Assembly (NCBI RefSeq): GCF_004010195.1
Contig: NC_057717.1
Coordinates: 104,941,904-105,005,903, forward strand
Direction of reading: 5' to 3'
Length of the DNA: 64,000 nucleotides
From: Chiloscyllium plagiosum
Taxonomy: Eukaryota
Both the position numbers and the translations under genes were made by a program. Within the stretch, counting starts at the first letter, position 1. Each line of letters opens with the position of its first letter. Shown one piece after another: positions 1 to 64,000 of the stretch. The notes beneath the pieces are model-generated. The model did no database searches. It worked only from the letters and a program-made list of their open reading frames with translations, and was not told the origin of the DNA.

Positions 1-238
1 CTATGAGTCCAGAGATGGGTGAGCCCATGGGTGTGCCGTTGATTTGTTCATATATTTGATTGTTGAGTGTGAAGTGTGTTGTGAGGCACAGGTCCAGTAG
101 TTTGAGTATGCCGTCTTTGTTGATAGGTTCACCGTCATGTTGTCTGTTCTGTATGTCCAGCAGGTTGGCTATTGTTTCTCTGGCTAAGGTTTTGTCGATA
201 GAGGTGAACAGTGCCATTACATCGAATGAGACCATAGT
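1..238 (-). mobile_element. Penelope-like element (Poseidon-type) RT fragment, runs off the window edge
   Basis: Minus frame reads TMVSFDVMALFTSIDKTLA...IYEQINGTPMGSPISGLI, matching PLE RT motifs. Confidence 0.85.
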
Positions 239-2038
239 GCTACAAATGTGTTTGCTCAAGGATAGAAAGTGCAAAGTAAATTATAAAGCAAGGACTAGTT
301 TAGTGCATTGTAATCTGAATGTAAAGAAATACTGTACTGATATGACATGCCTCTCTAACCGGCAGTGAAAGAGGACATTAAGGTTCTGTCTCTTCCTGTG
401 ACTGGAACATCATCCATCTTATGCTGCACAATGAATGCCATTCTGGCTTGTGGCCAAAGACTGTCATACTATATATAACACAGTCATACAACCAATCAAT
501 AATAAAGTGAATCGAGCAATTTCAGCAGAGAAACAGCTGAACATGCTCATGTGCATCACCTTTCTGGGAATTATGGGGAGTGCTTGTTCCGGAGAAGTGT
601 TACAGAAAGAATGAAAGAAAATTCAAAATTTTAAAAAACAAAATAGCATGATGATTTTTGAGGGATATTATTTCCCAGTTTGTAGCTTTGCAATAACTGT
701 ACTAACCTAAAGCTAGATTTTAATTTCCCTTTGTCCTCTTCTGAATTATACTGAGGTGCAATTCAATGATCAACATTTCACAACTTATCCAAACATTCAT
801 TCTTCATTACAGCCTAAGAGGTTGAGTGTCCATTCAGCATCCACCATGCGGTAGTATCATGTCCAATCACATGTCCTTGATTGATAATAATTTTAATTGA
901 GTGGGAGGAGTTGCAAAATCAAACGTATTCTCCATTCTGGAAATGCAAATAAGATCAACGACACGAGCACAGCCCAGGGTTGGAATTGTCCATTAGAGAG
1001 TCTAATTCTGGCTCTAAACGTAGAAGAGAGAGTCACTGCTGCAGAGGGACTGATCAGGTTTTCTTCCACAATGATGTGATAGTTAGCTCATTACATATGC
1101 ATGTGGTTTTTGTACAACTACAATGAAGTATCTTAGAGGGCAATTCCAACCGGGATCATCAAGGGTTCAAGGTCCTGATGCCATATTTAAAGGCCACCTA
1201 GACATCCCTTCACTTATTACAGGTCAGCAGCACCCTTCAGTTTCACACTGAAAGGATGAACTGGCATAGCATTGATGCAATGTGCATCGGCAATAGCACA
1301 GAGGCATTCACTTTGAAAGATGCACCTTCTGGAATAAGTTCAGGGTTACAATTTGAAAGAAGTATCTGAAGATCTCTGATGCTTAGAAGGACTGCTGGAG
1401 ATCAGGACCTTGATCAGCCCCATACAGCTGACAAGCTTCTATTCTCCACCATAACATTCAAAGACAAACAAGGGAACATTAGGGAGAGGAAATCAGTCGA
1501 CAAGGTATAAGCTGTCTCAGTTGTGACTTTGGCATGCAAGGACTTACTGTGCTTCCAAGGAAAGGTGCCTTGAACATTCATGCTCAGCAGAACACATTGT
1601 GGTTGCCAGACTTGCACTTACACCTGAATGCCATCAATATAGCCATGTATACAATGACTACAAGGTGATCTCCCACCAGATGACCCTTCATTTCAAGGAG
1701 CTAGTGAAGTTCTATCATATACACAGAGAGGAGTTCCAGTCAGACACCCTGGAGGTTTCATCAGAGGATATTCAGAACTTCACCTTTGGCAAGGACCCCA
1801 TTCCTGCTGCAGGTCAGGACAAGGAGTCTATAGGTGCACTGTGCAGCAGACTGTCAGTTTGTTGGGGCCCTTTAAACCTCAAGCAAATTTATCACAGTCA
1901 ACGGGGTGTACCAGTCAAGAAGCTACCTTTAGAAACCAGCTGCAGATGTCAGGACTGCACTTAGACATAGTGATTACAAAGAAAGAACAACAAATGATCA
2001 GTGATGAGTATGCCTCATGTTATTATCATTACTAGGAA

Positions 2039-2240
2039 TGCGTGGGTTTCCTCCGGGTGCTCCGGTTTCCTCCCACAGTCCAAAAGATGTGTAGGGTCAG
2101 GTGAATTGGCCATGCTAAATTGCCCGTAGTGTTAGGTAAGGGGTAAATGTAGGGGTATGGGTGGGTTTCGCTTCGGCGGGTCGGTATGGACTTGTTGGGC
2201 CGAAGGGCCTGTTTCTACACTGTAATGTAATCTAATCTAA
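2039..2240 (+). mobile_element. HE1-type V-SINE, 5'-truncated, young subfamily
   Basis: gcgtgggtttcctccgggtgctccggtttcctcccacagtcc core and (TCTAA)n tail; near-identical to the copies at 19.1 and 39.1 kb. Confidence 0.9.
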
Positions 2241-2699
2241 TTCACAAGAGTATTTCAGCTCAGGAAAATAGCATTGTCAGATGAGGCAAGAATTAAAGAG
2301 AAAGTTCACTAGATTGTACAGAGTAGAGAGAGAATCTATTTGAGGAATAAAAAAAAGTGACCAGACTCTACAAATTGGAAAAATTAAAAATCTTTCCTCT
2401 AGCTAAGGGTTCCACAGCCAGATAAACAAATTCTCAGAATGAGAGGTAGACAATAAGGACTTAGTTTCTTTCAGGAGGATGGGATGTGAAGGATTGGAAT
2501 TGGCCCATTATAAGAGTACTGGAGGCACAGCCACTAGACACTCACTAATGCAACTTTAGAATTGTGGAAGAGAAATAGCTCCAGGACTACAGGGATAGCG
2601 GGGGAGTATGGTGATGAGTTCTATCAGCCATGATGTAGGTCAGTGGAGCATGCTCCAGACCTAATAATGCCCTTCTTTCTGCTCTCCATATGTCCTACC

Positions 2700-2930
2700 A
2701 TCTGCCTTACGAAGTTCTCTTCATGATTCTATTTACTGCATTTGTCATGGTGATGTAAGCTATAAAGCCAGGGTTTGATACTCTGTGGCATTCAAGGACC
2801 TCTGGCCAAGTCAATGATGGCCCTTTTGAAGCCATGTGCTGCATTGTACCTCTCCTTAACATCAATCAGAGATTCCTCAATGATGTCATCAGCTGGGTTT
2901 TCTGGAGGCAACCCTAGTTTCCCAGCTGCC
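2700..2930 (-). mobile_element. Decayed PIF/Harbinger (HARBI1-like) transposase remnant
   Basis: Minus frames give LGN*GCLQKTQLMTSLRNL...ERYNAAHGFKRAIIDLA, resembling LGDxGYPLxxWLMTP...ERYNxAHxxTRxxIE. Confidence 0.55.
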
Positions 2931-3015
2931 AACTCTGTAATCAACGAGGGAAACTGAAAACATTAGCCACTTGTGAGTGCACCAGAATATAGGAATCATG
3001 GAGAGGTCCTGATTG

Positions 3016-5290
3016 TTATACACAAACTTGAAGTGGTTACATGACAGCTGTAGATTAAGGGACTGTTTCCTGCTGACAAAGAGCCCAGGCTGACTTGTGG
3101 TGAATCTTTTTGTGAACTGAAAACAGTTTCTACTGGTGTTCCACAGGGGTCAGTCATAGAAGCTTTATAGCATGGAAAAAGGCCCTTCAAGTCCAAATCA
3201 TAAAGCATCTTTCAACTCTTATCCTACTTTCCAGCACTTGGCCCATAGCCTTGCATGCTATGATGATTCAAGTGCTCATCTAAATATTTATCAAATGTCT
3301 TGAGGGCTCCTAAAAAGGTGATAAAGGTGGAAGTGTGGTCCAGGTGAATCTTTAAATGTCTTGCTCTTTACCCTTAAACTGTGCTCGCTGGTTACTGACC
3401 CCTCTGCTAAAGAGAGAAGTTTCTCCTTATCTACAGCTCTCATAACTTTTAGAGATTATGGACAAATTATGACAGATACAAAACAGCAGATGCTTTAGAG
3501 GAATAACCCATGCCTCTCCAAGTGGAGATTAATTCTGTCCCTCAGAACATTTTTCCAATATTTTCTGTATCACTGACATTAGACTCAATGGATGTAGTTT
3601 CCTGGTTTATCCACATCACCTTTCTCGAAGACCCTTCATGTTCGCAGGCCTCTGGCACACTTCCTGTGATCTGACAGGATTTGAAAATTAATGTCAGAGC
3701 CCTGCAATCCATTCACTTGCCTTTCACAGCAACCTGGAATACATTTCATCCAAGGTTGGGGATTTATTCATTTTCAAGCCCACTAAAACCACAAATGTCT
3801 CCTCCCTCTCAATACTAATTTGCTGATTTCTATACCTACATTGTCTCAGCTATGCCTTATGGCTCCACACTTTAAAACGCCTTTGGATTTTTATTAATAT
3901 TACTCAACAGTGTTTTTTCATGTTCCCTCTTCAGCCTCCTAATTTCTATTTTAAGTAACGCCACGCACTTTCTGCACTCAAGGGCTTCTTCTGTTTTGTG
4001 CCCTAGGTATCTGTCACAATCTTTTTTTTATTCATTCACAGGATGTGGACATCGTTGGTTAGGGCAACATTTATTACCCATCCCTAATTGCCCAGCAGTT
4101 TCCTTTTTTTAAAGGACATTTGTGGGCGGCAGGGTGGCGCAGTGGTTAGCACTGCTGCCTCACAGCGCCAGAGACCCGGGTTCAATTCCCACCTCAGGCG
4201 ACTCTCTGTGTAGAGTTTGCACGTTCGCCGGGTGCTCCGGTTTCCTCCCACAATCCAAAAATGTGCAGGTTAGGTGAATTGGCCATGGTAAATTACCCGT
4301 AGTGTTAGGTGAAGGGGTAAATGTGGGCGAATGGGTCTGGGTGGGTTGCGCTTCGGCGGGTCAGTGTGGACTTGTTGGGCCGAAGGGCCTGTTTCCACAC
4401 TGTAATCTAATCTAATCTAATCTAAAATTAGGGAACCAGATAAATTGTTCCGACAATTGACAATTCCAATGGCAGCCATGGCATGATTTGAATCCAGGTC
4501 CCCAGAACATTACATGGGTCTCTGGATTAATAGTGTAGCGATAATACTACTAGGATAAACCTCCCTAGCTTCCTTTTTATCCTTAGTTAATCCTGTCTCT
4601 CCCTTGACATTGAAGATTCTCAGGACTTGTTGATCACACACTTCATTTTATGGGAACATATTGGCCCTGCACTGATACTTTCCTCTTTTGAACACCTCCC
4701 ACTGCTCAGATGTGTATATTCATGCAAGTTGCTGCTCCCAGTCCTCTTTGACTAGATTTTATATTAACACATTAAAATCAGCCTTCCTCTAATTCTGAAC
4801 TTTCATTTCAGATTCACCTTTATCCTTATCCATAATTACCTTAAATCTTGTTAATTATGGTCACTATCACTGAAATTCTTCCCCATTGAACATATCCACT
4901 ACTTGTCCAGCTTTGCTACCTCAAATTAAATTCAGTATTTTTGGAGGATTTTCTACGTGGGCTTAAAAGGCTATTCTCGATAAATTTTAAGAATTTCTTC
5001 CCCTCCAAGCATTTTACACTTTGTCAATTAAGTGTTAATACTGGGAAAGTTGAAATCCTACATTGGTATTATGATAAAATGTTTATACTTCTCTGAAATG
5101 TGCCTCTGAAATCTGTTTATCTGTCTTACCCTCACTGTTTGGAGGTTTATTATACACCTCCAACGAACTGATTACCCTTTTTTTTGAAGTTTGAGGAACC
5201 TTCTAAGATATCGTCCCTCATTAAAGTAGTAATTGACTCCTTAATCAATATTGTGATACCACATTCTCTTCCTCAGTATTGGGTCTCTTG
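3016..5290 (-). mobile_element. Old CR1/L2-type LINE fragments interrupted by SINEs
   Basis: Degenerate LINE 3' end (about 3160-3540) and ORF2-like antisense tracts (about 3580-4020 and 4560-5290). Boundaries approximate. Confidence 0.5.
4124..4425 (+). mobile_element. HE1-type V-SINE, near full length, nested in a minus-strand second-family tRNA SINE (about 4025-4565)
   Basis: tRNA-like head (tggcgcagtggttagc A box, ggttcaattcc B box), V-domain and (TCTAA)4 tail. Confidence 0.9.
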
Positions 5291-6230
5291 CTGTTTGGAG
5301 TATATATTCATGACTTGGACTTAAATATGGAGGCATTTGGGAAATCTGCAGCCAACACAAAAAATTAGCTGGATAGTTGATAGTGAAGAGGATGGCTGTG
5401 GATTGCAGGACGATATCAATAGTTTGGTTATTAGTGGAAAAGTAGCAAATGAAATTCAATCCAGTGAATTGTGAAATTATGCGTTTGAAGGAAAACAATA
5501 CAAAGGAATACATAATAAATGGGAAGGTACTGAGAGAGATAAAGAAAGTGAGAGATCTTAGAATGCAGGTCCAGGTCCTTCAATGAACCGAACAGGTAGG
5601 TAGGTTGGTTAAAAAGACATATGGATGTTTTTGGGTGAGGTTTGAGTACAAAAATAGGGATGTAATGATGCTAAAGAATACTGAAACTATGTAAAACACT
5701 GGTTAGGCCACAGCTGGATTTTGTGGATAGTTCTGGTAACCACACACAAGGACATAATTGTTCTGGAGAGTGTACAGAAAGATCTACAAGATGTTGCCAG
5801 GTCTTGAAAATTGCAATTCTGAAGGAAGATTGAATAGGTGAGAGTCATTTTGCTTAGAACAGAGGAAGCTGACAGACAACTGAATGGAGATGTACAAAAT
5901 ATTGAGGAGCTTGGAAAGAGTGGACAGAGAAGACTTGTATGACCTCGCACAAGCAGACAGTTGCCAAGGGAAACAGACTTAAAGGCGGTGATCAGTAGGA
6001 GATTTAGAAGGAACATGATGTAAGATCCACCGTACTGGTGGATCTCTGCCCAGTCTGGTGGTTGAAGTGGAAACAGTCAACTCATTTAAAAGGAATTTGT
6101 GTCTGCACTGAAATGTTGAAACCTGTAAGGTTATAGGCTAAGTACTGTAAAGTGTAATTGGAATGGGTTGTTTATTCGGCAGTCATAGATAACAGAATTG
6201 AAGAACCTCTTTCTGTCTGTAACTTTTCAA
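5290..6230 (+). mobile_element. Degenerate CR1 LINE 3' part
   Basis: Decayed W.M.FNP..CEIM and YKTLVRPQLDF motifs, followed by a 3' UTR-like segment. Confidence 0.65.
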
Positions 6231-6255
6231 TATGTGCAATCTATCAGACATAGAT

Positions 6256-6383
6256 TGTCTATGTGGAGTTTGTACATTCTCCCCGTGTCTGCGTGGGTTT
6301 CCTATGGATGCTCTGGTTTCCTCCCACAGTCCAAAGATGAGCAGGTTAGGTGAATTGGCCAAGCTAAAATTGCCCATAGTGTT
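6256..6383 (+). mobile_element. HE1-type SINE, 5' part; the 3' part is at 7369-7504
   Basis: SINE body stops at ...ttgcccatagtgtt and resumes as tgttgagggatgta... at 7367-7371. Confidence 0.8.
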
Positions 6384-6974
6384 ATAGAACATAGAAGAAT
6401 ACAGCGCAGTACAGGCCCTTTGGCCCTCGATGTTGCGCCGATCCAAGCCCACCTAACCTATACTAACCCACTATCCTCCATATACCTATCCAATGCCCGC
6501 CTAAATGCCCATAAAGAGGGAGAGTCCACCACTGCTACAGGCAGGGCATTCCATGAACTTACGACTCGCTGAGTGAAGAACCTACCCCTAAATTCAGTCC
6601 TATATCTACCCCCCTTAATTTAAAGCTATGCCCCCTTGTAATACCCGACTCCATACGCGGGAAAAGGTTCACACTGTCAACCCTATCTAACCCCCTAATC
6701 ATCTTGTACACCTCAATCAAGTCACCCCTAAAACTTCTTTTCTCTAATGAAAACAGCCCCAAGTGTCTCAGTCTTTCATCATACGATCTTCCTTCCATAC
6801 CAGGCAACATCCTGGTAAACCTCCTCTGCACCCGTTCCAGTGCCTCCACATCCTTCCTATAGTATGGCAACCAAAACTGCACACAATATTCCAGATGCGG
6901 CCGCACCAGAGTCTTATACAACTGCATCATGACCTCAGGACTCCGGAACTCAATTCCTCTACCAATAAAAGCCA
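6384..6974 (-). mobile_element. CR1 LINE 3' end (ORF2 C-terminus and UTR)
   Basis: ORF 6559-6975 reads LYKTLVRPHLEYCVQFW...LERVQRRFTRMLPG; short ttctatgttcta tail. Confidence 0.92.
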
Positions 6975-7182
6975 ATAAAATGAAATTCTATGAGCTGAAA
7001 AAGAAACTCTTGATATTTACTGACATTTTTAATAATATAATACACAATTATTTAAATTAAAGCTGTCCAGAAAAGTAATCAATGCTAATCAAGCATAATT
7101 TCCCATTGAAGCCGAACAAATTCATTCACAGCCATTCGCAGTTCTTTTGGGAGCCAGTAGAGTCATAATGGGTCAAATAGCT

Positions 7183-7368
7183 TAACTCACCTTCAATGCC
7201 ATATCTCCGTATTTTCTGCAGTAGCCTACCATGGGGAACCTTATCAAATGCCTTACTAAAATCCATATATACCACATCTACCGCTTTCCCCTCATCAACC
7301 TCCTTCGTCACCTTTTCAAAGAATTCAATAAGGTTTGTGAGGCACGACCTGCCCTTCACAAAACCATG
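7183..7368 (-). mobile_element. CR1 LINE RT fragment
   Basis: KGRSCLTNLIEFFE...VDVVYMDFSKAFDKVPH. Confidence 0.9.
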
Positions 7369-7504
7369 TTGAGGGATGTATAGTTTTGGTCAGGCGAAAT
7401 GTAGGGTAATGGGTCTGGGTGGGGTGCTCTTCGGAGGGGCAGTGTAGACTTGTTGGGCTGAAGGGCCTGTTTCCACACTGTAGGAATTCTAATTCTAATT
7501 CTAA
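7369..7504 (+). mobile_element. HE1-type SINE, 3' part
   Basis: gggctgaagggcctgtttccacactgtagg followed by an (AATTCT)n tail. Confidence 0.85.
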
Positions 7505-9491
7505 CATTGCACTTATAGGAAACCTGCAAATGCAGAACACTAGGGCATCTGGTCAGCATGAACAAGTTGGACCAAAGGGTCTGTTTCCATGCTGTACAGC
7601 TCTATGACAAGGATGCTTAATAATGTCTTTGTACTTTCTTGGACACAATAACAAGCTTCTCTTCAGTGAGGTTAAACCTAACTGTTGAACGCAGGCCCTG
7701 GCACGATGGACACGCTACCCACCCATCTTGAGCAACTAATTGAAGAAAATTAAGGTTCCAATCTCAGAAAATTTTGTTTTTCACCCAACTCCCAGAGATA
7801 AATCCAATCCAGCAACCAGCCCAGAAGATGCAGCATAGGACAAGCACATGTTACCATGTCTATTTCATCCTTCCCCGGACAGCATTCCTCCTCTCTCCAC
7901 TGATCCTTCTTCCATTATGCCACCTTTGCTTCATCCTGCCCCATGAGCACTGCAACTCTTCTCCCTCATGCTGCCATTCATGGAAGCTACATCACAACTC
8001 ACACATTCACACTGGTTTAAAATAAGCTGCATTTCTTGAAGAGCAAGCAGCCAGTATCTACTCCAAAGTACTCAAAAGAAGTCAATCTCACCTGATGCGT
8101 GCCACTACGTTATCTCACTTTCATCCTGCCCTCTACAGAAAACTTGACCCCAGAAACTGAACTTGCGATTATGTTTATTTGCATGGCTCAATAGTGCCAC
8201 AGCCAGTGCAGTTATCTACTTAATCATGGTATCGGTACTCAGCACTGGTTTCATCATGTAGTCGTTTGGCCAAATATTAAGAACATGCAGGTCCTCATGT
8301 TGTTAACTAGCTGTATAAGAAATAGTAAAAATATTTTCAGGGTATTCTGTTCAACAAAACAAGACTAAAATTTGAAATAAGAGATTAGCCTAAAATGTAA
8401 ATTCTTTCTAACCAGGACATTACACACTAATCTAAAATTTATGAAACAGATGTTGAAAATTTCTGGTATTACGAGAAAAACAGGAATGGGATGTTTTGCA
8501 AAATGGGATGATTTGATTCTATGATTGGCTATGCTTAATATAAATCTGACAATGTGCTACTTTATAAAGACACATGTTTCATGTCATGTGAAAAACAATG
8601 CAATTTTGTGCTATCAAGTTGAAGTTTGTCACTTAATGGTGATACATTTTAATTGTTATTGTTAAGCAAACACAAAGCTAGGATAAAGTGAATTTAATTG
8701 TTATTTGCTTTGGGAGACATCAGGATTGAAGATGATTGTAAATTCTGACTTCCTGTCAGGTATCTCCATTATAAAATGTTTTTGCCCTTTTTTATTTTGC
8801 ATCTGGAATAACAAGGGTGTTTTGAATAAGCAATTAAACTAGCTGACCTCCTGAGGCATTGCTCAATGATCTGACAGCAATGGGAGGGCAATATTGGAAG
8901 GATTATAGGGTAACAAGAGATGCACCTTCACAATAAAAGAATACAAACAACACTTCTGCCCATAAGTTGAAAACTCTCTTGCTTTTAAATTGGTTGCCAT
9001 AGAGTCAGTAATCAGCATTTTCCTCAGTCACTATAGATAAATACAATGGAGATGCATAAATACCTTTTCATATCAACATTCTTTTCAAATTCTTAGTATA
9101 AATTGAATAAAATACAGACTCCATCTCAGTCTCAAGAAGCCATGCTCTCGCGTGAGAAAGAAGTTATGAAGCTTTCCTATGAAATCTCACATCAAAAGAG
9201 ATTCTAAATTCATCCTTTAGCTTGTTTTAAAAAAAATTTTGAAACACATACTCACATAATATTATAATCTGAGGAAAGATTTATTTTCATGGTAGCAAAG
9301 CAAATCATGTGATGCTTGTTATGATTTTCCATGCTGGAAGCAGAAATTGACCCATAAACTTCTTTCTGCACAGATAATTGGTAACTTGGACAGATTTAAA
9401 ATCAGACCTGATATTTCAGAAATGATTAACTCTAACCATGATTTCTTTGATAAAGGGTAAGGCCTTAGAGAAACAAATCATTAATAAAGCT

Positions 9492-11278
9492 GTGACCATA
9501 ATACATTAAGCTTCAATCTGCAGTTTGAGAGGGAGAGGGTACAGTCGGAAGTGACAGTACTTCTGTTGAATAAAGGGAACTATAGAGCTATGAGGGAGGA
9601 GCTGTCCAAAGTTCAATGGTGCAATACCTTAGCAGGGATGACTGTGGAGGAACAATGGCGGATATTTCTGTGTATAATGCAGAAGTTGCAGGATCAGTTC
9701 ATTCCTAAAAGGAAGAAAGATCCCAGGAGGAGGCAGGGGCGGCCGTGGCTGACGAGGGAAGTAAAGAAACATATAAAGTTAAAAGAGAAAAAGTATAACA
9801 TAGCTAAGATAAGTGGGAAAACGGAGGACTGGGAAGCTTTTAAAGAGCAACAGAGGATTACTAAGAAGGAAATACGCAGAGGAAAAATGAGGTACAAAGG
9901 TAAACTGGCCAAGAATATTAAGGAGGATAGTAAAAGCTCTTTTAGGTATGTGGAAGGCAAAAAAATGGTTAGGACAAAAATTGGGCCCCTGAAGACAGAA
10001 ACAGGGGAATATATTACGGGGAACAAAGAAATGGCAGAGGAATTAAAAGGGTACTTCAGATCTGTGTTCACTGGGGAAGACACAAGCAATCTCCCTGAGG
10101 TAACAGTGGCTAAAGGACCTGAACTTAAGGGAATTTATATTTGCCAGGAATTGGTGATGGACAGACTGTTGGGTCTGAAGGTTAATAAGTCCCCAGGGCC
10201 TGATGATCTACATCCCAGGGTACTGAAGGAGGTGGCTCAGGAAATCGTGGATGCGTTGGTGATTATTTTCCAGAGTTCAATAGATTCGGGGTCGGTTCCT
10301 GAGGATTGGAGGGTGACTAATGTTATACCACTTTTTAAGAAAGGTGGGAGAGAGAAAGCAGGAAATTATAAACCCGTTAGTCTGACCTCAGTGGTGGGAA
10401 AGATGCTGGAGTCTATTATAAAGGAAGAAATTACTGCACATCTGGATAGTAGTAACAGGATAGGACAGAGTCAGCATGGATTTATGAAGGGAAAATCATG
10501 CTTGACAAATCTTCTGGTATTTTTTGAGGATGTAACTTTGAAGATGGACGAGGGANNNNNNNNNNNNNNNNNNNNNNNNNNNNNNNNNNNNNNNNNNNCA
10601 GGTACATCAGGTAGTGAAGAAGGCTAATAGCATGCTGGCCTTCATGACAAGAGGGATTGAGTATAGAAGCAAAGAGGTCCTTCTGCAGCTGTACAGGGCC
10701 CTGGTGAGACCACACCTGGAGTACTGTGTGCAGTTCTGGTCTCCAAATTTGAGGAGAGACATTCTGGCTATTGAGGGAGTGCAGCGTAGGTTCACAAGGT
10801 CAATTCCTGGAACGGCAGGATTACCTTACACTGAAAGACTGAAGCGACTGGGCTTGTATACCCTTGAGTTTAGAAGACTGAGAGGGGATCTGATTGAGAC
10901 AGATAAGATTATGAAATAATTGGACAGTCTGGCAGCAGGAAACATATTTCCGCTGATGGGTAAGTGCAGAACCAGAGGACACAGCTTAAAAATATGGGGT
11001 AGATCATTTAAGACAGAGATGAGGAGAAACTTCTTCACCCAGAGAGTGGTGGCTGTGTGGAATGCTCTGCCCCAGAGGGCAGTGGAGGCCCAGTCTCTGG
11101 ATTCATTTAAGAAAGAGTTGGATAGAGCTCTCAAAGATAGTGGAATCAAGGGTTATGGAGATAAGGCAGGAAGAGGATACTGATTAGGAATGATCAGCCA
11201 TAATCATATTGAATGGCAGTGCAGGCTCCAAGGGCTGAATGACCTACTCCTGCACCTATTGTCTATTGTCTATTGTCT
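9492..11278 (+). mobile_element. Young 5'-truncated CR1 LINE with an assembly gap
   Basis: Open ORF2 frame 9551-10554 (KSPGPDDLHPRVLKE, NYKPVSLTS, QHGFMKGKSCLTNL), C-terminal ORFs and a (CTATTGT)3 tail. N-gap at about 10555-10598. Confidence 0.95.
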
Positions 11279-11377
11279 GTTCAAAGATGCAAGAGGCAAC
11301 TTCATACATTATTTTCACCATGTTATTGTGAAATACATATATTTTTAAATTCTTCTCATTCAGTTAGATATGCAGCT

Positions 11378-11834
11378 TAACACCCAGCACCTCCTCATCA
11401 TGGTTAGATCCTCGGCATGCAACTCTTATACCTATTATGTTATGTCAGCCATTCAGTTTATCGCTAGCACGTTCTTATTTTTGATGTTTTTGTAATTACC
11501 TCTCGACCTTAATCAATCAGATCATAGATCACCCCTTTGTTTGCTGTAGAGCCATTTGACAGTTTTGATCACCTGAAAAGACTTGTTATTCAGCCTGTCG
11601 ACACTCCACTCAAACCATTGGTATTATCTTTTCATATTCGTAATTCCCTGAAATTATCTTGCAATGATCTCTCTGCCTATAAATTCTGTACCTGTGTGCT
11701 TCCCTCCACTTCACCTGATGAAGAAACAGCATTCCGAAAGATTGTGATCTCAAATAAACTTATTGGACTATAACTTGGTGTCATGTGACTTCTGACTTTG
11801 TCGACCCTAGTTTAACACCAGTACCCTCACATTA
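11378..11834 (+). mobile_element. PLE pseudo-LTR, family B
   Basis: Hammerhead-like core at 11711-11747, then aaataaac...ggactataacttggtgtc. Similar aacacc-agc/tacc motifs at both ends. Confidence 0.65.
11711..11747 (+). ncRNA. Degenerate minimal hammerhead ribozyme motif, family B
   Basis: tcac-CTGATGA-a-gaaacagcattcc-GAAA-gatt-gtga. Stem I tcac/gtga is intact; stems II and III carry mismatches. Confidence 0.6.
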
Positions 11835-12051
11835 CACCTTCCCTTCTTTAACTTGAAATGTTAACTGTTTTCTCTCTTCAATTCTTTCCTGACTTGTGGA
11901 GTATTTCCAGTATTTTCTGTTTTTATTTAAGATTTCCAGCATCACCAGCATTTTACTTTAGTGTCTGCAAAAGTAAACCATTTAAATCCATTATCCATAC
12001 CCTTTCCCCATATTCCTTTAAATTTCTCTTTGTCCAATTCCTTTTTTAAAA

Positions 12052-12205
12052 GTTAGATATAGCTAGCACTGAGGGCTAAAGGGATCAAAACAATATGAGT
12101 AGACAGTGGGGACAGGGTACTGAGTTGAATGATCAGCCATGACCATATTGAATGGTGAAACAGATCTGAAGGTCTGAATGGCCAACTCCTGTACATATTT
12201 TCTAT
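12052..12205 (-). mobile_element. CR1 3' UTR fragment (orientation uncertain)
   Basis: gatcagccatgaccatattgaatggtg...gaatggccaactcctg matches the 3' UTRs of CR1 copies in this window. The match reads on the + strand, so treat the strand call as tentative. Confidence 0.45.
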
Positions 12206-13019
12206 AATTTTATGTTTAAAAACCACTATAGATTCTACTTCCATCATTCTTCCTGCTCAGCCGTTCTATGCCCTATCATCTATGAAAATTTTGTTTGCAA
12301 AAGCTTCTAAATGAGTTTTTAAAAAATGAAAAACAATTAAATAATTCCACATTACATGTTAGTATAGGAAGGATTAAACTTAACAGAGCCATCTTTCAAT
12401 TAAGATTGTTGCTATACATTCTACTTTACACACTCAGCCCTTATACCAGTGTAAAATGATCTTAAAGGGGTGCTGACTCTTTCCAGAACATTATTCCATT
12501 TTGCCTTCAACTTGTACATGGAAATCACAGCAAAGCAAAGCCTGGGTTCTCATCGGTAATGTTATCTGTAATTGGCCTATGTATTCATTCATAGAATAAT
12601 TCTCTGTTTACATCTGCAAGGACAGAAACCTATATTTTGTATTTTACATTGTTCTCTTAAAATTATACATACTCTAACTCAAATTATTCACACAAGTATA
12701 AATAATACAAAAGTTCTGCATTTCTTTACACCATAGATGAATTGAAAACTTTATACTAGACACATTTTGAAAAATTAATTTTAGAATAAGCATAGAAAGC
12801 AAAAAATAACCATTTACAATGTTTCTCCAAGACTAAAGTCTCAGGAAAAAGCATTCAATTAAAATTAGGATTAAATTTATTTCCAAAGCAACAAATAAAA
12901 TTACAAAAAATTGAGGTCCAGAGCCAAGACCAAAACTCAGATTCAAATTCAAATTAATTGAAAGATTGAAATAATGTTGTCAGAAATACTTGCTGAAGTC
13001 AAGTCTCCTAGTTACTCAC

Positions 13020-13207
13020 ATCATACAAGAGATCAGTCCAGCCCTCCATGGTGATGCACTGGAATACAGTCAGCACAGCAAACAGGATGTTATCAAATTG
13101 TGTAATTCCATAATTTGGCCCTTCCCAGTATTCAGTGCAGTTCATTCCAACTGGACAGGTTCGAGCAGGAGAGTCTGTCCCACAAGGAGACTCACCCACT
13201 ATTTCAT
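13020..13207 (-). CDS. CACNA1A: Cav2 alpha-1 coding exon (exon 6 equivalent), domain I extracellular loop and pore loop, 188 bp
   Basis: cacttatcag|AT GAA ATA...TAT GAT|gtgagt encodes (N)[62 protein letters not shown], with the TMEGW selectivity filter. YWEGPN, GITQFD, FAVLTV and WTDLLY favour CACNA1A over CACNA1B/E (recalled human sequences). Confidence 0.92.
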
Positions 13208-13429
13208 CTGATAAGTGAACAAGACAATCTAATATTAGCATTTAAATACTGTAGTACTATACTCAAAACAGATTGATTAATTTCATTCAATTAAAGCCAC
13301 ATGGATCATTAAGAGTCATAAATAAAAATGTGCTGTTTCTAATGATATTTCAAAACTCTGTCTCATTCATTTCTCAATATTATTTGAAATCCTGAATCAG
13401 ATTCCAGTCTATAACTAACCTCACAACAT

Positions 13430-14517
13430 TGTCATGCCCAGAGGGACAAAATGAGAGATCCTACACTGGTTTTCTTTAAAACAATATTATTTTGTTTGGA
13501 CATTTATTATATTGATATTTTGTTGGACTGACAACAGATCTGCTACTGATCACATGATGCCAGTTGACTATAATTTCCCAAAACTTCTGATCAGCAGTAA
13601 CCAGGGACAAAGGTTTACATAATTCTCCTGGAGTGTTATACGTATTGCAGCGTACAGACCTTTCAATTAAGAAACTGCAAAGATGTTTACACTCAGCCAG
13701 TTTGAAACAAAGGAAACCATTGAAATATATTACTCATGAGATGATCTGTACCATCATCTCCTTAAATACACAATGTTTTTTAACGAGTGACATCAAAACC
13801 ACCTCATTAACTGACTGCATCAACTGGGAGCCCTAGTCACATGATTGAAGCACTTGGTTTTGAACATGTTTTATTGTACAGTTTTGACATTGCTTTTCCT
13901 TAGTCTTCTTTTAACATCAGAACAGAAAACAGCCAAGCAACTTGGCTTAACTAATGCTTCCTCAAGTCTCAATCTCTCTCAAAAGTCTGATTTGTGGAAA
14001 GGCTCCTGCATTTTGCTTGAAAAGTGAATTATTTCCCCAGTCAGCAAAAACTATATCGCTATTCTTTCAAATGCAAACCACTGCATCCAAGGAATTACAA
14101 AAAGGAATTCTTCCTAACCAGCTGACTACAAACCTTTACTGGATGTTGACTTAAAAATCAAAGATACTGGCACTAATTTACATGTTTTTTAAGTAATGTG
14201 AAATCACATTATTTTCCTTTTCTCTTTTCTTCCTTGTATGCTTGTGTACATGTGTATATGTGTGTATTATGATTTATCTCCCAGGTTGAATGCTTGAATA
14301 AACAACTTTTCTTGTTTTAACCCTAAAGAGAGTTTATTGTAAGACATTTAAACATTTGACTTCACAAGCAGAGCATTTGGGGCAGGTGGGAGTGGTGTAG
14401 TGCAAATGCACCATGGCTTGTTTCGAAAGGGAAAATATAAGAACATAAATTTCAAACTCCTCAGTTATTAAGAGAAGTTTTGAAATTAAAATTCACTTTT
14501 CCCTTTTGTGCATGATA
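13430..14517. mobile_element. Possible solo LTR or TIR element, about 1.1 kb
   Basis: Imperfect inverted ends (tgtcatgcccagaggga versus tcccttttgtgcatgata) and an internal aataaa at about 14297. No TSD seen. Confidence 0.35.
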
Positions 14518-14589
14518 CTGTATGTGGAAAGACAGTGGTATATGGTATTGTCATTAGGCTGGTAATTCTAACCTAAAATCACTGTGCTG

Positions 14590-14800
14590 TCCATTCTTCA
14601 AACAGAACTATCGCGGAGCAGACAATAAGCCTGCTGAGGATAAGATTCGATGCTTGGATTAATCTGATAAAAGCCTTGCAACATAGTCCAAAAAGACTGT
14701 CCTACATAATCCTAATTTGCTGTGCTCTGCATAACTGGAACAGGTGAAGAAGGAATTTGAATGACCATGAAGATCTGGGAGACTGGCAACAGTGATCTGA
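14590..14800 (+). mobile_element. PIF/Harbinger transposase C-terminal remnant
   Basis: Frameshifted AEQTISLLRIRF/RCLD*...LQHSPKRLSYIILICCALHN matches the HARBI1-type C-terminus. Confidence 0.7.
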
Positions 14801-14814
14801 GTAGAAAGGTGATG

Positions 14815-15277
14815 GGGAGGTGGCGGCAATGCTTTAATGTCACTAGACCTTCATTCCTGAAGAAGGGCTTATGCCACAATGATTCTCCTGCTCCTCGGAT
14901 GCTGCCTGGCCTGCTGTGTTTTTCCAGCACCACACTTTTCAACTCTGGTCTCCAGCATCTGCAGTCCTCACTTTCTCCTTCAATCCAGAACGCCAAGCTA
15001 ATGAATTTGAATCTCATCATGGCAAATGGTTAAATTTGAATTCAATTTTTTAAAAATCTGGAATAAAGAACTGGCCTAATGGTAACCGTGAAACTATTGT
15101 CAATGTCACAAAAAGCCATCTGATTCACTAATGTCATTTAGGGATATGTCCTTACCTGATCTGGCCTTCATTTGACTCGAGACCCCAGCAGTACGGTTAA
15201 TGAACCTCTGAGCAATTAGGGAAAGGCAACAAATGCTGGCATAGCCAGAGATACCCACATCCCACGAATTAATAATA
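14815..15277 (+). mobile_element. Second-family tRNA-derived SINE, interrupted by the short PLE insertion
   Basis: taatgtcactagac...aatccaga head and aaatgctggcatagccagagatacccacatcccacgaat tail. Related copies lie at about 4025-4565, 34880-35265 and 58700-59035 (all minus). Confidence 0.7.
14854..14976 (+). mobile_element. Short PLE pseudo-LTR insertion (family A, hammerhead-headed)
   Basis: Starts ttcCTGAAGAagggcttatgcc and ends ctcactttct. TSD ccttca at 14848-14853 and 14977-14982. Confidence 0.85.
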
Positions 15278-15556
15278 GCTATTTATTTTCCTCTTCATTA
15301 TGTTTCCATCTGGCAATGAGCTTTAACATTCAATTGTTTTGTACATAAACCAGTAGAACTCTCAAAATACTTCCACCAATTCATTGTATTCATTACTCAC
15401 TCTGAGTACTGAAAAGGAACACACTACATAATGGCTTTCTGGTCCACCTAACTATCTGTGCACCACAAAATTACTGGAAATAGCTTGAATTACAATATAA
15501 AGCTGATCTTCCCGCAACAACTAATTTCTAACCTACAGCAATAAAGTCTACTCTTT

Positions 15557-15652
15557 TGGGGTGGCACAGTGGCTACTATTGCTGCCTCACAGCACCATGA
15601 ACCCAGGTTCAATTCCATCCTCAGGCAACTGTCTGTGTGGAGTTTGCACATT
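15557..15652 (+). mobile_element. HE1-type SINE, 5' part; the 3' part is at about 16655-16880
   Basis: Ends at gtttgcacatt. The continuation ttctctccatgcctgcgt follows the CR1 tail. Confidence 0.8.
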
Positions 15653-16654
15653 GGCAAATTAGCAGGCAGTAGGGTGCCACTGGGATCGGTGCTGGGACCC
15701 CAGCTAGTCATAATATATCTCATGGTTTGATGATGGAACAAAATGTAACATCTTAAAGTGTGCAGATGACACCAAGTTGGGTGGGAGGGTGAACTGTGAT
15801 GAGGATACAGAGATCCTCCGACATGATCTGGACAGGTTGGGTGAGTGCGCAAATCATTGGTAGATGCAGTATAATTTGGATAAATCTGAGGTTATTCACT
15901 TTGGAAGCAAAGACAAGAAGACAGATTACTACCTGAATGGCTGTAAATTGGGAGAGGGAGTGTGCAGTGGGACCTGGGTGTCCTTGTGCACCAGTCACTG
16001 AAGGTATTTATTCAGGTGCAGCAAGCAGTAAAGAAGACAAATGGTATGTTGGCCTTCACTGTGAGAGGTTTTGAGTACAGGAACAGGGCTGTGTTGTCAC
16101 AGTTATGCAGGACCTTGGTGAGGCCACACCTAGAATATTGTGTGCAGTTTGGTCTCCTTTGCTGAGAAAGGATGCTCTTGCTCTTGATGGAGTGCAGCAA
16201 CAGTTTACCAGGCTGATTCTGGGAATGGCAGGGCTGACATATGAGGAGAAATTGGCTAGGTTAGCATTGTTTTCGCTGGAGTTCAGATGAATGTGGGGGA
16301 CTCTCATAGAGACTTATAAAATTCTAACAGGACTAGATGGGGTAGATGCAGGGAGGATGTTCTCAATGGTGGATGTGTCCAGAACCTGGGCTCACAGTCT
16401 GAGGATTCGGGGTAGACCATTTAAGATGGAGATGAGACATTTCTCCACCCAGAGTGATGAGCCTGTGGAATTCGTTTCCACAGGAAGTAGGTGATGCCAA
16501 AACACTGAATGTACTCAAAAGGCACTTGGGGTGAATAGGGTCAAAGTTAGAGGGAGAAAGCAGGATTAGGCTATTGAGTTGGATGATCATGATGAATGGC
16601 AGAGCAGGCTCAAAGGACCGAATGGCCACCTCTTGCTCCTATCTCCTATGTATC
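15653..16654 (+). mobile_element. CR1 LINE 3' portion inserted in a SINE
   Basis: GVPLGSVLGP, ADDTKLG and RPHLEYCVQF motifs plus 3' UTR. Confidence 0.9.
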
Positions 16655-16880
16655 TCTTCTCTCCATGCCTGCGTAGGTTTCTTCCTACAGTCCAGTGTGG
16701 GGTGGGTGGACTGGCTATACTAAATTGCCCAAAGTGTTCAGGTATGTGCAGGCTAGGTGGATTAGCCATGGGAAATGCAGGGCTAAGGCAGCAGGGTGGT
16801 CTGAGAGAGATGCTCTTCACAGAGTCGGTGTGGACCCAATAGCAGAATGGCCTGCTTCCACACTAAAGGTTTTATGATTT
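16655..16880 (+). mobile_element. HE1-type SINE, 3' part
   Basis: taaattgccc...gaatggcctgcttccacact tail. Confidence 0.75.
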
Positions 16881-18046
16881 TGCTTGTTGATATAAAACAG
16901 CACTTAAGAGACCTGTCCAGTTATTAAAGAGGGGCAGGAATAATCCCTAGGTTTGAGGGGCAAAAGATTAATTCTTCCAGTATAGTAAACACACTTGTGA
17001 TTGCATATACCTCACTTCAGCACTGAGCTCAAACTACTAAAGTTATTGGAAGTTGACTAAATTAGTATTAACAAATTCATTTATTATTTTCTCCCATCTT
17101 TTTCTGACCTTCACTTTTAGATGTGCTGATATTTTGCTGAATACAAGCTGTTGGACACCTACAGCACTCTAGCACCTAACTCAGACATCAAATGTCATGC
17201 TTGAGGTCTGACAATGAATATAGGTAAAATACTTCAATTTGGGTCATTGCCAAATCTAATCCAAATGTTGTCCACACATATGCATGCATCAACAAGCATC
17301 AGTATTAAATAACAAACTCCAGTTCCACTGGGAGGTTCAAACTTATAATGAACACATTGCAGGGATTGGAGACTAGAATTTGGATGGAATCTATATTGAA
17401 TATCAGAAACCTGAGAGTAAATGTTGACTGGAATCTGAGTAAAAGGTTTCAGATGATATACATATGGAATAAAGAATATCTAGGAGCAATTTATGGGCGA
17501 GAATCTAAATGTGCCTTCTCAGTTATTTATAAACTATTGAATCACTTAGAAGGTGCTACACATAGAATCTAATCAACAAATTCAATAACTGTCAACTGAA
17601 CAAAAGGTCCAATGTAAATAGGGAAAAGCAGTGATGTAATGGCAAGTTAGAAAACATGTTGAAGGCCAATTTGATACCCTTAAATTAATTAATCTTCAGG
17701 CACAAGATACTGTTCAAATAAAAAAATGTTTTAGACTGAACTGCAGTTCTATAGGTTGTTAAAACAGATTACGAGAGAAGGTGCTGCAATTATGTTTGCT
17801 TAGTTTTCCCAAGCAGGTTGCTGGCCTTACTTGCTTTCTTCGTATTCTACATTATCTGCATGAGTTATAGTGTAAGCTTGGTGTAAGATGTTAGGCATGG
17901 GGGAGAAGAATTATTTAACCATTCACTTAATCCTATCTATTTGTTTTAGATGTATAAAACACAATATATCAGGGTTTCCAAGAAAGAAAAGAATTACAGA
18001 ACTGGATTAGTCCACCTCTAAAATTATTGCATCCCACTTAAAGTTT

Positions 18047-18418
18047 GGCATGTTGGCTCAGTGATTAGCACTGTTACCTCACAGCACCAGGGACCCGGGT
18101 TCAATTCCACCCTTGGGAGACTGTCTGTATGGCGTTTGCATGTTCTCCCCATGTCTGTGTAGGTTTCCACTGGGCGCTCCGTTTTCCTCCCATAGTTCAA
18201 AGATGTGTAAGTTAGGTGAATTCTAGTGCATGTCTCTGTTTGGCTTGTCCTAGGATAGATGTGTTAAGGGATGTGCAGACTAGATGGGTTAGCCATGGGA
18301 TATGCAGGGTTACAGGAATAGGTTAGGAGATAAGTCTGGATGGGATGCTCTACAGAGGGTCAGGGTGGACCAGTTGGGCTAAATGGTCTGTTTCTACACT
18401 GTAGGATTCTATGATTCT
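18047..18418 (+). mobile_element. HE1-type SINE, older subfamily
   Basis: A and B boxes, V-domain and gattctatgattct tail. Confidence 0.85.
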
Positions 18419-18765
18419 TACTAACCATTACACTTAACAACCAAAAGAACTGCAAATGCTGTAAATCAAAAACAAAAACAGAAGTTGCTGGAAAAGCTCA
18501 GCAGGTCTGGCAGCATCTATAAAGAGAAATCAAAATGAACATTTCAGATCCATCCTCGGAACTGATGCCAGCTAGAAAAATGTTGGTTTATATGCAGAAG
18601 ATAGGGTGGGATGAGGGGCAAAGAGTAAACGATAGGCCAAAGAGAGAGAACAATAGTTGGACAGACAAAGAAGTTGCTAACAATTTGGCTGGGACGTAAA
18701 TAGCTGTTAATGGAGACTGTTAGTGGCTAACAATAGATAGCGTGTAATGGCAGACTATATGATAA

Positions 18766-18939
18766 AAAGCACAGCCGGTCAAGCAGCATCTGAGGAGCAG
18801 GAGTGTCAACATTCTGAGCGTGTGCTCCTGATGAAGAGCTCAAAACATTCACTCTTCTGCTCCTCAGATGCAGCATGACCAGTTGTGCTTTTCCAGCACC
18901 ACACTTTCCGTCTCCAGTATCTGCAGACCTCACTTTTTC
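18766..18939 (+). mobile_element. Fold-back short PLE pseudo-LTR insertion (family A)
   Basis: Inverted arms around ctgatga (18828-18834). TSD ctatatgataa (18755-18765) and ctatgtgataa (18940-18950). Confidence 0.8.
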
Positions 18940-19100
18940 CTATGTGATAACAAGACCTGGTGTGTGTGGTAGGGGGCTAGGACATAGGGGAGTTCAGGCC
19001 CTAAAATCATTGAACTCGATATTGAATCTGGAAGGTGCTGGAGTCATCAAGTGAAAACTTAGGTGTTATTCTTCCAGCTTGCACTGAGCTTCGCTGGAAC

Positions 19101-19458
19101 GGCACGGTGGCCCAGTGGGCAGCACGGTGGCCCAGTGGGCGGCACGGTGGCACAGTGGTTAGCACTGTTGCCTCACAGCGCCAGAGACCCGGGTTCAATT
19201 CCCGCCTCAGGCGACTGACTGTGTGGAGTTTGCACGTTCTCCCCGTGTCTGCGTGGGTTTCCTCCGGGTGCTCCGGTTTCCTCCCACAGTCCAAAGATGT
19301 GCAGGGCCAGGTGAATTGGCCATACTAAATTGCCCGTAGTGTTAGGTAAGGGGTAAATGTAGGGGTATGGGTGGGTTTCGCTTCGGCAGGTCGGTGTCGA
19401 CTTGTTGGGCCGAAGGGCCTGTTTCCACACTGTAATGTAATCTAATCTAAAAAAAAAC
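19101..19458 (+). mobile_element. Full-length young HE1-type V-SINE with a triplicated 20-bp head
   Basis: Complete A box, B box, V-domain and TCTAA/poly-A tail; inserted in the PLE. Confidence 0.93.
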
Positions 19459-21090
19459 ACTTCAGCAAACCTGGGACAGAGATGTTGGTCAGGGAACAGG
19501 GTGGTGTGTTAAAACGGCAAGCAACTGGAAGCTCAGGGTCTTTTTGTAGGTAGAACATAATTGTTCAGTGAAGCAGTCACCCAGTCTACGCTTTGTTTCC
19601 CCAATATGGAGAAGAGCACATTGTGAGCAGTGGATGCAGTAGAGTAAATTGTGAAAAGTGCAGGTAAAGTGCTGCTTCACCTGGAAGATAGTTTGGGCCC
19701 TTGGATACTGAGGGAAAGAGGAGGTCAATGGGCAGGTATTCTATCTTTGGTGATTGCAGGGGAAGGTGCCATAGGGCTGTGGGGCAGTGTTGGACATTTT
19801 TGAAGAGTAAACAGGGTGTCCCAAGGGAACAGACCCTGTGGAACACAGACGAGGGAGGGGAGGGGATTATGTTCTGGTGGTGGCATCTCACTAGAGGTGG
19901 TAGAAATGGTGGCTGATGATCTTCTGGATATGGGTGCTGGTGGGATGGTACGTAAGGGCAAGTGGAACCCTATCACTGTTGTGGGAAGGGAGAGAGGAGG
20001 TGAGGACGGAAGTGCGGGAGATGGATCAGACCTGGTTGAGAGCCCTGTCAACAATGTTGCAGGGGAATCATTGGTCGAGGAAGAAGGTGGACATTTCGGA
20101 GGATCCCTTGTCGAAGTTGACCTTCTCAGAACATATGCAATGGAGACAGAGGAACTAGGAGAATCAAATAGACTCTTTACAGGAAACAGGGTGCAAGGAT
20201 ATATTGTCAAGATAGCTGAGGGAGTCAGTGGGTTTAAAATGGATATTAGTGCCCTGCCTATCTCCAGAAATGGAAAGAGAGATGTCGAAGAAGGGAAGAG
20301 TGGAGTCAGAGATAGACCAGATGAAAGCAAGGGTGGGATGGAAACTAGAAGAGAGAACGATGAACCTTTCCAACTCCAGATGAAAAAGGGAAGCAGCATC
20401 GATGTCAGATGAAGAATTGTGTGTGGAGGCCAGACTCGGGCTGGAACAAGGAATGTTCCACATACCCCACAAAGAGACAGGCATAACTGGGGCCAAAGCA
20501 AGTACCTGGCCACCCCTCTGACCTGAAGTCATTTAAGTTGTTTCAGTTCCTCTCCTAAAGTATGGAGTCTTGTGGAGATGCAAGCTATATACACTGGCAA
20601 ACCTCGATGATTCCATAAAGGTAGCCTATGTAAGTCTAGACAGGATTCATGTGGTCAGCTATCTCTTAGGGCTCTTGTGGCTAAACTAGTTCCTGTCCTT
20701 ATTCTAAACTGGCCAATGTTCCAGCAAAGATCACCAAGTACTCTTTGCAGACAAAAGCAGCTGATTTTATTCCCTTCTGTGACAAATGAATACTTTGTAG
20801 CATTAGTATGGATTCTTACCTTGCCTACTGAGATGAATAAACCAAGAAACAAAACATGCATTTCTACTATTTATGGCTCAGTATCACATTAGCTGTTCAT
20901 TTAATTCTCATTAGCACTCTTCAAATCAACATATTAGAAAATGCAAATAACAGAACATGAGAATATGACTGTAATTTAATCCTCGGTTAATCTGATGAAA
21001 ACTTGTCCTTTATTCTTACGACAAATGTCTAGAACAAACTGCAGCATCATCCAAACTTCCACACACAAACTTTCAGATGCAAAAACGTAC

Positions 21091-21240
21091 TGTTGCTATC
21101 AAAGCACGCTTTATGAAATTTTCCCATGTAAAATTCTAATCCAATGATTGCAAACATGAGAATGGCGAAGAAAAGTAGCAATCCAATCTGAAGCAGGGGG
21201 ATCATTGCCTTCATGATGGACTTGAGTACAACTTGTAAAC
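21091..21240 (-). CDS. CACNA1A: Cav2 alpha-1 coding exon (exon 5 equivalent), IS4-S5 linker and IS5, 150 bp
   Basis: tacatttcag|GT TTA CAA...AGC AAC A|gtacgt encodes [50 protein letters not shown]. Phase matches both neighbouring exons. Confidence 0.93.
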
Positions 21241-21593
21241 CTGAAATGTAAAGTAATACCAATCAGATCAGACTTTTTGTAAATCATCCCTAACAGATAG
21301 CTTACATCTTCCATTTTATACATTTTACATGATAGTTCTACTCACTAAGATATGGCATATCACTTTCTGCACGTGAGCAGGTAAAAGCATCCAATTTACT
21401 AAACACTAGAAAGCCATCAGAATTTCACTATTAGGAATTTCAAAATGGCAGTCACCTAAAGTTGACAAGGTCCATCTTTACACACTTTATGTCAAATTCC
21501 AATAACATTACTGGGATCCAACCTAAATTTAAAAGGTGAAAAAAATCTATGCTTTCATTTTGCAATGTTTATTTGCTCTTCTGAACTCTAATC

Positions 21594-21640
21594 TATTGTA
21601 TTCACTTCTCTTATCATGGATAAGAGAAGTGAATACAATA
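21594..21640. repeat. Perfect 22-bp inverted repeat with a 3-nt loop in intron 4
   Basis: tattgtattcacttctcttatc-atg-gataagagaagtgaatacaata; the arms are exact reverse complements. Confidence 0.95.
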
Positions 21641-21941
21641 CCCTGTTTCCTGAACATCAGATGCAAAATGGGCAAAGCATAAATTGGCATTAAGCTTGAC
21701 TGGAAAGTATTGAAAAGCAAATTTCCAGATCATTTTCTGCCTGTTTGAACTTAAAATTTGGAACTTCTAGCAGCTTTAAGAATCAGAGATTTGACATATT
21801 ATATTCACTAAAGTAAGGCTCAAGGCCACATTCCACCAATTTGTAATTAATCACGTTAGAATAGAAGGATCAAATGTACCATAGAATTATTCTTGGAATC
21901 CTTATCTTAAAAACATATCCTAACGCAGATGTAATACCTAC

Positions 21942-22033
21942 TTGGAATTCCAGAAACCAACTTCAAGGGTCGAAGGACTCGAACTGCACGTAATGTTCGA
22001 AGATCGAATTCTGCCCCTGTTGTAGCAACAATA
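21942..22033 (-). CDS. CACNA1A: Cav2 calcium channel alpha-1 coding exon (human exon 4 equivalent), domain I S3 end and S4 voltage sensor, 92 bp
   Basis: Minus strand ttttcttttccag|T ATT GTT GCT...ATT CCA A|gtaggt encodes (G)[30 protein letters not shown](S), the Cav2 IS4 motif. Phase 2 to phase 1. Not in the ORF track. Confidence 0.93.
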
Positions 22034-22914
22034 CTGGAAAAGAAAATATATGACATGTTTTATTTATACACAACTACATATGTGAGTTGTAGCTCCACAC
22101 TGCACTGTACATATACGTCAAGATTCATGTTGGCTACAGGACACAAGAAGGAAATTTTTTCCTGCATGATATAAATGCTGGGCTGGTTGCATCTCAGCAA
22201 AAAGCTTCTTCCCAATTTCTTCATCTCATTTAAAAGCACAAACTCATGCTAGGTTACAGTTCCTCAAGTAAGCAAGAACACTTCTCATATGACAGTGTGT
22301 TTGTTTTTTTTCTGGAGTAATGGAATAAGTGGAAAGACATCACATTCAAATTAATGCAATTGTAGAATGATGATAGCCTAGGCAGAAGCCATTCAACCCA
22401 TGGTGTCTATGTTAGATCTCTGTAAGATTAATTCAACTCATTCCCCCTCCCACACATTTCTCCCACAGCCTTACAAATTATTTCTCTAAGAGTACTTAAC
22501 CAATTCCCTTATCAAAGCCAAAATTTTATTTGCCTTCACCACCATGTCAAGTATTACCTTCCTGATCCAATCTATTTGCCATATACAAAGATTTTCCTTC
22601 CACCATTGTTTGTTTCTTTGCCAAAAACCTTGATCCTGATCCTCTTATTCCATCCATTGAAGGGACCAATTTTCTCTCTATTCACTCTGTTTAGATCATG
22701 ATTTTGAAAGCTTCCACCAAATCGCCACTGAATATCCACTTTTCTAAGGAGGACAATCCCAGATTCATGTGACTAAATCTGAATATTTAATTACTGGAAC
22801 CATTCTTCAAAATCTTTTCCAAGCCCTTGCTACAGCCCTCAGTGTTCCTAAATTGCAGCGCCCAGAATTGGACAGAATGGGCTGAATCTTATATTTTCCT
22901 GGCTAAGTGCTGGT

Positions 22915-23242
22915 TGAATTGAATTAAATATAAAACCTATAGTATGGAAACAGGCCATTTGGCCTAACAAGTCCACACTGATCCTCTGAAGAGTAACCCA
23001 CCCATTCTTCCACCATATTGCACTAGATTTACCCCTTACTAATGCACTTACCCTACATATCCCTATTGCTCTAGATTTACTCCTTAATGCACCTAACATG
23101 CACATCTTTGGACTGTGGGAGGAAACCTACATAGACACGGGGAAAATGTGCCAACTCCACACACAGTCTCTTGAGGCTGGAATCAAACTCAGGTCCCTGG
23201 CACTGTGAGGCAGCAGTGCTAACCACTGAGCCACCATGCCAC
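22915..23242 (-). mobile_element. HE1-type SINE; an old minus-strand LINE 3' fragment lies at about 22360-22900
   Basis: Reverse complement shows the tRNA head (gtggcatggtggctcagtggttagc) and the ggcctgtttcca tail. Confidence 0.85.
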
Positions 23243-23439
23243 ATGGAGGGATTTTTTTGTCACAAAGCCTAGCACTTGTCGTATCTTACCAAACTTACCT
23301 CATTAACTACCTAGCATGCCCTTATTGTGTCAGTCATGTTCAATTAGCACACTGTTCCCAGAACAATTCACCATCCAATGATGATCTGCTGTAAGATTGG
23401 CATCTCCAGTCCATGCCATCTTTAAAAGGCTGCTGTGCA

Positions 23440-23740
23440 TCTGGACAAGCACGGACATACTGCAAGTTGCCCCTGCTTGGTTAAGGAGCTTTCCAGAAGG
23501 TGCTGGAATAAGAGAAGAACGGCATTGCAACCCACTGATCGGAACCTGGCGGCCCTGACTGAGGGGTATGATGTGAAGGAAATGACACCTCTTCCTGACT
23601 AGAAGAGGAGGCCATATCATCAGACCCTGGCAGCCTGGTCTGACATCACCACTCAGCTTAATGCCATCTTCACAGGTGCTAACAAATGACCAGTAGTGCC
23701 ATAAAAGATCAATGAACTCCACTGCGTCAGAGTAAGTGCC
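23440..23740 (+). mobile_element. Possible Harbinger Myb/SANT ORF relic
   Basis: Degenerate ...cagtagtgccataaaagatcaatgaactc resembles QCxKKxNDL and is followed by gtaagt. Very decayed. Confidence 0.35.
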
Positions 23741-24323
23741 ATAGTCTTGTCTCTGCTACCTCACACTTACACTATCGCTAAAACTGTAGCCCCTTCCACC
23801 AAGGCTCATTCTCACTGTTGCCTGCAACATTTTCCCTCATCTGCTCAAATTCCTCTTCAAACCCCATACAATTAACCCTGCATGGTTTTGACATAGTCAC
23901 TTGGGACAACTCATCACCTTTTCCCTTATTTGCATAAGACTAACTGCTACACTACTTTCATCTCATTCAAATCTTCCTTTTCTCTCATTACATGAGAAAA
24001 CAGCCCAATAAATGGAAACAGGGAAACATAGAAAATAGAAGCAGGAGTTGGCCATCCAGTCTTTCAGGCCTGCTCCACTATTCAATATGGTCATGACCGA
24101 TCATCTAACTCAGTATTTGTCAACTTTAGTCACGTTAATTTCTTTAATACTACTTTATTTATACTAATAATGATTTCTTCCAGTCCCCCATTCTCACTAG
24201 CCTTTTGAATCTATTATTTCTAAGAGATTATTTGTTTCTTCGCCTGTGAAGTAGACTCTACTATGAAGTAGATTCAAGATCCTAGTTTTGGATCGAATTA
24301 CATAGTTTTCAAATAGAATGGAA

Positions 24324-24836
24324 GGATGTTGTGAGACTTGATAGGGTTCAGAAAAGATTTACAAGGATGTTGCCAGGGTTGGAGGATTTGAGCTATAGGA
24401 AGAGGTTGAATAGGCTGGGGCTGTTTTCCCTGGAGCGTCAGAGGCTGAGGGGTGACCTTATAGAGGTTTATAAAATCATAAGGGGCATGGATAGGGTAAA
24501 TAGACAAGGTCTTTTCCCTGGGGTGGGGGATTACAGAACTAGGGGACATAGGTTTAGGATGAGAAGGGAAAGCTATAAAAGAGACCTAAGTGGCAGTATT
24601 TTCACGCAGAGGGTGGTAAGTGTATGGAATGAGCTGCCAGAGGAAGTAGTGGAGGCTAGTACAATTGCAACATTTAAAAATCATCTGGATGGATGTATGA
24701 AAAGGAAGGGTTTAGAGGGATATGGGCCAGGTGCTGGCGAGTGGGTCTAGATTAGATTGGGATATCTGGTCAGCATGGACGAGTTTGACAGAAGGGTCTG
24801 TTTCTGTGCTGTCCTTCTCTGTGTCTCTATGACTCT
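24324..24836 (+). mobile_element. HER1/CR1 LINE 3' end
   Basis: RVQKRFTRMLPGL...FTQRVVSVWNELP; ctatgactct tail; TSD aatggaa at 24317-24323 and 24837-24843. Confidence 0.92.
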
Positions 24837-24910
24837 AATGGAAAATTTTATCACATTCATGGTCACTGCTTCCTAAAAGTCTTTTTATTTGCAACAAGGT
24901 TATTTATTGA

Positions 24911-25100
24911 CTGGGGTTGGTTAGCTCAGTTGGCTTATTTACATCGCAGAGTGATGCTAATAGCTTGGGTTCAATTCCCACACTCTCCTTCTCAATGTCT
25001 CATCTTGCCTGAGGTGTGGTGACCATCAGGTTAAAACCAACACCAGTTGTTGCTCTCTATTCACAGTCCTCTGAGACTGTGGCAACTTTTCCTTACTTTA
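24911..25100 (+). mobile_element. tRNA-derived SINE, third family
   Basis: ggttagctcagttgg A box and gggttcaattcc B box, followed by a non-tRNA body. Confidence 0.65.
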
Positions 25101-25669
25101 CCATTTATTTATTGACCCCTTTTTCTTTGCATAATACTAAATATAAAATAGCCTACTCCCTAGATACTTCCTTAACGCACTGCTCTGGAAACCATCTTGT
25201 GCACATTCTAGAAATTCATTCTTCACAGCACTGATGCATGTTAGATTAACTTGATGTATATTGAAGCACTCGGGATTACTGTATTAACCTTTTATATGCA
25301 CTTCTAATTTCCTGACTTATATTGTGCCCTACATCATTAGTATTCTGTGGTGGCCTGTAAATAATGCTTAATACAACATGATTTTGTGAAAAGTAAATCA
25401 CATTTGACAAACTTACAAAGTTCTTTTGAGGATATAACAGGCAGAGTTGATAAAGGGAAATAGGTAGTGTATTTGGATTTTCAGAAGGCATATGATAAAT
25501 GTCAAAGGTTTTTGCACAAGATTGGAGCGAATGGGGGCATTGGGGATAATGTATTAGCATGTATGGGGACTGGTTAACACACAGTTGAAATAGATTGTTC
25601 TTTTTCATGTTGAAAATACATAGCTAGTGGAATGTCACAAAAATCAGTCCAGACCCTCAATTATTTACT

Positions 25670-25846
25670 GTGCATGGGTATGTTCACCGAGGTGTGAATT
25701 TGATTTGCAGATGTTTCATCCCTTTTCTAGGTGACATCCTCAGTGCTGTTGAGCCTCCTGTGAAGCGCTGCTGTACAGTTTCAGTTGAAACATACCCACA
25801 ACAACTGCAATCGGCACCCAAACTACAAATCTTTACACAAACCTTG
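25670..25846. mobile_element. PLE (Poseidon-type) pseudo-LTR fragment with partial inversion, inside the CR1
   Basis: Foreign block in the CR1 RT region. gggtatgttc and aacataccc occur in opposite orientations; contains a hammerhead-like core. Confidence 0.65.
25707..25746 (-). ncRNA. Degenerate minimal hammerhead ribozyme motif, family C
   Basis: Minus strand gca-CTGAGGA-tgtcacctagaaaagggat-GAAAC-ATC-tgc, with stem I gca/tgc. Confidence 0.6.
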
Positions 25847-26779
25847 ATATACTATGTATATTAGTGACCTGAAGGAGGGCGCAGAGTGTAATGTATCCAA
25901 TTTTACTGATGACACAAAGATAAATGAGAGACCATGTTGCAATGAAGACAGAGGAATCTGCAAGAGGAGATAGCTAGGTTGACTGAGTCGGCAAAAACTT
26001 GGCAAAAGGAGTTTAGTGTAAGAAAAGTAGGGCAGAATCAAAACGCAGAGAATTTTTTTAAATTAAAAAAGACTCCACAACAGAATAGCAAAGAGAGATG
26101 CTGGTGTGTTTATGCATTAATCACAAAACGTTAGCGTACAGGTGCAGCAAGTAATCAAAAGACAAATGGAATTTTTCAAAGAGATTGGAATTTAAAATAG
26201 GGAAGTCTTGTTAGAACTGTACATGGTGTTGGTGAGGCTGCACTTTGAGTGCTCTGTACAGTTTGCAGCCCCATATATAAGAGGATGTACGAGCATGGAA
26301 GCAGCCCAAAAGAGAATCATTAGACTGATTAGTGGGATGAAGACCGTTGACTCATCAAAAATGCTTAAACAGGTTAGGTTTTTATCAACTAGAGTTTAGT
26401 AGAATGAGGGGTGATCCTATGGAAACATGCAAGGTTTTGAGGGTAGCTTGACAGAATAAAAATTAACCTGTTTCCACTATTGAAATCTTGAACTAGGGGA
26501 CATTATTACACAATAATCGGGCACTCTGAGATGCAAAGTAATTTCACCTTTAAGTGTACAGTCTGAAATTCTTTACCCCAGAGAGTTGTGGAGGCAAGAT
26601 CATTTTTTTAAAACTGCACATACATAGATTTTTGAAATATCAAAGAATTGAGGGCTATGATGAACTGGCATGTAAGAGTTGTTGAGACCTGAGGCAGATC
26701 AGCCACGATCATGTTGAATGTCAGCATAAGCTTGAGGGACCGAATAGCCTACTCCAGCTCCTTTTTCTTATTTCCTCCT

Positions 26780-27880
26780 TTACAGGTCCTTCTTTATAGA
26801 TCCTACGGTCCAGATCCAATGCCCCATGAATCGAAACTCCTTTCACCGATGCAATTTCTCCAGCCTTGTGTTCATTCATACATGTTATTTCTATACTCAC
26901 CAGCATATGATACTAGGAATAATTCGGAAATTACTGCCCTAGCGATCTTGCATTCAATCTCTTTTCCTGATTTCTGAACTTTGCTTCCAGGGCTTCATTC
27001 TGCATTCTACCATACCGTCATTTGCACCAATGTAGACTATAACCTCTGGCTCTTCACTTTTACTTGGAACAGTAACTTCCAGGGGTGGGGGAATCGAGAA
27101 CTAGAGGGCATAGGTTTAGGATGAGAGGGGAAAGATATAAAAGAGACCTAAGTGACAACTTTTTCACGCAGAGGGTGGTGCGTGTGTGGAATGGGCTGCC
27201 AGAGGAAGTGGTGGAGGCTGGTACAATTGCAACATTTAAAAGGCACCTGGATGGGTATATGAATAGCAAGGGTTTGGAGGGATTTGGGCCAGGTGCTGGC
27301 AGGTGGGACTAGTTTGGGTTGGGATATCTTGTCGGTATGGATGAGTGGACCGAAGGGTATGTTTCCATGCTGTACATCTCTATGACATCCTTGACCCTGG
27401 AACCAGGGAGGCAACATTCCATCCTGGAGTCACCTGCAGAAATACCTGTGTGCTCCTATAGATGTTGAATGCCCCACCTTTGCCTCGCCACTGGTCTATA
27501 AAATTGGCTCTTGCTACATTCCTCTGTGGAACTATCATTTGCATCAATATCCAAAATGGAAAATCAGTTAATGAGCAGGTGTTTAGTGAGGTATCTTCCT
27601 AAAAGTCCTCGTTTGTCTCACAGTCACCAATTCCCTTTTTGCCTGCATGCTCCTAACCTGTGATCTGACTCTGTCCTTAAATGAGCTATTCAAGTAGTTC
27701 TTACTTTCGCACGTCCATCACAGTGACTCCAGCCATCTCCTAGGTTCCTAAACCTGGATTTCAAGTTCTTGCAAATGTTACATTCCCTGCACTGCTCATC
27801 AAGGCCACAGGAAGCATCCAGAATTCTCCATGTCACAGAATGGGCATTCCACGTGGCTGAGCTTTCCTGCCAAGTCTAAA
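26780..27880 (-). mobile_element. CR1 ORF1 (SGNH esterase-like) relic, interrupted by a HER1 3' end
   Basis: Minus frames give DSRMECCLPGSRVKDV and EEPEVIVYIGAND. Confidence 0.7.
27081..27386 (+). mobile_element. HER1/CR1 LINE 3' end
   Basis: GESRTRGHRFRMRGERYKRDL...WNGLPEEVVEAG and a ctctatgac tail. Confidence 0.9.
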
Positions 27881-29636
27881 GCTTACTTTTGAACTATTCA
27901 TTATAAACTAAAGACTAGAAAGCAGAATTATTCACATTTATTAATTGGTTTGTTGTCCTGTGCTGATAAAGGTAGTTACTTCACAGAGTTACGTAAAGCT
28001 CTTACGTTATCAGTTTAAAGTGAAAATTACTTCTCTGTTTCAAGGCATTTGCCCATTAATTAATATTTGAATTTTATTGATTTTGTTTTATTTATTACAA
28101 ATTGAAGTCTTGTTCATTTTTTCTCTTGAATTGTTTGGGAATGACGTATTTATTTTTTAAGTTATTTGTTTTTGAAGTTTCTACAGTTAACCAGGTTGGC
28201 TTCTTTATTGATTGTTACAAGACAGAGGCATGAACACAGAAGTTTGGAAATGGATTTGGAGAAGGGACCAAAATCAGTGACTTCAGTTTTTCTAACACAT
28301 AATCAACATAATAGCATGCGCAACATTTTAGACTTTCACATAATGAAATCAGTTTAAAGAGAAAGCATTGAACATTTTTGTTGTTTGGAAAAAAGCTGCA
28401 TAGCAATTTAATCTCAATGTGTTAAAGGCCAAGCAACATTTGAATATATTTTAAAGTTGTGACAATGCTGTGGCTTTAAGAGGTTACAGAACATAGAACA
28501 TAACAGTGCAGTACAGGCCCTTCGGCCCTTGATGTTGCTCCAACTTGTGAAACCAATTTGAAGCTCATCTAACCTACACTATTCCATTTTCATCTATATG
28601 TCTATCCAAAGAACATTTAAATGCCCTTAAAGTTGGTGAGTCTCTACTGTTGCAGGCAGCAGTTTCCACACCCCTACTACTCTCTGAGTAAAGAAACTAA
28701 CTCTGACATCTGTCCTATATCTATCATCCCTTAATTTAAAGCTATATCCCCTCATGCAAGCCATCACCAACTGAGGAAAAAGGCTCTCACTGTCCACCCT
28801 ATCTAACCCTCTGATTATCTTTTATGTCTCAATTAAGTCACCTCTCAATCTTCTTCTCTCCAATGAAAACAGCCTCAAGTCTCTCAGCCTTTCCTCTAAA
28901 ACCTTCCCTCCATACCAGGCAACATCCTAGTAAATCTCCTCTAATTCCTTTCCAAAGCTTCCACATCCTTCCTATAATGCAGTGACCAGAACTGTACACA
29001 ATATTCTAAATGTGGCCGCACCAGAGTTTTGTACAGCTGCAGCTTGACGTCATGGTTCTGAAACTCAATCCCTTTACCAATAAAAGCTAACACACTGTAT
29101 GCCTTCTTAACAACCTTATCAACCTGGATGGCAAATTTCAAGGATCTATGTACCTGGACACTGAGATATCTCTGCTCATCTACACTACCAAGAATCTTAC
29201 CATTAGCCCAGTACTCTGCATTCCTGTTACTCCTTCCAAAGTAAATTACCTCACACTTTTCCACATTAAACTCCATTTGCGTCCTCTCAGCCCAGCTCTG
29301 CAGCTTATCTGTGTCTCTCTGTAACCTACAACATCCTTCATCACTATCCACAACGCTACCGACCTTAGTGTCATCCGCAAATTTACTAATCTATCCTTCT
29401 ATGCCCTCATCCAGGTAATTTATAAAGTTGACAAACAACAGTGGACCCAAAACAGATCCTTGCGGTACACCACTGGTAACTGTACTCCAGGATGAATATT
29501 TACCATCAACCACCACCCTCTGTCCTCTTTCAGCTAGCCAATTTCTGATCCAAGCCACTAAATCATGCTCAATCCCATGCCTCCATATTTTGCGCAATAG
29601 CCTACCATGGGGAACATTATCAAACACCTTACTGAA

Positions 29637-30760
29637 TTACCTCGACACGGTCCTGTCCCCATTAGTCCAAGAACTCCCCACCTACGTTCGTGACACCACC
29701 CACGCCCTCCACCTCCTCCAGGATTTCCGCTTCCCCGGTCCCCAACGCCTCATCTTCACCATGGACATCCAGTCCCTGTACACCTCCATCCCCCATCACA
29801 AAGGACTCAAAGCACTCCGCTTCTTCCTTTCCCGCCGTACCACCCAGTACCCTTCCACCGACACCCTCCTTCGACTGACCGAACTGGTCCTCACCCTGAA
29901 CAACTTTTCTTTCCAATCCTCCCACTTTCTCCAAACAAAAGGAGTAGCCATGGGCACCCGCATGGGCACCAGCTATGCCTGCCTCTTCGTAGGGTATGTG
30001 GAACAATCCATCTTCCGCAACTACACTGGCCCCACCCCCCATCGTTTCCTCCGCTACATTGATGACTGTATCGGCCCTACCTCGTGCTCCCACGAGGAGG
30101 TTGAACAGCTCATCCACTACACTAACACCTTCCACCCCGACCTCAAATCCACCTGGACAGTCTCGGACTCCTCCCTCCCCTTCCTAGACCTTTCCGTTTC
30201 TATCTCAGGCGACCGAATCAACACGGACATCTACTACAAACCTACCGACTCCCACAGCTACCTGGACTACACCTCCTCCCATCCTGCCCCCTGTAAAAAC
30301 GCCATCCCATTCTCCCAATTCCTCCGTCTCCGCCGCATCTGCTCCCAGGAGGACCAGTTCAAAATACGTACAACACAGATGGCCTCCTTCTTCAAGGACC
30401 GCAATTTCCCCCCCGACATGGTCGACGGTGCCCTCCACCGCATCTCCTCCACTTCCCGCTCCTCCGCCCTTGAGCCCCGCCCCTCCAACCGCCACCAGGA
30501 CAGAACCCCACTGGTCCTCACCTACCACCCCACCAATCTCCATGTACAGCGCATCATCCGCCGTCACTTCCGCCACCTCCAAACAGACCCCAGCACCAAG
30601 GATATATTTCCCTCCCCACCCCTACTCTCTGCTCATTCCTGAGGAAGGGCCTTGCCCGAAACGTCGAATCTCCTGTTCCCTGGATGCTGCCTGACCTGCT
30701 GTGCTGTTCCAGCAATAAAGTTTCAACTTTGATCTCCAGCATCTGCAGACCTCACTTTCT
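29637..30760 (+). mobile_element. Young Penelope-like element (Neptune-like): open RT/thumb ORF joined directly to the pseudo-LTR
   Basis: FTMDIQSLYTSIPH, GVAMGTRMGTSYACLF, FLRYIDDC and YYKPTDSHSYL with no stops. 10-bp TSD ccttactgaa at 29627-29636 and 30761-30770. Confidence 0.95.
30635..30669 (+). ncRNA. Minimal type I hammerhead ribozyme (PLE type, family A) with an intact core
   Basis: attc-CTGAGGA-a-GGGC-ctt-GCCC-GAAAC-GTC-gaat. Stem I attc/gaat, stem II GGGC/GCCC, palindromic ACGT in place of a looped stem III, GUC cleavage triplet. Confidence 0.8.
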
Positions 30761-31499
30761 CCTTACTGAAATCCACACACACCACATCAACCACTTTACC
30801 CTCAGCCACCTATTTGGTCACCTTTTCAAAGAACTCAATAAGGTTTGTGAGGCATGATCTACCCTTCACAAAACCATGTTGTCTATCCCTAATCAAATTA
30901 TTCCTCTCCAGATGATTTTAAATCCTATCTCTTATAGCCCTTTCCAACACTTTACCCACAACCAAAGTAACGCTCACTGGTCTATAATTTCCAGGGTTAT
31001 CTCTACTCGCCTTCTTGAAAAAGGGAACAACATTTGCTATCCTCCAGTCTTCTGGCACTATTTCTGCAGACAATGATGACATAAAGATCAAAGCCAAAGG
31101 CTGGGCAATCTAGCTTCCCAGAGAATCCTAGGATAAATCCCACCTGGCCCTGGGGACTTATCTATTTTTATACTTGCCAGAATTGCTAACACCTCCGCCT
31201 TGTGAACCTCAATCCCATCAGGTCTATTAGCCTGTATCTCAGTATTCTCCTAGACCACATTGTCTTTATCTAATGTGAATACGAATGAAAAGTATTCATT
31301 TAGCGCTTCCCCATCTCCTCTGCCTCCACACACAACTTCTCACTATGATCCTTGATTGACCCTAATCTTACTCTAGTCATTCTTTTATTCCTGATATACC
31401 TACAGAAAGCCTTAGGGTTTTCCTTGATCCTATCTGCCAATGACTTCTTATGTCAAATGGGCTTGTTTCCACACTGTAGGGATTCTCTTCTAAAAACGT

Positions 31500-31810
31500 C
31501 CTCAAGAACTATCAGTCTAAGGACACATTCTAAAGTCACAGTTGAGCAATATAAAGTAGGCCATTTAAGATTGAGATAAGGAGAGATTTCCTCAACCACA
31601 GAGTGATAAGCTTGTGGAATTCTCAGCAAGTGTTTCAGGTTTTTAACTGAATTCATTGAATATTTTCAAGAAGTAGTTATATTTCTTGGGGTTAAAGGGA
31701 TCAAACAGGGTACTGAATTGGATGTTCAGTCATTATGACATTGGCGAGCAGAGCAGCCTTGACGGGCCAAATAGTCTATTCCTGCCCCTATAGTTTATGT
31801 TTTTATGTCT
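31500..31810 (+). mobile_element. Old CR1 3' end
   Basis: Decayed TRGH...EIRRDF...LWNS coding end and 3' UTR. Confidence 0.65.
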
Positions 31811-32797
31811 GTACAGGACTGTAGAACTGTTCAAGTAGCAAGGAATCAGGCTGTGCTTTTATCTGCTCACAACATCACTATTCTTAAAGGCTCATGCCAA
31901 CCATCGCCAATTAATTGACATCAGCCTTTGGTAGACCATCATGTGTCACATATAGTAGTGTTTCTACTTGGTATAATTCTGGAAGCTTCATCATTGTTAG
32001 AGAAAAGATTAGGGTATCCATACAGATTGCCTATTTCAGCAATAAAGATATTTACTCCAACCAAGAATTTACTCCATCCTTAAACCAGCCAATGTCGTGG
32101 TTAGTGAACAGACTAGAGAAGACACCTTTAACCTCTTTTCAAAGCTATATGCTGATGAGTTTGAAAAGGCTCAGAGAAGGCAGTTTGTTTCTACTTTCAC
32201 CAATTACAACACAACTTTCAGAGTTGTGATGATAAAGATGATGATAAAATTGAGAATTGTGAGCTGGTGAGCCACAAGATTGTGACTAAAGGTCACCATC
32301 TAGCAAAGATTCATAACCATCAGATCCCAAACCATCACTGGGAGGACATCTTGGACTACCTGCAGTTGTCTTCAGAGGCAGATACCAGCCAACAGCTGTT
32401 TTGTCCATATGCCTCTCCCATAGTCCTTGTGAGAGAGAAAGATAGAAAACTAAGGATCTGTGTCAATAATCAGACACTCATGCAAAGATTTATAAGGATA
32501 CTTAATATCTTCCTAAGATTGAGGAAGCACTGCTAGTTCTCAAAGGTGCAAAATATTTCTGCAATCTCAGTTTGGTTCATAATTATAAGCACAATCCATC
32601 ACTAAACAAGGTATTGAATATATGATATTCTGAACAGGCACTGAAGGGCTTTACAAATACATAAGAACACCTTTGGGCTCTGGAGTGTCCCTGCTACCCT
32701 CATGCATGAGATGGCTAAAGCTTTTGGTGATTTAATTTCTAGTCCCTCCTTGAGTACCAGGATGACATACTCACTTTCAGCTTGACATTTGAGGAGA

Positions 32798-33292
32798 CCC
32801 CTGCAAGACCATCTTATCCTGTTTGGGCCTCCTCCACCGCCACTCCCTCACCACCCAACACTTGGAGGAAGAACACCTCATCTTCCACCTCGGAACACTT
32901 CGACCCCAGGGCATCAATGTGGACTTCACCAGTTTTCTCATTTCCTCTCACCCCACCTTACCCCAGTTCCAACCTTCCAGCTCAGCACCATCCTCATGAC
33001 CTGTCCTACCTCTCAATCTTCCTTCCCACTTATCCACTCCACCTCCTCTCTGACCTATCACCTTCATTCCCACCTCCATCCACCTATTGTCCTCTTGGCT
33101 ACCTTCTCCACAGCCCCACACCCCTCCCATTTATCTCTCCACCCTGGAGGCTCCGTCTTCATTCCTGATGAAGGGCTTTTTCCCGAAATGTCGATTTTCC
33201 TGCTCCTCAGATGCTGCCTGACCTGCTATGCTTTTCCAGCACTATTCTAATCTAGACTCTAATCTCCAGCATCTGCAGTCCTCACTTTTGCC
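32798..33292 (+). mobile_element. PLE 3' fragment (endonuclease C-terminus and pseudo-LTR, family A)
   Basis: LGLLHRHSLTT.HLEEEHLIFHLGTLRPQGINVDF, pyrimidine-rich UTR, hammerhead core and ctcacttttgcc end. Confidence 0.88.
33161..33196 (+). ncRNA. Near-intact minimal hammerhead motif, family A
   Basis: attc-CTGATGA-a-gggcttttt-ccc-GAAAT-GTC-gatt. One core C>T change and stem mismatches relative to the 30635 copy. Confidence 0.65.
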
Positions 33293-34879
33293 TTTTGCAG
33301 TTTAACTTATGTTTGACTTAAGAATCAAATCAGAGAAGTGCCAACTTTTCAAGATGATGAGAAAATCCCAGAGATAGATGACTGGCCCAACCGGAGATGG
33401 TTCCTTGGTCCAGTTGGTTGCTATAGGAGGTTTGTGCAAGGCTATGCACAGTTGGACACCATCTCACAATTTGCTATGCTTATCTCAGAATGTAGAAGGA
33501 ATGATTGGGAAAGGATTATGAGCGTGCTACGTGACTGAACATTATTGGGCACTGGATTATCCCTATGTGATGACACCTTTTGCACCTTCAAAAGCAGAAG
33601 CTTATCTCATCATTTGCCCTTGGCATCCAGATTTCCAACTCCTTTTCATATTGATGCTGTCAAAAGTTCAAGGGCAAAAAAAGAGCCGTTATCATTTATT
33701 CCAGTCGGAGTCTCAAGTTGAATGAGAGGAACAAGGAGAATGATCCCAGTATGAAACTCAAACTGTTAGCTTTGAGGTGGGCTGTTTCCTAGAACTTCAG
33801 AGACCTGACTAGTGCAAGCTTTGACATATTTAAAGTTAAATGTTCACCAATCTTGGTGTAAGAAAGGCTCAATGAACAGGCACAGTTTCAATTCTAAATC
33901 TGGTACAGGTCAAACAAAAGTAATGCAAATGCTGACACACTTTGCCACTTATTTCAAAAAAAGATATCAGGTAGTTTCAGCTTCAGCTGATTAATGTGGG
34001 CATCATTACTGGGTGGCTCAACATCCACCAACTCAGTGCTAGTGTTTCAATGGAATCTGAAGAATCATAGTCGAGTAGAGTCAGTTAGTAATACAGAATT
34101 CTGAATTTTCTGTCTGTTGTGATTCCACAGGGAGCATCTAGTGTGGGGACCACCCACCCTGAAAAATGGTGCAGTTGTCCTGCAAGAAAGCAGAAACAGA
34201 AGCAACAAGTGTCATTGATCAAACAACTTCTGGAGACCTGACAAATCTAAAGTTCAACATGCATGATCTGCCACAGAGACTGGATTCCTTGGAAGGTACC
34301 AGAACAGTGAAGCAGTTGAGAAGAAGGTCTTCTCCAGAAAATGCTGGATCCTACCACAACCCTTATTATTTGCCCATATCAGTGGTGCAGATAAGATTGC
34401 TATCACTAAAGTGGGCCACCAACATACCATTCTGGTATCACATATGCAACCTCAAATGTGTAAAACATGCATTTTGATAGAATCGACATTGACCATTGAT
34501 TTGAAATAGTTATTCTGTATCTTTCACAGAAGCTGCCTGACCAACTGTGTATTTCCGAATTTTTGTTCTTATTTCAAATGTCAGGATCCATCATGTTTTG
34601 CAAACTGTTTGTCAAGGAGAGCTCATTTCAGTGCATACGAATGACAGGATAGAAAATGTTAATAGTTTTAACAAACACAAAACATTTCCCCTTATGACAG
34701 AATCCCCTCCCACTACTGCTCTCAGTGTTTTTTATGATATCAGGCTATTGCTTGACTAGTCTGTGGAACAGCTTTCCCAGTTTTGACACAAGCCCCAAGA
34801 AGGTTGGTGATAACACGTCCCAGGGTCATCAGCGCTGTTATGATTGTTGTTTTGTAGACGTTTCATACAAATGAGTGAC

Positions 34880-35265
34880 TTTCTATATCATTCCAGAGGG
34901 TAGTTAAGAGTCAACCATTCTGCTGTGAATTAAAGTCACATGTAGGGCAGATTACTTAAAGATGGCAGATTTTCCTTCTCTCAAGGACAGTTGTGAACCA
35001 GTTGGGTTTTAACATCAATTGATAATGTGCTGTCAAAGTAGCACCCTCGGTCCTGGAGGAACGCTGTCTCATTTTTACTCTATCAGCTGTGTATGGTAGA
35101 AATGACAAATAAAAGCTACTCTACTCTAATGGTTTCATGGTTGCCATTCAACAACTTTTAATTCCTGATTTATCAACTGAACGTCATGATTCAAACCATG
35201 TCCCCAGAGTACTGACCTGTGTCTCTGGATTACTAGTCCAGTGATAATGCCACAATAACACTAAT
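34880..35265 (-). mobile_element. Second-family tRNA SINE, with a nested LINE 3'-tail fragment at about 35028-35128
   Basis: ggattactagtccagtgataatgccac head (reverse). The insert ends aaataaaagctactctactct. Confidence 0.65.
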
Positions 35266-35318
35266 TCCCTATGTTGGAGGGTTACAAAGGTGAAAGTAGG
35301 TAGTCCTAGCCATGGAGA

Positions 35319-35443
35319 AACTGAGGACTGCAGATGCTGGAGATCAGAGTCAAAAGTGTGGTGCTGGAAAAACACAACAGGTCAGGCAGCATCCGAGGAG
35401 CAGAAGAATTGATGTTTCAGGCATAAGCCCTTCATCAAGAATC
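35319..35443 (-). mobile_element. Short PLE pseudo-LTR insertion (family A, hammerhead-headed)
   Basis: Minus strand starts gattcTTGATGAagggcttatgcctGAAACATCaatt. TSD of about 17 bp: agtcctagccatggaga (35302-35318) and agtctcagccatggaga (35444-35460). Confidence 0.85.
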
Positions 35444-35589
35444 AGTCTCAGCCATGGAGAGGATATGTGGTTTGAAATTTAACTCAAGCTCAAATGGAAT
35501 GCCAAATAGTCAAGTATTCTGGTTCGGCATCAGAAATGGTTAACGTTTCTGTTCTGGTTGCACCAGCATCACAGATCAGCACCTGTACT

Positions 35590-35875
35590 CTACCAATATT
35601 TATGAATGAAGAAGCAATGTGATATGACCAGACAATCTGTTTTTTGTGATCATAATTAAAAGATAAGCATTGGCTCGGAAACAAGCGATAACTCTCCTGC
35701 TCTTCTTCAAAACAGTGCCAGATCTTTAAAATCTCTGAAAGACACTACCTCAAACCATCCAGTGCTCCCTCTGTAGTTGACTATAGTGTCAGCCTTGATT
35801 TCTGCATTCAAGTCCCGAAGTGGACTTGAACCCAAGATGAGTCAGAAGCGAATGTGCTACCATCTAAGCCACACA
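35590..35875 (-). mobile_element. Deu-domain SINE (SacSINE1/AmnSINE1-like)
   Basis: cctgctcttcttcaaaacagtgcca...gtgtcagccttgatt...ggacttgaaccca...gtgctaccatctaagccac matches the recalled Deu-domain and tRNA head in reverse. Confidence 0.7.
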
Positions 35876-36764
35876 GTGTCGCTAGGAAATAGATTTAAAG
35901 CACAGGCAAGCTCAGCCATTTGAATCAGATGCAATGGACATAATGATCTGCCATTGCATCATATGACTATACATAGCCAAGAGCCAGTTTGGCTCAGTGA
36001 ACAGACATAGATGGAAATATGAATGAAGCAAGAACAGAAGAACTCACATACTGAAGTAAAATGGTATTTTGCTGACAACACAGCTCAGTTACTGCATAAT
36101 GTTAATTTCATTAAGAGGCAATCACCATGGCAATTGTATTCCCTGCTGCATCATGTTAATTTTAATAAGAGCTCACATTCATTACGTCTCAGTTAAATAA
36201 AATACCCTATTCACTCAATCAATAAACAGTTCCCTCACCACAACAGAGACTGAAGCCAGACTGTATTGGTGCAGTAATAAGAACAAATAAAGTGGAAAAA
36301 TTCAGCAGATGTGAATTCAGCATCTGCGGAGAGAAACATAATCAATATTTAATTATGAAAGATCATTTGTTCTGTATCTCTTCACAGAAGCTGCCTGACC
36401 AGCTGAGTATTTCCATATTTTTTGTTATTATTTCAGATTTCCAGCATCCATAGTGTTTTGTGTATGGTGCAAACTTGTTACTGAGAAGGGTCCATCTCAA
36501 ACTGTGTATACCGACATGATAGAAAACTTTAATGGTTTTAGCAAACATGTGCAAAATAATGATATAGCATTGAAACAAGTTATGAACAGTTTTAACAGTA
36601 TTGTATTAATTTCATGTCTATCAAGGAAAGAAATATATGGTCATGTCAAATGCAATGCTTTTGATCATCAGGCATCAGCACTAAGCACCCCAGATGAAGT
36701 ACATTGTGGGTTAAATGCATGATATAGCATCTTTAATTGTGTCTCAACATATTCTTCCACTTCA

Positions 36765-39660
36765 TAAGACATTACGACATAGGAGCAGAATTAGGTCACG
36801 CTGCCCATCGAGTCTGCTCCACCATTTGATCATGGCTGTTTCTCAAGTCCATTCTCCTGCCTTCTCTCTCTATCCCTTGATCCCCTTACCAAAAGAACCA
36901 ATATATTTCTAACTAAAATACAATGACTTGAATCCCAGAGTAGCAATGAGTTCCACAGATTCATCAGCCTCTGGCTTAAGAAATTTCTCCTCATCTCGGT
37001 TTTAAAGGGTTGTACCTTCACTCTGAGGCTGTGCCCTTGGATCCTAATCTCTCCTACTAATGGAAACATCTTCTACCCAGGCCTCTCAGTATTCTGTAAG
37101 TTTCAATGAGACTCACCACCCACCCCGCCCCCTCCCTTCTAAACTCCATTGAGTACAGACCCAGAATCTTCAACCCTTCCTCATATGGCAAGTCCTTTAT
37201 CCCTGGGATCATTCTTGTAAACCTCCTCTGGACTCCCTCCAATGTCAGTACACCATTCCTTAGATATGGGGCCCAAATCTGTTCCACAATATTCCAAATG
37301 TCATCTGACCAGAGGCTTATACAACCTCACGAGTACATCTCTTGTATTCTAGCCCTCTCAATATGAATGCTAATACTGCATTGCCTTCCGAACTGCCAAG
37401 TGAACCTGCATATTAATCTGAAGAGAATCCTGAACCAGGACTCCTAAGTTACTTTCTGCTTCAGATATCCATAGCCTTTCCCCATTTAGAAAGGATTCTA
37501 TGCCTCTATTCTTCCTATCAATGCGCATAATCTCACACTTTCCCACATTGTATTGCACGCTCCTAGTGTGTCAAATCCTTCTATACCTTCCCTGCTTCCT
37601 CAACACTATTTGTCTCTCCACCTATTTCTGTTTCATCTGCAAACTCAGCGACAATGCTCTCAGTTCCTTCGATCAGATCATTATAGTACAATGTGAATAG
37701 TTGTGTCCCAAAACGGACCTCTGCTAAACTCCACTAGTCACCAGCTGCCATCCTGAAAAAGAAACCCTTTATCCCTAGACTCTGCCTTCTGTCAGTCAGC
37801 AAGTCCTCTATCCATGCCAGTACCTTGTCCCTAACACTATGGGCTCTAATCTTATTTAGCTGCCTTCTGTGCAACACCTTGTCAATGCTCTCTTTTGTCT
37901 AATTCGCTTGTTAGCTCCTCAAAGAATTCTAATAGCTTTGTCAGGCATGACCTCCCTTTTATGAAGTCATGCTGACTCAGCCCTATTTTACCATGCACTT
38001 CAATTACTCTGCAATCTCATATGTAGTAGTGTACTCTAACATCTTACCAATGACTGGGGTCAAGCTAACTAGCCTATAATTTCTAATTTTTGCCTCCCTC
38101 CCTTCTTAAACCACAGTGTTACATCAACCATTTTTCAGTCCTTTGAGATCCACCCTGACTCAAGTAATTCCTGAAAGATCACCATTAATGCCTCTATAAA
38201 CTCCTCAGCTATCTCCTTCAGAACCTGGGATATAGTCCATCTGGTCTGGGTGATTTATCAGTCTTTCAACTTCCCCATCACCTTTTCCTTAGTGATGGCC
38301 ACTACACTCACCTCTGTCCCCACTCCCTTTAAGTTCCAGTATGCTGCTGGTGCCACCCATTGTGAACATTGATACAAAGTATCTATTCAGTTCCTCTGCC
38401 ATTTCCTCATTCCCCATTACTATTCCTCCAGTCTCATGTTCTAGTCCTCCGATATTACTCTTACCTCTCTCTTAACGTCTATATTTTTAAAAAAATTTTG
38501 CAATCTTCCTTTATACTACTAACTAGATTACTCTCATATTTCATCTTCTCCCCTCTAATTGTTTTACTGTTATCCTCTGCTCATTTCTAAAGGCTTCTCA
38601 ATCCCCTGGCTTCCCACTAATATTCACCACATTGTATCTTTTTTCCTTTTGCTTTTATGCTGTCCCTAACTTCCCTTGTTTGTCAGCTATGGTTGCCTCA
38701 TCTTTGCCTTGGTATGTTTCTTCTTCCTTAGGATGAATTTCTGCTGTGCCTCCTAAATTATATCCAGAAATTCCTATCATTGCTACTCCACAATCTTTCA
38801 TGTTGGTCTCCCCTTCCAATCAACTCTGCCCAGACCCTCTCTCAGGTCTTTGTAGTTACCTTTACTTAATTGTAATATTGTAGCATCCGATTCCAACTTT
38901 TCCCTCTCAACTGCAGACTGAATTTTATCATATTGCAGTCACTGCCCCATGAGGAATTCCTTCACCTTAAGCTCACCAATCAAGTGTGCCTAATTATACA
39001 TCACCAAATCCAGAACTGCCTGTTCGCTAGTGGGTTCTACCACAAGCTGCCTCAAAACATTCCAACAGTTCCTTTTTTTTTTAGATTAGATTACAGATTA
39101 GATTAGATTACATTACAGTGTGGAAACAGGCCCTTCGGCCCAACAAGTCCACACCGACCCGCCAAAGCGAAACCCACCCATACCCCTACATTTACCCCTT
39201 ACCTAACACTACGGGCAATTTAGCATGGCCAATTCACCTGACCCTGCACATCTTTTGGACTGTGGGAGGAAACCGGAGCACCCGGAGGAAACCCACGCAG
39301 ACACGGGGAGAACGTGCAAACTCCACACAGTCAGTCGCCTGAGGCGGAAATTGAACCCGGGTCTCAGGCGCTGTGAGGCAGCAGTGCTAACCACTGTGCC
39401 ACCGTGCCGCCACTCTCTTTTCTTGAGACTGGCTACCAATCTAACTTTCTCAGTCCACCTGCATACTGAGGTCCCCATTATGATTGTAACAGTTCCTTTC
39501 TTACATGCCTTTTCTATCTCTTGGTTTATTTTCTTCTCCACATCCTGACTACTGGTAGGAGGCCTGACCCTACTCCCATTAAGATCTTTTTCCCTTTGTG
39601 GTTCCTCGACTCTACCCAAACAGATTCTACACTTTCTGACTCTATACCACTTCAATCACA
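36765..39660 (-). mobile_element. CR1 LINE (part of APE, RT and 3' UTR), degenerate
   Basis: LEGVQRRFTRMIPG, MQYNVGKCEIM and VRPPTSSQDVEKKINQEIEKAC motifs. Confidence 0.85.
39073..39411 (-). mobile_element. Full-length young HE1-type V-SINE inside the CR1
   Basis: Near-identical reverse complement of 19138-19450. Confidence 0.93.
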
Positions 39661-41009
39661 GAATACTGTTAGTGCTTCCACACAAGCTATCCATCTGCGA
39701 GCTGCCAGAAAGCCAACTTACTTCTAGATTTAAGAGAGATTCAGGATCAAGGCAAAAGACACATCAAGGGAAATCAGGACTAGAGGGTAATGGAATCAAA
39801 AATTAGCAAATAATATGTGGGTAATTTTTCACAAACCATTCCAATGTTTTGCAATTAGTGATTCTGTACCTCAGGGCATTAAGTACACAGGTGTGGAAGG
39901 CAAATTCATCCCCTAAAGTCCCAAAATTGCAGTGGAAACATCAATAATGGATGAACGCTCAGAAAAGCTGTTCCCTTGTGAAATAATGCCACAGAGGCCT
40001 ATATCTCATCACCAATTCACCCTTCATTTACATGTGGAGTATCCTTGACACTGATTCAGCTCGATCAGAGCCAGAATGCCTGCTTACGTCTGTCAGCCAG
40101 GGCTCCCCATTTGGAGTGGATTAACAGCCCCGATCAGGGAACTCATATTCTATGGGGTCAACCTGGCTGACCTCATTACAATCACTACATCTCTCACTCT
40201 CTTAGTCCAAGGACATAGGCCAGCTCTTTTTTTTGTAGCTCCGCATGGGGCATTTTAGCACCAGGTCAGGTTCCTGATACGGTAGAATGTAACGCACAGT
40301 AGCTCATTTCTTGCGCCCAGAAGGTTCCGGGCAAAATGCATTGTCCTCTTCAGGTGGCAACATCCACCATGTATATCTCAGATTCCAAGATACTTTCAAT
40401 GCTTGATGGAGAGGGAGAACCCACAGGTTCTGGAACAGTCCGAAAGGAGTTGAGGAGCCGGGTATGTTTTCTTCCATATCATTTGTGATTTTGCAGCTTT
40501 CATATGGTCCACATGCTTGTTCAAGACCATTGGACCTATCTGAACTTTATACATCACTGGAGACCTTACCTCGCGACGAACATCCCTCTTACCCAAACAG
40601 GGCCATTCCAGCAATTCCTACACCACACATCATCCCCTGAAGTAAATTGTCACTCTCGCTTAGCAGAATCTTTTCTTCGGCATTGGCATTCTTGATGCCA
40701 TTTCACACTCTTCCCCAAGGTCTGGAAAGATTTGATTTAACCTGGTGCAGAATCTTCTCCCCATTAGCAACTCTATTGGAGTTATTCCTGTAGTTGCTTG
40801 AGGGATCATTCTATAATCAAACAGGAACCAGGACAGTTTGTTTTCTAGTGAAGCTGTAGACTGTTTCTTTAAGCCTGCCTTCAAAGTTTGGACTGCTTTT
40901 TCTGCCAGACCATTGGGTGATGGATGGTACGGAGCTGTCCTTATATGACAAACACTTTATATAACTTTGGGAAATATGCAAATTCCCTGCTGGTAAACAA
41001 TGGCCTGTA

Positions 41010-42840
41010 TGAAAAGGGGTAATCTGCCATGGGTATCTAAGGAAATAAGGGAGGCTATCAAATTGAAAGAGAAGGCGTATAAAGTGGCCAAAAACAGCAT
41101 GAAACAAGAAGACTGGGAAAACCTTAGTGATCAACAGAAAGCCACAAAAAGAGCTTTGAAGGAAAGTAAGAAGGTACATGAGAAAAAACTAGCACAGAAT
41201 ATAAAGACAGATAGCAAACGTTTCTATAAATATATAAAACAAAAAAGAGTGGCTAAAGTAAACATTGGTTCCTTAGAGGATGAGAAGGGGCATTTACCTT
41301 ATGATGAAATGGCCGAGGCATTGAACAGGTATTTTGTATCGGTCTTCACAGTGGAGGACACGAATAACATGCCAGTAATTGACAAAGAGACGAAGGCAGG
41401 TGAGGACCTGGAAACAATCATAATTATGGAAGAGGTAGTGTTGGGCAAGCTAATGGAGCTATGGATAGACAAATCTTCTGGCCCTAACGGAATGCATCCT
41501 CGGGCACTAAAAGAGATGGCAGGAGAAATAGCAAGTGCACTGGTGGTAATTTTCCAAAATTTGCTGGACTCTGGGGCAGTTCCAGCAGATTGGAAAACAG
41601 CAAGTGTGACCTCACTATTTAAAAAGGGAGGTGGGCAAAAGATGGGGAATTATAGACCGGTTAGCTTAACGTCTGCAGTGGGGAAGATGCTTGAGTCTAT
41701 TATCAAGGAAGAAATAGCAAGGAATCTTGATAGAAACTATCCTGTTGGGCAGACGCAGCATGGGTTCACGAAGGGCAGGTCGTGCTTAACAAATCTTTTG
41801 AAAGTCTATGAAGACATTATGAGCAAGGTGAACAACGGGGACCCAGTGGATGTGGTGTACCTAGATTTCCAAAAGGCCTTCGCATAAGAGGCTGCTGCAT
41901 AAGATAAGGATGCAAGGCATGACAGGTAAAGAATTAGTATGGATAGAGGATTGGTTGACTAACAGGAAGCAAAGAGTGAGGATAAATGAGCGCTATTCTG
42001 GCTGGCAATCAGTAACTAGCGATGTGCCTCAGGGATTGGTGTTGGGACCACAATTATTCACAATTTATAAAGATGATTTGGAATTGGGGACCACGTGTAG
42101 TATGTCAATGTTTACAGATGACACTATGATGAGTCGCAGAACAAAGTGTGCGGAGGACTCTGAAACTTTGTAAAGGAACATGGAAAATATGACTGAGTGG
42201 GCAAAGATCTGGCAGATGGAGTACAATGTTAATAAATGTGAAGTCATCCATTTTGGTTGGAGTAACATTAAAAAGCATTATTACTTGAATGGTAAAAGGT
42301 TGCAGCATGCTGCTATGCAGAGGGACCTGGGTGTCCTTGTGCATGAATTACAGAAGGTTGGTCTGCAATCAGGTTATGTTGCAGCTGTACAAGGGCTGGT
42401 GAGGCCACACCTGGAGTACTGTGTGCAGCTTTGGTCTCCTTACTTGAGAAAGAATGTACTGGTACTGGAAGGGGTGCAGAGGAGGTTCACTAGGTTAATT
42501 CCAGAGTTGAGGAGGTTGGCTTATGAGGAGAGACTGATTGATTGGGATTATATTCATTGGAATTTAGAAGAATGAGGGGGGATCTTATAAAAACATATAA
42601 AATTATGAAGGGAATAGACAAGAAAGAAGTAGAGAAGATATTTTCACTGGAAGGTGGAATTAGGGCAAGAGGGCATAGCTTCAAGATTAGAGGGAGCAGA
42701 TTTAGGACTAACTTGAGAAGGAACTTCTTCACCCAGGGGGTTGTAAATCTATGGAATTCCTTGCTCAGTGAAGTGGTTGAGGCATCCTCAGTAAATATTT
42801 TTAAAGCTAAGACAGATTTCTTTTGAACAATAAAGGAATT
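41010..42840 (+). mobile_element. CR1 LINE ORF2 inserted in the Gypsy integrase region; 3' tail missing
   Basis: ORF 41000-41887 (NYRPVSLTS, QHGFTKGRSCLTNL, YLDFQKAF) and downstream frames. Confidence 0.92.
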
Positions 42841-44086
42841 TAAAACATCTCATTTTTGGAAATGCCTGGATGACCCTGGTGGAGTTCAGTCAGTGTCTGG
42901 CAGCAACCTTTGCTTGGGACAATCACTCTAGCTTCTCACAGCAATATGCCATTCTCTAGTCTAATCTGGTCTCTCCAGGTTCAAAAACATTTCAGTTCTG
43001 GTTGTGATGGCTCTTTCATGTCTCCCATCATGACCAGCTGTTTCAGCTTTGCCAGACTGGATCTTTTTGCACCCAAAGTTTAATATTGTCAGCTGTGACT
43101 GGAAGTGTGTCCAGAAAATTTAAAACCATTATGGACTTTTCCAGTGGCAGTATCAGTGGTAGCATATCTGCCAGCGGGAAGTGCCTCAATGCATCTCCAT
43201 TTGTTAATTGGCCTCCCAGAGGGTGTTCCAACTTGCAATTATACACACTTAGTATTCGAGCCCACTGCTGAATTTGGCCTGAAGGTATGACAGCACTGCG
43301 TTGTCCTCTTTAAGTAGATCTAGTAGGAGTTTGTGGTCTGTTGTTATGACAAATGTACATCCATAAAAGTACTGATGGAACTTCCTGACTCCAAATATAA
43401 CCACCAAACCTTCCTTCTCAATCTAAGTGCCTTTATAGTCTGCATTAGCCGAAGTCTTGGATACATGAGCTATTAGGCATTCCTCTCCAATGGCATCTAT
43501 GAGCTAATACTGTCCCATGCGGTACAGGGAGGCACTGCAAGACAATATCAGATCTCGCTTGGCACAATAGTATGCTAATACCTTACAAGATGATAGCTGT
43601 TTATCTAGCAGGGAAAAACAGTTTGCCATTTGTTTAAAATCCCCACAAAGGCGAACTGACCCCTGTCGTGCTTCACAATTGGTATGGCTGGTGCTGCCCA
43701 TTCCACAAACTGGACAGGTTTAATGATTTCTTCGCTTTCCAGCCTTCTGATTTCTGCGTGTACTTTTGCCTGTTAGGCAAATGCCACTGGGAGGGCCTTG
43801 CAGAATCATGGACTTGTTTCCTGGTCAATATGTAAGGTGGCCTTAGCCCTTTTCGTCGTCCCTCGACCTTCCTGAAAAACATCCAGGTATTTAATTAGGA
43901 CTTCACTCAGGCAGCCATTTTCTAATCAATAAGTGAAGAGCCAATCGAGGTTCAACTTTCTCAACCAATCAAGCTTGGGCCCAAGCCTTTTACTATAATC
44001 AGTGGTAACTGTACCAACTGCTTCTCTTAAGAGACTGGAACCGAAGCTGTACCATTAAGCTGGTATAGGTTCTCAGTCTAGCTGAT

Positions 44087-44458
44087 GTATAGAATAGAAT
44101 AGAATCAAATTGAATTGAATCCCTACACTGTGGAAACAGGCAATTTGGCCCAACAAGTGCACACTAACCCTCCGAAGAGTATCCCATCCAGACCCATTCC
44201 CCTACCCTATACTCTACATTTCACCTGACTAATGCACCTAATCTACACATCCCTGAACACTATGGGCAATTTAGCATGGCCAATTCACCTAACCTGCACA
44301 TCTTTGGACTGTGGGAGGAAACCAGAGCACGTGTCAGAAACCACACAGACGGGTGGGGGGAACATGCAAACTCCACACAAAGATTTGCCAGAGGCTGGAA
44401 TCAAACTGGGTCCCTGGCACTGTGAGGCTGCAGTGCTAACAGCTGAACCATGCCACCT
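44087..44458 (-). mobile_element. HE1-type SINE inside the Gypsy element
   Basis: Reverse SINE body with (ATTCT)n/(ATTCA)n tail. Confidence 0.85.
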
Positions 44459-46055
44459 TATGCAAACTTAAGGATCGGAGTCCAGAGTGAATTTTGTTAA
44501 ACGCTGGCTCTGCGATCATTAAAAATGCCATTTCTGGCCTTCATTGGAACTGGGTGACCTTTAACCAGACATTTGTTCTGATTCGGAATTTGCTTAGCAA
44601 TTTAACTGTTCCAAATCAAATATATGTGGAACTTCCAGATTGTGCACTCTCCTGGCCTATGAGTTCTCTTACTCAATTTAAGTATAGTGGGACTCTTGCT
44701 GTCACAAGTACTTATATGGGCAGCAACTATAATGGCTTGGCAGCCCGAATCCTGAAAAAACTTTAACCGTTTGGCTGAGGCTTGGCTTTGCTTTGGTGTT
44801 TTACTGTTGGTTGACCTCGAGTCCCTTTGTTCAGGATATGTCCTGAGTGAGGCTATGCAATTGACTGCCCTCAACTTAGAGTTCTCCAAGCTCAGTCAGA
44901 CTGATGAAGGTGTCCACTTCCGTCAGAATACCCTGCAATGCATATGCTCCACTTGCGGCATTTTCCAATGATAAAGCCAGTTGTAGTGCCTGTTTGAACT
45001 CTAGTTGGCTTCAGCTAGTAGGCACTTTTGCACAGTTACGTCATTAATCCCACATACCAAACAGTTTTTCAGCATCTCATTAAGGGTTAAACTAAAGTCA
45101 CATGCCTCTGCCAGTCATCTTAACCTTGTCAAAAATCCCAACATGGATTCCCCTAGTTCTCAGATTGCCAAGTAAAACCGATAATGTCTAAGAACTAGAG
45201 AAAACTTGGGGTCATAATATTCCTTAACTAAATCTATCTACTCTTGGAAGGGTTTAGTATCTGGTGCCTCAGGGAATGTTATGCTCCTAGTAACTGAAAA
45301 CACTATGGGATCCACAAGCTGTCAGGAGAATTACTTGTTACTTTTCATCTGTCCCAATGTCATTTGCCTGGAAAAGAATAATACATTTTTGTCCAAATAC
45401 TGAGCCCATTCTTCACCAGCAAGATTGAATGAGTCAAGCTTCCCGTATAACACTGTGATGCCAGAAATACTTAGCCAACTCAAAGACAAATATTGCAATT
45501 TTCTTCAGAACTGTGCTTTTTGCTCACCATTGAAATAACTCCATAGAGGCTGAAATCCCGTCACCAAGTCATCCTTTATTTACACGTGAAGAGTCCTTGA
45601 CACCAATCAAGCTCTGTCAGAGCCAGGTCTCAGAGAAAACAGAACCTCTGACTCTCCTGTTTATATCTGTCAGCCAGGGCTCCCTGATTGGGGCTGTTAA
45701 TATGGTCCAATCAGGGAACTCATATTCTATGAAGTTCGCCTGGCTGACCTCATTACAATCACTACACCTTTCACAAAACAGACAGTTTCAGAGGAAGTAT
45801 TTCTCCAAACACATGGTGTTTCTCCCCCAGTATTTGCTGCTGTTAGACTCTCTGTGAGCCGAGCAGCAGCAATTGCAGAAATGATTGGAGGAACAACAAG
45901 AAGGGGAGTGTGCTGTTACCTTCAGGAGGATTTTTTATCTGATGCTTCAATGCTGATGTTGCCTCTCTTAATATGGTATTAAGGTATGGATATTGGTTTC
46001 CACAAGCATTTATTACAACTAGCTTATATGTATAAACATTACATTCACAGCTACT

Positions 46056-46649
46056 TGTTATGGACCAGGCCAGAGCCCCTCAAAACATTCAAGAAGGTAG
46101 CCCAGACCGGAACTTTTCTAGTTGATTTAAGCAGGTAATAGTGGATGCTCTAGGAATGGTGCAGCTGTCAAAATCCCTTGGTTTTAAAAAAAAAACAGAA
46201 TTTATTTATATAAGAGTAAAAGGAAACCACACTTAGAATAACCTAACTATTTAAAACCCAATCAATTCTATGACAACTCAATAATGCTGTTCCCAATGCC
46301 TGCAACAGTCCTCATAAACACCCCTTTGACAAAAAGGTAAAATCATACACAGGTTCTTACAGCAGAGAGAGATTTAGCATGAGATCTCCTTCCACTGCAG
46401 ATGTTTCTTTGGATTCTCCAGCTTAAACTCACCAGAAGCTCTGAACAGCCAGACTGCTAAAATAAAAAAAAACAGTAAAGCTGAGTTGGGACATCTGGCC
46501 ACTCCTTTTTCAGTGTACAAGTGTCTTTTTTAAACTTAAAAGCTTCTTCAAGTAGATAAATCCAGACATCTCAGCAACTCTGCCTCGTACAACACTTTTG
46601 AAAAAAACCAAGGACAACACAATCTTGTTAAAGGAGCAGCATTGTCACA
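46056..46649 (-). mobile_element. Solo LTR
   Basis: Minus strand TGTGACAATGCTGCTCC...GGTCCATAACA; flanks tact/aact; homologous to 47660-48314. Confidence 0.75.
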
Positions 46650-47659
46650 AACTTCAATGACTAGCTAACATTAAGTTATTAGACTACAGTAGAAAGGAGC
46701 GTGATTCTACTGGCATGATCCTAGGATAAGGTGGAATATAAGACCTTTATACCCTCAGGTCAGATGCTGTGATGCAGTGATGGTGTCATGAGCACACCTC
46801 TTAAAAGCATGCTGAGATCCTGACCTTGAGATATAATGCAACAAGTGGCGAACAAAGGTAGCAAAGCCTTGCAGAGTAGCCTGTCTGTCAGGTGAGGCTA
46901 GTTTAGTGCAAGCCTGCAGGTGGCGTCATGTCTCTGGGACATGTCCCTGCAGGTGAAGGAAGCTGGGGCAAAATGAGGGCGAGACCCTTGGGGATGGGGT
47001 TGGTTAGGTCCAGCCAATTTACAGGGTGAGACCAAAGGGCAAAAATCTGCGGGTGAGGCTGAGGGTGCAGGAGTCTGTGGGTGAGGCCAGGGTTGCACGA
47101 AAAGTAGCCCATTAACAAAAACCTTGAAAAAAATCTAATTTAACTTCTGCTGTACAAGTGTTATATCACATTAAAGTAAAACCTTCCTCTTTCTATGGTT
47201 TTAAATTATGTTCAATTAACCTAACCAGACATATTTTGACACACCTTCACAACAGGTGGGACTTGAACCAGGTCTTGGTCCATTAATAGGAACATTTCCA
47301 CAGTGCCACAATAGCTCCCACTCTGGAAACAGAGAATGTCAAGTTTCCTTTGAAGCAATCTGTTCAGACATGTTATGCATATGACACATCTAAATGGCAG
47401 GCAGGACTTGAATCCACACTATGATGTGCCAAACACTTAAGTCTGTTGCTATGGTTTAAGTCAACAACATAATTATAGGGTTTTCAAAGTTAGCTTGCCT
47501 TCTTCAAAATATTAATTCATGATTTTACCTCAATGCAAATTCAATGGCTATTAGAGTTAGATTACATACAATGCTGCAGTCGCTAAGAACTGCAGGAGGT
47601 CAACACTTTCATTCCATAATTTTGTGTTAGATTTAACCTTGAGCTGAAAAAGTGTCTAA

Positions 47660-48314
47660 TGTGACAATGCTGCTCCTTTAAAAAGGTTATGTTGTCATTG
47701 GTTTTTTTTCCAAGAGAGGTTGTAAAAGAAAGAGGTTCCAATTTGTCTGGGATTAGGGACTTTACTCATGGCTAACAGATACTGCTAAGTAAACAATCAG
47801 TGAAAAGGCTTTTAGGTTTTTTTTAAAATACACTTGCACAATCAAATAGGCGAGGCCAGTTCGCCCAGTTCAGGATTTTAGTAAGCAGTCTGTTCGAAGC
47901 TGCTGGTCAAAGAAAGCTGCTGGGAAGAAAGTTTCCCTGATTCAACAAATGTATCTGGCAGACTGTCTCTCTCTAACATCTTTCTTATAAGAACCTGTGT
48001 TTAAACTTAACTTTTTTTTGCCAAGGGGTATGTTTATGGGTGGTTGCAGAAATTGGAACAGCTCCTTTGTTAATTTGCGGGGATATCATGTTGGTTGAGT
48101 TTTCAAAGAGGTGTTATTCTAAATTCTATTTTCTTTTGCTTGTGTTTCATTCAGTGGTATGTAAATAAATTCTGTTTTACTTGAAGCCAAATGGTTTGAC
48201 CAGCTGCATCGCTCCTGGAATATCCATCTTACATCTGCCTAAAAGAACTAAACAAATTAGGGTCTGCATTACCTTCTTGAAAGGTTTTGAGGCTGTCTGG
48301 CCTGGTTCATCACG
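47660..48314 (+). mobile_element. Solo LTR, same family, opposite orientation
   Basis: TGTGACAATGCTGCTCC...ggttcatcacg, internal aaataaa, exact 4-bp TSD ctaa at 47656-47659 and 48315-48318. Confidence 0.8.
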
Positions 48315-48901
48315 CTAACCCATCACATCAATAAGTACCCAGTAAATGCTTTATAGATAGGAAAAAATAATGAGAACTGTGATAGAACAATACATGCTTC
48401 TCAAGTGCATACACACAGCTCAAGCTTCTTGTCCCCAGATAACTCATGGTTCTGAGGATGCAAAACTTCAGATATGTGGATAGATTGAAGAAGTTGGAAC
48501 TGCTTGCTTTGTAGAAACGAATGCTAAAAGGAGATTCAATCATAAATGAACTGAACAGTGTAGAGAGGGTAAAACTGTACACATCAGTGGGAAGGTCAAG
48601 AACTGAAGGATAGGTTGATAATAATTTGACAATAACTTGCTGTCATTGGTGATCTGAGGGAAAACATGTAATATGTTAAGCTGTGGATTCTGCAATACAA
48701 TTTAATAACCTTACAACAGATTGATCCACCAAATGTGAACTTCCAGGTGTCTCTGTCCCTGCACTCTCTTTAAATAGCTAACAGTTATACTGTCAAAAGC
48801 ATGGAATCTATTTCAGGAGACAAACATTAACTTATTTCCTGTTGAATTTCCTAGCTAGAAATTTATAATCATCTGCTAGTTTGCTTATCAGCACAGTTAA
48901 T

Positions 48902-49161
48902 AGTCATACAGTCATAGAGATGTACAGCATGGAAACAGACCCTTCAGTCCAACCCGTTCATGCTGACCAGATATCCCAACCCAATCTAGTCCCACCTGCC
49001 AGCACCCAGCCCATATCCCTCCAAACCCTTCCTATTCATATACCCATCCAAATGCCTCTTAAATGTTGCAATTGTACCAGCCTCCACCACATCCTCTGGC
49101 AGCTCATTCCATACACGTACCACCCTCTGCGTGAAAAAGTTGTCCCTTAGGTCTCTTTTAT
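48902..49161 (-). mobile_element. HER1/CR1 LINE 3' end
   Basis: YKRDLRDNFFTQRVVRVWNELP and a ctatgact tail. Confidence 0.9.
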
Positions 49162-49460
49162 ACCTCCAAATGATCCTAGCAGTGAATAGTGCCATTGGAG
49201 ATTCATTAGTAGCTACAATGGAAAGGTAGTTTTTGAAGATTATTTTCAATGGATCGACAAAAGTACCAATCTATAAAGTTGGTGAATTGTCAAAACAGGC
49301 AGTAGTGAAAGTAAAGTTGAATGTATTCGAAATGACATGAGCAATACATGAACAGAAATCGAAATATAAATGCCCCATTTAAACTTTGGGTGTGGATAAG
49401 ACAATTAATTTTTTATCCATGTAGCACCGTATAACATTTTTCGATAAGGACACGAATCAA

Positions 49461-51140
49461 TGATTTGATTTGATTTATTCCTATCACGTGTACCAAGGTA
49501 CAATGAAAAGTGTTGTCTAAGGTGCTTTACTGGCAGATCATATTATAAAGTCCATAAGGGTAACAGAACAGAGTGGAGGATGCAATATTTACAGTATCTG
49601 AGAAGGTGCAGAGAGCCATCAACATTAATAATAGAGGTCCATCCAAATGTGTGATAACAGCAGGTAAGAAGCTGTTCTAGAATCTGGTTGTGCATGTAAA
49701 GAAACTTTTATATTTTCTCCCCAATGGAAGAGGGTGGAAGAGAGAATAACCAGGGTAGAAGCAGAGGGACACCAGGGTGTCTTTGATTATTTTGGTTGTT
49801 TTCCAGTGTTGGATGCAGCAGGAAGTACAGATGAAGTCAATGAATAGGAGGCTGGTCGGTGTGATGGATTGGGCTGTGTTCACAACTCTCTGTATTTCTT
49901 TTGGTCTTGGGGAGAGCAGTTGTCATACCATGCTGTGATGCATCCAGATAGGATGCTTGCAATGGTGCATCTATAAAAATTTGAAAGAGTCTTTAAGGAC
50001 ATGCTGAATTTCCTTCGCCTTCTGAAGTAGAGTTGTTGTTGTACTTTCTTGACATTAGTGTCAACGTGGGTAGACCAGACAGATTATTGGTAATCGTAAT
50101 TCCCAGGAACTTGATGTTATCAACCATCTCCACCTCAATACCATTGATGCAGACAGGGGCATGCCCTCCACTCCGATTACTGAAGTCAATTACCACCTCC
50201 TTCATTTTTCTGATGTTAATGGAGAGATTGTTGTCTTTATACCATGCCGCTAAACAATCTCTTTCCTGTATTCTGTCTCATCATTATTTGAGATCCAACC
50301 TACCGCGAAACTATCGTCAGCAAACTTGAAAATGGAATTGGAGTGTGTACAAGGAGTTTGGTACAGGGCTGAGTATGCAGCCACGTGGGGAACCAGCGTT
50401 GAGGATTGTTGTGGAGGAGGTGTTGTCACCTATCCTTACTGACTGTGGTCTATTGGCCAGAAAGTCAAGAATCCAGTTACAGAAAGTGGAGTGGAGACCT
50501 AGATCTGGAGTTTGGAAATGAGTTTGTTTGGAATTGTGGTGTTGAAGGTGGAGCTGAACTCAATAAGCAGGAGCCTGGCATAGGTTTCCTAGTTATGTAG
50601 ATGTTCCAGGCATGAGTGTAGGGAGATGGTGTCTGCGGTATACCTGTTGTGCCAGTAAGCATATTGCAAGAGATCAAGGTAAACTAGGAGGCTGGAGTTG
50701 ATATGAGCCATGACCAACTTTTCAAAGCAATTCATAATTATCCATTTCAGAGCCACCAGACGGTAGTCATTGAGGCATTCTGCATGATTTTTATTTGGCA
50801 CTGGGGTGGTGGTCTTTTTGCAGCAGATGGGGACTTCAGATCATAGTAAGGAGAGGTTGAAGATGTCTGGAAACACTCCTGCCAGCTGGTCCTACCAGGA
50901 CCTGAGTGCATGGCTGGGTACTCCATCTGGGCCGGTCTCTTTCTATGGGTTCACCCTTAAGAAAGCCGAACTAACATCTGTGGTGGTGACCAAGGGTACA
51001 GGCTAATGGGACAGGTGATAGTATTTCACTGTCTTTCTGTTCAAAGCAAGCGTACAATGCTTCAAGCTCATTGGGTAGGAATGTACTGTTGCCTCGAATT
51101 CGTTTCGACTTCGCTTAGTAGTGAATGTTGTGTAAACTTC
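49461..51140 (-). mobile_element. Rex1/Babar-like non-LTR retrotransposon, degenerate
   Basis: CLNDYRLVAL..IIMNCFEKLV, LDLLQYAY, KFADD and KEVVIDF...IKFLG; aataaa(tcaaa)n tail. Confidence 0.8.
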
Positions 51141-51142
51141 AT

Positions 51143-51620
51143 GTCATAGAGTCATGGAGATGTACAGCATGGAAACAGACCCTTCGGTCCAACCCGTCCA
51201 TGCCGACCAGATATCCCAACCCAATCTAGCCCCACCTGCCAGCACCCTGTCCATATCTCTCCAAACTCTTCCTATTCATATACCTATCCAAATGCCTCTT
51301 AAATGTTGCAATTGTACCAGCCTCCATCACATCCTCTGGCAGCTCATTCCATACACGTACCACCCTCTACGTGAAAACGTTGCCCCTTAGGTCTCTTTTA
51401 TATCTTTCCCCTCTCACCCTAAACCTATGCCCTCTAGTTCTGGACTCCCTGGCCCCAGGGAAAAGACTTTGTCTATTTAACCTACCCATGCCCCTCATAA
51501 TTGTGTAAACCTCTATAAGGTCACCCCTCAGCCTCCGACGCTCCAGGGAAAACAGCCCCAGCCTGTTCAGCCTCTCTCTGTAGCTCAGATCCTCCAACCC
51601 TGGCAACATCCTTGTAAATC
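51143..51620 (-). mobile_element. HER1/CR1 LINE 3' end
   Basis: MLPGLEDLSYRERLNRLGLFSLERRRLRGDL; short tcatg direct repeat at the flanks. Confidence 0.9.
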
Positions 51621-52073
51621 ATGCACATGTTTCAATCAGGAGCGTCAAGATCCCTGGATGTTTTGTCTTGTCACTACCTTCAGGCAATAAGTCTAATTAA
51701 TTCCAACTTTTCTGTCTTTGCTATTCATTGACTTTGGGCCATTCATGTTCTTGAGACACCAAGCTTTAATATATTACTCATACTTATTATCAAGATTGTC
51801 AATCACTGAAAAAGATGCTACTTGATAGTCTCCTCTCTCCTCCCCATCCCAAAGTATCCAGAGTAACATGAGGTGACTGAATGTGTGGATAGAAAGATAA
51901 AATTTCAGTTCTAGCTGAAATTCTCTTTCGCTATGAGAATAACTGTACTTTGATCTTTAATTTTTTTAAGGTACAAAACTCTGCATCTCAGGTGGGACTT
52001 CTAAAATAAACTTTATACATGATCAATGATTTCAAATTCTTGAAACCTATGGAATCATGCCACAGGATGTTTT

Positions 52074-52283
52074 CTTATTCACACCATCTTGATAGCAATG
52101 GACTATTGCTTATTCACATAGTTTCCTTGGCAACTAGCCACTGCTCATTCATAACTGTTACCATGTCAATAGGCCATAACTCATTCATAATGGTTACTAT
52201 GCCAATGGACATATGCTCATTCATATAATTTCCACAGCAAAAAACTGAGGCTCAACAATCGCGTCACTATGACAATATGCTTA
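52074..52283. repeat. Degenerate tandem repeat, about 6 units of 35-36 bp, with X-box-like palindromes
   Basis: Units start ct(t/c)attca at 52074, 52109, 52144, 52180 and 52216, with a weaker unit at 52251. Confidence 0.8.
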
Positions 52284-53914
52284 CAATCTGTGTAAATGCA
52301 TAATGGGTTGAGTTGGGAGAAAGAGAAGAAAGAAGTCACTTTGATTTATTCTGCTGTATATAAGGAATGATCTCTGGATTATGGTGAAACAGATGAGCAT
52401 CTGCTTTGACTGTTTGTATACCAATAAGCATTGTAGTAACTGGTAAATCCATGGTAGATCGTGAAAGGTAAGTCTTCTCTTATTCTAGATTTCGATATTG
52501 AGATTATTCCTTTTACAATTTAAGATGTCAGCATATCAAGCTCAAATGTTACTGCTTTGAATGACACAGCTTAAGGTTATTGGCACTCTTAGAATTTTAT
52601 TATTCAGAAATTGAAGTTATGCTCAAAACTGAATCTGGAGCAAAGTTGAATATTACTTATCCTTTCAGCAGGTCTAGCTCTGCTTCACTGATGTCAGGTC
52701 ACATTCAGATTGTAGATTTAGGTTGCGTCTAGCTAATAAATGGGTGAGAAGTGAAACTGATTTACATGAAGATAAATCTATTGTAAATGCAATACTCTGT
52801 ACAGACAATTGTCCACAAATTGGGAGCAGAGTTGTCAGGTTTAGATTCATAATGAGATTGATCCATTCTTCCTGCTCTTAGACATTCTGATTAATTGAAA
52901 GCTCACCTTTTATGTTTTCTAATTTGAAATTTATTGTGTATCCTAAAATGTGGACAACCTGTTCCTGACATTGTTGTACCTTCACAGAAAACAAGATCTG
53001 AAGAGCAGTCTCTCAGCTCAACAGGCCCCATCTTATTTATGAAACCACTAATCCAGATATGCTTACTAGTGATATACAAGATGAATCATAGAGTGCAAAT
53101 AAGCATGAGAATCTGGAAGAAAAACACATCTTTACAGTGATGATTTCTTCGGCCAAGAAGCAGGAACAGAGTCTTCAGGAAATATGGAAGCATGGGTCTC
53201 ATGTTCAAGCAGTGGAAACAATCCCGTCTTGTGCATTTTAGGTGATGCATAGGTTGAAAGAGCGCACAAATTATATCTGCACACTATAAAGAATATAATA
53301 ATGAACATTGGTAGTTATCTAGGAGATAACTGGAGCTTATAAGTGTCGAGAAATTGTGTTCGGGATTGGTAGCACTGATTGTTATAAAGAAAACCAGGTA
53401 ATAAATGCTAGAAATTGAGATGATCTTTATGCACCTAATAAGCATTTATTTACAGTCATAAAAATTGCAAACTTGCAACTGGCCCTAATAACATAGCTTA
53501 AGCATTTTCTATTCAGAATAACGTATGTAAATCCCCAGTTAACGCTCACAACCTAAGTACAATTGAACAAAATTAATATGAAATTAATAACAACTTCCAG
53601 AAAATGACCCTAAAAACATGTTAGAAAAACTTTAAGAAATAATAGCCCACTTTAATACACAAACTAATGCTGAATGCTTTGGGGCTTTAATGAATGATTG
53701 CAGATAATAATATCACTGATCATAGTCTTTAAATGACTTTCAGTGGTTGCACAGGAGGCAGTACATGGCCTGGGCCTCCTGGGAGATATTCAATCTTCAA
53801 GTAATGTAACACCAAGAGTAGTTCCTTACAAGAATACCATCAAACAAAAATTCATAAGAGCTCCATAAGTACAGTTTCACTCAACCATAGTCCTGGCAGC
53901 GAGACCGCTTAGAA

Positions 53915-55409
53915 ATAGACAATAGACAATAGGTGCAGGAGTAGGCCATTCAGCCCTTCGAGCCTGTACCGCCATTCATTATGATCATGGCTGATCATTC
54001 CTAATCATTATCCTCTTCCTGCCTTATCTCCATAACCCTTGATTCCACTATCTTTGAGAGCTCTATCCAACTCTTTCTTAAATGAATCCAGAGACTGGGC
54101 CTCCACTGCCCTCTGGGGCAGAGCATTCCACACAGCCACACTCTCTGGGTGAAGAAGTTTCTCCCCATCTCTGTCCTAAATGGTCTACCCCGTATTTTTA
54201 AGCTGTGTCCTCTAGTTCGGCACTCACCCATCAGNNNNNNNNNNNNNNNNNNNNNNNNNNNNNNNNNNNNNNNNNNNNNNNNNNNNNNNNNNNNNNNNNN
54301 NNNNNNNNNNNNNNNNNNNNNNNNNNNNNNNNNNNNNNNNNNNNNNNNNNNNNNNNNNNNNNNNNNNNNNNNNNNNNNNNNNNNNNNNNNNNNNNNNNNN
54401 NNNNNNNNNNNNNNNNNNNNNNNNNNNNNNNNNNNNNNNNNNNNNNNNNNNNNNNNNNNNNNNNNNNNNNNNNNNNNNNNNNNNNNNNNNNNNNNNNNNN
54501 NNNNNNNNNNNNNNNNNNNNNNNNNNNNNNNNNNNNNNNNNNNNNNNNNNNNNNNNNNNNNNNNNNNNNNNNNNNNNNNNNNNNNNNNNNNNNNNNNNNN
54601 NNNNNNNNNNNNNNNNNNNNNNNNNNNNNNNNNNNNNNNNNNNNNNNNNNNNNNNNNNNNNNNNNNNNNNNNNNNNNNNNNNNNNNNNNNNNNNNNNNNN
54701 NNNNNNNNNNNNNNNNNNNNNNNNNNNNNNNNNNNNNNNNNNNNNNNNNNNNNNNNNNNNNNNNNNNNNNNNNNNNNNNNNNNNNNNNNNNNNNNNNNNN
54801 NNNNNNNNNNNNNNNNNNNNNNNNNNNNNNNNNNNNNNNNNNNNNNNNNNNNNNNNNNNNNNNNNNNNATGTGGGACTTTATCAAAGGCTTTCTGAAAGT
54901 CCAGGTATACTACATCCACTGGATCTTCCTTGTCCGTCTTCAAAGTTACATCCTCAAAAGATTCCAGAAGATTAGTCAAGCATGATTTCCTTTTCATAAA
55001 TCCATGCTGACTCTGTCCTATCCTGTTACTACTATCCAGATGTGCCGTAATTTCATCCTTTATAATAGACTCCAGCATCTTTCCCACCACTGAGGTCAGA
55101 CTAACTGGTCTATAATTTCCTGCTTTCTCTCTCCCACCTTTCTTAAAAAGTGATATAACATTAGCCACCCTCCAATCCTCAGGAACCGACCCTGAATCTA
55201 TCGAACTCTGGAAAATAATCACCAACGCATCCACGATTTCCCGAGCCACCTCCTTCAGTACCCTGGGATGTAAACCATCAGTCCCCGGAGACTGATCAAC
55301 CTTCAGACCTAACAGTCTTCCAACACCAAATCCTGGCAAATATAAATTCCCTTAAGTTCAGGTCCTTCAGCCACTGTTACCTCAGGGAGATTGCTTGTGT
55401 TTTCCCCAG
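53915..55409 (-). mobile_element. Young 5'-truncated CR1 LINE, same subfamily as 9492-11278, with an assembly gap
   Basis: HPRVLKEVAREIVDAL...YLDFQKAFDKVPH; (CTATTGT)n tail; TSD ttagaa at 53909-53914 and 55410-55415. Confidence 0.93.
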
Positions 55410-55562
55410 TTAGAATCAAGCATAGCAAGAAAAGTAGTAGTTGTAATAGTGATAATGGTGCAATACAGTTAAATGAAGGGACATGAGTATATAAATATTT
55501 GACAATTCAGTCCATTTAGTGCATCTTATGAATTAAAGGCTCATATTATATATTATATATTA

Positions 55563-55870
55563 GGGCAGCACAGTGGCTCAGTGATTAGCACTACTGCCTC
55601 ACACCCAGGAACCCAGGCTCGATTCCAGCCTCAGGCATCTGTCCATGTGGAGTTTGCACATTCTCCCCATGTCCGCGTGGGTTTCCTCTGGGTGCTTCAG
55701 TTTCTTCCCACAATTCAAAGATGTACAGGTTAGGTGAATTGGCCATGCTAAATTGCACATAGTGTTCATGGATGTGTAGGTTAGGTGCATTAGTCAAGGG
55801 AATGGGCCTTGTTAAATTACCTTCAGATGGTTGGTGTGAACCTGTTTCCACATTGCAGGGATTCTATGAT
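55563..55870 (+). mobile_element. HE1-type SINE
   Basis: gggcagcacagtggctcagtgattagc head and gggattctatgatt tail. Confidence 0.85.
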
Positions 55871-58699
55871 TATCCTTCCTAACAGCAATTCATGTTTGGA
55901 AATTTCCTTTTCCTGAGACATGGCAGTGGCATCACAGAACTGGTCACAGTCATTTGAGAAAAAAAGCAAGCAATATTTGGGACACTTCTGATTTCTGTAG
56001 TTATGGGGTTGTTACTTCTAAAAGAAAAATTTGCTGACAATGCTTTACCTGATGGTGTGTGCATCAGCTTCTCCTGAGCGTCCACTTCTTGATCAAGAAA
56101 CTGGTCTCCAGCATTTTCTTCTTGTTTTCTTTCTGTGCTTGGAAGGCTCACTCCCTTTGTAATATGGCCAAATTATGAAGAATATAGCAATTCTTGATTG
56201 TAATTCTTGAACTGTTATGAATGATACGATGGGGTGCCCTAACTGATCTACATGATGGAAAGGACATCTTTCTTTCAAGCGTGGGATGTGGGCTCACTGG
56301 ATAGGTCAGCATTTGTTGCCAATCCCATTTATTACCCAAAGGAGATAGTACTGAGCTGCCTTCTTGAACTATTGCAGTCAGTGGATACCTTAGGCTGCTC
56401 AAGTCCAATCAGGCAGTGCTCTTTTGGCCTTCATAAAATGATAGAAATGAGTTATTGCACTGAAATGAATATGCTGTCCACTGTCTGCTTGCCCTTTTTT
56501 AACAATACAGCAGCTTCAGTTTACCCAAGAATAAGATAATCATGATTGCCTAAGTTAATAAATGTACTGACACTTAGAATATGATAGCTTCCCGCACATT
56601 TAGAAAATTAAGCTGCATATGAAATTCTTAGCCTTTTCAGTTATGGCCCTAATATCACCCTAAACTTATGGAAATTCGGCTTATAAAAGGAAGCGCTTGT
56701 GGCATGAATGCTGAAATTTGCAAGCAGTAATGTCTCAAAATGCCCCTTTTAACTGAATTTTAACATTCTGAAATAGAGGATGGTGAAGTCATGATAAATA
56801 ACCCCAGTTTGGACACACTCCAGTAATCAGGTTGCCATGGGGAGAAAGACTCAAACAGAAAACTGTTGAAGTGTCCAGCTTCAATTTTAACATCTTTCCA
56901 CAATCACTCACAGAAAAAAGGCAGCTGCTGTTATAGATACAGAAACAAAGGGTATGGGAGAGCCAGTGAACTGTTTTGTTTTAACAACCTGAGGAGTTTG
57001 ATTTCCATGAAAATTGAAGGTAATAACCAGGCTGAACTCTTGAAGATATAGGAAATGGGAAGTTTCTGTGGTGCACCTTATTGGTGATATTCAGATCTGG
57101 AAAACTAAAACAGCAGAATGATTGTTGAAGGACCCCGGAAGTTTTGACCTGTCCTGTTGGGGAGAAATGATCCTGCTAGGTTGTTAGGAGTGATCATGGG
57201 GAATGGTTCTTACTGTGTTGTTGATGTCTACAAGGATTGGAAGACTTGACAGCCTTCCTTTTTGTTTTGCTCGGCACATAAATAAGTTACTAAATGCAGG
57301 GAGCTGTCTGAACGCAACACTCTTTTCCTGTGTAATGCATCATTACAATGTTTATTGATCAACTATGATTAATGACACTAGAAACTGTAAAACATATAGA
57401 TGAATAATAATTTAGTGCTGCTGTTGTCACCTTTACATACACTGACAAGTCTATTATTCTGGTGGAAAATTACTACAGGTCTGGTTCCCAGATGACATAT
57501 CTCAGTAGTCCAGAGACACTTTTAACCTCCTCAGGTACTGTTTATAAGAAAAACTCAGGCAGATCCTTCTGTCTATAGACTTTATGGCATGGCTATCTAT
57601 CTATATGTCAAAAGTTTCTGATTATAAGGTGTTACAATCCCTCGGCTTTCTTCCATGTCCCCATTATAATTAACAACTTTGTGAAAAGACAGTAAGTTAA
57701 CATAGTGAAACATCAATATTTTATTCTATTTCAATAAAATCCAAACAAATTTTAAAATCACTGAGTAGATGACTGAGGAGATGGTTGAGACTTATTAGGG
57801 CAGACTTTTCCCCTCCTGAGAAATGGCAGGAAATATGGGAGGGAAAGACAGAGAAAAGAGCAAGTTGACACCAGGGAGATACCCACTTTCTTCCCACCAT
57901 CTCACAAATTAAGTCCTGGGTGGGAAGACCGACGGTAGACATTGTTGCCTTGCCACTAATTAAGTCTCTTAACTGGTCAGTTTACTCAACCACCAGGACA
58001 AGAAACAGTTTCCCTACTCAACTGTAATCAATGTGTGGATAGATATCAGTTTGTACGGTTGGGTGGGTGGACAGTCCCATTAGTGTGAGGGAATGAGGGA
58101 ATGGACATAAGGCAGGGTTGTAATCTTTGACAGCCATCTCCCTTGTCCCCACTTCAGACACATCTCATCTCCCTCTCCCTGCTACTCCCTGAAACCTCAC
58201 TCACACCTTCAAATAACAACTATCATCTTCGTTCTAATCCTCCCTCTGGAGATCTCGGGAGTGGTGCCCCAACAGCTGTGGCTTCCTTTGTGGCACTCCC
58301 AAGTTCTCAAGATTTCAGCCTCTGACTGGATGGACTCCAAAGATGGAAAAATCCCACCCTTAGTGTGGGTCAGGATATGGGCAGTAATTATGCATAAGGT
58401 TAAGTTTACAGAGGATGTAAGAATGGTATCTACCTAGTAAGTCAGAGAAATTGCCTGCATAACGCAACCAAATATTAAAATGAAAATCAATAGGTCGGAT
58501 GGAGGTCATTGGAGAGAAGTTACTCCACTTAATTTTTGGGCTGGAGGGCAGGATCTGATTGAAGTGTCAAAAGTCTCATGAGTTGGCGAGAGAGCAGTGA
58601 ATTACTTACCCAAATCACCAATGAATCTTCCCCTGGAGTCAAGTCTGCATGTTAAATGTCCCACCTAGTCAGAGCTGCTGGCCGATCAGAGGTCATAAT

Positions 58700-59035
58700 T
58701 TCTTTTTATTCAGTCACAAGAATGTGGGCTTCACTGGCTAGACCAGTATTCATTACCCATGCCTAACTGAGAATCAACAATATTGCTGTGGTTCCAGAGT
58801 CACATGTAGACCAGACCAGGTAAAGACAGCAGTTGCCTTCCCTAAAGAACATTTGTGAACCAGATAGATTTTTTCCTGACATCTGACAATAGCATTAGAC
58901 TCTTACTTCAGACGTTTTTCTGTAGATTGTAAATTCTATTATTTGCCATGGTAGGATTCAAACCTGGGGTCCAGAATATTATCTGGATCTCTAGATTAAT
59001 ATTCTAGTGGTAATACCATTAGGCTATCACCTCCC
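58700..59035 (-). mobile_element. Second-family tRNA SINE
   Basis: Homologous to 14815-15277 in reverse. Confidence 0.7.
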
Positions 59036-61009
59036 CAACAAGTACACCATTTACCTTCCTGTTCCAGAGTCCCAGGATCACAGAATATCCAAAGGCCTCT
59101 CCAGTTGCGGTTACAAGGAGAGTAGGGTGGTGACATGGCTCCCAGTTGGCATGATGTCCAGTCCTTTGATTAGGCTGCCCACAGAGAAGCAGCTGTTGTA
59201 CATGGTAACAAGGGAAAAGGTCAACCATAGGCCTTCCTTCCCAGGATTTAATTCTGACAGAGGTGGGAAGGTGGTGGAATTTAGTAAAGAAAACCCGTTC
59301 ACCTCCAAATAAATTCCTTTCCCACCTCTTAGCTTGCTGCAGAAAGCTTGCTCTTAATTTGATCAAATGGCCTTTGAACTGCCAAAGTATAATGGCTCCA
59401 GCAAGGAAAATACAGGCCTCATTATCAGTAACGTGCAACGCTGAAATAATCAAATCCACATAAGCACATTAGAGAAATAGGACAGATAGTTAAAGACAGG
59501 TAAATATGGCAACCTTGCATCCAAAGTGAAACTAAATGTAACCAATGGCACAGAGCCTTGCTGGTGTTGGCAATTTTTATAAACATGCCATTTAATTTGT
59601 TTTCTTTTTCTATAGCCTGGCACACAAACACTCATCCTTATTAATTATTTATGGAAATCTGCTTATCTGAGTTTATGCCAATTGTGAGAGAAAATCACAA
59701 CCAACTGAAAGCCCTGGTTTCTGACATAAATATAACATAGTTTCTTTGAATTTTGTTTTATTTTTCAACCTGACATTCAGTTTGGATTCCACAAGGGCCA
59801 TTCAGTACCATTAAAGTCTTGATTAAAACATGGGCAAAAGAGATGAATTTCAGAGGTGATGTGTAAATGACTTTCTGATTAATGCCTCATTTTGACTGTG
59901 GCATCAAGGAATCCTAGCAAAAAGACATCAATGGAAATTGAGTGAAAACTCTCTGCTGGTTGGAGTCATACCTAATATAAAGAAATGTGTTATGGTTGTT
60001 GGAAGTCAATCATCTCAGCTTACGTGTATCACTCTGCAGCACTAACTTGTCAGAGGCATTGCACAATACTTTGGGACCATACTTTCTAGCATGAATGTGG
60101 TGGCCAACACCATGCAGAGACTTGTGAAACAATCCATGATGCAGCAGTGTATGGCTAGTAATGCAGTTTCCATTTTATCCCAAATAAACAGCCACCTAGC
60201 ACCTGGGTGTTGCAGTCCAGTCCAGCTTTCTAGCCATCCTGACTGTAGATTGAAGTATTTAAAAAGACTTGATAGATCTCCCAGTAGTCCGGCAATCTGT
60301 CCTTCATAAGGATTGCTGAAATTAAAACATAGTGGATGTTATCATCTAGTATGGTCTGGCTAGGAAGTCTGACACCTTACGAAACTAGAAAAGCCTGATA
60401 TATTATTAAGGGTTAATTGGATGAGAACTGGGAGCATAAACATGGAGAGCAATTAATTAATTTAAGGTGCATAAACTAGAAATAAAACTCTGACTAGAAA
60501 CGTATACAACTGGACTCTGTCTAACAAGCAATTTAATCTCTGGTATTTAATAATGGTGTCATCATGACTCCAAAATGCATGCAACAACTGTTTTGTATCT
60601 GTAACATAACATTTATCCTCGTACACTTGCCAAAGTATATGCAATCACTGTCCTCTATCCTCCTACCCCTGCGATTACACCAGTGGCCCTGTTCTGGTCT
60701 AATCCTGACCAGGACCAGCCTAGACTGCCACCATTCATGCAAACATGGTGCAGTACAAAGCCCAGAGCTGCTTATGGCTGTCCTTAAAGGATATTTGTAA
60801 GCAAAATGACCAGATTTTATGTATAGGTTTATAATGGGGTGGCTATTTTGATGGGACTTTTATTTTTGCATTGTTACTAAGAGGACATTTTGATGTTTAA
60901 TGACAAGGAAAGGTATGGTACAGGTTATGGTGAAAGATCATCAATTCATTGTATTAGTTCTACTTTGCATCTGATGTTTGAGCAGTTCTTGTTTTTATTT
61001 CATGAGTCA

Positions 61010-62881
61010 CCAGGCATGAGGCCTTCAGATCAGGAGACCCACTCAAATATAAGGAATCCAAGTATGACCTTCACAGAGCCATTAAGACAGCCAAGGACCA
61101 ATACCGCTCCAAACTAGAGACCCAGACAGACACCCGGAGATGATGGCAAGGACTGAATGACATCACAGGTTTTAAAAAGAGACAGTGCAAGACAGCAGAT
61201 GATGACTATCCCTCTCAGATCATCTCAACGCCTTCTATGCTCACTTTAAGCAGAATTTTGGCGGAGAGTTAACACCTATTCTGACAAGTTCTGATGAACC
61301 TATCACAACAGTCACTGCATCAGGGGTCAGATCAGTTCTCCTTCATGTGAATCCAAGGAAAGCGATGGGACCAGACGGAGTACCAGGCCGTGCACTCAGA
61401 GCACGCACAGATCAACTGGCAGAGATTTTCTCAGACATCTTCAACTCTCCCTGCAGCAGGCCACTGTCCCTGCCTGTTTCAAAAGGACCAACATCATCCC
61501 TGTGCCTAAGAAGGCTCATGCAGCATGTGTCAATGACTACCGCCCAGTGGCCCTAACTTTAGTAGTCATGAAGTGCTTTGAAAGGCTGGTCATGGCATTA
61601 ATCAACTCCAGCCTCCCTACTACTCTTGACCCACTCCAATTTGCCTATTGGACCAAAAGATCCAAGTCAGATGCCATATCACTTGCCCTTCACTCCTCCC
61701 TAGAACATCTTGACACCAAGAACAGCTACGTAAGAATCCTCTATTCCTGATAAAGGGCTTTTGCCTGAAACATCGATTTTCCTGCCTGACATGCTGTGCT
61801 TTTCCAGCACCACTCTGATCTAAACAAATGTAAGAATCCTAGTCATTGACTACAGTTCAGCCTTCAACACTATTATCCCTTCAAGACTGATTACTAAACT
61901 TAGTGATCTCGGACTAAGCCCCACTCTCTGCAACTGGATCCTCAGCTCCTGACCCACAGGCCACAATTAGTGATGACTGGGGACAATATTTCATCCTCAC
62001 TAACACTCAATACTGCAGCACCCCCAGGGGTGCGTACTCAGCCCCCTACTGTACTCACTGTATACCCACCATACCACCATAGTCAGTTGAATCTCAGACG
62101 GCGACAAAACAGACTACAGACGGGAGGTGGAAGACCTGGAAAAATGGTGCACTGAGAACAACCTAGCTCTCAATGTCAGCAAAACCAAGGAACTCATTAT
62201 TGACTTTTGGCGGGATGTTACTCATGCTCCCCTCCACATTAACAGCACAGAAGTGGAACGAGTGGAGAGTGTCAAGCTCCTGGGTGTGGTCATCCACAAT
62301 AAGCTTTCTTGGACTCTTCATGTGGACGCACTGGTTACAAAAGCCTAACAACGTCTCTTCTTCCTCAGGCAGCTGAGGAAATTTGGCATGATGCGAATAC
62401 CTTTACCAACTTTTATAGGTGTGCCATCGAGGATATTCTACCTGGTATGGCAACTGTACCATTCAAGATCGGAGACGGTTACAGAGAGTGGTGAACTCAG
62501 CCCGGACAATCACAAAAGCCAACCTCCCATCGATAGAATCCATCTACCAGGTCCGCGGTCAAGGAAAGGCCGCCAGCATTCTCAAAGATCCATCCCACCC
62601 TGGCAATGGTTTTCTACAACCTCTACTATCGGGGAGAAGGTACAGAAGCCTGAACACACGCACCAACCGGTTTCAAAACAGTTTCTACCCTATTGTTGTT
62701 AGAATGCTGGATCAAGTCACAAACTCTTACCATTTGCCTGTACCTGTGTTTTTGTATTTGCTACTGTTTATCTATTATTTACTTATCTATACTACATAAC
62801 TCTGTGATCTGCCTGTATTGCTCACAAGACAAAGCTTTTCACTGTGCCTCGGTACACGTGACAATAAATTCAATTCAATTC
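61010..62881 (+). mobile_element. Rex1/Babar-like non-LTR retrotransposon, 5'-truncated
   Basis: [43 protein letters not shown] and RFQNSFYP; aataaa(ttcaa)n tail. The FADD region appears deleted. Confidence 0.88.
61741..61829 (+). mobile_element. Short PLE pseudo-LTR insertion (family A, hammerhead-headed) in the Rex1-like LINE
   Basis: ctattcCTGATAAagggcttttgcctGAAACATCgatt...; exact 11-bp TSD gtaagaatcct at 61730-61740 and 61830-61840. Confidence 0.88.
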
Positions 62882-64000
62882 GGAGCATCTGCAGTATTTT
62901 GCTTTAATAAAGAATGGGATTGTTGGTGAATGAGAAATTGGAATTGGGATTGAGGTTACTAGTTTCATACTCAAATGAGTTCTCCACAGACAGCCTGGGA
63001 AAAGACAGACTAAATTTTTGCCTCCTTTTCTCTTCTTCATTCTCTCGAAAAGCTACTAGGCCTCTAATCATCTTTGTGTTCCCAAATATTTCTGCTGGTC
63101 ACCACATATCTCGTGGTAAGGGATGTCCATTCATGATGACAAGATTGTGCAGCACACAGCAGAACATTACAAATCTAAGCCCAATCCACTGATTCCTAAA
63201 GAGCTCCTCCACACAGCAAAAACATTATTACAGCATGCTAATGGATGGTTCTATAGTGGTAGTTGTGGTAGCAATGTTTTCATCTCCTACATGCTTCATT
63301 GGTGTGTGGGCTAGGCAGCAGGCATTACTCTTGCTGTCAGTAGACAGCTTTCTCACTCTCGTGCCAACTTTTGATTTGCCAAATGGCTTCAATGTTGGTG
63401 GCATAATGGATTGCCTCTAAATGAAGGAATCTTGACCGTAACCAGAATACCATACATTATTCTGCCTAATTTGCTGCCTATAATCAGATTCCACTCCTTT
63501 GGTTATATCAAAGGTCTGTTCACTCTGCCTGCTTGTCCTCAGTCAAAGCAATGAAATTAGCTCTCATTGAAATGTGAGACTGAATTATCATGCAAAGGTA
63601 GATGGCAAATTGTGAGATGTTAAAAATATCCCTACAAATTGCAGAGGTGGGGAGAGGAAGTGGGTGGAAAGTGTTGCTGTCTTTGCTGTGCTTCATGTTG
63701 GTTTATTTGTGATTAAGAAAGGATGTTAGCCAGTATGAAGCTTTAAAATAGTATTGCAAATTTACTGATGTTTTGATTTGACTGCTTTGCATATCCCTGG
63801 CATGTGAAAGGTACAAATACCTTCATCAATATGGCATCTGGTATAATTCACTTTAAACATGCACATTCTTTGGATGCCACTTTGGAGCACTAGGGACCCT
63901 AATAATATCCCAAACTGGAAGTAAAATGCCCAATTTCTCATTCTTAAAATTTTGTAGACCTAAATTCTGACATAATTTTATTAAAACCAGCACAGCAATA

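Follow-up and report, generated by a model that had tools for sequence, protein, structure and literature searches.

Most copies of this Penelope-like element (PLE) in the genome of Chiloscyllium plagiosum are pieces of 95–130 bases from its 3' end, and their 5' ends concentrate at the 5' edge of the hammerhead motif that they carry. The best explanation is that these units are 3' ends, or by-products, of an endonuclease-positive PLE and not a separate element. The kind of element is known, and the quantitative detail of its 5' boundary is new. In what follows, +1 is the A of ATTCC, which lies 4 nt 5' of the CUGA box, and the hammerhead cleavage site falls at +32/+33.

PLE copies in the window

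The window, i.e. the whole stretch of DNA analysed, comprises 64,000 nucleotides (contig NC_057717.1, positions 104,941,904–105,005,903). The initial annotation had reported three short insertions in it, all of which we found. Mini-copy 1 (about 14846–14978, plus strand) has its A(+1) at 14853, retains the tail, ends in the conserved ...CTCC and has a mutated GAAA box. The 6-bp TSD 'ccttca' proposed for it, with the insertion placed at 14854–14976, is doubtful, its 'cc' being part of the CTCC end. Because the 'gaccttc' that precedes ATTCC in this copy is also present at two unrelated loci (L088 and L118), a start at about −8 ('agaccttc') is more likely. Mini-copy 2 (35314–35443, minus strand; G(−1) at 35443, A(+1) at 35442) also contains the tail and is mutated at C3 (TTGATGA). 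It does have a TSD, of 12 bp rather than the proposed 17 or so (atggctgagact at 35455–35444 and atggctaggact at 35313–35302, 10 of 12 positions identical); the 5 extra nucleotides ('tctcc') belong to the element itself, as its 3' end. The G at −1 falls outside this TSD. Mini-copy 3 (61741–61829, plus strand; A(+1) at 61743) starts 2 nt before +1 and is mutated at G8 (CTGATAA). The 11-bp TSD described for it matched exactly on both flanks (61730–61740 and 61830–61840). This copy is tail-less, with a 3' end at the first RT-start region, and has an internal deletion.

The window also contains longer and rearranged copies. A composite copy (29637–30762, plus strand; TSD cttactgaa) consists of an RT-coding fragment equivalent to positions 3584–4570 of the full-length copy described below, a 6-nt filler, and a unit that runs from −11 (30624) to the tail, with A(+1) at 30635. 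The corresponding ORF (29419–30642) scored 27.3 bits with RVT_1, under the cut-off of 29.6. An ordinary 5'-truncated copy (32823–33292, plus strand) reads through the hammerhead and keeps 338 nt upstream of its A(+1) at 33161, including TTTATCT at 33130–33136. A fold-back copy occupies 18765–18941, with an inverted arm (18765–18813) and a direct arm with tail (18826–18941), and an additional inverted copy lies nearby, at about 18446–18546.

The CUGAnGA/GAAA core was mutated in all three mini-copies, and among six window copies tested only the one at 30635 contained a complete minimal hammerhead. In the 36 sampled copies that reach +1, both boxes, helix II and the UH cleavage site were kept in 16, all of which have an extra nucleotide (9/10.1), while the palindrome 15.2/16.2 and at least three of the four helix I pairs were additionally kept in 7. 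The Rfam hammerhead covariance models gave no match in the window at the gathering score, and none at E values up to 10 in 35200–35560 or in the intact copies of locus L165, which may be due to a motif without helix III. As a predicted motif, the unit has the features given for the minimal hammerheads of metazoan PLEs in the available sections of Cervera and De la Peña (2014, PMC4209133): CUGAnGA and GAAA boxes, the G10.1–C11.1 pair, palindromic 15.2/16.2 without helix III, a 4-bp helix I, and occurrence mostly as single motifs and as pairs on opposite strands. The single motifs are described there as 'probably related to truncated PLEs', with no mention of the motif as the start of such truncated copies. 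Most of the present copies are decayed.

Map of 5' ends and the parent element

An exact 23-mer of the tail occurred 57,302 times in the genome (0 for the reversed control) and a second tail variant 26,059 times. To map the ends, we took the first 100 tail-bearing places of one contig (C1) in genome order, a sample unbiased for 5' extent in which at most 98 copies are independent (L066 and L067 are duplicates, and L077/L078 is a single fold-back counted twice). They yielded 139 mapped cDNA ends, 86 of which lie at −4 to +13 of the hammerhead 5' edge, 15 further upstream, 21 at +14 to +40, 11 at +41 to +90, and 6 beyond +90. Similarly, 27 of the 45 simple copies without N on the 5' side start in the hot spot, 9 reach upstream and 9 are shorter. 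The boundary noticed from the window is thus real and strongly non-random. Since TSD-resolved starts range from −10 to +8, it is a hot spot of about 20 nt and not a single nucleotide. Only 10 of the 139 ends fall around the ribozyme cleavage site (+27 to +37), and we agree with the initial annotation that self-cleavage does not set the end.

A full-length PLE copy was found at locus L043, flanked by a 12-bp TSD. Its 893-aa ORF matched RVT_1 (33 bits, cut-off 29.6). A candidate GIY-YIG domain, C-terminal to the RT at residues 777–807, scored 21.2 bits (E = 3.5e-4), under the cut-off of 22.6; with it, the arrangement would be that of canonical endonuclease-positive PLEs as presented in the available sections of Craig et al. 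(2021, PMC8557442, after Evgen'ev and Arkhipova 2005 and Arkhipova 2006). From the stop codon to the hammerhead, in the 3' UTR, there are about 150 nt, while the start of the ORF lies inside 120-bp monomers that immediately follow the TSD, and there is no 5' pLTR.

In the units, the minimal hammerhead is followed by one of two 3' ends, at about +93 to +100 or about +130. Fold-backs accounted for 47 of the 100 sampled copies. The outer end of the inverted arm lay at +87 to +107 in 34 of these 47, the direct arms ending at +130; at least one arm ended in the hot spot in 42 of them and both arms in 17. Tandems were seen at L128 and at L164 and L165, the last two being 224-bp arrays of this unit. 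The tail followed by TCRAAGATT gave 1,681 matches, and about half of the first 100 have one downstream sequence in common, which suggests that the PLE RNA continues 3' of the tail, as internal initiation requires. The sections of PMC8557442 just cited also list, for canonical PLEs, heavy 5' truncation, partial tandems, variable TSDs, a 30–40-bp tail at one end only, and, next to the 5' end, a 5'-truncated copy in inverted orientation. They describe 5' truncation as general and mention no hot spot like the present one, in which about 60% of the ends fall within about 20 nt of the hammerhead 5' edge. Because the units have the 3' end and tail of the PLE, as well as its TSDs and fold-back structures, they were made by its RT/GIY-YIG machinery. 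The first reading of the window had missed that about every second copy is a fold-back, and that PLE hallmarks already in print include the 35-nt 'tail' and the inverted arms.

Origin of the boundary

The reading that we favor, tentatively and at slightly less than an even chance, is that mini-copies are run-off cDNAs of PLE RNAs that physically end, on the 5' side, at the hammerhead edge; this end may be a pLTR transcription start. The PLE RT would start internally on its RNA, about 95 and about 130 nt downstream of the hammerhead 5' edge, and copy toward the RNA 5' end. These two sites are deduced from the two 3' ends; in the PLE of Anolis (2024, PMC11167929) two RT start sites, with a 30–40-bp tail, have been demonstrated. 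If the 5' ends of most template RNAs lie no more than about 10 nt from where helix I begins, the cDNA would run off after 95–130 nt and join the target as a TSD-flanked mini-copy. If priming occurs on both cleaved target strands, as it does in vitro with the Anolis enzyme, two run-off cDNAs would be joined head to head into a fold-back, and the hammerhead edge would form both of its inner ends. The RNA 5' end would most likely be a transcription start driven by the element's own 3' UTR/pLTR; the hammerhead would then head the transcript, travel uncleaved and play no part in setting the end.

A promoter at this place is suggested by motif resemblance only. TTTATCT is found at about −32 to −26, together with the initiator-like CTCATTCC, CTCA(+1)TTCC. 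In an alignment of 27 long copies from several subfamilies, many rows of which are near-identical and come from one young family, TTTATCT and CTC|ATTCC were at least 80% conserved at a fixed spacing, while neighboring columns vary. Against such a promoter, the 224-bp arrays are without TTTATCT. A precedent is Penelope of Drosophila virilis, which according to the available sections of Schostak et al. (2008, PMC2377424) is transcribed from inside the pLTR by a TATA-less Inr+DPE promoter. Its hammerhead lies in the 5' leader and nearly heads the transcript, the intron ending at helix I (PMC4209133, same sections as above). The start in D. virilis is separated from the hammerhead by 46 nt plus a 75-nt intron, whereas the one proposed here is at the hammerhead edge.

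Full-length L1 copies bear an extra 5' G, an untemplated G being added at a capped end. A hand tally of the base at −1 in 100 copies gave C 45, G 41, A 7 and T 7. The junctions fetched were mainly those with G (18 G, 2 A), which biases comparison across bases. A clear TSD was seen by eye in 10 of the 18 G junctions; the single G lay outside the TSD in four (L145, L147, L151, L155), as in window mini-copy 2 and L022, and inside it in six. Much of the G excess is therefore derived from the target. The first 4–7 nt are duplicated, as if by stuttering, at L154, L158 and L071, and template-switch-like junctions were noted at −11 (the composite window copy), −14 (the 224-bp arrays) and +1 (L128). 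The extra G and the stutters fit run-off better than RT termination. The junctions at −11 and −14 are too near TTTATCT for a TATA-type start. Against run-off, a poly(A) single-cell RNA run showed no pile-up of read starts; depth on the unit was 5–10 times that upstream, on both strands, as expected from copy number alone. The spread of the ends over about 20 nt (−10 to +13), instead of at one nucleotide, also speaks against it.

The initial annotation had offered the folded ribozyme as the place where reverse transcription stops. In a broader form, the RT would terminate, or release its template, at the hammerhead 5' edge on longer RNAs, the ribozyme being folded or protein-bound (an RNP roadblock or measured copying). 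In several subfamilies the boundary falls on the base that opens helix I, the ends are ragged and the multimer array at L165 also starts at about +5 to +8; moreover, the Anolis hammerhead is protein-assisted (PMC11167929), which implies that the protein contacts this region. Yet the RT arrives from the 3' side and has already copied the whole module when synthesis ends, and no stable structure is predicted upstream (z −1.1). In vitro, when templates are truncated at the 5' side but still begin upstream of the hammerhead, the Anolis RT copies them completely and its products shorten accordingly (PMC11167929, Fig. 1D), which implies that it reads through the hammerhead. The 15 ends that lie well upstream show no second barrier. 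We therefore consider a stop at the folded ribozyme unlikely, and rate the broader version as improbable, at perhaps one chance in five. Still less probable is a choice of junction by microhomology, in which the endonuclease would leave a top-strand end in AT(T) that anneals to the cDNA opposite the ATT at +1 to +3, and longer cDNAs would be trimmed to this point. AT does follow the TSD in the target at 8–9 of the 14 junctions with a resolved TSD, 5'-ATT-3' is the site preferred by the Anolis endonuclease (PMC11167929), and the stretch upstream of +1 is C-rich with almost no ATT. However, most of the AT excess comes from selection, since an exact ATTCC match was required; the ATT at +34 to +36 would be crossed first, yet none of the 45 simple copies starts at +30 to +40; and clear TSDs without microhomology are present at L117, L150 and L163. 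Recombination between the 5' and 3' pLTRs of full-length elements would retain the TSDs, and the unit would equal the pLTR if this were present at both ends of full-length copies. We regard such solo pLTRs as extremely improbable: the full-length copy examined is without a 5' pLTR, short copies greatly outnumber long ones, and tail-less versus tailed ends, fold-backs, extra G and stutters would be left unexplained.

A more specific form of run-off on RNAs starting at the boundary, which we consider possible but rather unlikely, places the minimal hammerhead at a capped RNA 5' end, overlapping the core promoter (initiator at +1, ACGT at +28 to +31). Retroviral minus-strand strong-stop DNA is a short cDNA of this type, made from an initiation site near the RNA 5' end. 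With RT starts only 95–130 nt downstream, most priming events would yield similar run-off cDNAs, which here, unlike strong-stop DNA, would be integrated directly by target priming. The bulk of the at least 80,000 tail-bearing PLE copies would then be abortive leader copies, and the long-unexplained position of the hammerhead in PLEs would mark the transcript 5' end and not a processing site. More generally, if the RNA starts at the boundary, a single 130-nt leader would hold the promoter, the ribozyme and the site of RT entry, and the sterility of single-unit copies would be accounted for; failing that, the length of the product would be measured by the RNP. No class of retrotransposons is less well understood than the PLEs, and what their hammerhead does is treated as an open question in the available parts of the PLE literature. 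The hammerhead-edge boundary is a detail inside a known system, and a sharp 5' boundary at the ribozyme's first base in tens of thousands of insertions offers a concrete handle on it.

Lineage of the short copies and related elements

The other proposal of the initial annotation was a discrete SINE- or retrozyme-like mini-element that the PLE protein mobilises in trans. To propagate itself, such an element would need transcription of its short copies, and an Inr/DPE-like promoter inside the unit, where it would overlap the ribozyme, is one conceivable source. In a tree built from 73 direct arms (117 columns, hence of low resolution), no clade of short copies was present and short and long copies were interleaved, one of the observations that the annotation had named as counting against its proposal. 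Label changes numbered 30, compared with 32.5 ± 2.3 in shuffles, and long versus short required 13 changes, a value equalled in 117 of 300 shuffles. Thus a self-propagating SINE-like family is unsupported, and such mixing is expected if short and long copies come from the same RNAs. The unit is nonetheless discrete and its numbers are huge; +1 is initiator-like and ACGT at +28 to +31 sits where LINE-type DPEs do, with the Penelope DPE (PMC2377424, sections cited above) as a possible precedent. PLE-derived retrozymes have also been proposed in vertebrates (Li, Clavereau and Pollet 2026, bioRxiv 10.64898/2026.07.22.740005, in the parts available). Four copies (L001, L002, L005 and L006) have G(−1) and T at core position C3 in common, but this is a selection effect, because the query used to rank the loci had both features itself. 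Moreover, subfamily-diagnostic changes occur in long and short copies alike, no A or B boxes are evident by eye, and most cores are decayed, with 16 of 36 intact. Mini-copies are also without sequence 3' of the tail, and the Anolis RT needs the first 172 nt of the ORF (PMC11167929); by analogy, mini-copy RNAs would need a downstream leader for RT binding. Altogether we give the mini-element a low probability, about that of microhomology.

The Anolis PLE (PMC11167929) resembles the present one in its spacing: the two adjacent RT start sites, which delimit its tail, lie about 100–140 nt downstream of the hammerhead. Cleavage and extension occur on both strands of the target, and the template is uncleaved RNA. 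The two differ in that the ORF of Anolis PAc starts inside the hammerhead; in the present element the ORF begins within the 120-bp monomers and the hammerhead follows it, in the 3' UTR. The available portion of the main text on Anolis does not analyse the 5' ends of genomic copies.

Genome annotation is likely to list the units under 'retrozyme monomers' or to give them a short repeat family of their own, whereas we take them to be by-products of the autonomous element. Animal non-LTR retrozymes, as described in the accessible parts of Cervera and de la Peña (2020, PMC7229834) and of the bioRxiv report, likewise bear hammerheads, are non-autonomous and are tied to PLEs. They consist of tandem 170–400-bp repeats with a type I hammerhead, whereas mini-copies are dispersed single units or fold-backs, which span the cleavage site rather than ending there and have no lineage of their own. 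The tandem arrangement of retrozymes is found here in the 224-bp array (L164, L165) and not in the mini-copies.

Hammerhead copies of the window and their parent element

The three short insertions flagged in the initial annotation (copies 1, 2, and 3) are present in the window sequence, and BLAST with each of them retrieved seven related places within it. Positions are numbered from the A of ATTCC (+1), which lies four bases 5' of the CUGA box of the hammerhead. Copy 2 (35443-35314, minus strand) starts with a G followed by A(+1) and is flanked by a 12-bp target-site duplication (TSD), identical at 10 of 12 bases; the other five of the ~17 bp initially assigned to this duplication come from the element itself, which ends in ...TCTCC. 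Copy 3 (61741-61829, plus strand) starts 2 nt 5' of +1, has the reported 11-bp TSD, which is exact, and lacks the last ~35 nt. The 6-bp TSD proposed for copy 1 is doubtful: two of the six bases are part of the conserved 3' end, and the 'gaccttc' preceding ATTCC is also found at the unrelated loci L088 and L118. A start at about -8 is more likely for this copy. The window also contains a fold-back copy (18765-18941), an ordinary 5'-truncated copy extending 338 nt beyond the hammerhead (32823-33292), and a composite element (29637-30762) made of an RT-coding fragment, a 6-nt filler, and the hammerhead unit from -11. The internal junction of the latter, which had been noted just upstream of the core, is therefore at -11. 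The hammerhead core is mutated in all three short copies and, among six window copies tested, is complete only at 30635.

The composite element and a copy at another site (L032, 1497-3022) share the same 5' start, at 3584/3585 of the full-length copy, and have different internal deletions (4571-5262 and 4928-5206, respectively). The shared start points either to a second 5'-end hot spot or to a deletion-prone non-autonomous lineage. Other window ORFs (9488-10627, 40997-41887, and 61298-61750 on the plus strand, 54224-55351 on the minus strand) match RVT_1 weakly to moderately and probably belong to other retroelement families; the one at 61298-61750 abuts copy 3. Runs of N adjoin several copies in the window (677 N in all) and at L043, L055, and L164, and may be assembly gaps at fold-back repeats.

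The unit, i.e. the 95-130-bp piece from hammerhead to tail, constitutes the 3' end of a Penelope-like element (PLE) of the endonuclease-positive type, since a full-length copy at locus L043, whose ORF matches RVT_1 and comes close to the GIY-YIG cut-off, ends in it. This copy is flanked by a 12-bp TSD and comprises, in order, ~4.3 tandem 120-bp monomers, an 893-aa ORF, ~150 nt of 3' UTR, and the hammerhead unit. The ORF scored 33 bits for RVT_1, above the cut-off, and its residues 777-807 scored 21.2 bits for GIY-YIG, just under the cut-off of 22.6. A protein search of the 3.56-Gb genome with the RT fragment yielded 100,110 first-look candidates. The monomers, in which the full-length copy begins (2486-3003, reverse strand), are in frame with the ORF; each has an ATG and encodes 40 aa also present in the ORF N-terminal region. 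They could represent a monomer-type 5' promoter region.

The motif of the unit has the features of the minimal PLE hammerhead set out in PMC4209133: CUGAnGA and GAAA boxes, one additional base between positions 9 and 10.1, base pairing in helix II, a palindromic 15.2/16.2 without helix III, and a helix I of 4 bp, which here starts at +1. The boxes and helix II are kept in 16 of the 36 copies reaching +1, and every feature in 7 of them. Neither the window nor intact copies matched the Rfam hammerhead models. We did not count this against the assignment, because the published features are present and the motif has no helix III, to which the failure may be due. An ORF starting at an ATG in loop II was dropped from consideration, this ATG being missing in two subfamilies.

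Position of the 5' ends

The exact tail 23-mer occurs 57,302 times in the genome (0 for the reversed control) and a second tail variant 26,059 times. We mapped the first 100 places with the 23-mer, all on one contig (C1), onto long reference copies. Since matches were listed in genome order, this sample is unbiased for 5' extent; at most 98 of the places are independent, as L066 and L067 duplicate each other and L077/L078 represent one fold-back found from both arms. The best 30 matches to copy 2 were left out of all proportions, because a 125-nt query starting at the boundary favors full units and a G at -1.

Simple copies, with one arm, accounted for 53 of the 100 places, and in the other 47 an inverted arm adjoined the 5' side (fold-backs). 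Eight simple copies with N on their 5' side were excluded; of the 45 others, 27 started between -4 and +13, 9 reached upstream (-30 to beyond -320), and 9 were shorter. At least one arm ended at -4 to +13 in 42 of the 47 fold-backs, and both did in 17. Overall, 86 of 139 mapped ends, whose BLAST-derived positions are approximate, fell within the 18-nt interval -4 to +13, while 15 lay upstream, 21 at +14 to +40, 11 at +41 to +90, and 6 beyond +90. An even spread was clearly not seen, and the 5' ends are indeed placed non-randomly at the hammerhead, as had been claimed. The hot spot is ~20 nt wide and has no single position, since the starts resolved by a TSD scatter from -10 to +8 (-10, -7, -3, +1, +3, +7, +7, and +8). 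Only 10 of the 139 ends were at +27 to +37, around the cleavage site (+32/+33), and hammerhead cleavage was rejected as their origin, in agreement with the initial annotation.

Minimal hammerheads, tails, and inverted arms have all been published for PLEs, the class to which these elements belong. PMC4209133 describes most PLE hammerhead motifs as single and 'probably related to truncated PLEs'. In the papers on PLEs and hammerheads consulted here, we found no description of truncated copies ending at the first base of the hammerhead or of their proportion; the supplementary genomic-coverage figures of PMC11167929 may bear on this. The boundary at the hammerhead edge is thus a useful quantitative observation on a known kind of element.

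Origin of the boundary

Two explanations had been put forward for the boundary: a discrete ribozyme-headed mini-element moved in trans, or a folded ribozyme stopping reverse transcription. Concerning the first, we placed 73 direct arms on a tree (29 from simple short, 29 from fold-back, and 15 from long copies; 117 columns; arms not reaching +14 or containing N omitted). Short copies were interleaved with long ones, an outcome that the initial annotation had named among those refuting a discrete mini-element (30 label changes, as compared to 32.5 ± 2.3 with shuffled labels); long versus short gave 13 changes, which 117 of 300 shuffles equalled, and subfamily-diagnostic changes were common to both. 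As far as 117 columns tell, the short copies form no family of their own, and a self-propagating mini-element appears quite improbable. A structural block is also unlikely, because the RT has already passed the whole ribozyme when it reaches the end point, because the C-rich upstream region has no predicted stable fold (that of -100 to +132 is not unusual, z -1.1), and because with the Anolis RT in vitro, 5' truncation of templates beginning upstream of the hammerhead shortens the products (PMC11167929). We consider a stop imposed by an RNP unlikely, less so than the mini-element. Microhomology with a target cut ending in AT(T) contributes to end placement: in 8-9 of 14 junctions, from a sample that required an exact ATTCC, the next target bases are AT. 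Against it, simple copies have no hot spot at the ATT at +34, although this is crossed first. Solo-pLTR recombination was rejected, the one full-length copy examined (L043) having no 5' pLTR.

We tentatively favor the possibility that most template RNAs start at the hammerhead edge. The RT would enter these RNAs 95-130 nt downstream and run off their 5' end, yielding a mini-copy, which would probably be sterile because the leader is missing. An extra G, stutters, and switch-like junctions point to such a physical template end. Of the 10 G(-1) junctions with a TSD clear by eye (18 fetched), 4 have a single G outside the TSD, as do copy 2 and L022. By hand tally, the base at -1 was C in 45, G in 41, A in 7, and T in 7 of 100 places. 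A cap-derived G is only suggestive, because G(-1) is inside the TSD, hence target-derived, in 6 of the 10 resolved cases, and because mainly G cases were fetched. At L154, L158, L071, and L009, the 5' junction repeats the first 4-10 nt of the unit (e.g. a second partial ATTCCTG), which looks like slippage at a template end. Template-switch-like junctions occur at -11 (window composite), -14 (224-bp arrays), and +1 (L128).

A start at the hammerhead edge would also fit the motifs around it. In 27 long copies of several subfamilies, many of them from one young family, TTTATCT (at about -32 to -26) and CTC|ATTCC keep a fixed spacing in variable surroundings, and look like a TATA-like element and an initiator; from these motifs only, we infer a promoter. 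According to two papers, transcription of D. virilis Penelope starts inside the pLTR from an Inr+DPE promoter (PMC2377424) and its leader contains the hammerhead (PMC4209133). Sequence shared by genomic copies suggests that the RNA extends past the tail into a conserved leader, which is what internal initiation requires. In one poly(A) single-cell RNA run, depth on the unit was 5-10-fold that upstream, on both strands, which copy number alone would explain; this run, uninformative for short or non-polyadenylated RNAs, showed no pile-up of read starts or ends. The ragged ends weaken the idea of an RNA start, and the -11 and -14 junctions are too near TTTATCT for a TATA-type start.

Fold-backs, 3' ends, and tandem arrays

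The PLE hallmarks listed by Craig et al. 2021 (PMC8557442) include strong 5' truncation, a tail of 30-40 bp at one end, partial tandems, and, at the 5' end, an inverted copy that is itself 5'-truncated. With an Anolis PLE, the template is uncleaved RNA, both target strands are cut and extended, and the tail is explained by two adjacent sites of internal RT initiation (Frangieh et al. 2024, PMC11167929). The two 3' ends of the shark copies (near +93 to +100 or near +130) fit this closely. The outer end of inverted arms was at +87 to +107 in 34 of 47 fold-backs; direct arms ended at +130, as imposed by the tail search pattern. A fold-back would consist of two cDNAs, one primed on each target strand, joined at their 3' ends, so that its inner ends would mark where cDNA synthesis ended. 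Like the ends of simple copies, these inner ends are concentrated at the hammerhead edge.

The ends at +27 to +37 (L044-L143) form a minor cluster near the palindromic ACGT and the cleavage site, and are found in fold-backs only. A hand tally of the first 100 matches to the second tail variant on C1 gave T after the ...CTCC end in 82 and TC in 53; this is partly template RNA past the tail, due to a ragged RT start, and may partly be target preference.

Retrozymes, the proposed non-autonomous relatives of PLEs, are tandem repeats, unlike the mini-copies of this genome. Tandem arrays with a 224-bp period are present at L164 (265-700, reverse strand) and L165 (240-815), the latter beginning at about +5 to +8 of a hammerhead. 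Their retrozyme-like, PLE-derived repeat contains the 130-nt hammerhead unit, an 80-nt 'leader' that master copies carry 3' of the tail, and the final 14 nt of the 3' UTR.

Follow-up and report, generated by a model that had tools for sequence, protein, structure and literature searches.

A probable minimal type I hammerhead sequence in the 3′ tail of a Penelope-like element of Chiloscyllium plagiosum

Organization of the locus

The window analyzed here, the whole 64-kb stretch of contig NC_057717.1 of Chiloscyllium plagiosum (64,000 nucleotides), carried part of a calcium-channel gene and a LINE remnant on the minus strand, and two copies of a Penelope-like element (PLE) on the plus strand (Table 1).

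Table 1. Features of the window and parts of the hammerhead motif.
Feature	Position	Strand	Description or basis
Three exons of a Cav2-type calcium-channel alpha-1 subunit (domain I, S4 to pore loop)	13011..22059	-	Ion_trans matches
Older LINE reverse-transcriptase remnant, split by the PLE copy	28941..31109	-	ORFs 28941-29390, 29391-29636 and 30918-31109
Left target-site duplication TTACTGAA	29629..29636	.	Identical to 30763-30770
PLE copy, 1,126 bp	29637-30762	+	8-bp target duplication on both sides
PLE reverse-transcriptase frame, 5′-truncated	29637..30623	+	ORF list; RVT_1 profile; L069 alignment
PLE 3′ tail (end of 3′ UTR)	30624..30762	+	Hammerhead and ~97 nt conserved downstream, ending ...CACTTTCTCC
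Minimal type I hammerhead motif	30635..30669	+	Direct read and strict descriptor
Helix I, 5′ strand	30635-38	+	AUUC
C3-A9 core box	30639-45	+	CTGAGGA; N7 = G at 30643
Unpaired A between A9 and G10.1	30646	+	Single extra nucleotide
Helix II hairpin	30647-57	+	GGGC/GCCC, 4 bp; loop CUU at 30651-53
G12-A14 core box	30658-60	+	Direct read
A15.1-C15.2-G16.2-U16.1	30661-64	+	Loopless palindromic ACGU
C17	30665	+	Predicted cut 30665/30666
Helix I, 3′ strand	30666-69	+	GAAU; 4 bp with AUUC
Right target-site duplication TTACTGAA	30763..30770	.	Direct read
Second, older PLE 3′ end	32793..33295	+	Endonuclease-frame C-terminus (...LEEEHLIFHLGTLRPQGINVDF), 3′ UTR, decayed hammerhead, tail

The three exons lay within the open frames 21910–22059, 21050–21262, and 13011–13241, with approximate splice sites. 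Their best solved-structure matches were Cav2.1 and Cav2.2, with the exons split 2:1, and the scores summed over the three exons were 277.8 bits for Cav2.1 vs. 276.2 bits for Cav2.2. An earlier reading made from the sequence only (the sequence-only reading) had named the host gene CACNA1A; a Cav2-type channel was retained, and the assignment to Cav2.1 specifically was not. The same reading had placed the element in an intron. The PLE copy presumably lies in an intron of the Cav2 gene. On the minus strand, the window yielded no exon preceding the one that starts at 22059: no Ion_trans match occurred in 146 frames of at least 45 aa between 31.3 and 64 kb, or in 263 frames of 28–44 aa between 22 and 64 kb. 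As had been stated, the exons were on the minus strand and the hammerhead motif on the plus strand. The motif cannot cut the host pre-mRNA because the host RNA carries only its complement.

The segment 29637–30762 is one insertion event, because it was flanked by the 8-bp duplication on both sides and interrupted the LINE reverse transcriptase (RT) frame. This LINE frame, whose minus-strand ORFs scored 48.8 and 21.1 bits against RVT_1, read ...VDFSK on the right flank of the PLE copy and continued on the left flank. The PLE frame was open for 334 codons (29638–30639). After ...IFPSPPL its correspondence to a fuller copy (L069, below) broke off, and its stop codon was the TGA inside the CUGA box of the hammerhead. 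It scored 27.2 bits against RVT_1 (E 3.9e-6), which was under the Pfam cut-off of 29.6 bits. In the same genome, 120 scored matches to this frame, from 100,393 first-look candidates, shared 81–100% amino acid identity with it.

The identity of the carrier was judged from a fuller copy elsewhere in the genome (L069), which encodes an open frame of 684 aa with RVT_1 (27.7 bits, E ~3e-6) and GIY-YIG (21.3 bits against a cut-off of 22.6 bits) domains, both just under the Pfam cut-offs. The RT region of the window copy was 98.4% identical to positions 1501–2487 of L069, where the alignment jumped to 3180, and its tail was 97.2% identical to positions 3180–3320. With the 692 nt that it lacks, the window copy has lost the GIY-YIG domain together with the greater part of the 3′ UTR. 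Since the RT frame matched a copy that continues into GIY-YIG, the carrier was very probably a PLE, as had been proposed, and its description as a young insertion also held: the target duplication and both CpGs of the motif were intact, and identity to other copies was 97–99%. A pseudo-LTR pair was not found at this locus. The insertion began inside the RT frame at 29637, no upstream tail copy was present to form a pair, and the motif lay in the last ~140 nt of a 5′-truncated copy with an internal deletion. A search with the tail (2,800 first-look candidates, 40 scored, 45 matches) gave identities of 97–100%, mostly 99%, confined to window positions 30624–30760 (query ~65–201). The copy would have been inserted by target-primed reverse transcription into the LINE within the Cav2 gene, on the antisense strand, and probably arrived or became defective through the 5′ truncation and the internal loss. 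There was no sign of a host function for this defective fragment, which is antisense to the channel gene.

In the second, older copy, the frame end LEEEHLIFHLGTLRPQGINVDF was recognized because it resembles the last part of the frame in L069; its 68-aa frame matched no Pfam family at E ≤ 0.1. The decayed hammerhead at 33165–33192 had a GGG/CCC helix II with the loop CUUUUU, and AUGU in place of ACGU.

The PLE family

Fuller copies comprised, in order, the RT, GIY-YIG, a stop codon, ~160 nt, the hammerhead, ~97 nt, and the 3′ end. In L069 the frame ended at 3036, the hammerhead began at 3195, and the tail ended at 3319. With this layout, the motif comes along with any new insertion whose copied part includes at least the final ~140 nt. 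Strongly conserved tail blocks (GATGCTGCCTGACCTGCTG ... CTCCAGCATCTGCAG) adjoined the hammerhead in all subfamilies seen. The L069 protein matched 2,825 proteins at E ≤ 1e-10 (best E 1e-281); among the 120 matches listed, many carried a precomputed PF00078 and some PF01541. Judged by its sequences, the family appears to have been active very recently in this genome.

Tandem arrangements were found elsewhere in the genome (L013 and L028), and inverted ones as well. Among the first 100 matches listed for the master copy of the motif, there were nine inverted pairs whose 5′ ends overlapped by 2 nt or stood at most 23 nt apart, and three further inverted pairs with a spacing of 0.3–1 kb. Two apparent units were rejected. 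A 344-bp unit with a fixed 5′ end was spurious, being caused by N-masking in L006, L008, L023, and L025, and an apparent 245-bp unit boundary was a subfamily breakpoint and not an element end.

The hammerhead motif and chance expectation

The direct read of 30635–30669 on the plus strand was attc-CUGAGGA-A-GGGC(cuu)GCCC-GAAA-C-GUC-gaat, and every element that the sequence-only reading had listed was present. The core (C3 U4 G5 A6 N7 G8 A9, G12 A13 A14, A15.1-U16.1, and H17) was complete at 30639–30665. Helices I and II were present with 4 bp each, whereas helix III was reduced to a palindrome of 4 nt, for which a second copy would have to supply the partner. Published hallmarks of the minimal type I hammerheads of PLEs (PMC4209133) are the extra A, G10.1-C11.1 pairing (here G30647-C30657), and the palindromic 15.2/16.2 positions (here C30662/G30663), and the assignment to this kind was borne out.

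A strict descriptor (helix I and helix II of at least 4 bp, 0–1 extra nucleotides, GAAA, pairable 15.2/16.2, U, H) identified a single site in the 64-kb window, 30635–30669, and any match at all arose in only 1 of 300 dinucleotide-preserving shuffles. The loose pattern CTGANGA..GAAA..TH by itself was not significant in the window, with 25 matches vs. 12.4 expected and 25 reached in 5 of 100 shuffles. Scanning the window with the Rfam hammerhead models (Infernal), the check suggested with the original reading, was negative: no match reached the gathering threshold in the 64 kb, and no hammerhead family reached E ≤ 10 within 30500–30800. This is not evidence against the motif, because the models also gave no match at four related loci with master copies and two other hammerhead classes. 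The Rfam models are blind to the architecture without helix III, and standard scans with them overlook this entire motif class.

The unenriched loose pattern and the silent Rfam models are what a chance resemblance without hammerhead ancestry would have on its side. Against it stand the shuffle test, a genome-wide excess of ~280-fold over a reversed control, a fixed position in the PLE tail, helices that covary, and an architecture as published (PMC4209133). A chance origin therefore has virtually no likelihood, and the genome excess, the shuffles, and the covariation led us to rule it out.

Abundance, classes and covariation in the genome

In the 3.56-Gb genome, the core pattern CTGANGA-N10-24-GAAACGTC matched 69,199 + 68,922 = 138,121 times, compared with 235 + 256 = 491 matches of the reversed pattern used as control. 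When YR was allowed at 15.2/16.2, the numbers were 208,596 and 1,383, respectively. The same hammerhead, with the loop CUGU, was found in 28 of the 29 best-matching loci. This master 36-mer had 255 copies in the genome, whereas the window copy had a private deletion of 1 nt in loop II, and its 35-mer was therefore unique.

Three hammerhead classes coexisted. Class 1 had an A followed by a GGGC/GCCC helix II, and ACGU; class 2 had a U followed by a helix II of 6–7 bp (GUYACCU/AGGKRAY), and ACGU; class 3 had an A followed by a GGAGC/GCUCC helix II, AGCU, and a CUA site. All of them possessed the core boxes, one unpaired nucleotide (A or U) after A9, and palindromic 15.2/16.2 positions.

Among 39 distinct motifs, changes on both sides were found in 4 of 4 helix I pairs. 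Eighteen cells were changed on both sides vs. 7.3 ± 1.9 in shuffles, none of 500 of which reached 18, and the covariation score was 0.316 vs. at most 0.096 for slid partners; this test is inflated by the kinship of the copies, and its signal came mainly from seven class 2 and class 3 rows, with the two class 3 rows misaligned by one column on the 3′ side. G10.1-C/U11.1 was paired in 92% of the 39 rows. Pair 6–45 of helix I was unpaired in 21 of the 39 rows, and helix I was thus weaker in older subfamilies. N7 (G, A, or U) and loop II (CUGU, UUAU, UUUU, UCAU, UAAU, and AUGU) varied freely, and the boxes were constant. The sequence-only reading had proposed that a lack of conserved and covarying core and stems across copies would speak against the ribozyme; both the constancy of the boxes in three classes and the covariation were found.

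Comparison with known hammerheads

The motif shares with the minimal hammerhead ribozymes of metazoan PLEs (Cervera and De la Pena 2014, PMC4209133) the type I topology, the absence of a helix III loop, the palindromic 15.2/16.2, the one unpaired nucleotide between A9 and 10.1, G10.1-C11.1, a short helix I (4–5 bp) with no defined loop 1, and a place in the terminal repeat or tail of a PLE. In both cases the copies number in the thousands; most are solitary, and some form close pairs on opposite strands. Helix II has 4 bp in the window copy and 6–7 bp in class 2, compared with 7–8 bp in the Schistosoma families, and the copy number is far above the ~4,000 of the coelacanth and ~9,000 of Xenopus, counts obtained with differing descriptors (PMC4209133). 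The carpet-shark lineage is not named for such ribozymes in the accessible part of that paper. Among the matches listed, literature searches gave no shark hammerhead study for hammerhead ribozymes and sharks, and nothing on ribozymes for Penelope and shark transposable elements.

As far as the accessible text of PMC11167929 (Frangieh et al. 2024) goes, the Poseidon element of Anolis carolinensis (PAc) similarly has a hammerhead limited to helix I, helix II, and loop II, an RT plus GIY-YIG frame, and a conserved 3′ "tail". In PAc the hammerhead contains the beginning of the ORF, where helix II starts, whereas the shark motif follows the stop codon by ~160 nt and is separated by ~97 nt from the 3′ end of the unit. 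Protein-assisted cleavage is demonstrated for PAc.

Non-LTR retrozymes and the type I hammerheads of amphibian satellites, as portrayed in the accessible parts of PMC7229834 and bioRxiv 10.64898/2026.07.22.740005, also have a weak helix III, work better as dimers, are linked to PLE terminal sequences, and are absent from birds and mammals; the accessible text of the preprint reports retrozymes in the one Chondrichthyes species surveyed. Retrozymes form tandem arrays of 150–450-bp units that give rise to circular RNAs, in contrast to the window copy, which is one dispersed insertion continuous with an RT frame. A helix III hairpin and loop–loop contacts characterize canonical retrozyme hammerheads, unlike the window motif. 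A retrozyme identity was rejected, as there were no short-unit tandem repeats and the motif was the only one intact by the descriptor in the 64 kb. The canonical type I hammerhead of Rfam has the CUGANGA and GAAA boxes, the GUC triplet, and helices I and II in common with the window motif, which differs in lacking the helix III hairpin and in its extra A after A9.

Activity and function

The sequence-only reading had suggested that this copy may still be catalytically competent. That is unlikely, because the motif stands alone as a monomer, has a loop II deletion of its own, and belongs to a kind whose single motifs are inactive in published work. In metazoan PLEs, cleavage is weak with dimers and trimers, and none is detectable with single motifs (PMC4209133). 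The accessible text of PMC11167929 describes a Poseidon-clade hammerhead that cleaves only with its own protein and in which C3 and G8 mutants abolish cleavage; in Anolis, C3G and G8C abolished cleavage, the double mutant partly restored it, and no RNA-seq ends were seen at the hammerhead site. According to the same text, PLE insertion in vitro was independent of hammerhead cleavage, and catalytic mutants had no effect on it. In Xenopus, eight of nine dimer elements gave no cleavage product, according to the accessible part of bioRxiv 10.64898/2026.07.22.740005.

Nearest-neighbour folding gave a minimum free energy (MFE) of −8.7 kcal/mol for the monomer vs. −7.1 for the hammerhead fold, and −28.2 vs. 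−13.1 kcal/mol for the dimer and the double hammerhead; such folding ignores tertiary contacts and is uninformative for a motif that relies on these or on protein. In a poly(A) single-cell RNA run (X20), reads of the family crossed the GUC site on both strands, and these poly(A) reads showed no pile-up of starts or ends at the site (30665/30666). About 2 in 100 of the run was read and 825 reads were placed, 0.96 of which ran on unlike the stretch compared; the reads came nearly all from other copies, and fragments lacking poly(A) would be lost. No read could be placed from the raw-read runs X21 and X19, which therefore do not bear on cleavage. Efficient cleavage was not visible in this library. 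The master loop, and not that of the window copy, was present in 45 of 51 reads.

For the parent element, a function may be proposed as follows. Transcripts with two motifs, from tandem or read-through arrangements, would let the two palindromic ACGU pair into helix III, and the resulting double hammerhead, probably aided by the element's own protein, would cut after GUC. This cut would trim the retrotransposon RNA to unit length, possibly towards circular or more-than-unit templates. The window motif is most likely a lone, slightly mutated monomer that does nothing at the locus.

Here, two other explanations of function were weighed. The motif might be kept for a non-catalytic reason, for instance as an element of a folded 3′ structure to which the PLE protein attaches in order to initiate reverse transcription; self-cleavage would then be marginal or vestigial, and the window copy an inert relic all the same. 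The conserved tail blocks beside the hammerhead in every subfamily seen, which pair with each other in the MFE fold of 30600–30762, are consistent with this, as are the low or protein-dependent published activity (PMC4209133; accessible text of PMC11167929), the unchanged insertion of the catalytic mutants, and the lack of a read-end pile-up in X20. However, what stays invariant is precisely the set of catalytic boxes, and this in three classes that differ in helix sequence and length. For a hairpin that only binds protein, C3-A9, G12-A14, and an H17 following the palindromic helix III would be superfluous, and the Anolis mutants, with the partial rescue, also argue for catalysis, so that we regard the non-catalytic explanation as unlikely. 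Far less probable is that the window copy itself works, cutting plus-strand transcripts of the locus as a monomer or together with the older copy at 33165. All of its core nucleotides and both helices are intact, with one G-U wobble its ACGU is able to pair with AUGU in the copy at 33165, and RNA of the family occurs in both orientations among the reads. The window held no other descriptor-intact motif, and the next plus-strand copy is that decayed one 2.5 kb away, whose helix II is degraded (GGG/CCC, 6-nt loop) and whose helix I strands are a poor fit to those of the window copy. Single minimal hammerheads, as noted, do not cleave detectably in vitro, the private deletion is absent from the 255 exact master copies and the RNA reads mostly show the master loop, nothing points to plus-strand transcription of the locus, and the MFE prediction favours another fold than the hammerhead. 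We consider a working copy very improbable.

Thus, 30635–30669 is very probably a genuine minimal type I hammerhead sequence, lacking helix III, in the 3′-terminal region of a recently active Penelope-like family, and the window copy an inert relic. The motif is an ordinary passenger and a new example of a kind known since 2014 (PMC4209133).

Implications

The locus itself is of little consequence, being a defective retrotransposon fragment. A much wider proposal, to which we give only a small likelihood, concerns the genome. With at least 138,121 core-intact motifs (~39 per Mb), it may hold the densest hammerhead population yet seen, spread by a possibly still active PLE lineage whose youngest subfamily gained a helix I of 4 perfect base pairs; should the motifs be active in vivo, cleaving with the protein of the element, sense or paired intronic copies could cut host pre-mRNAs genome-wide. 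The axolotl genome, about tenfold larger, reportedly contains 126,247 hammerhead motifs. If the proposal were true, a defined 5′ end of the RNA, a short way upstream of the ribozyme, would be marked by the inverted head-to-head pairs that are frequent in this genome.

The family is a good natural system, because a 3.56-Gb vertebrate genome combines ~1.4 × 10^5 core-intact motifs, 255 identical youngest copies, and many open RT-endonuclease frames. The question that it may serve is whether PLE hammerheads cleave in vivo, as dimers or with the help of protein.

Motif and Carrier Element

The plus-strand sequence of the motif was attc CTGAGGA A GGGC ctt GCCC GAAA CG T C gaat, and its description in the sequence-only reading, which took it for an intact minimal hammerhead, was correct in all its details. 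That reading was also right on what the motif is: the hallmarks listed in PMC4209133 (a nucleotide between 9 and 10.1, G10.1-C11.1 and a palindromic 15.2-16.2) matched. A strict descriptor (helices I and II of at least 4 bp, 0–1 extra nucleotide, GAAA, pairable 15.2/16.2, U, H) had this motif as its sole match in the 64-kb window, and any match occurred in 1 of 300 dinucleotide-preserving shuffles. A loose core pattern was not enriched in the window (25 found vs. 12.4 expected, with 25 or more in 5 of 100 shuffles). In the proposed check with Infernal and the Rfam hammerhead models, neither this motif nor those of the three classes described below gave a match at E ≤ 10; as the models miss all of them, the check is not decisive on the motif.

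The insert between the target-site duplications was 1,126 bp long and split a minus-strand LINE reverse-transcriptase frame, which read ...VDFSK on one flank and continued on the other. It began inside a plus-strand reverse-transcriptase frame of 334 open codons (RVT_1 27.2 bits, slightly below the cut-off). At L069, another locus of the genome, the matching frame was open for 684 aa and ran on through a GIY-YIG domain (RVT_1 27.7 bits, GIY-YIG 21.3 bits, each slightly below the cut-off), which supports a Penelope-like element (PLE) as the carrier. Among the matches listed, the nearest named proteins to the L069 frame came from Chiloscyllium punctatum (83, 80, and 73% identity), Mobula hypostoma (72%) and Rhincodon typus (70%).

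The window copy aligned at 98.4% to positions 1501–2487 of L069 and then jumped to 3180–3320 at 97.2%. It therefore lacks 692 nt, a stretch that takes in the endonuclease together with the greater part of the 3′ UTR, and one nucleotide is common to both sides of the junction. As judged from sequence, the carrier is a 5′-truncated, internally deleted PLE copy. Loci L062 and L071 had internal deletions of their own, unlike that of the window copy, and in each the deletion fused reading frame and 3′ UTR; therefore, such deletions are seemingly common in this PLE family. In L069 the frame ended at 3036, the hammerhead started at 3195 and the element ended at 3319, which places the motif within the terminal ~140 nt. 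The pseudo-LTR setting assumed earlier was not found, since the window locus has no such pair and the insert begins within the reverse-transcriptase frame.

Features of the window, and loci of class 2 and class 3 hammerheads elsewhere in the genome
Feature	Position	Strand	Details
Target-site duplication TTACTGAA	29629–29636; repeated at 30763–30770
PLE copy	29637–30762	+	carrier
Minimal hammerhead	30635–30669	+
Helix I	AUUC 30635–30638 with GAAU 30666–30669	+
Core box C3-A9	30639–30645	+	N7 = G
Unpaired A	30646	+
Helix II	30647–30650 with 30654–30657	+	3-nt closing loop
Core box G12-A14	30658–30660	+
A15.1 C15.2 G16.2 U16.1	30661–30664	+	palindrome ACGU
C17	30665	+
Older PLE 3′ end	hammerhead 33165–33199, frame 32793–32999	+	uninterrupted from the endonuclease C-terminus through 3′ UTR and hammerhead to the tail
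Decayed class 2 example	25702–25751	-
Decayed hammerhead-tail remnant	about 14.85 kb	+	tail similarity
Decayed hammerhead-tail remnants	18.81 kb (-) with 18.85 kb (+)		tail similarity
Decayed hammerhead-tail remnant	about 35.41 kb	-	tail similarity
Decayed hammerhead-tail remnant	about 61.76 kb	+	tail similarity
Channel frame	21910–22059	-	Cav2.1 59.6 bits, Cav2.2 56.5 bits
Channel frame	21050–21262	-	Cav2.1 85.1 bits, Cav2.2 100.7 bits
Channel frame	13011–13241	-	Cav2.1 133.1 bits, Cav2.2 119.0 bits
Class 2/3 loci	L034:103-147, L041:902-946	-
Class 2/3 loci	L045:1493-1542, L062:1420-1469	+

Host Gene and Older Remnants

Ion_trans matches fell in three minus-strand frames, which correspond to the part of domain I from S4 to the pore loop in Cav2 channels of solved structure. 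By these matches the host gene is that of a Cav2-type alpha-1 subunit, CACNA1A or CACNA1B. The earlier assignment to CACNA1A was supported as to channel type; as to the gene the scores were split, with Cav2.1 ahead in two frames and Cav2.2 in one. The hammerhead lay 8.6 kb upstream of the frame that matches human Cav2.1 at residues about 219–258. The ~218 residues before these must be encoded still further upstream, so the site would be intronic; a search of the window for an exon encoding these residues found none. The antisense orientation was confirmed: the hammerhead is on the strand opposite the three frames, and the host pre-mRNA contains only its complement.

At least seven additional decayed hammerhead remnants were present in the window, and only the reported copy passed the strict descriptor. 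The hammerhead of the older PLE 3′ end had helix II GGG/CCC, loop CUUUUU and AUGU for ACGU. In the tail-similarity remnants, which included one head-to-head inverted pair, the usual damage was CpG decay (ACGU to ACAU or AUGU; CCCG to CCUG or CCCA). Other minus-strand mobile-element remnants (40663–43719, 54227–55351, 7129–7389, and 49883–50083) comprised an integrase with RNase H (LTR retrotransposon), more LINE reverse-transcriptase frames and an ALKBH8_N-type match. The N content of the window was 677.

Classes and Covariation

Because the decay of any one copy in the genome is neutral, constraint on the fold is informatively judged between lineages, and three classes coexist. Class 1 has an unpaired A, helix II GGGC/GCCC and ACGU; class 2 an unpaired U, a helix II of 6–7 bp with unrelated sequence (GUYACCU/AGGKRAY) and ACGU; class 3 an unpaired A, helix II GGAGC/GCUCC, AGCU and the cleavage triplet CUA. 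Common to all three were the catalytic boxes, one extra nucleotide and a palindromic 15.2/16.2, while N7 (G/A/U) and loop II varied.

Pairs were counted in an alignment of 39 distinct motifs, where all four helix I pairs showed changes on both sides. Cells changed on both sides numbered 18, vs. 7.3 ± 1.9 in shuffles, and the covariation score was 0.316, vs. at most 0.096 for partners slid by 1–3 columns. The signal came mainly from seven rows of classes 2 and 3, and the two class 3 rows carry a one-column shift on the 3′ side. Pair 6-45 was unpaired in 21 of the 39 rows: in older class 1 subfamilies GAUU faces AUUC, giving a U-U mismatch, and in the young subfamily GAAU gives a perfect 4-bp helix I. 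Conservation and covariation across copies were thus supported, with the observed score reached in none of 500 shuffles, in rows picked by a pattern that demands the boxes and whose relatedness inflates such tests.

Cleavage

PMC4209133 reported no detectable cleavage for single minimal motifs and low cleavage for dimers and trimers. For a lizard PLE hammerhead, PMC11167929 described cleavage only with the protein of the element, lost in core mutants; insertion in vitro was independent of cleavage, and no RNA-seq ends fell at the site. The preprint bioRxiv 10.64898/2026.07.22.740005 described no cleavage product in eight of nine Xenopus dimer elements, and treated retrozymes as PLE derivatives that occur also in its one Chondrichthyes species.

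In thermodynamic folding, the hammerhead fold of the monomer lay 1.6 kcal/mol above the minimum free energy (MFE) and the double hammerhead of the dimer well above it; as modeled, folding neither favors nor disfavors a ribozyme. One poly(A) single-cell run (X20, 825 reads, not locus-specific) contained family RNA in both orientations, with reads that ran through the GUC site; molecule ends showed no accumulation there. These reads count weakly against efficient cleavage, and not for this locus specifically.

The motif is a fixed tail part of a recently active PLE and is copied with every insertion. A minimal hammerhead that lacks the helix III loop would be unable to fold alone, and two copies could pair via the palindrome into a double hammerhead. 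The catalytic competence that the sequence-only reading suggested for this copy is unlikely. Given the published cleavage work, the best reading is that the motif is probably a processing ribozyme of retrotransposon RNA, requiring a second copy and probably protein, and that at the window locus it is an inert passenger.

Abundance and Arrangement in the Genome

The searched genome comprised 3.56 Gb (101,977 contigs). With 30560–30760 as query, a search at the DNA level gave 2,800 first-look candidates; the 40 scored yielded 45 matches of 97–100% identity (mostly 99%), confined to the tail (30624–30760). Of the 29 best-matching loci, 28 differed from the window in the central hammerhead by loop II alone (CUGU for CUU); the remaining one, L002, had CUU and N7 = A. 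The 35-mer of the window occurred once genome-wide, as itself, the master 36-mer of the young subfamily 255 times, and the extra loop II G was present in 45 of 51 RNA reads. Therefore, the loop II deletion is private to the window copy. The reverse-transcriptase frame had 100,393 first-look candidates; the 120 scored were 81–100% identical, many with long open frames. Contig sets labeled as different organisms (A–F) contained 18–58% of sampled words from 30400–30800; therefore, near-identical copies may be shared between species, unless the labels are those of close relatives.

Among the first 100 listed of the 255 young-subfamily motifs, 18 formed nine head-to-head inverted pairs (e.g., C1:24171854-24171923), with 5′ ends overlapping by 2 nt or at most 23 nt apart, and three more pairs had a spacing of 0.3–1 kb. 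Such pairs suggest that a 5′ end or template switch recurs immediately upstream of the hammerhead; close opposite-strand pairs are also mentioned in PMC4209133. At L013:1212-1640 a tail end immediately adjoined another unit in tandem, and L028:1255-1640 had two same-orientation hammerhead tails 236 nt apart. These tandems are the type of context where a dimeric hammerhead could form.

The pattern CTGANGA-N10-24-GAAACGTC had 138,121 exact genome-wide matches (~39/Mb) vs. 491 for the reversed control, and allowing YR at 15.2/16.2 (GAAAYRTC) gave 208,596 (~59/Mb) vs. 1,383; therefore, about two-thirds of the box-intact motifs retain the CpG of ACGU. In absolute terms the core-pattern count is comparable to that of the much larger axolotl genome, for which PMC7229834 gives 126,247 type I hammerheads. 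The window locus itself is of low interest, and its motif is of a type already described; only the numbers at the level of the family stand out.
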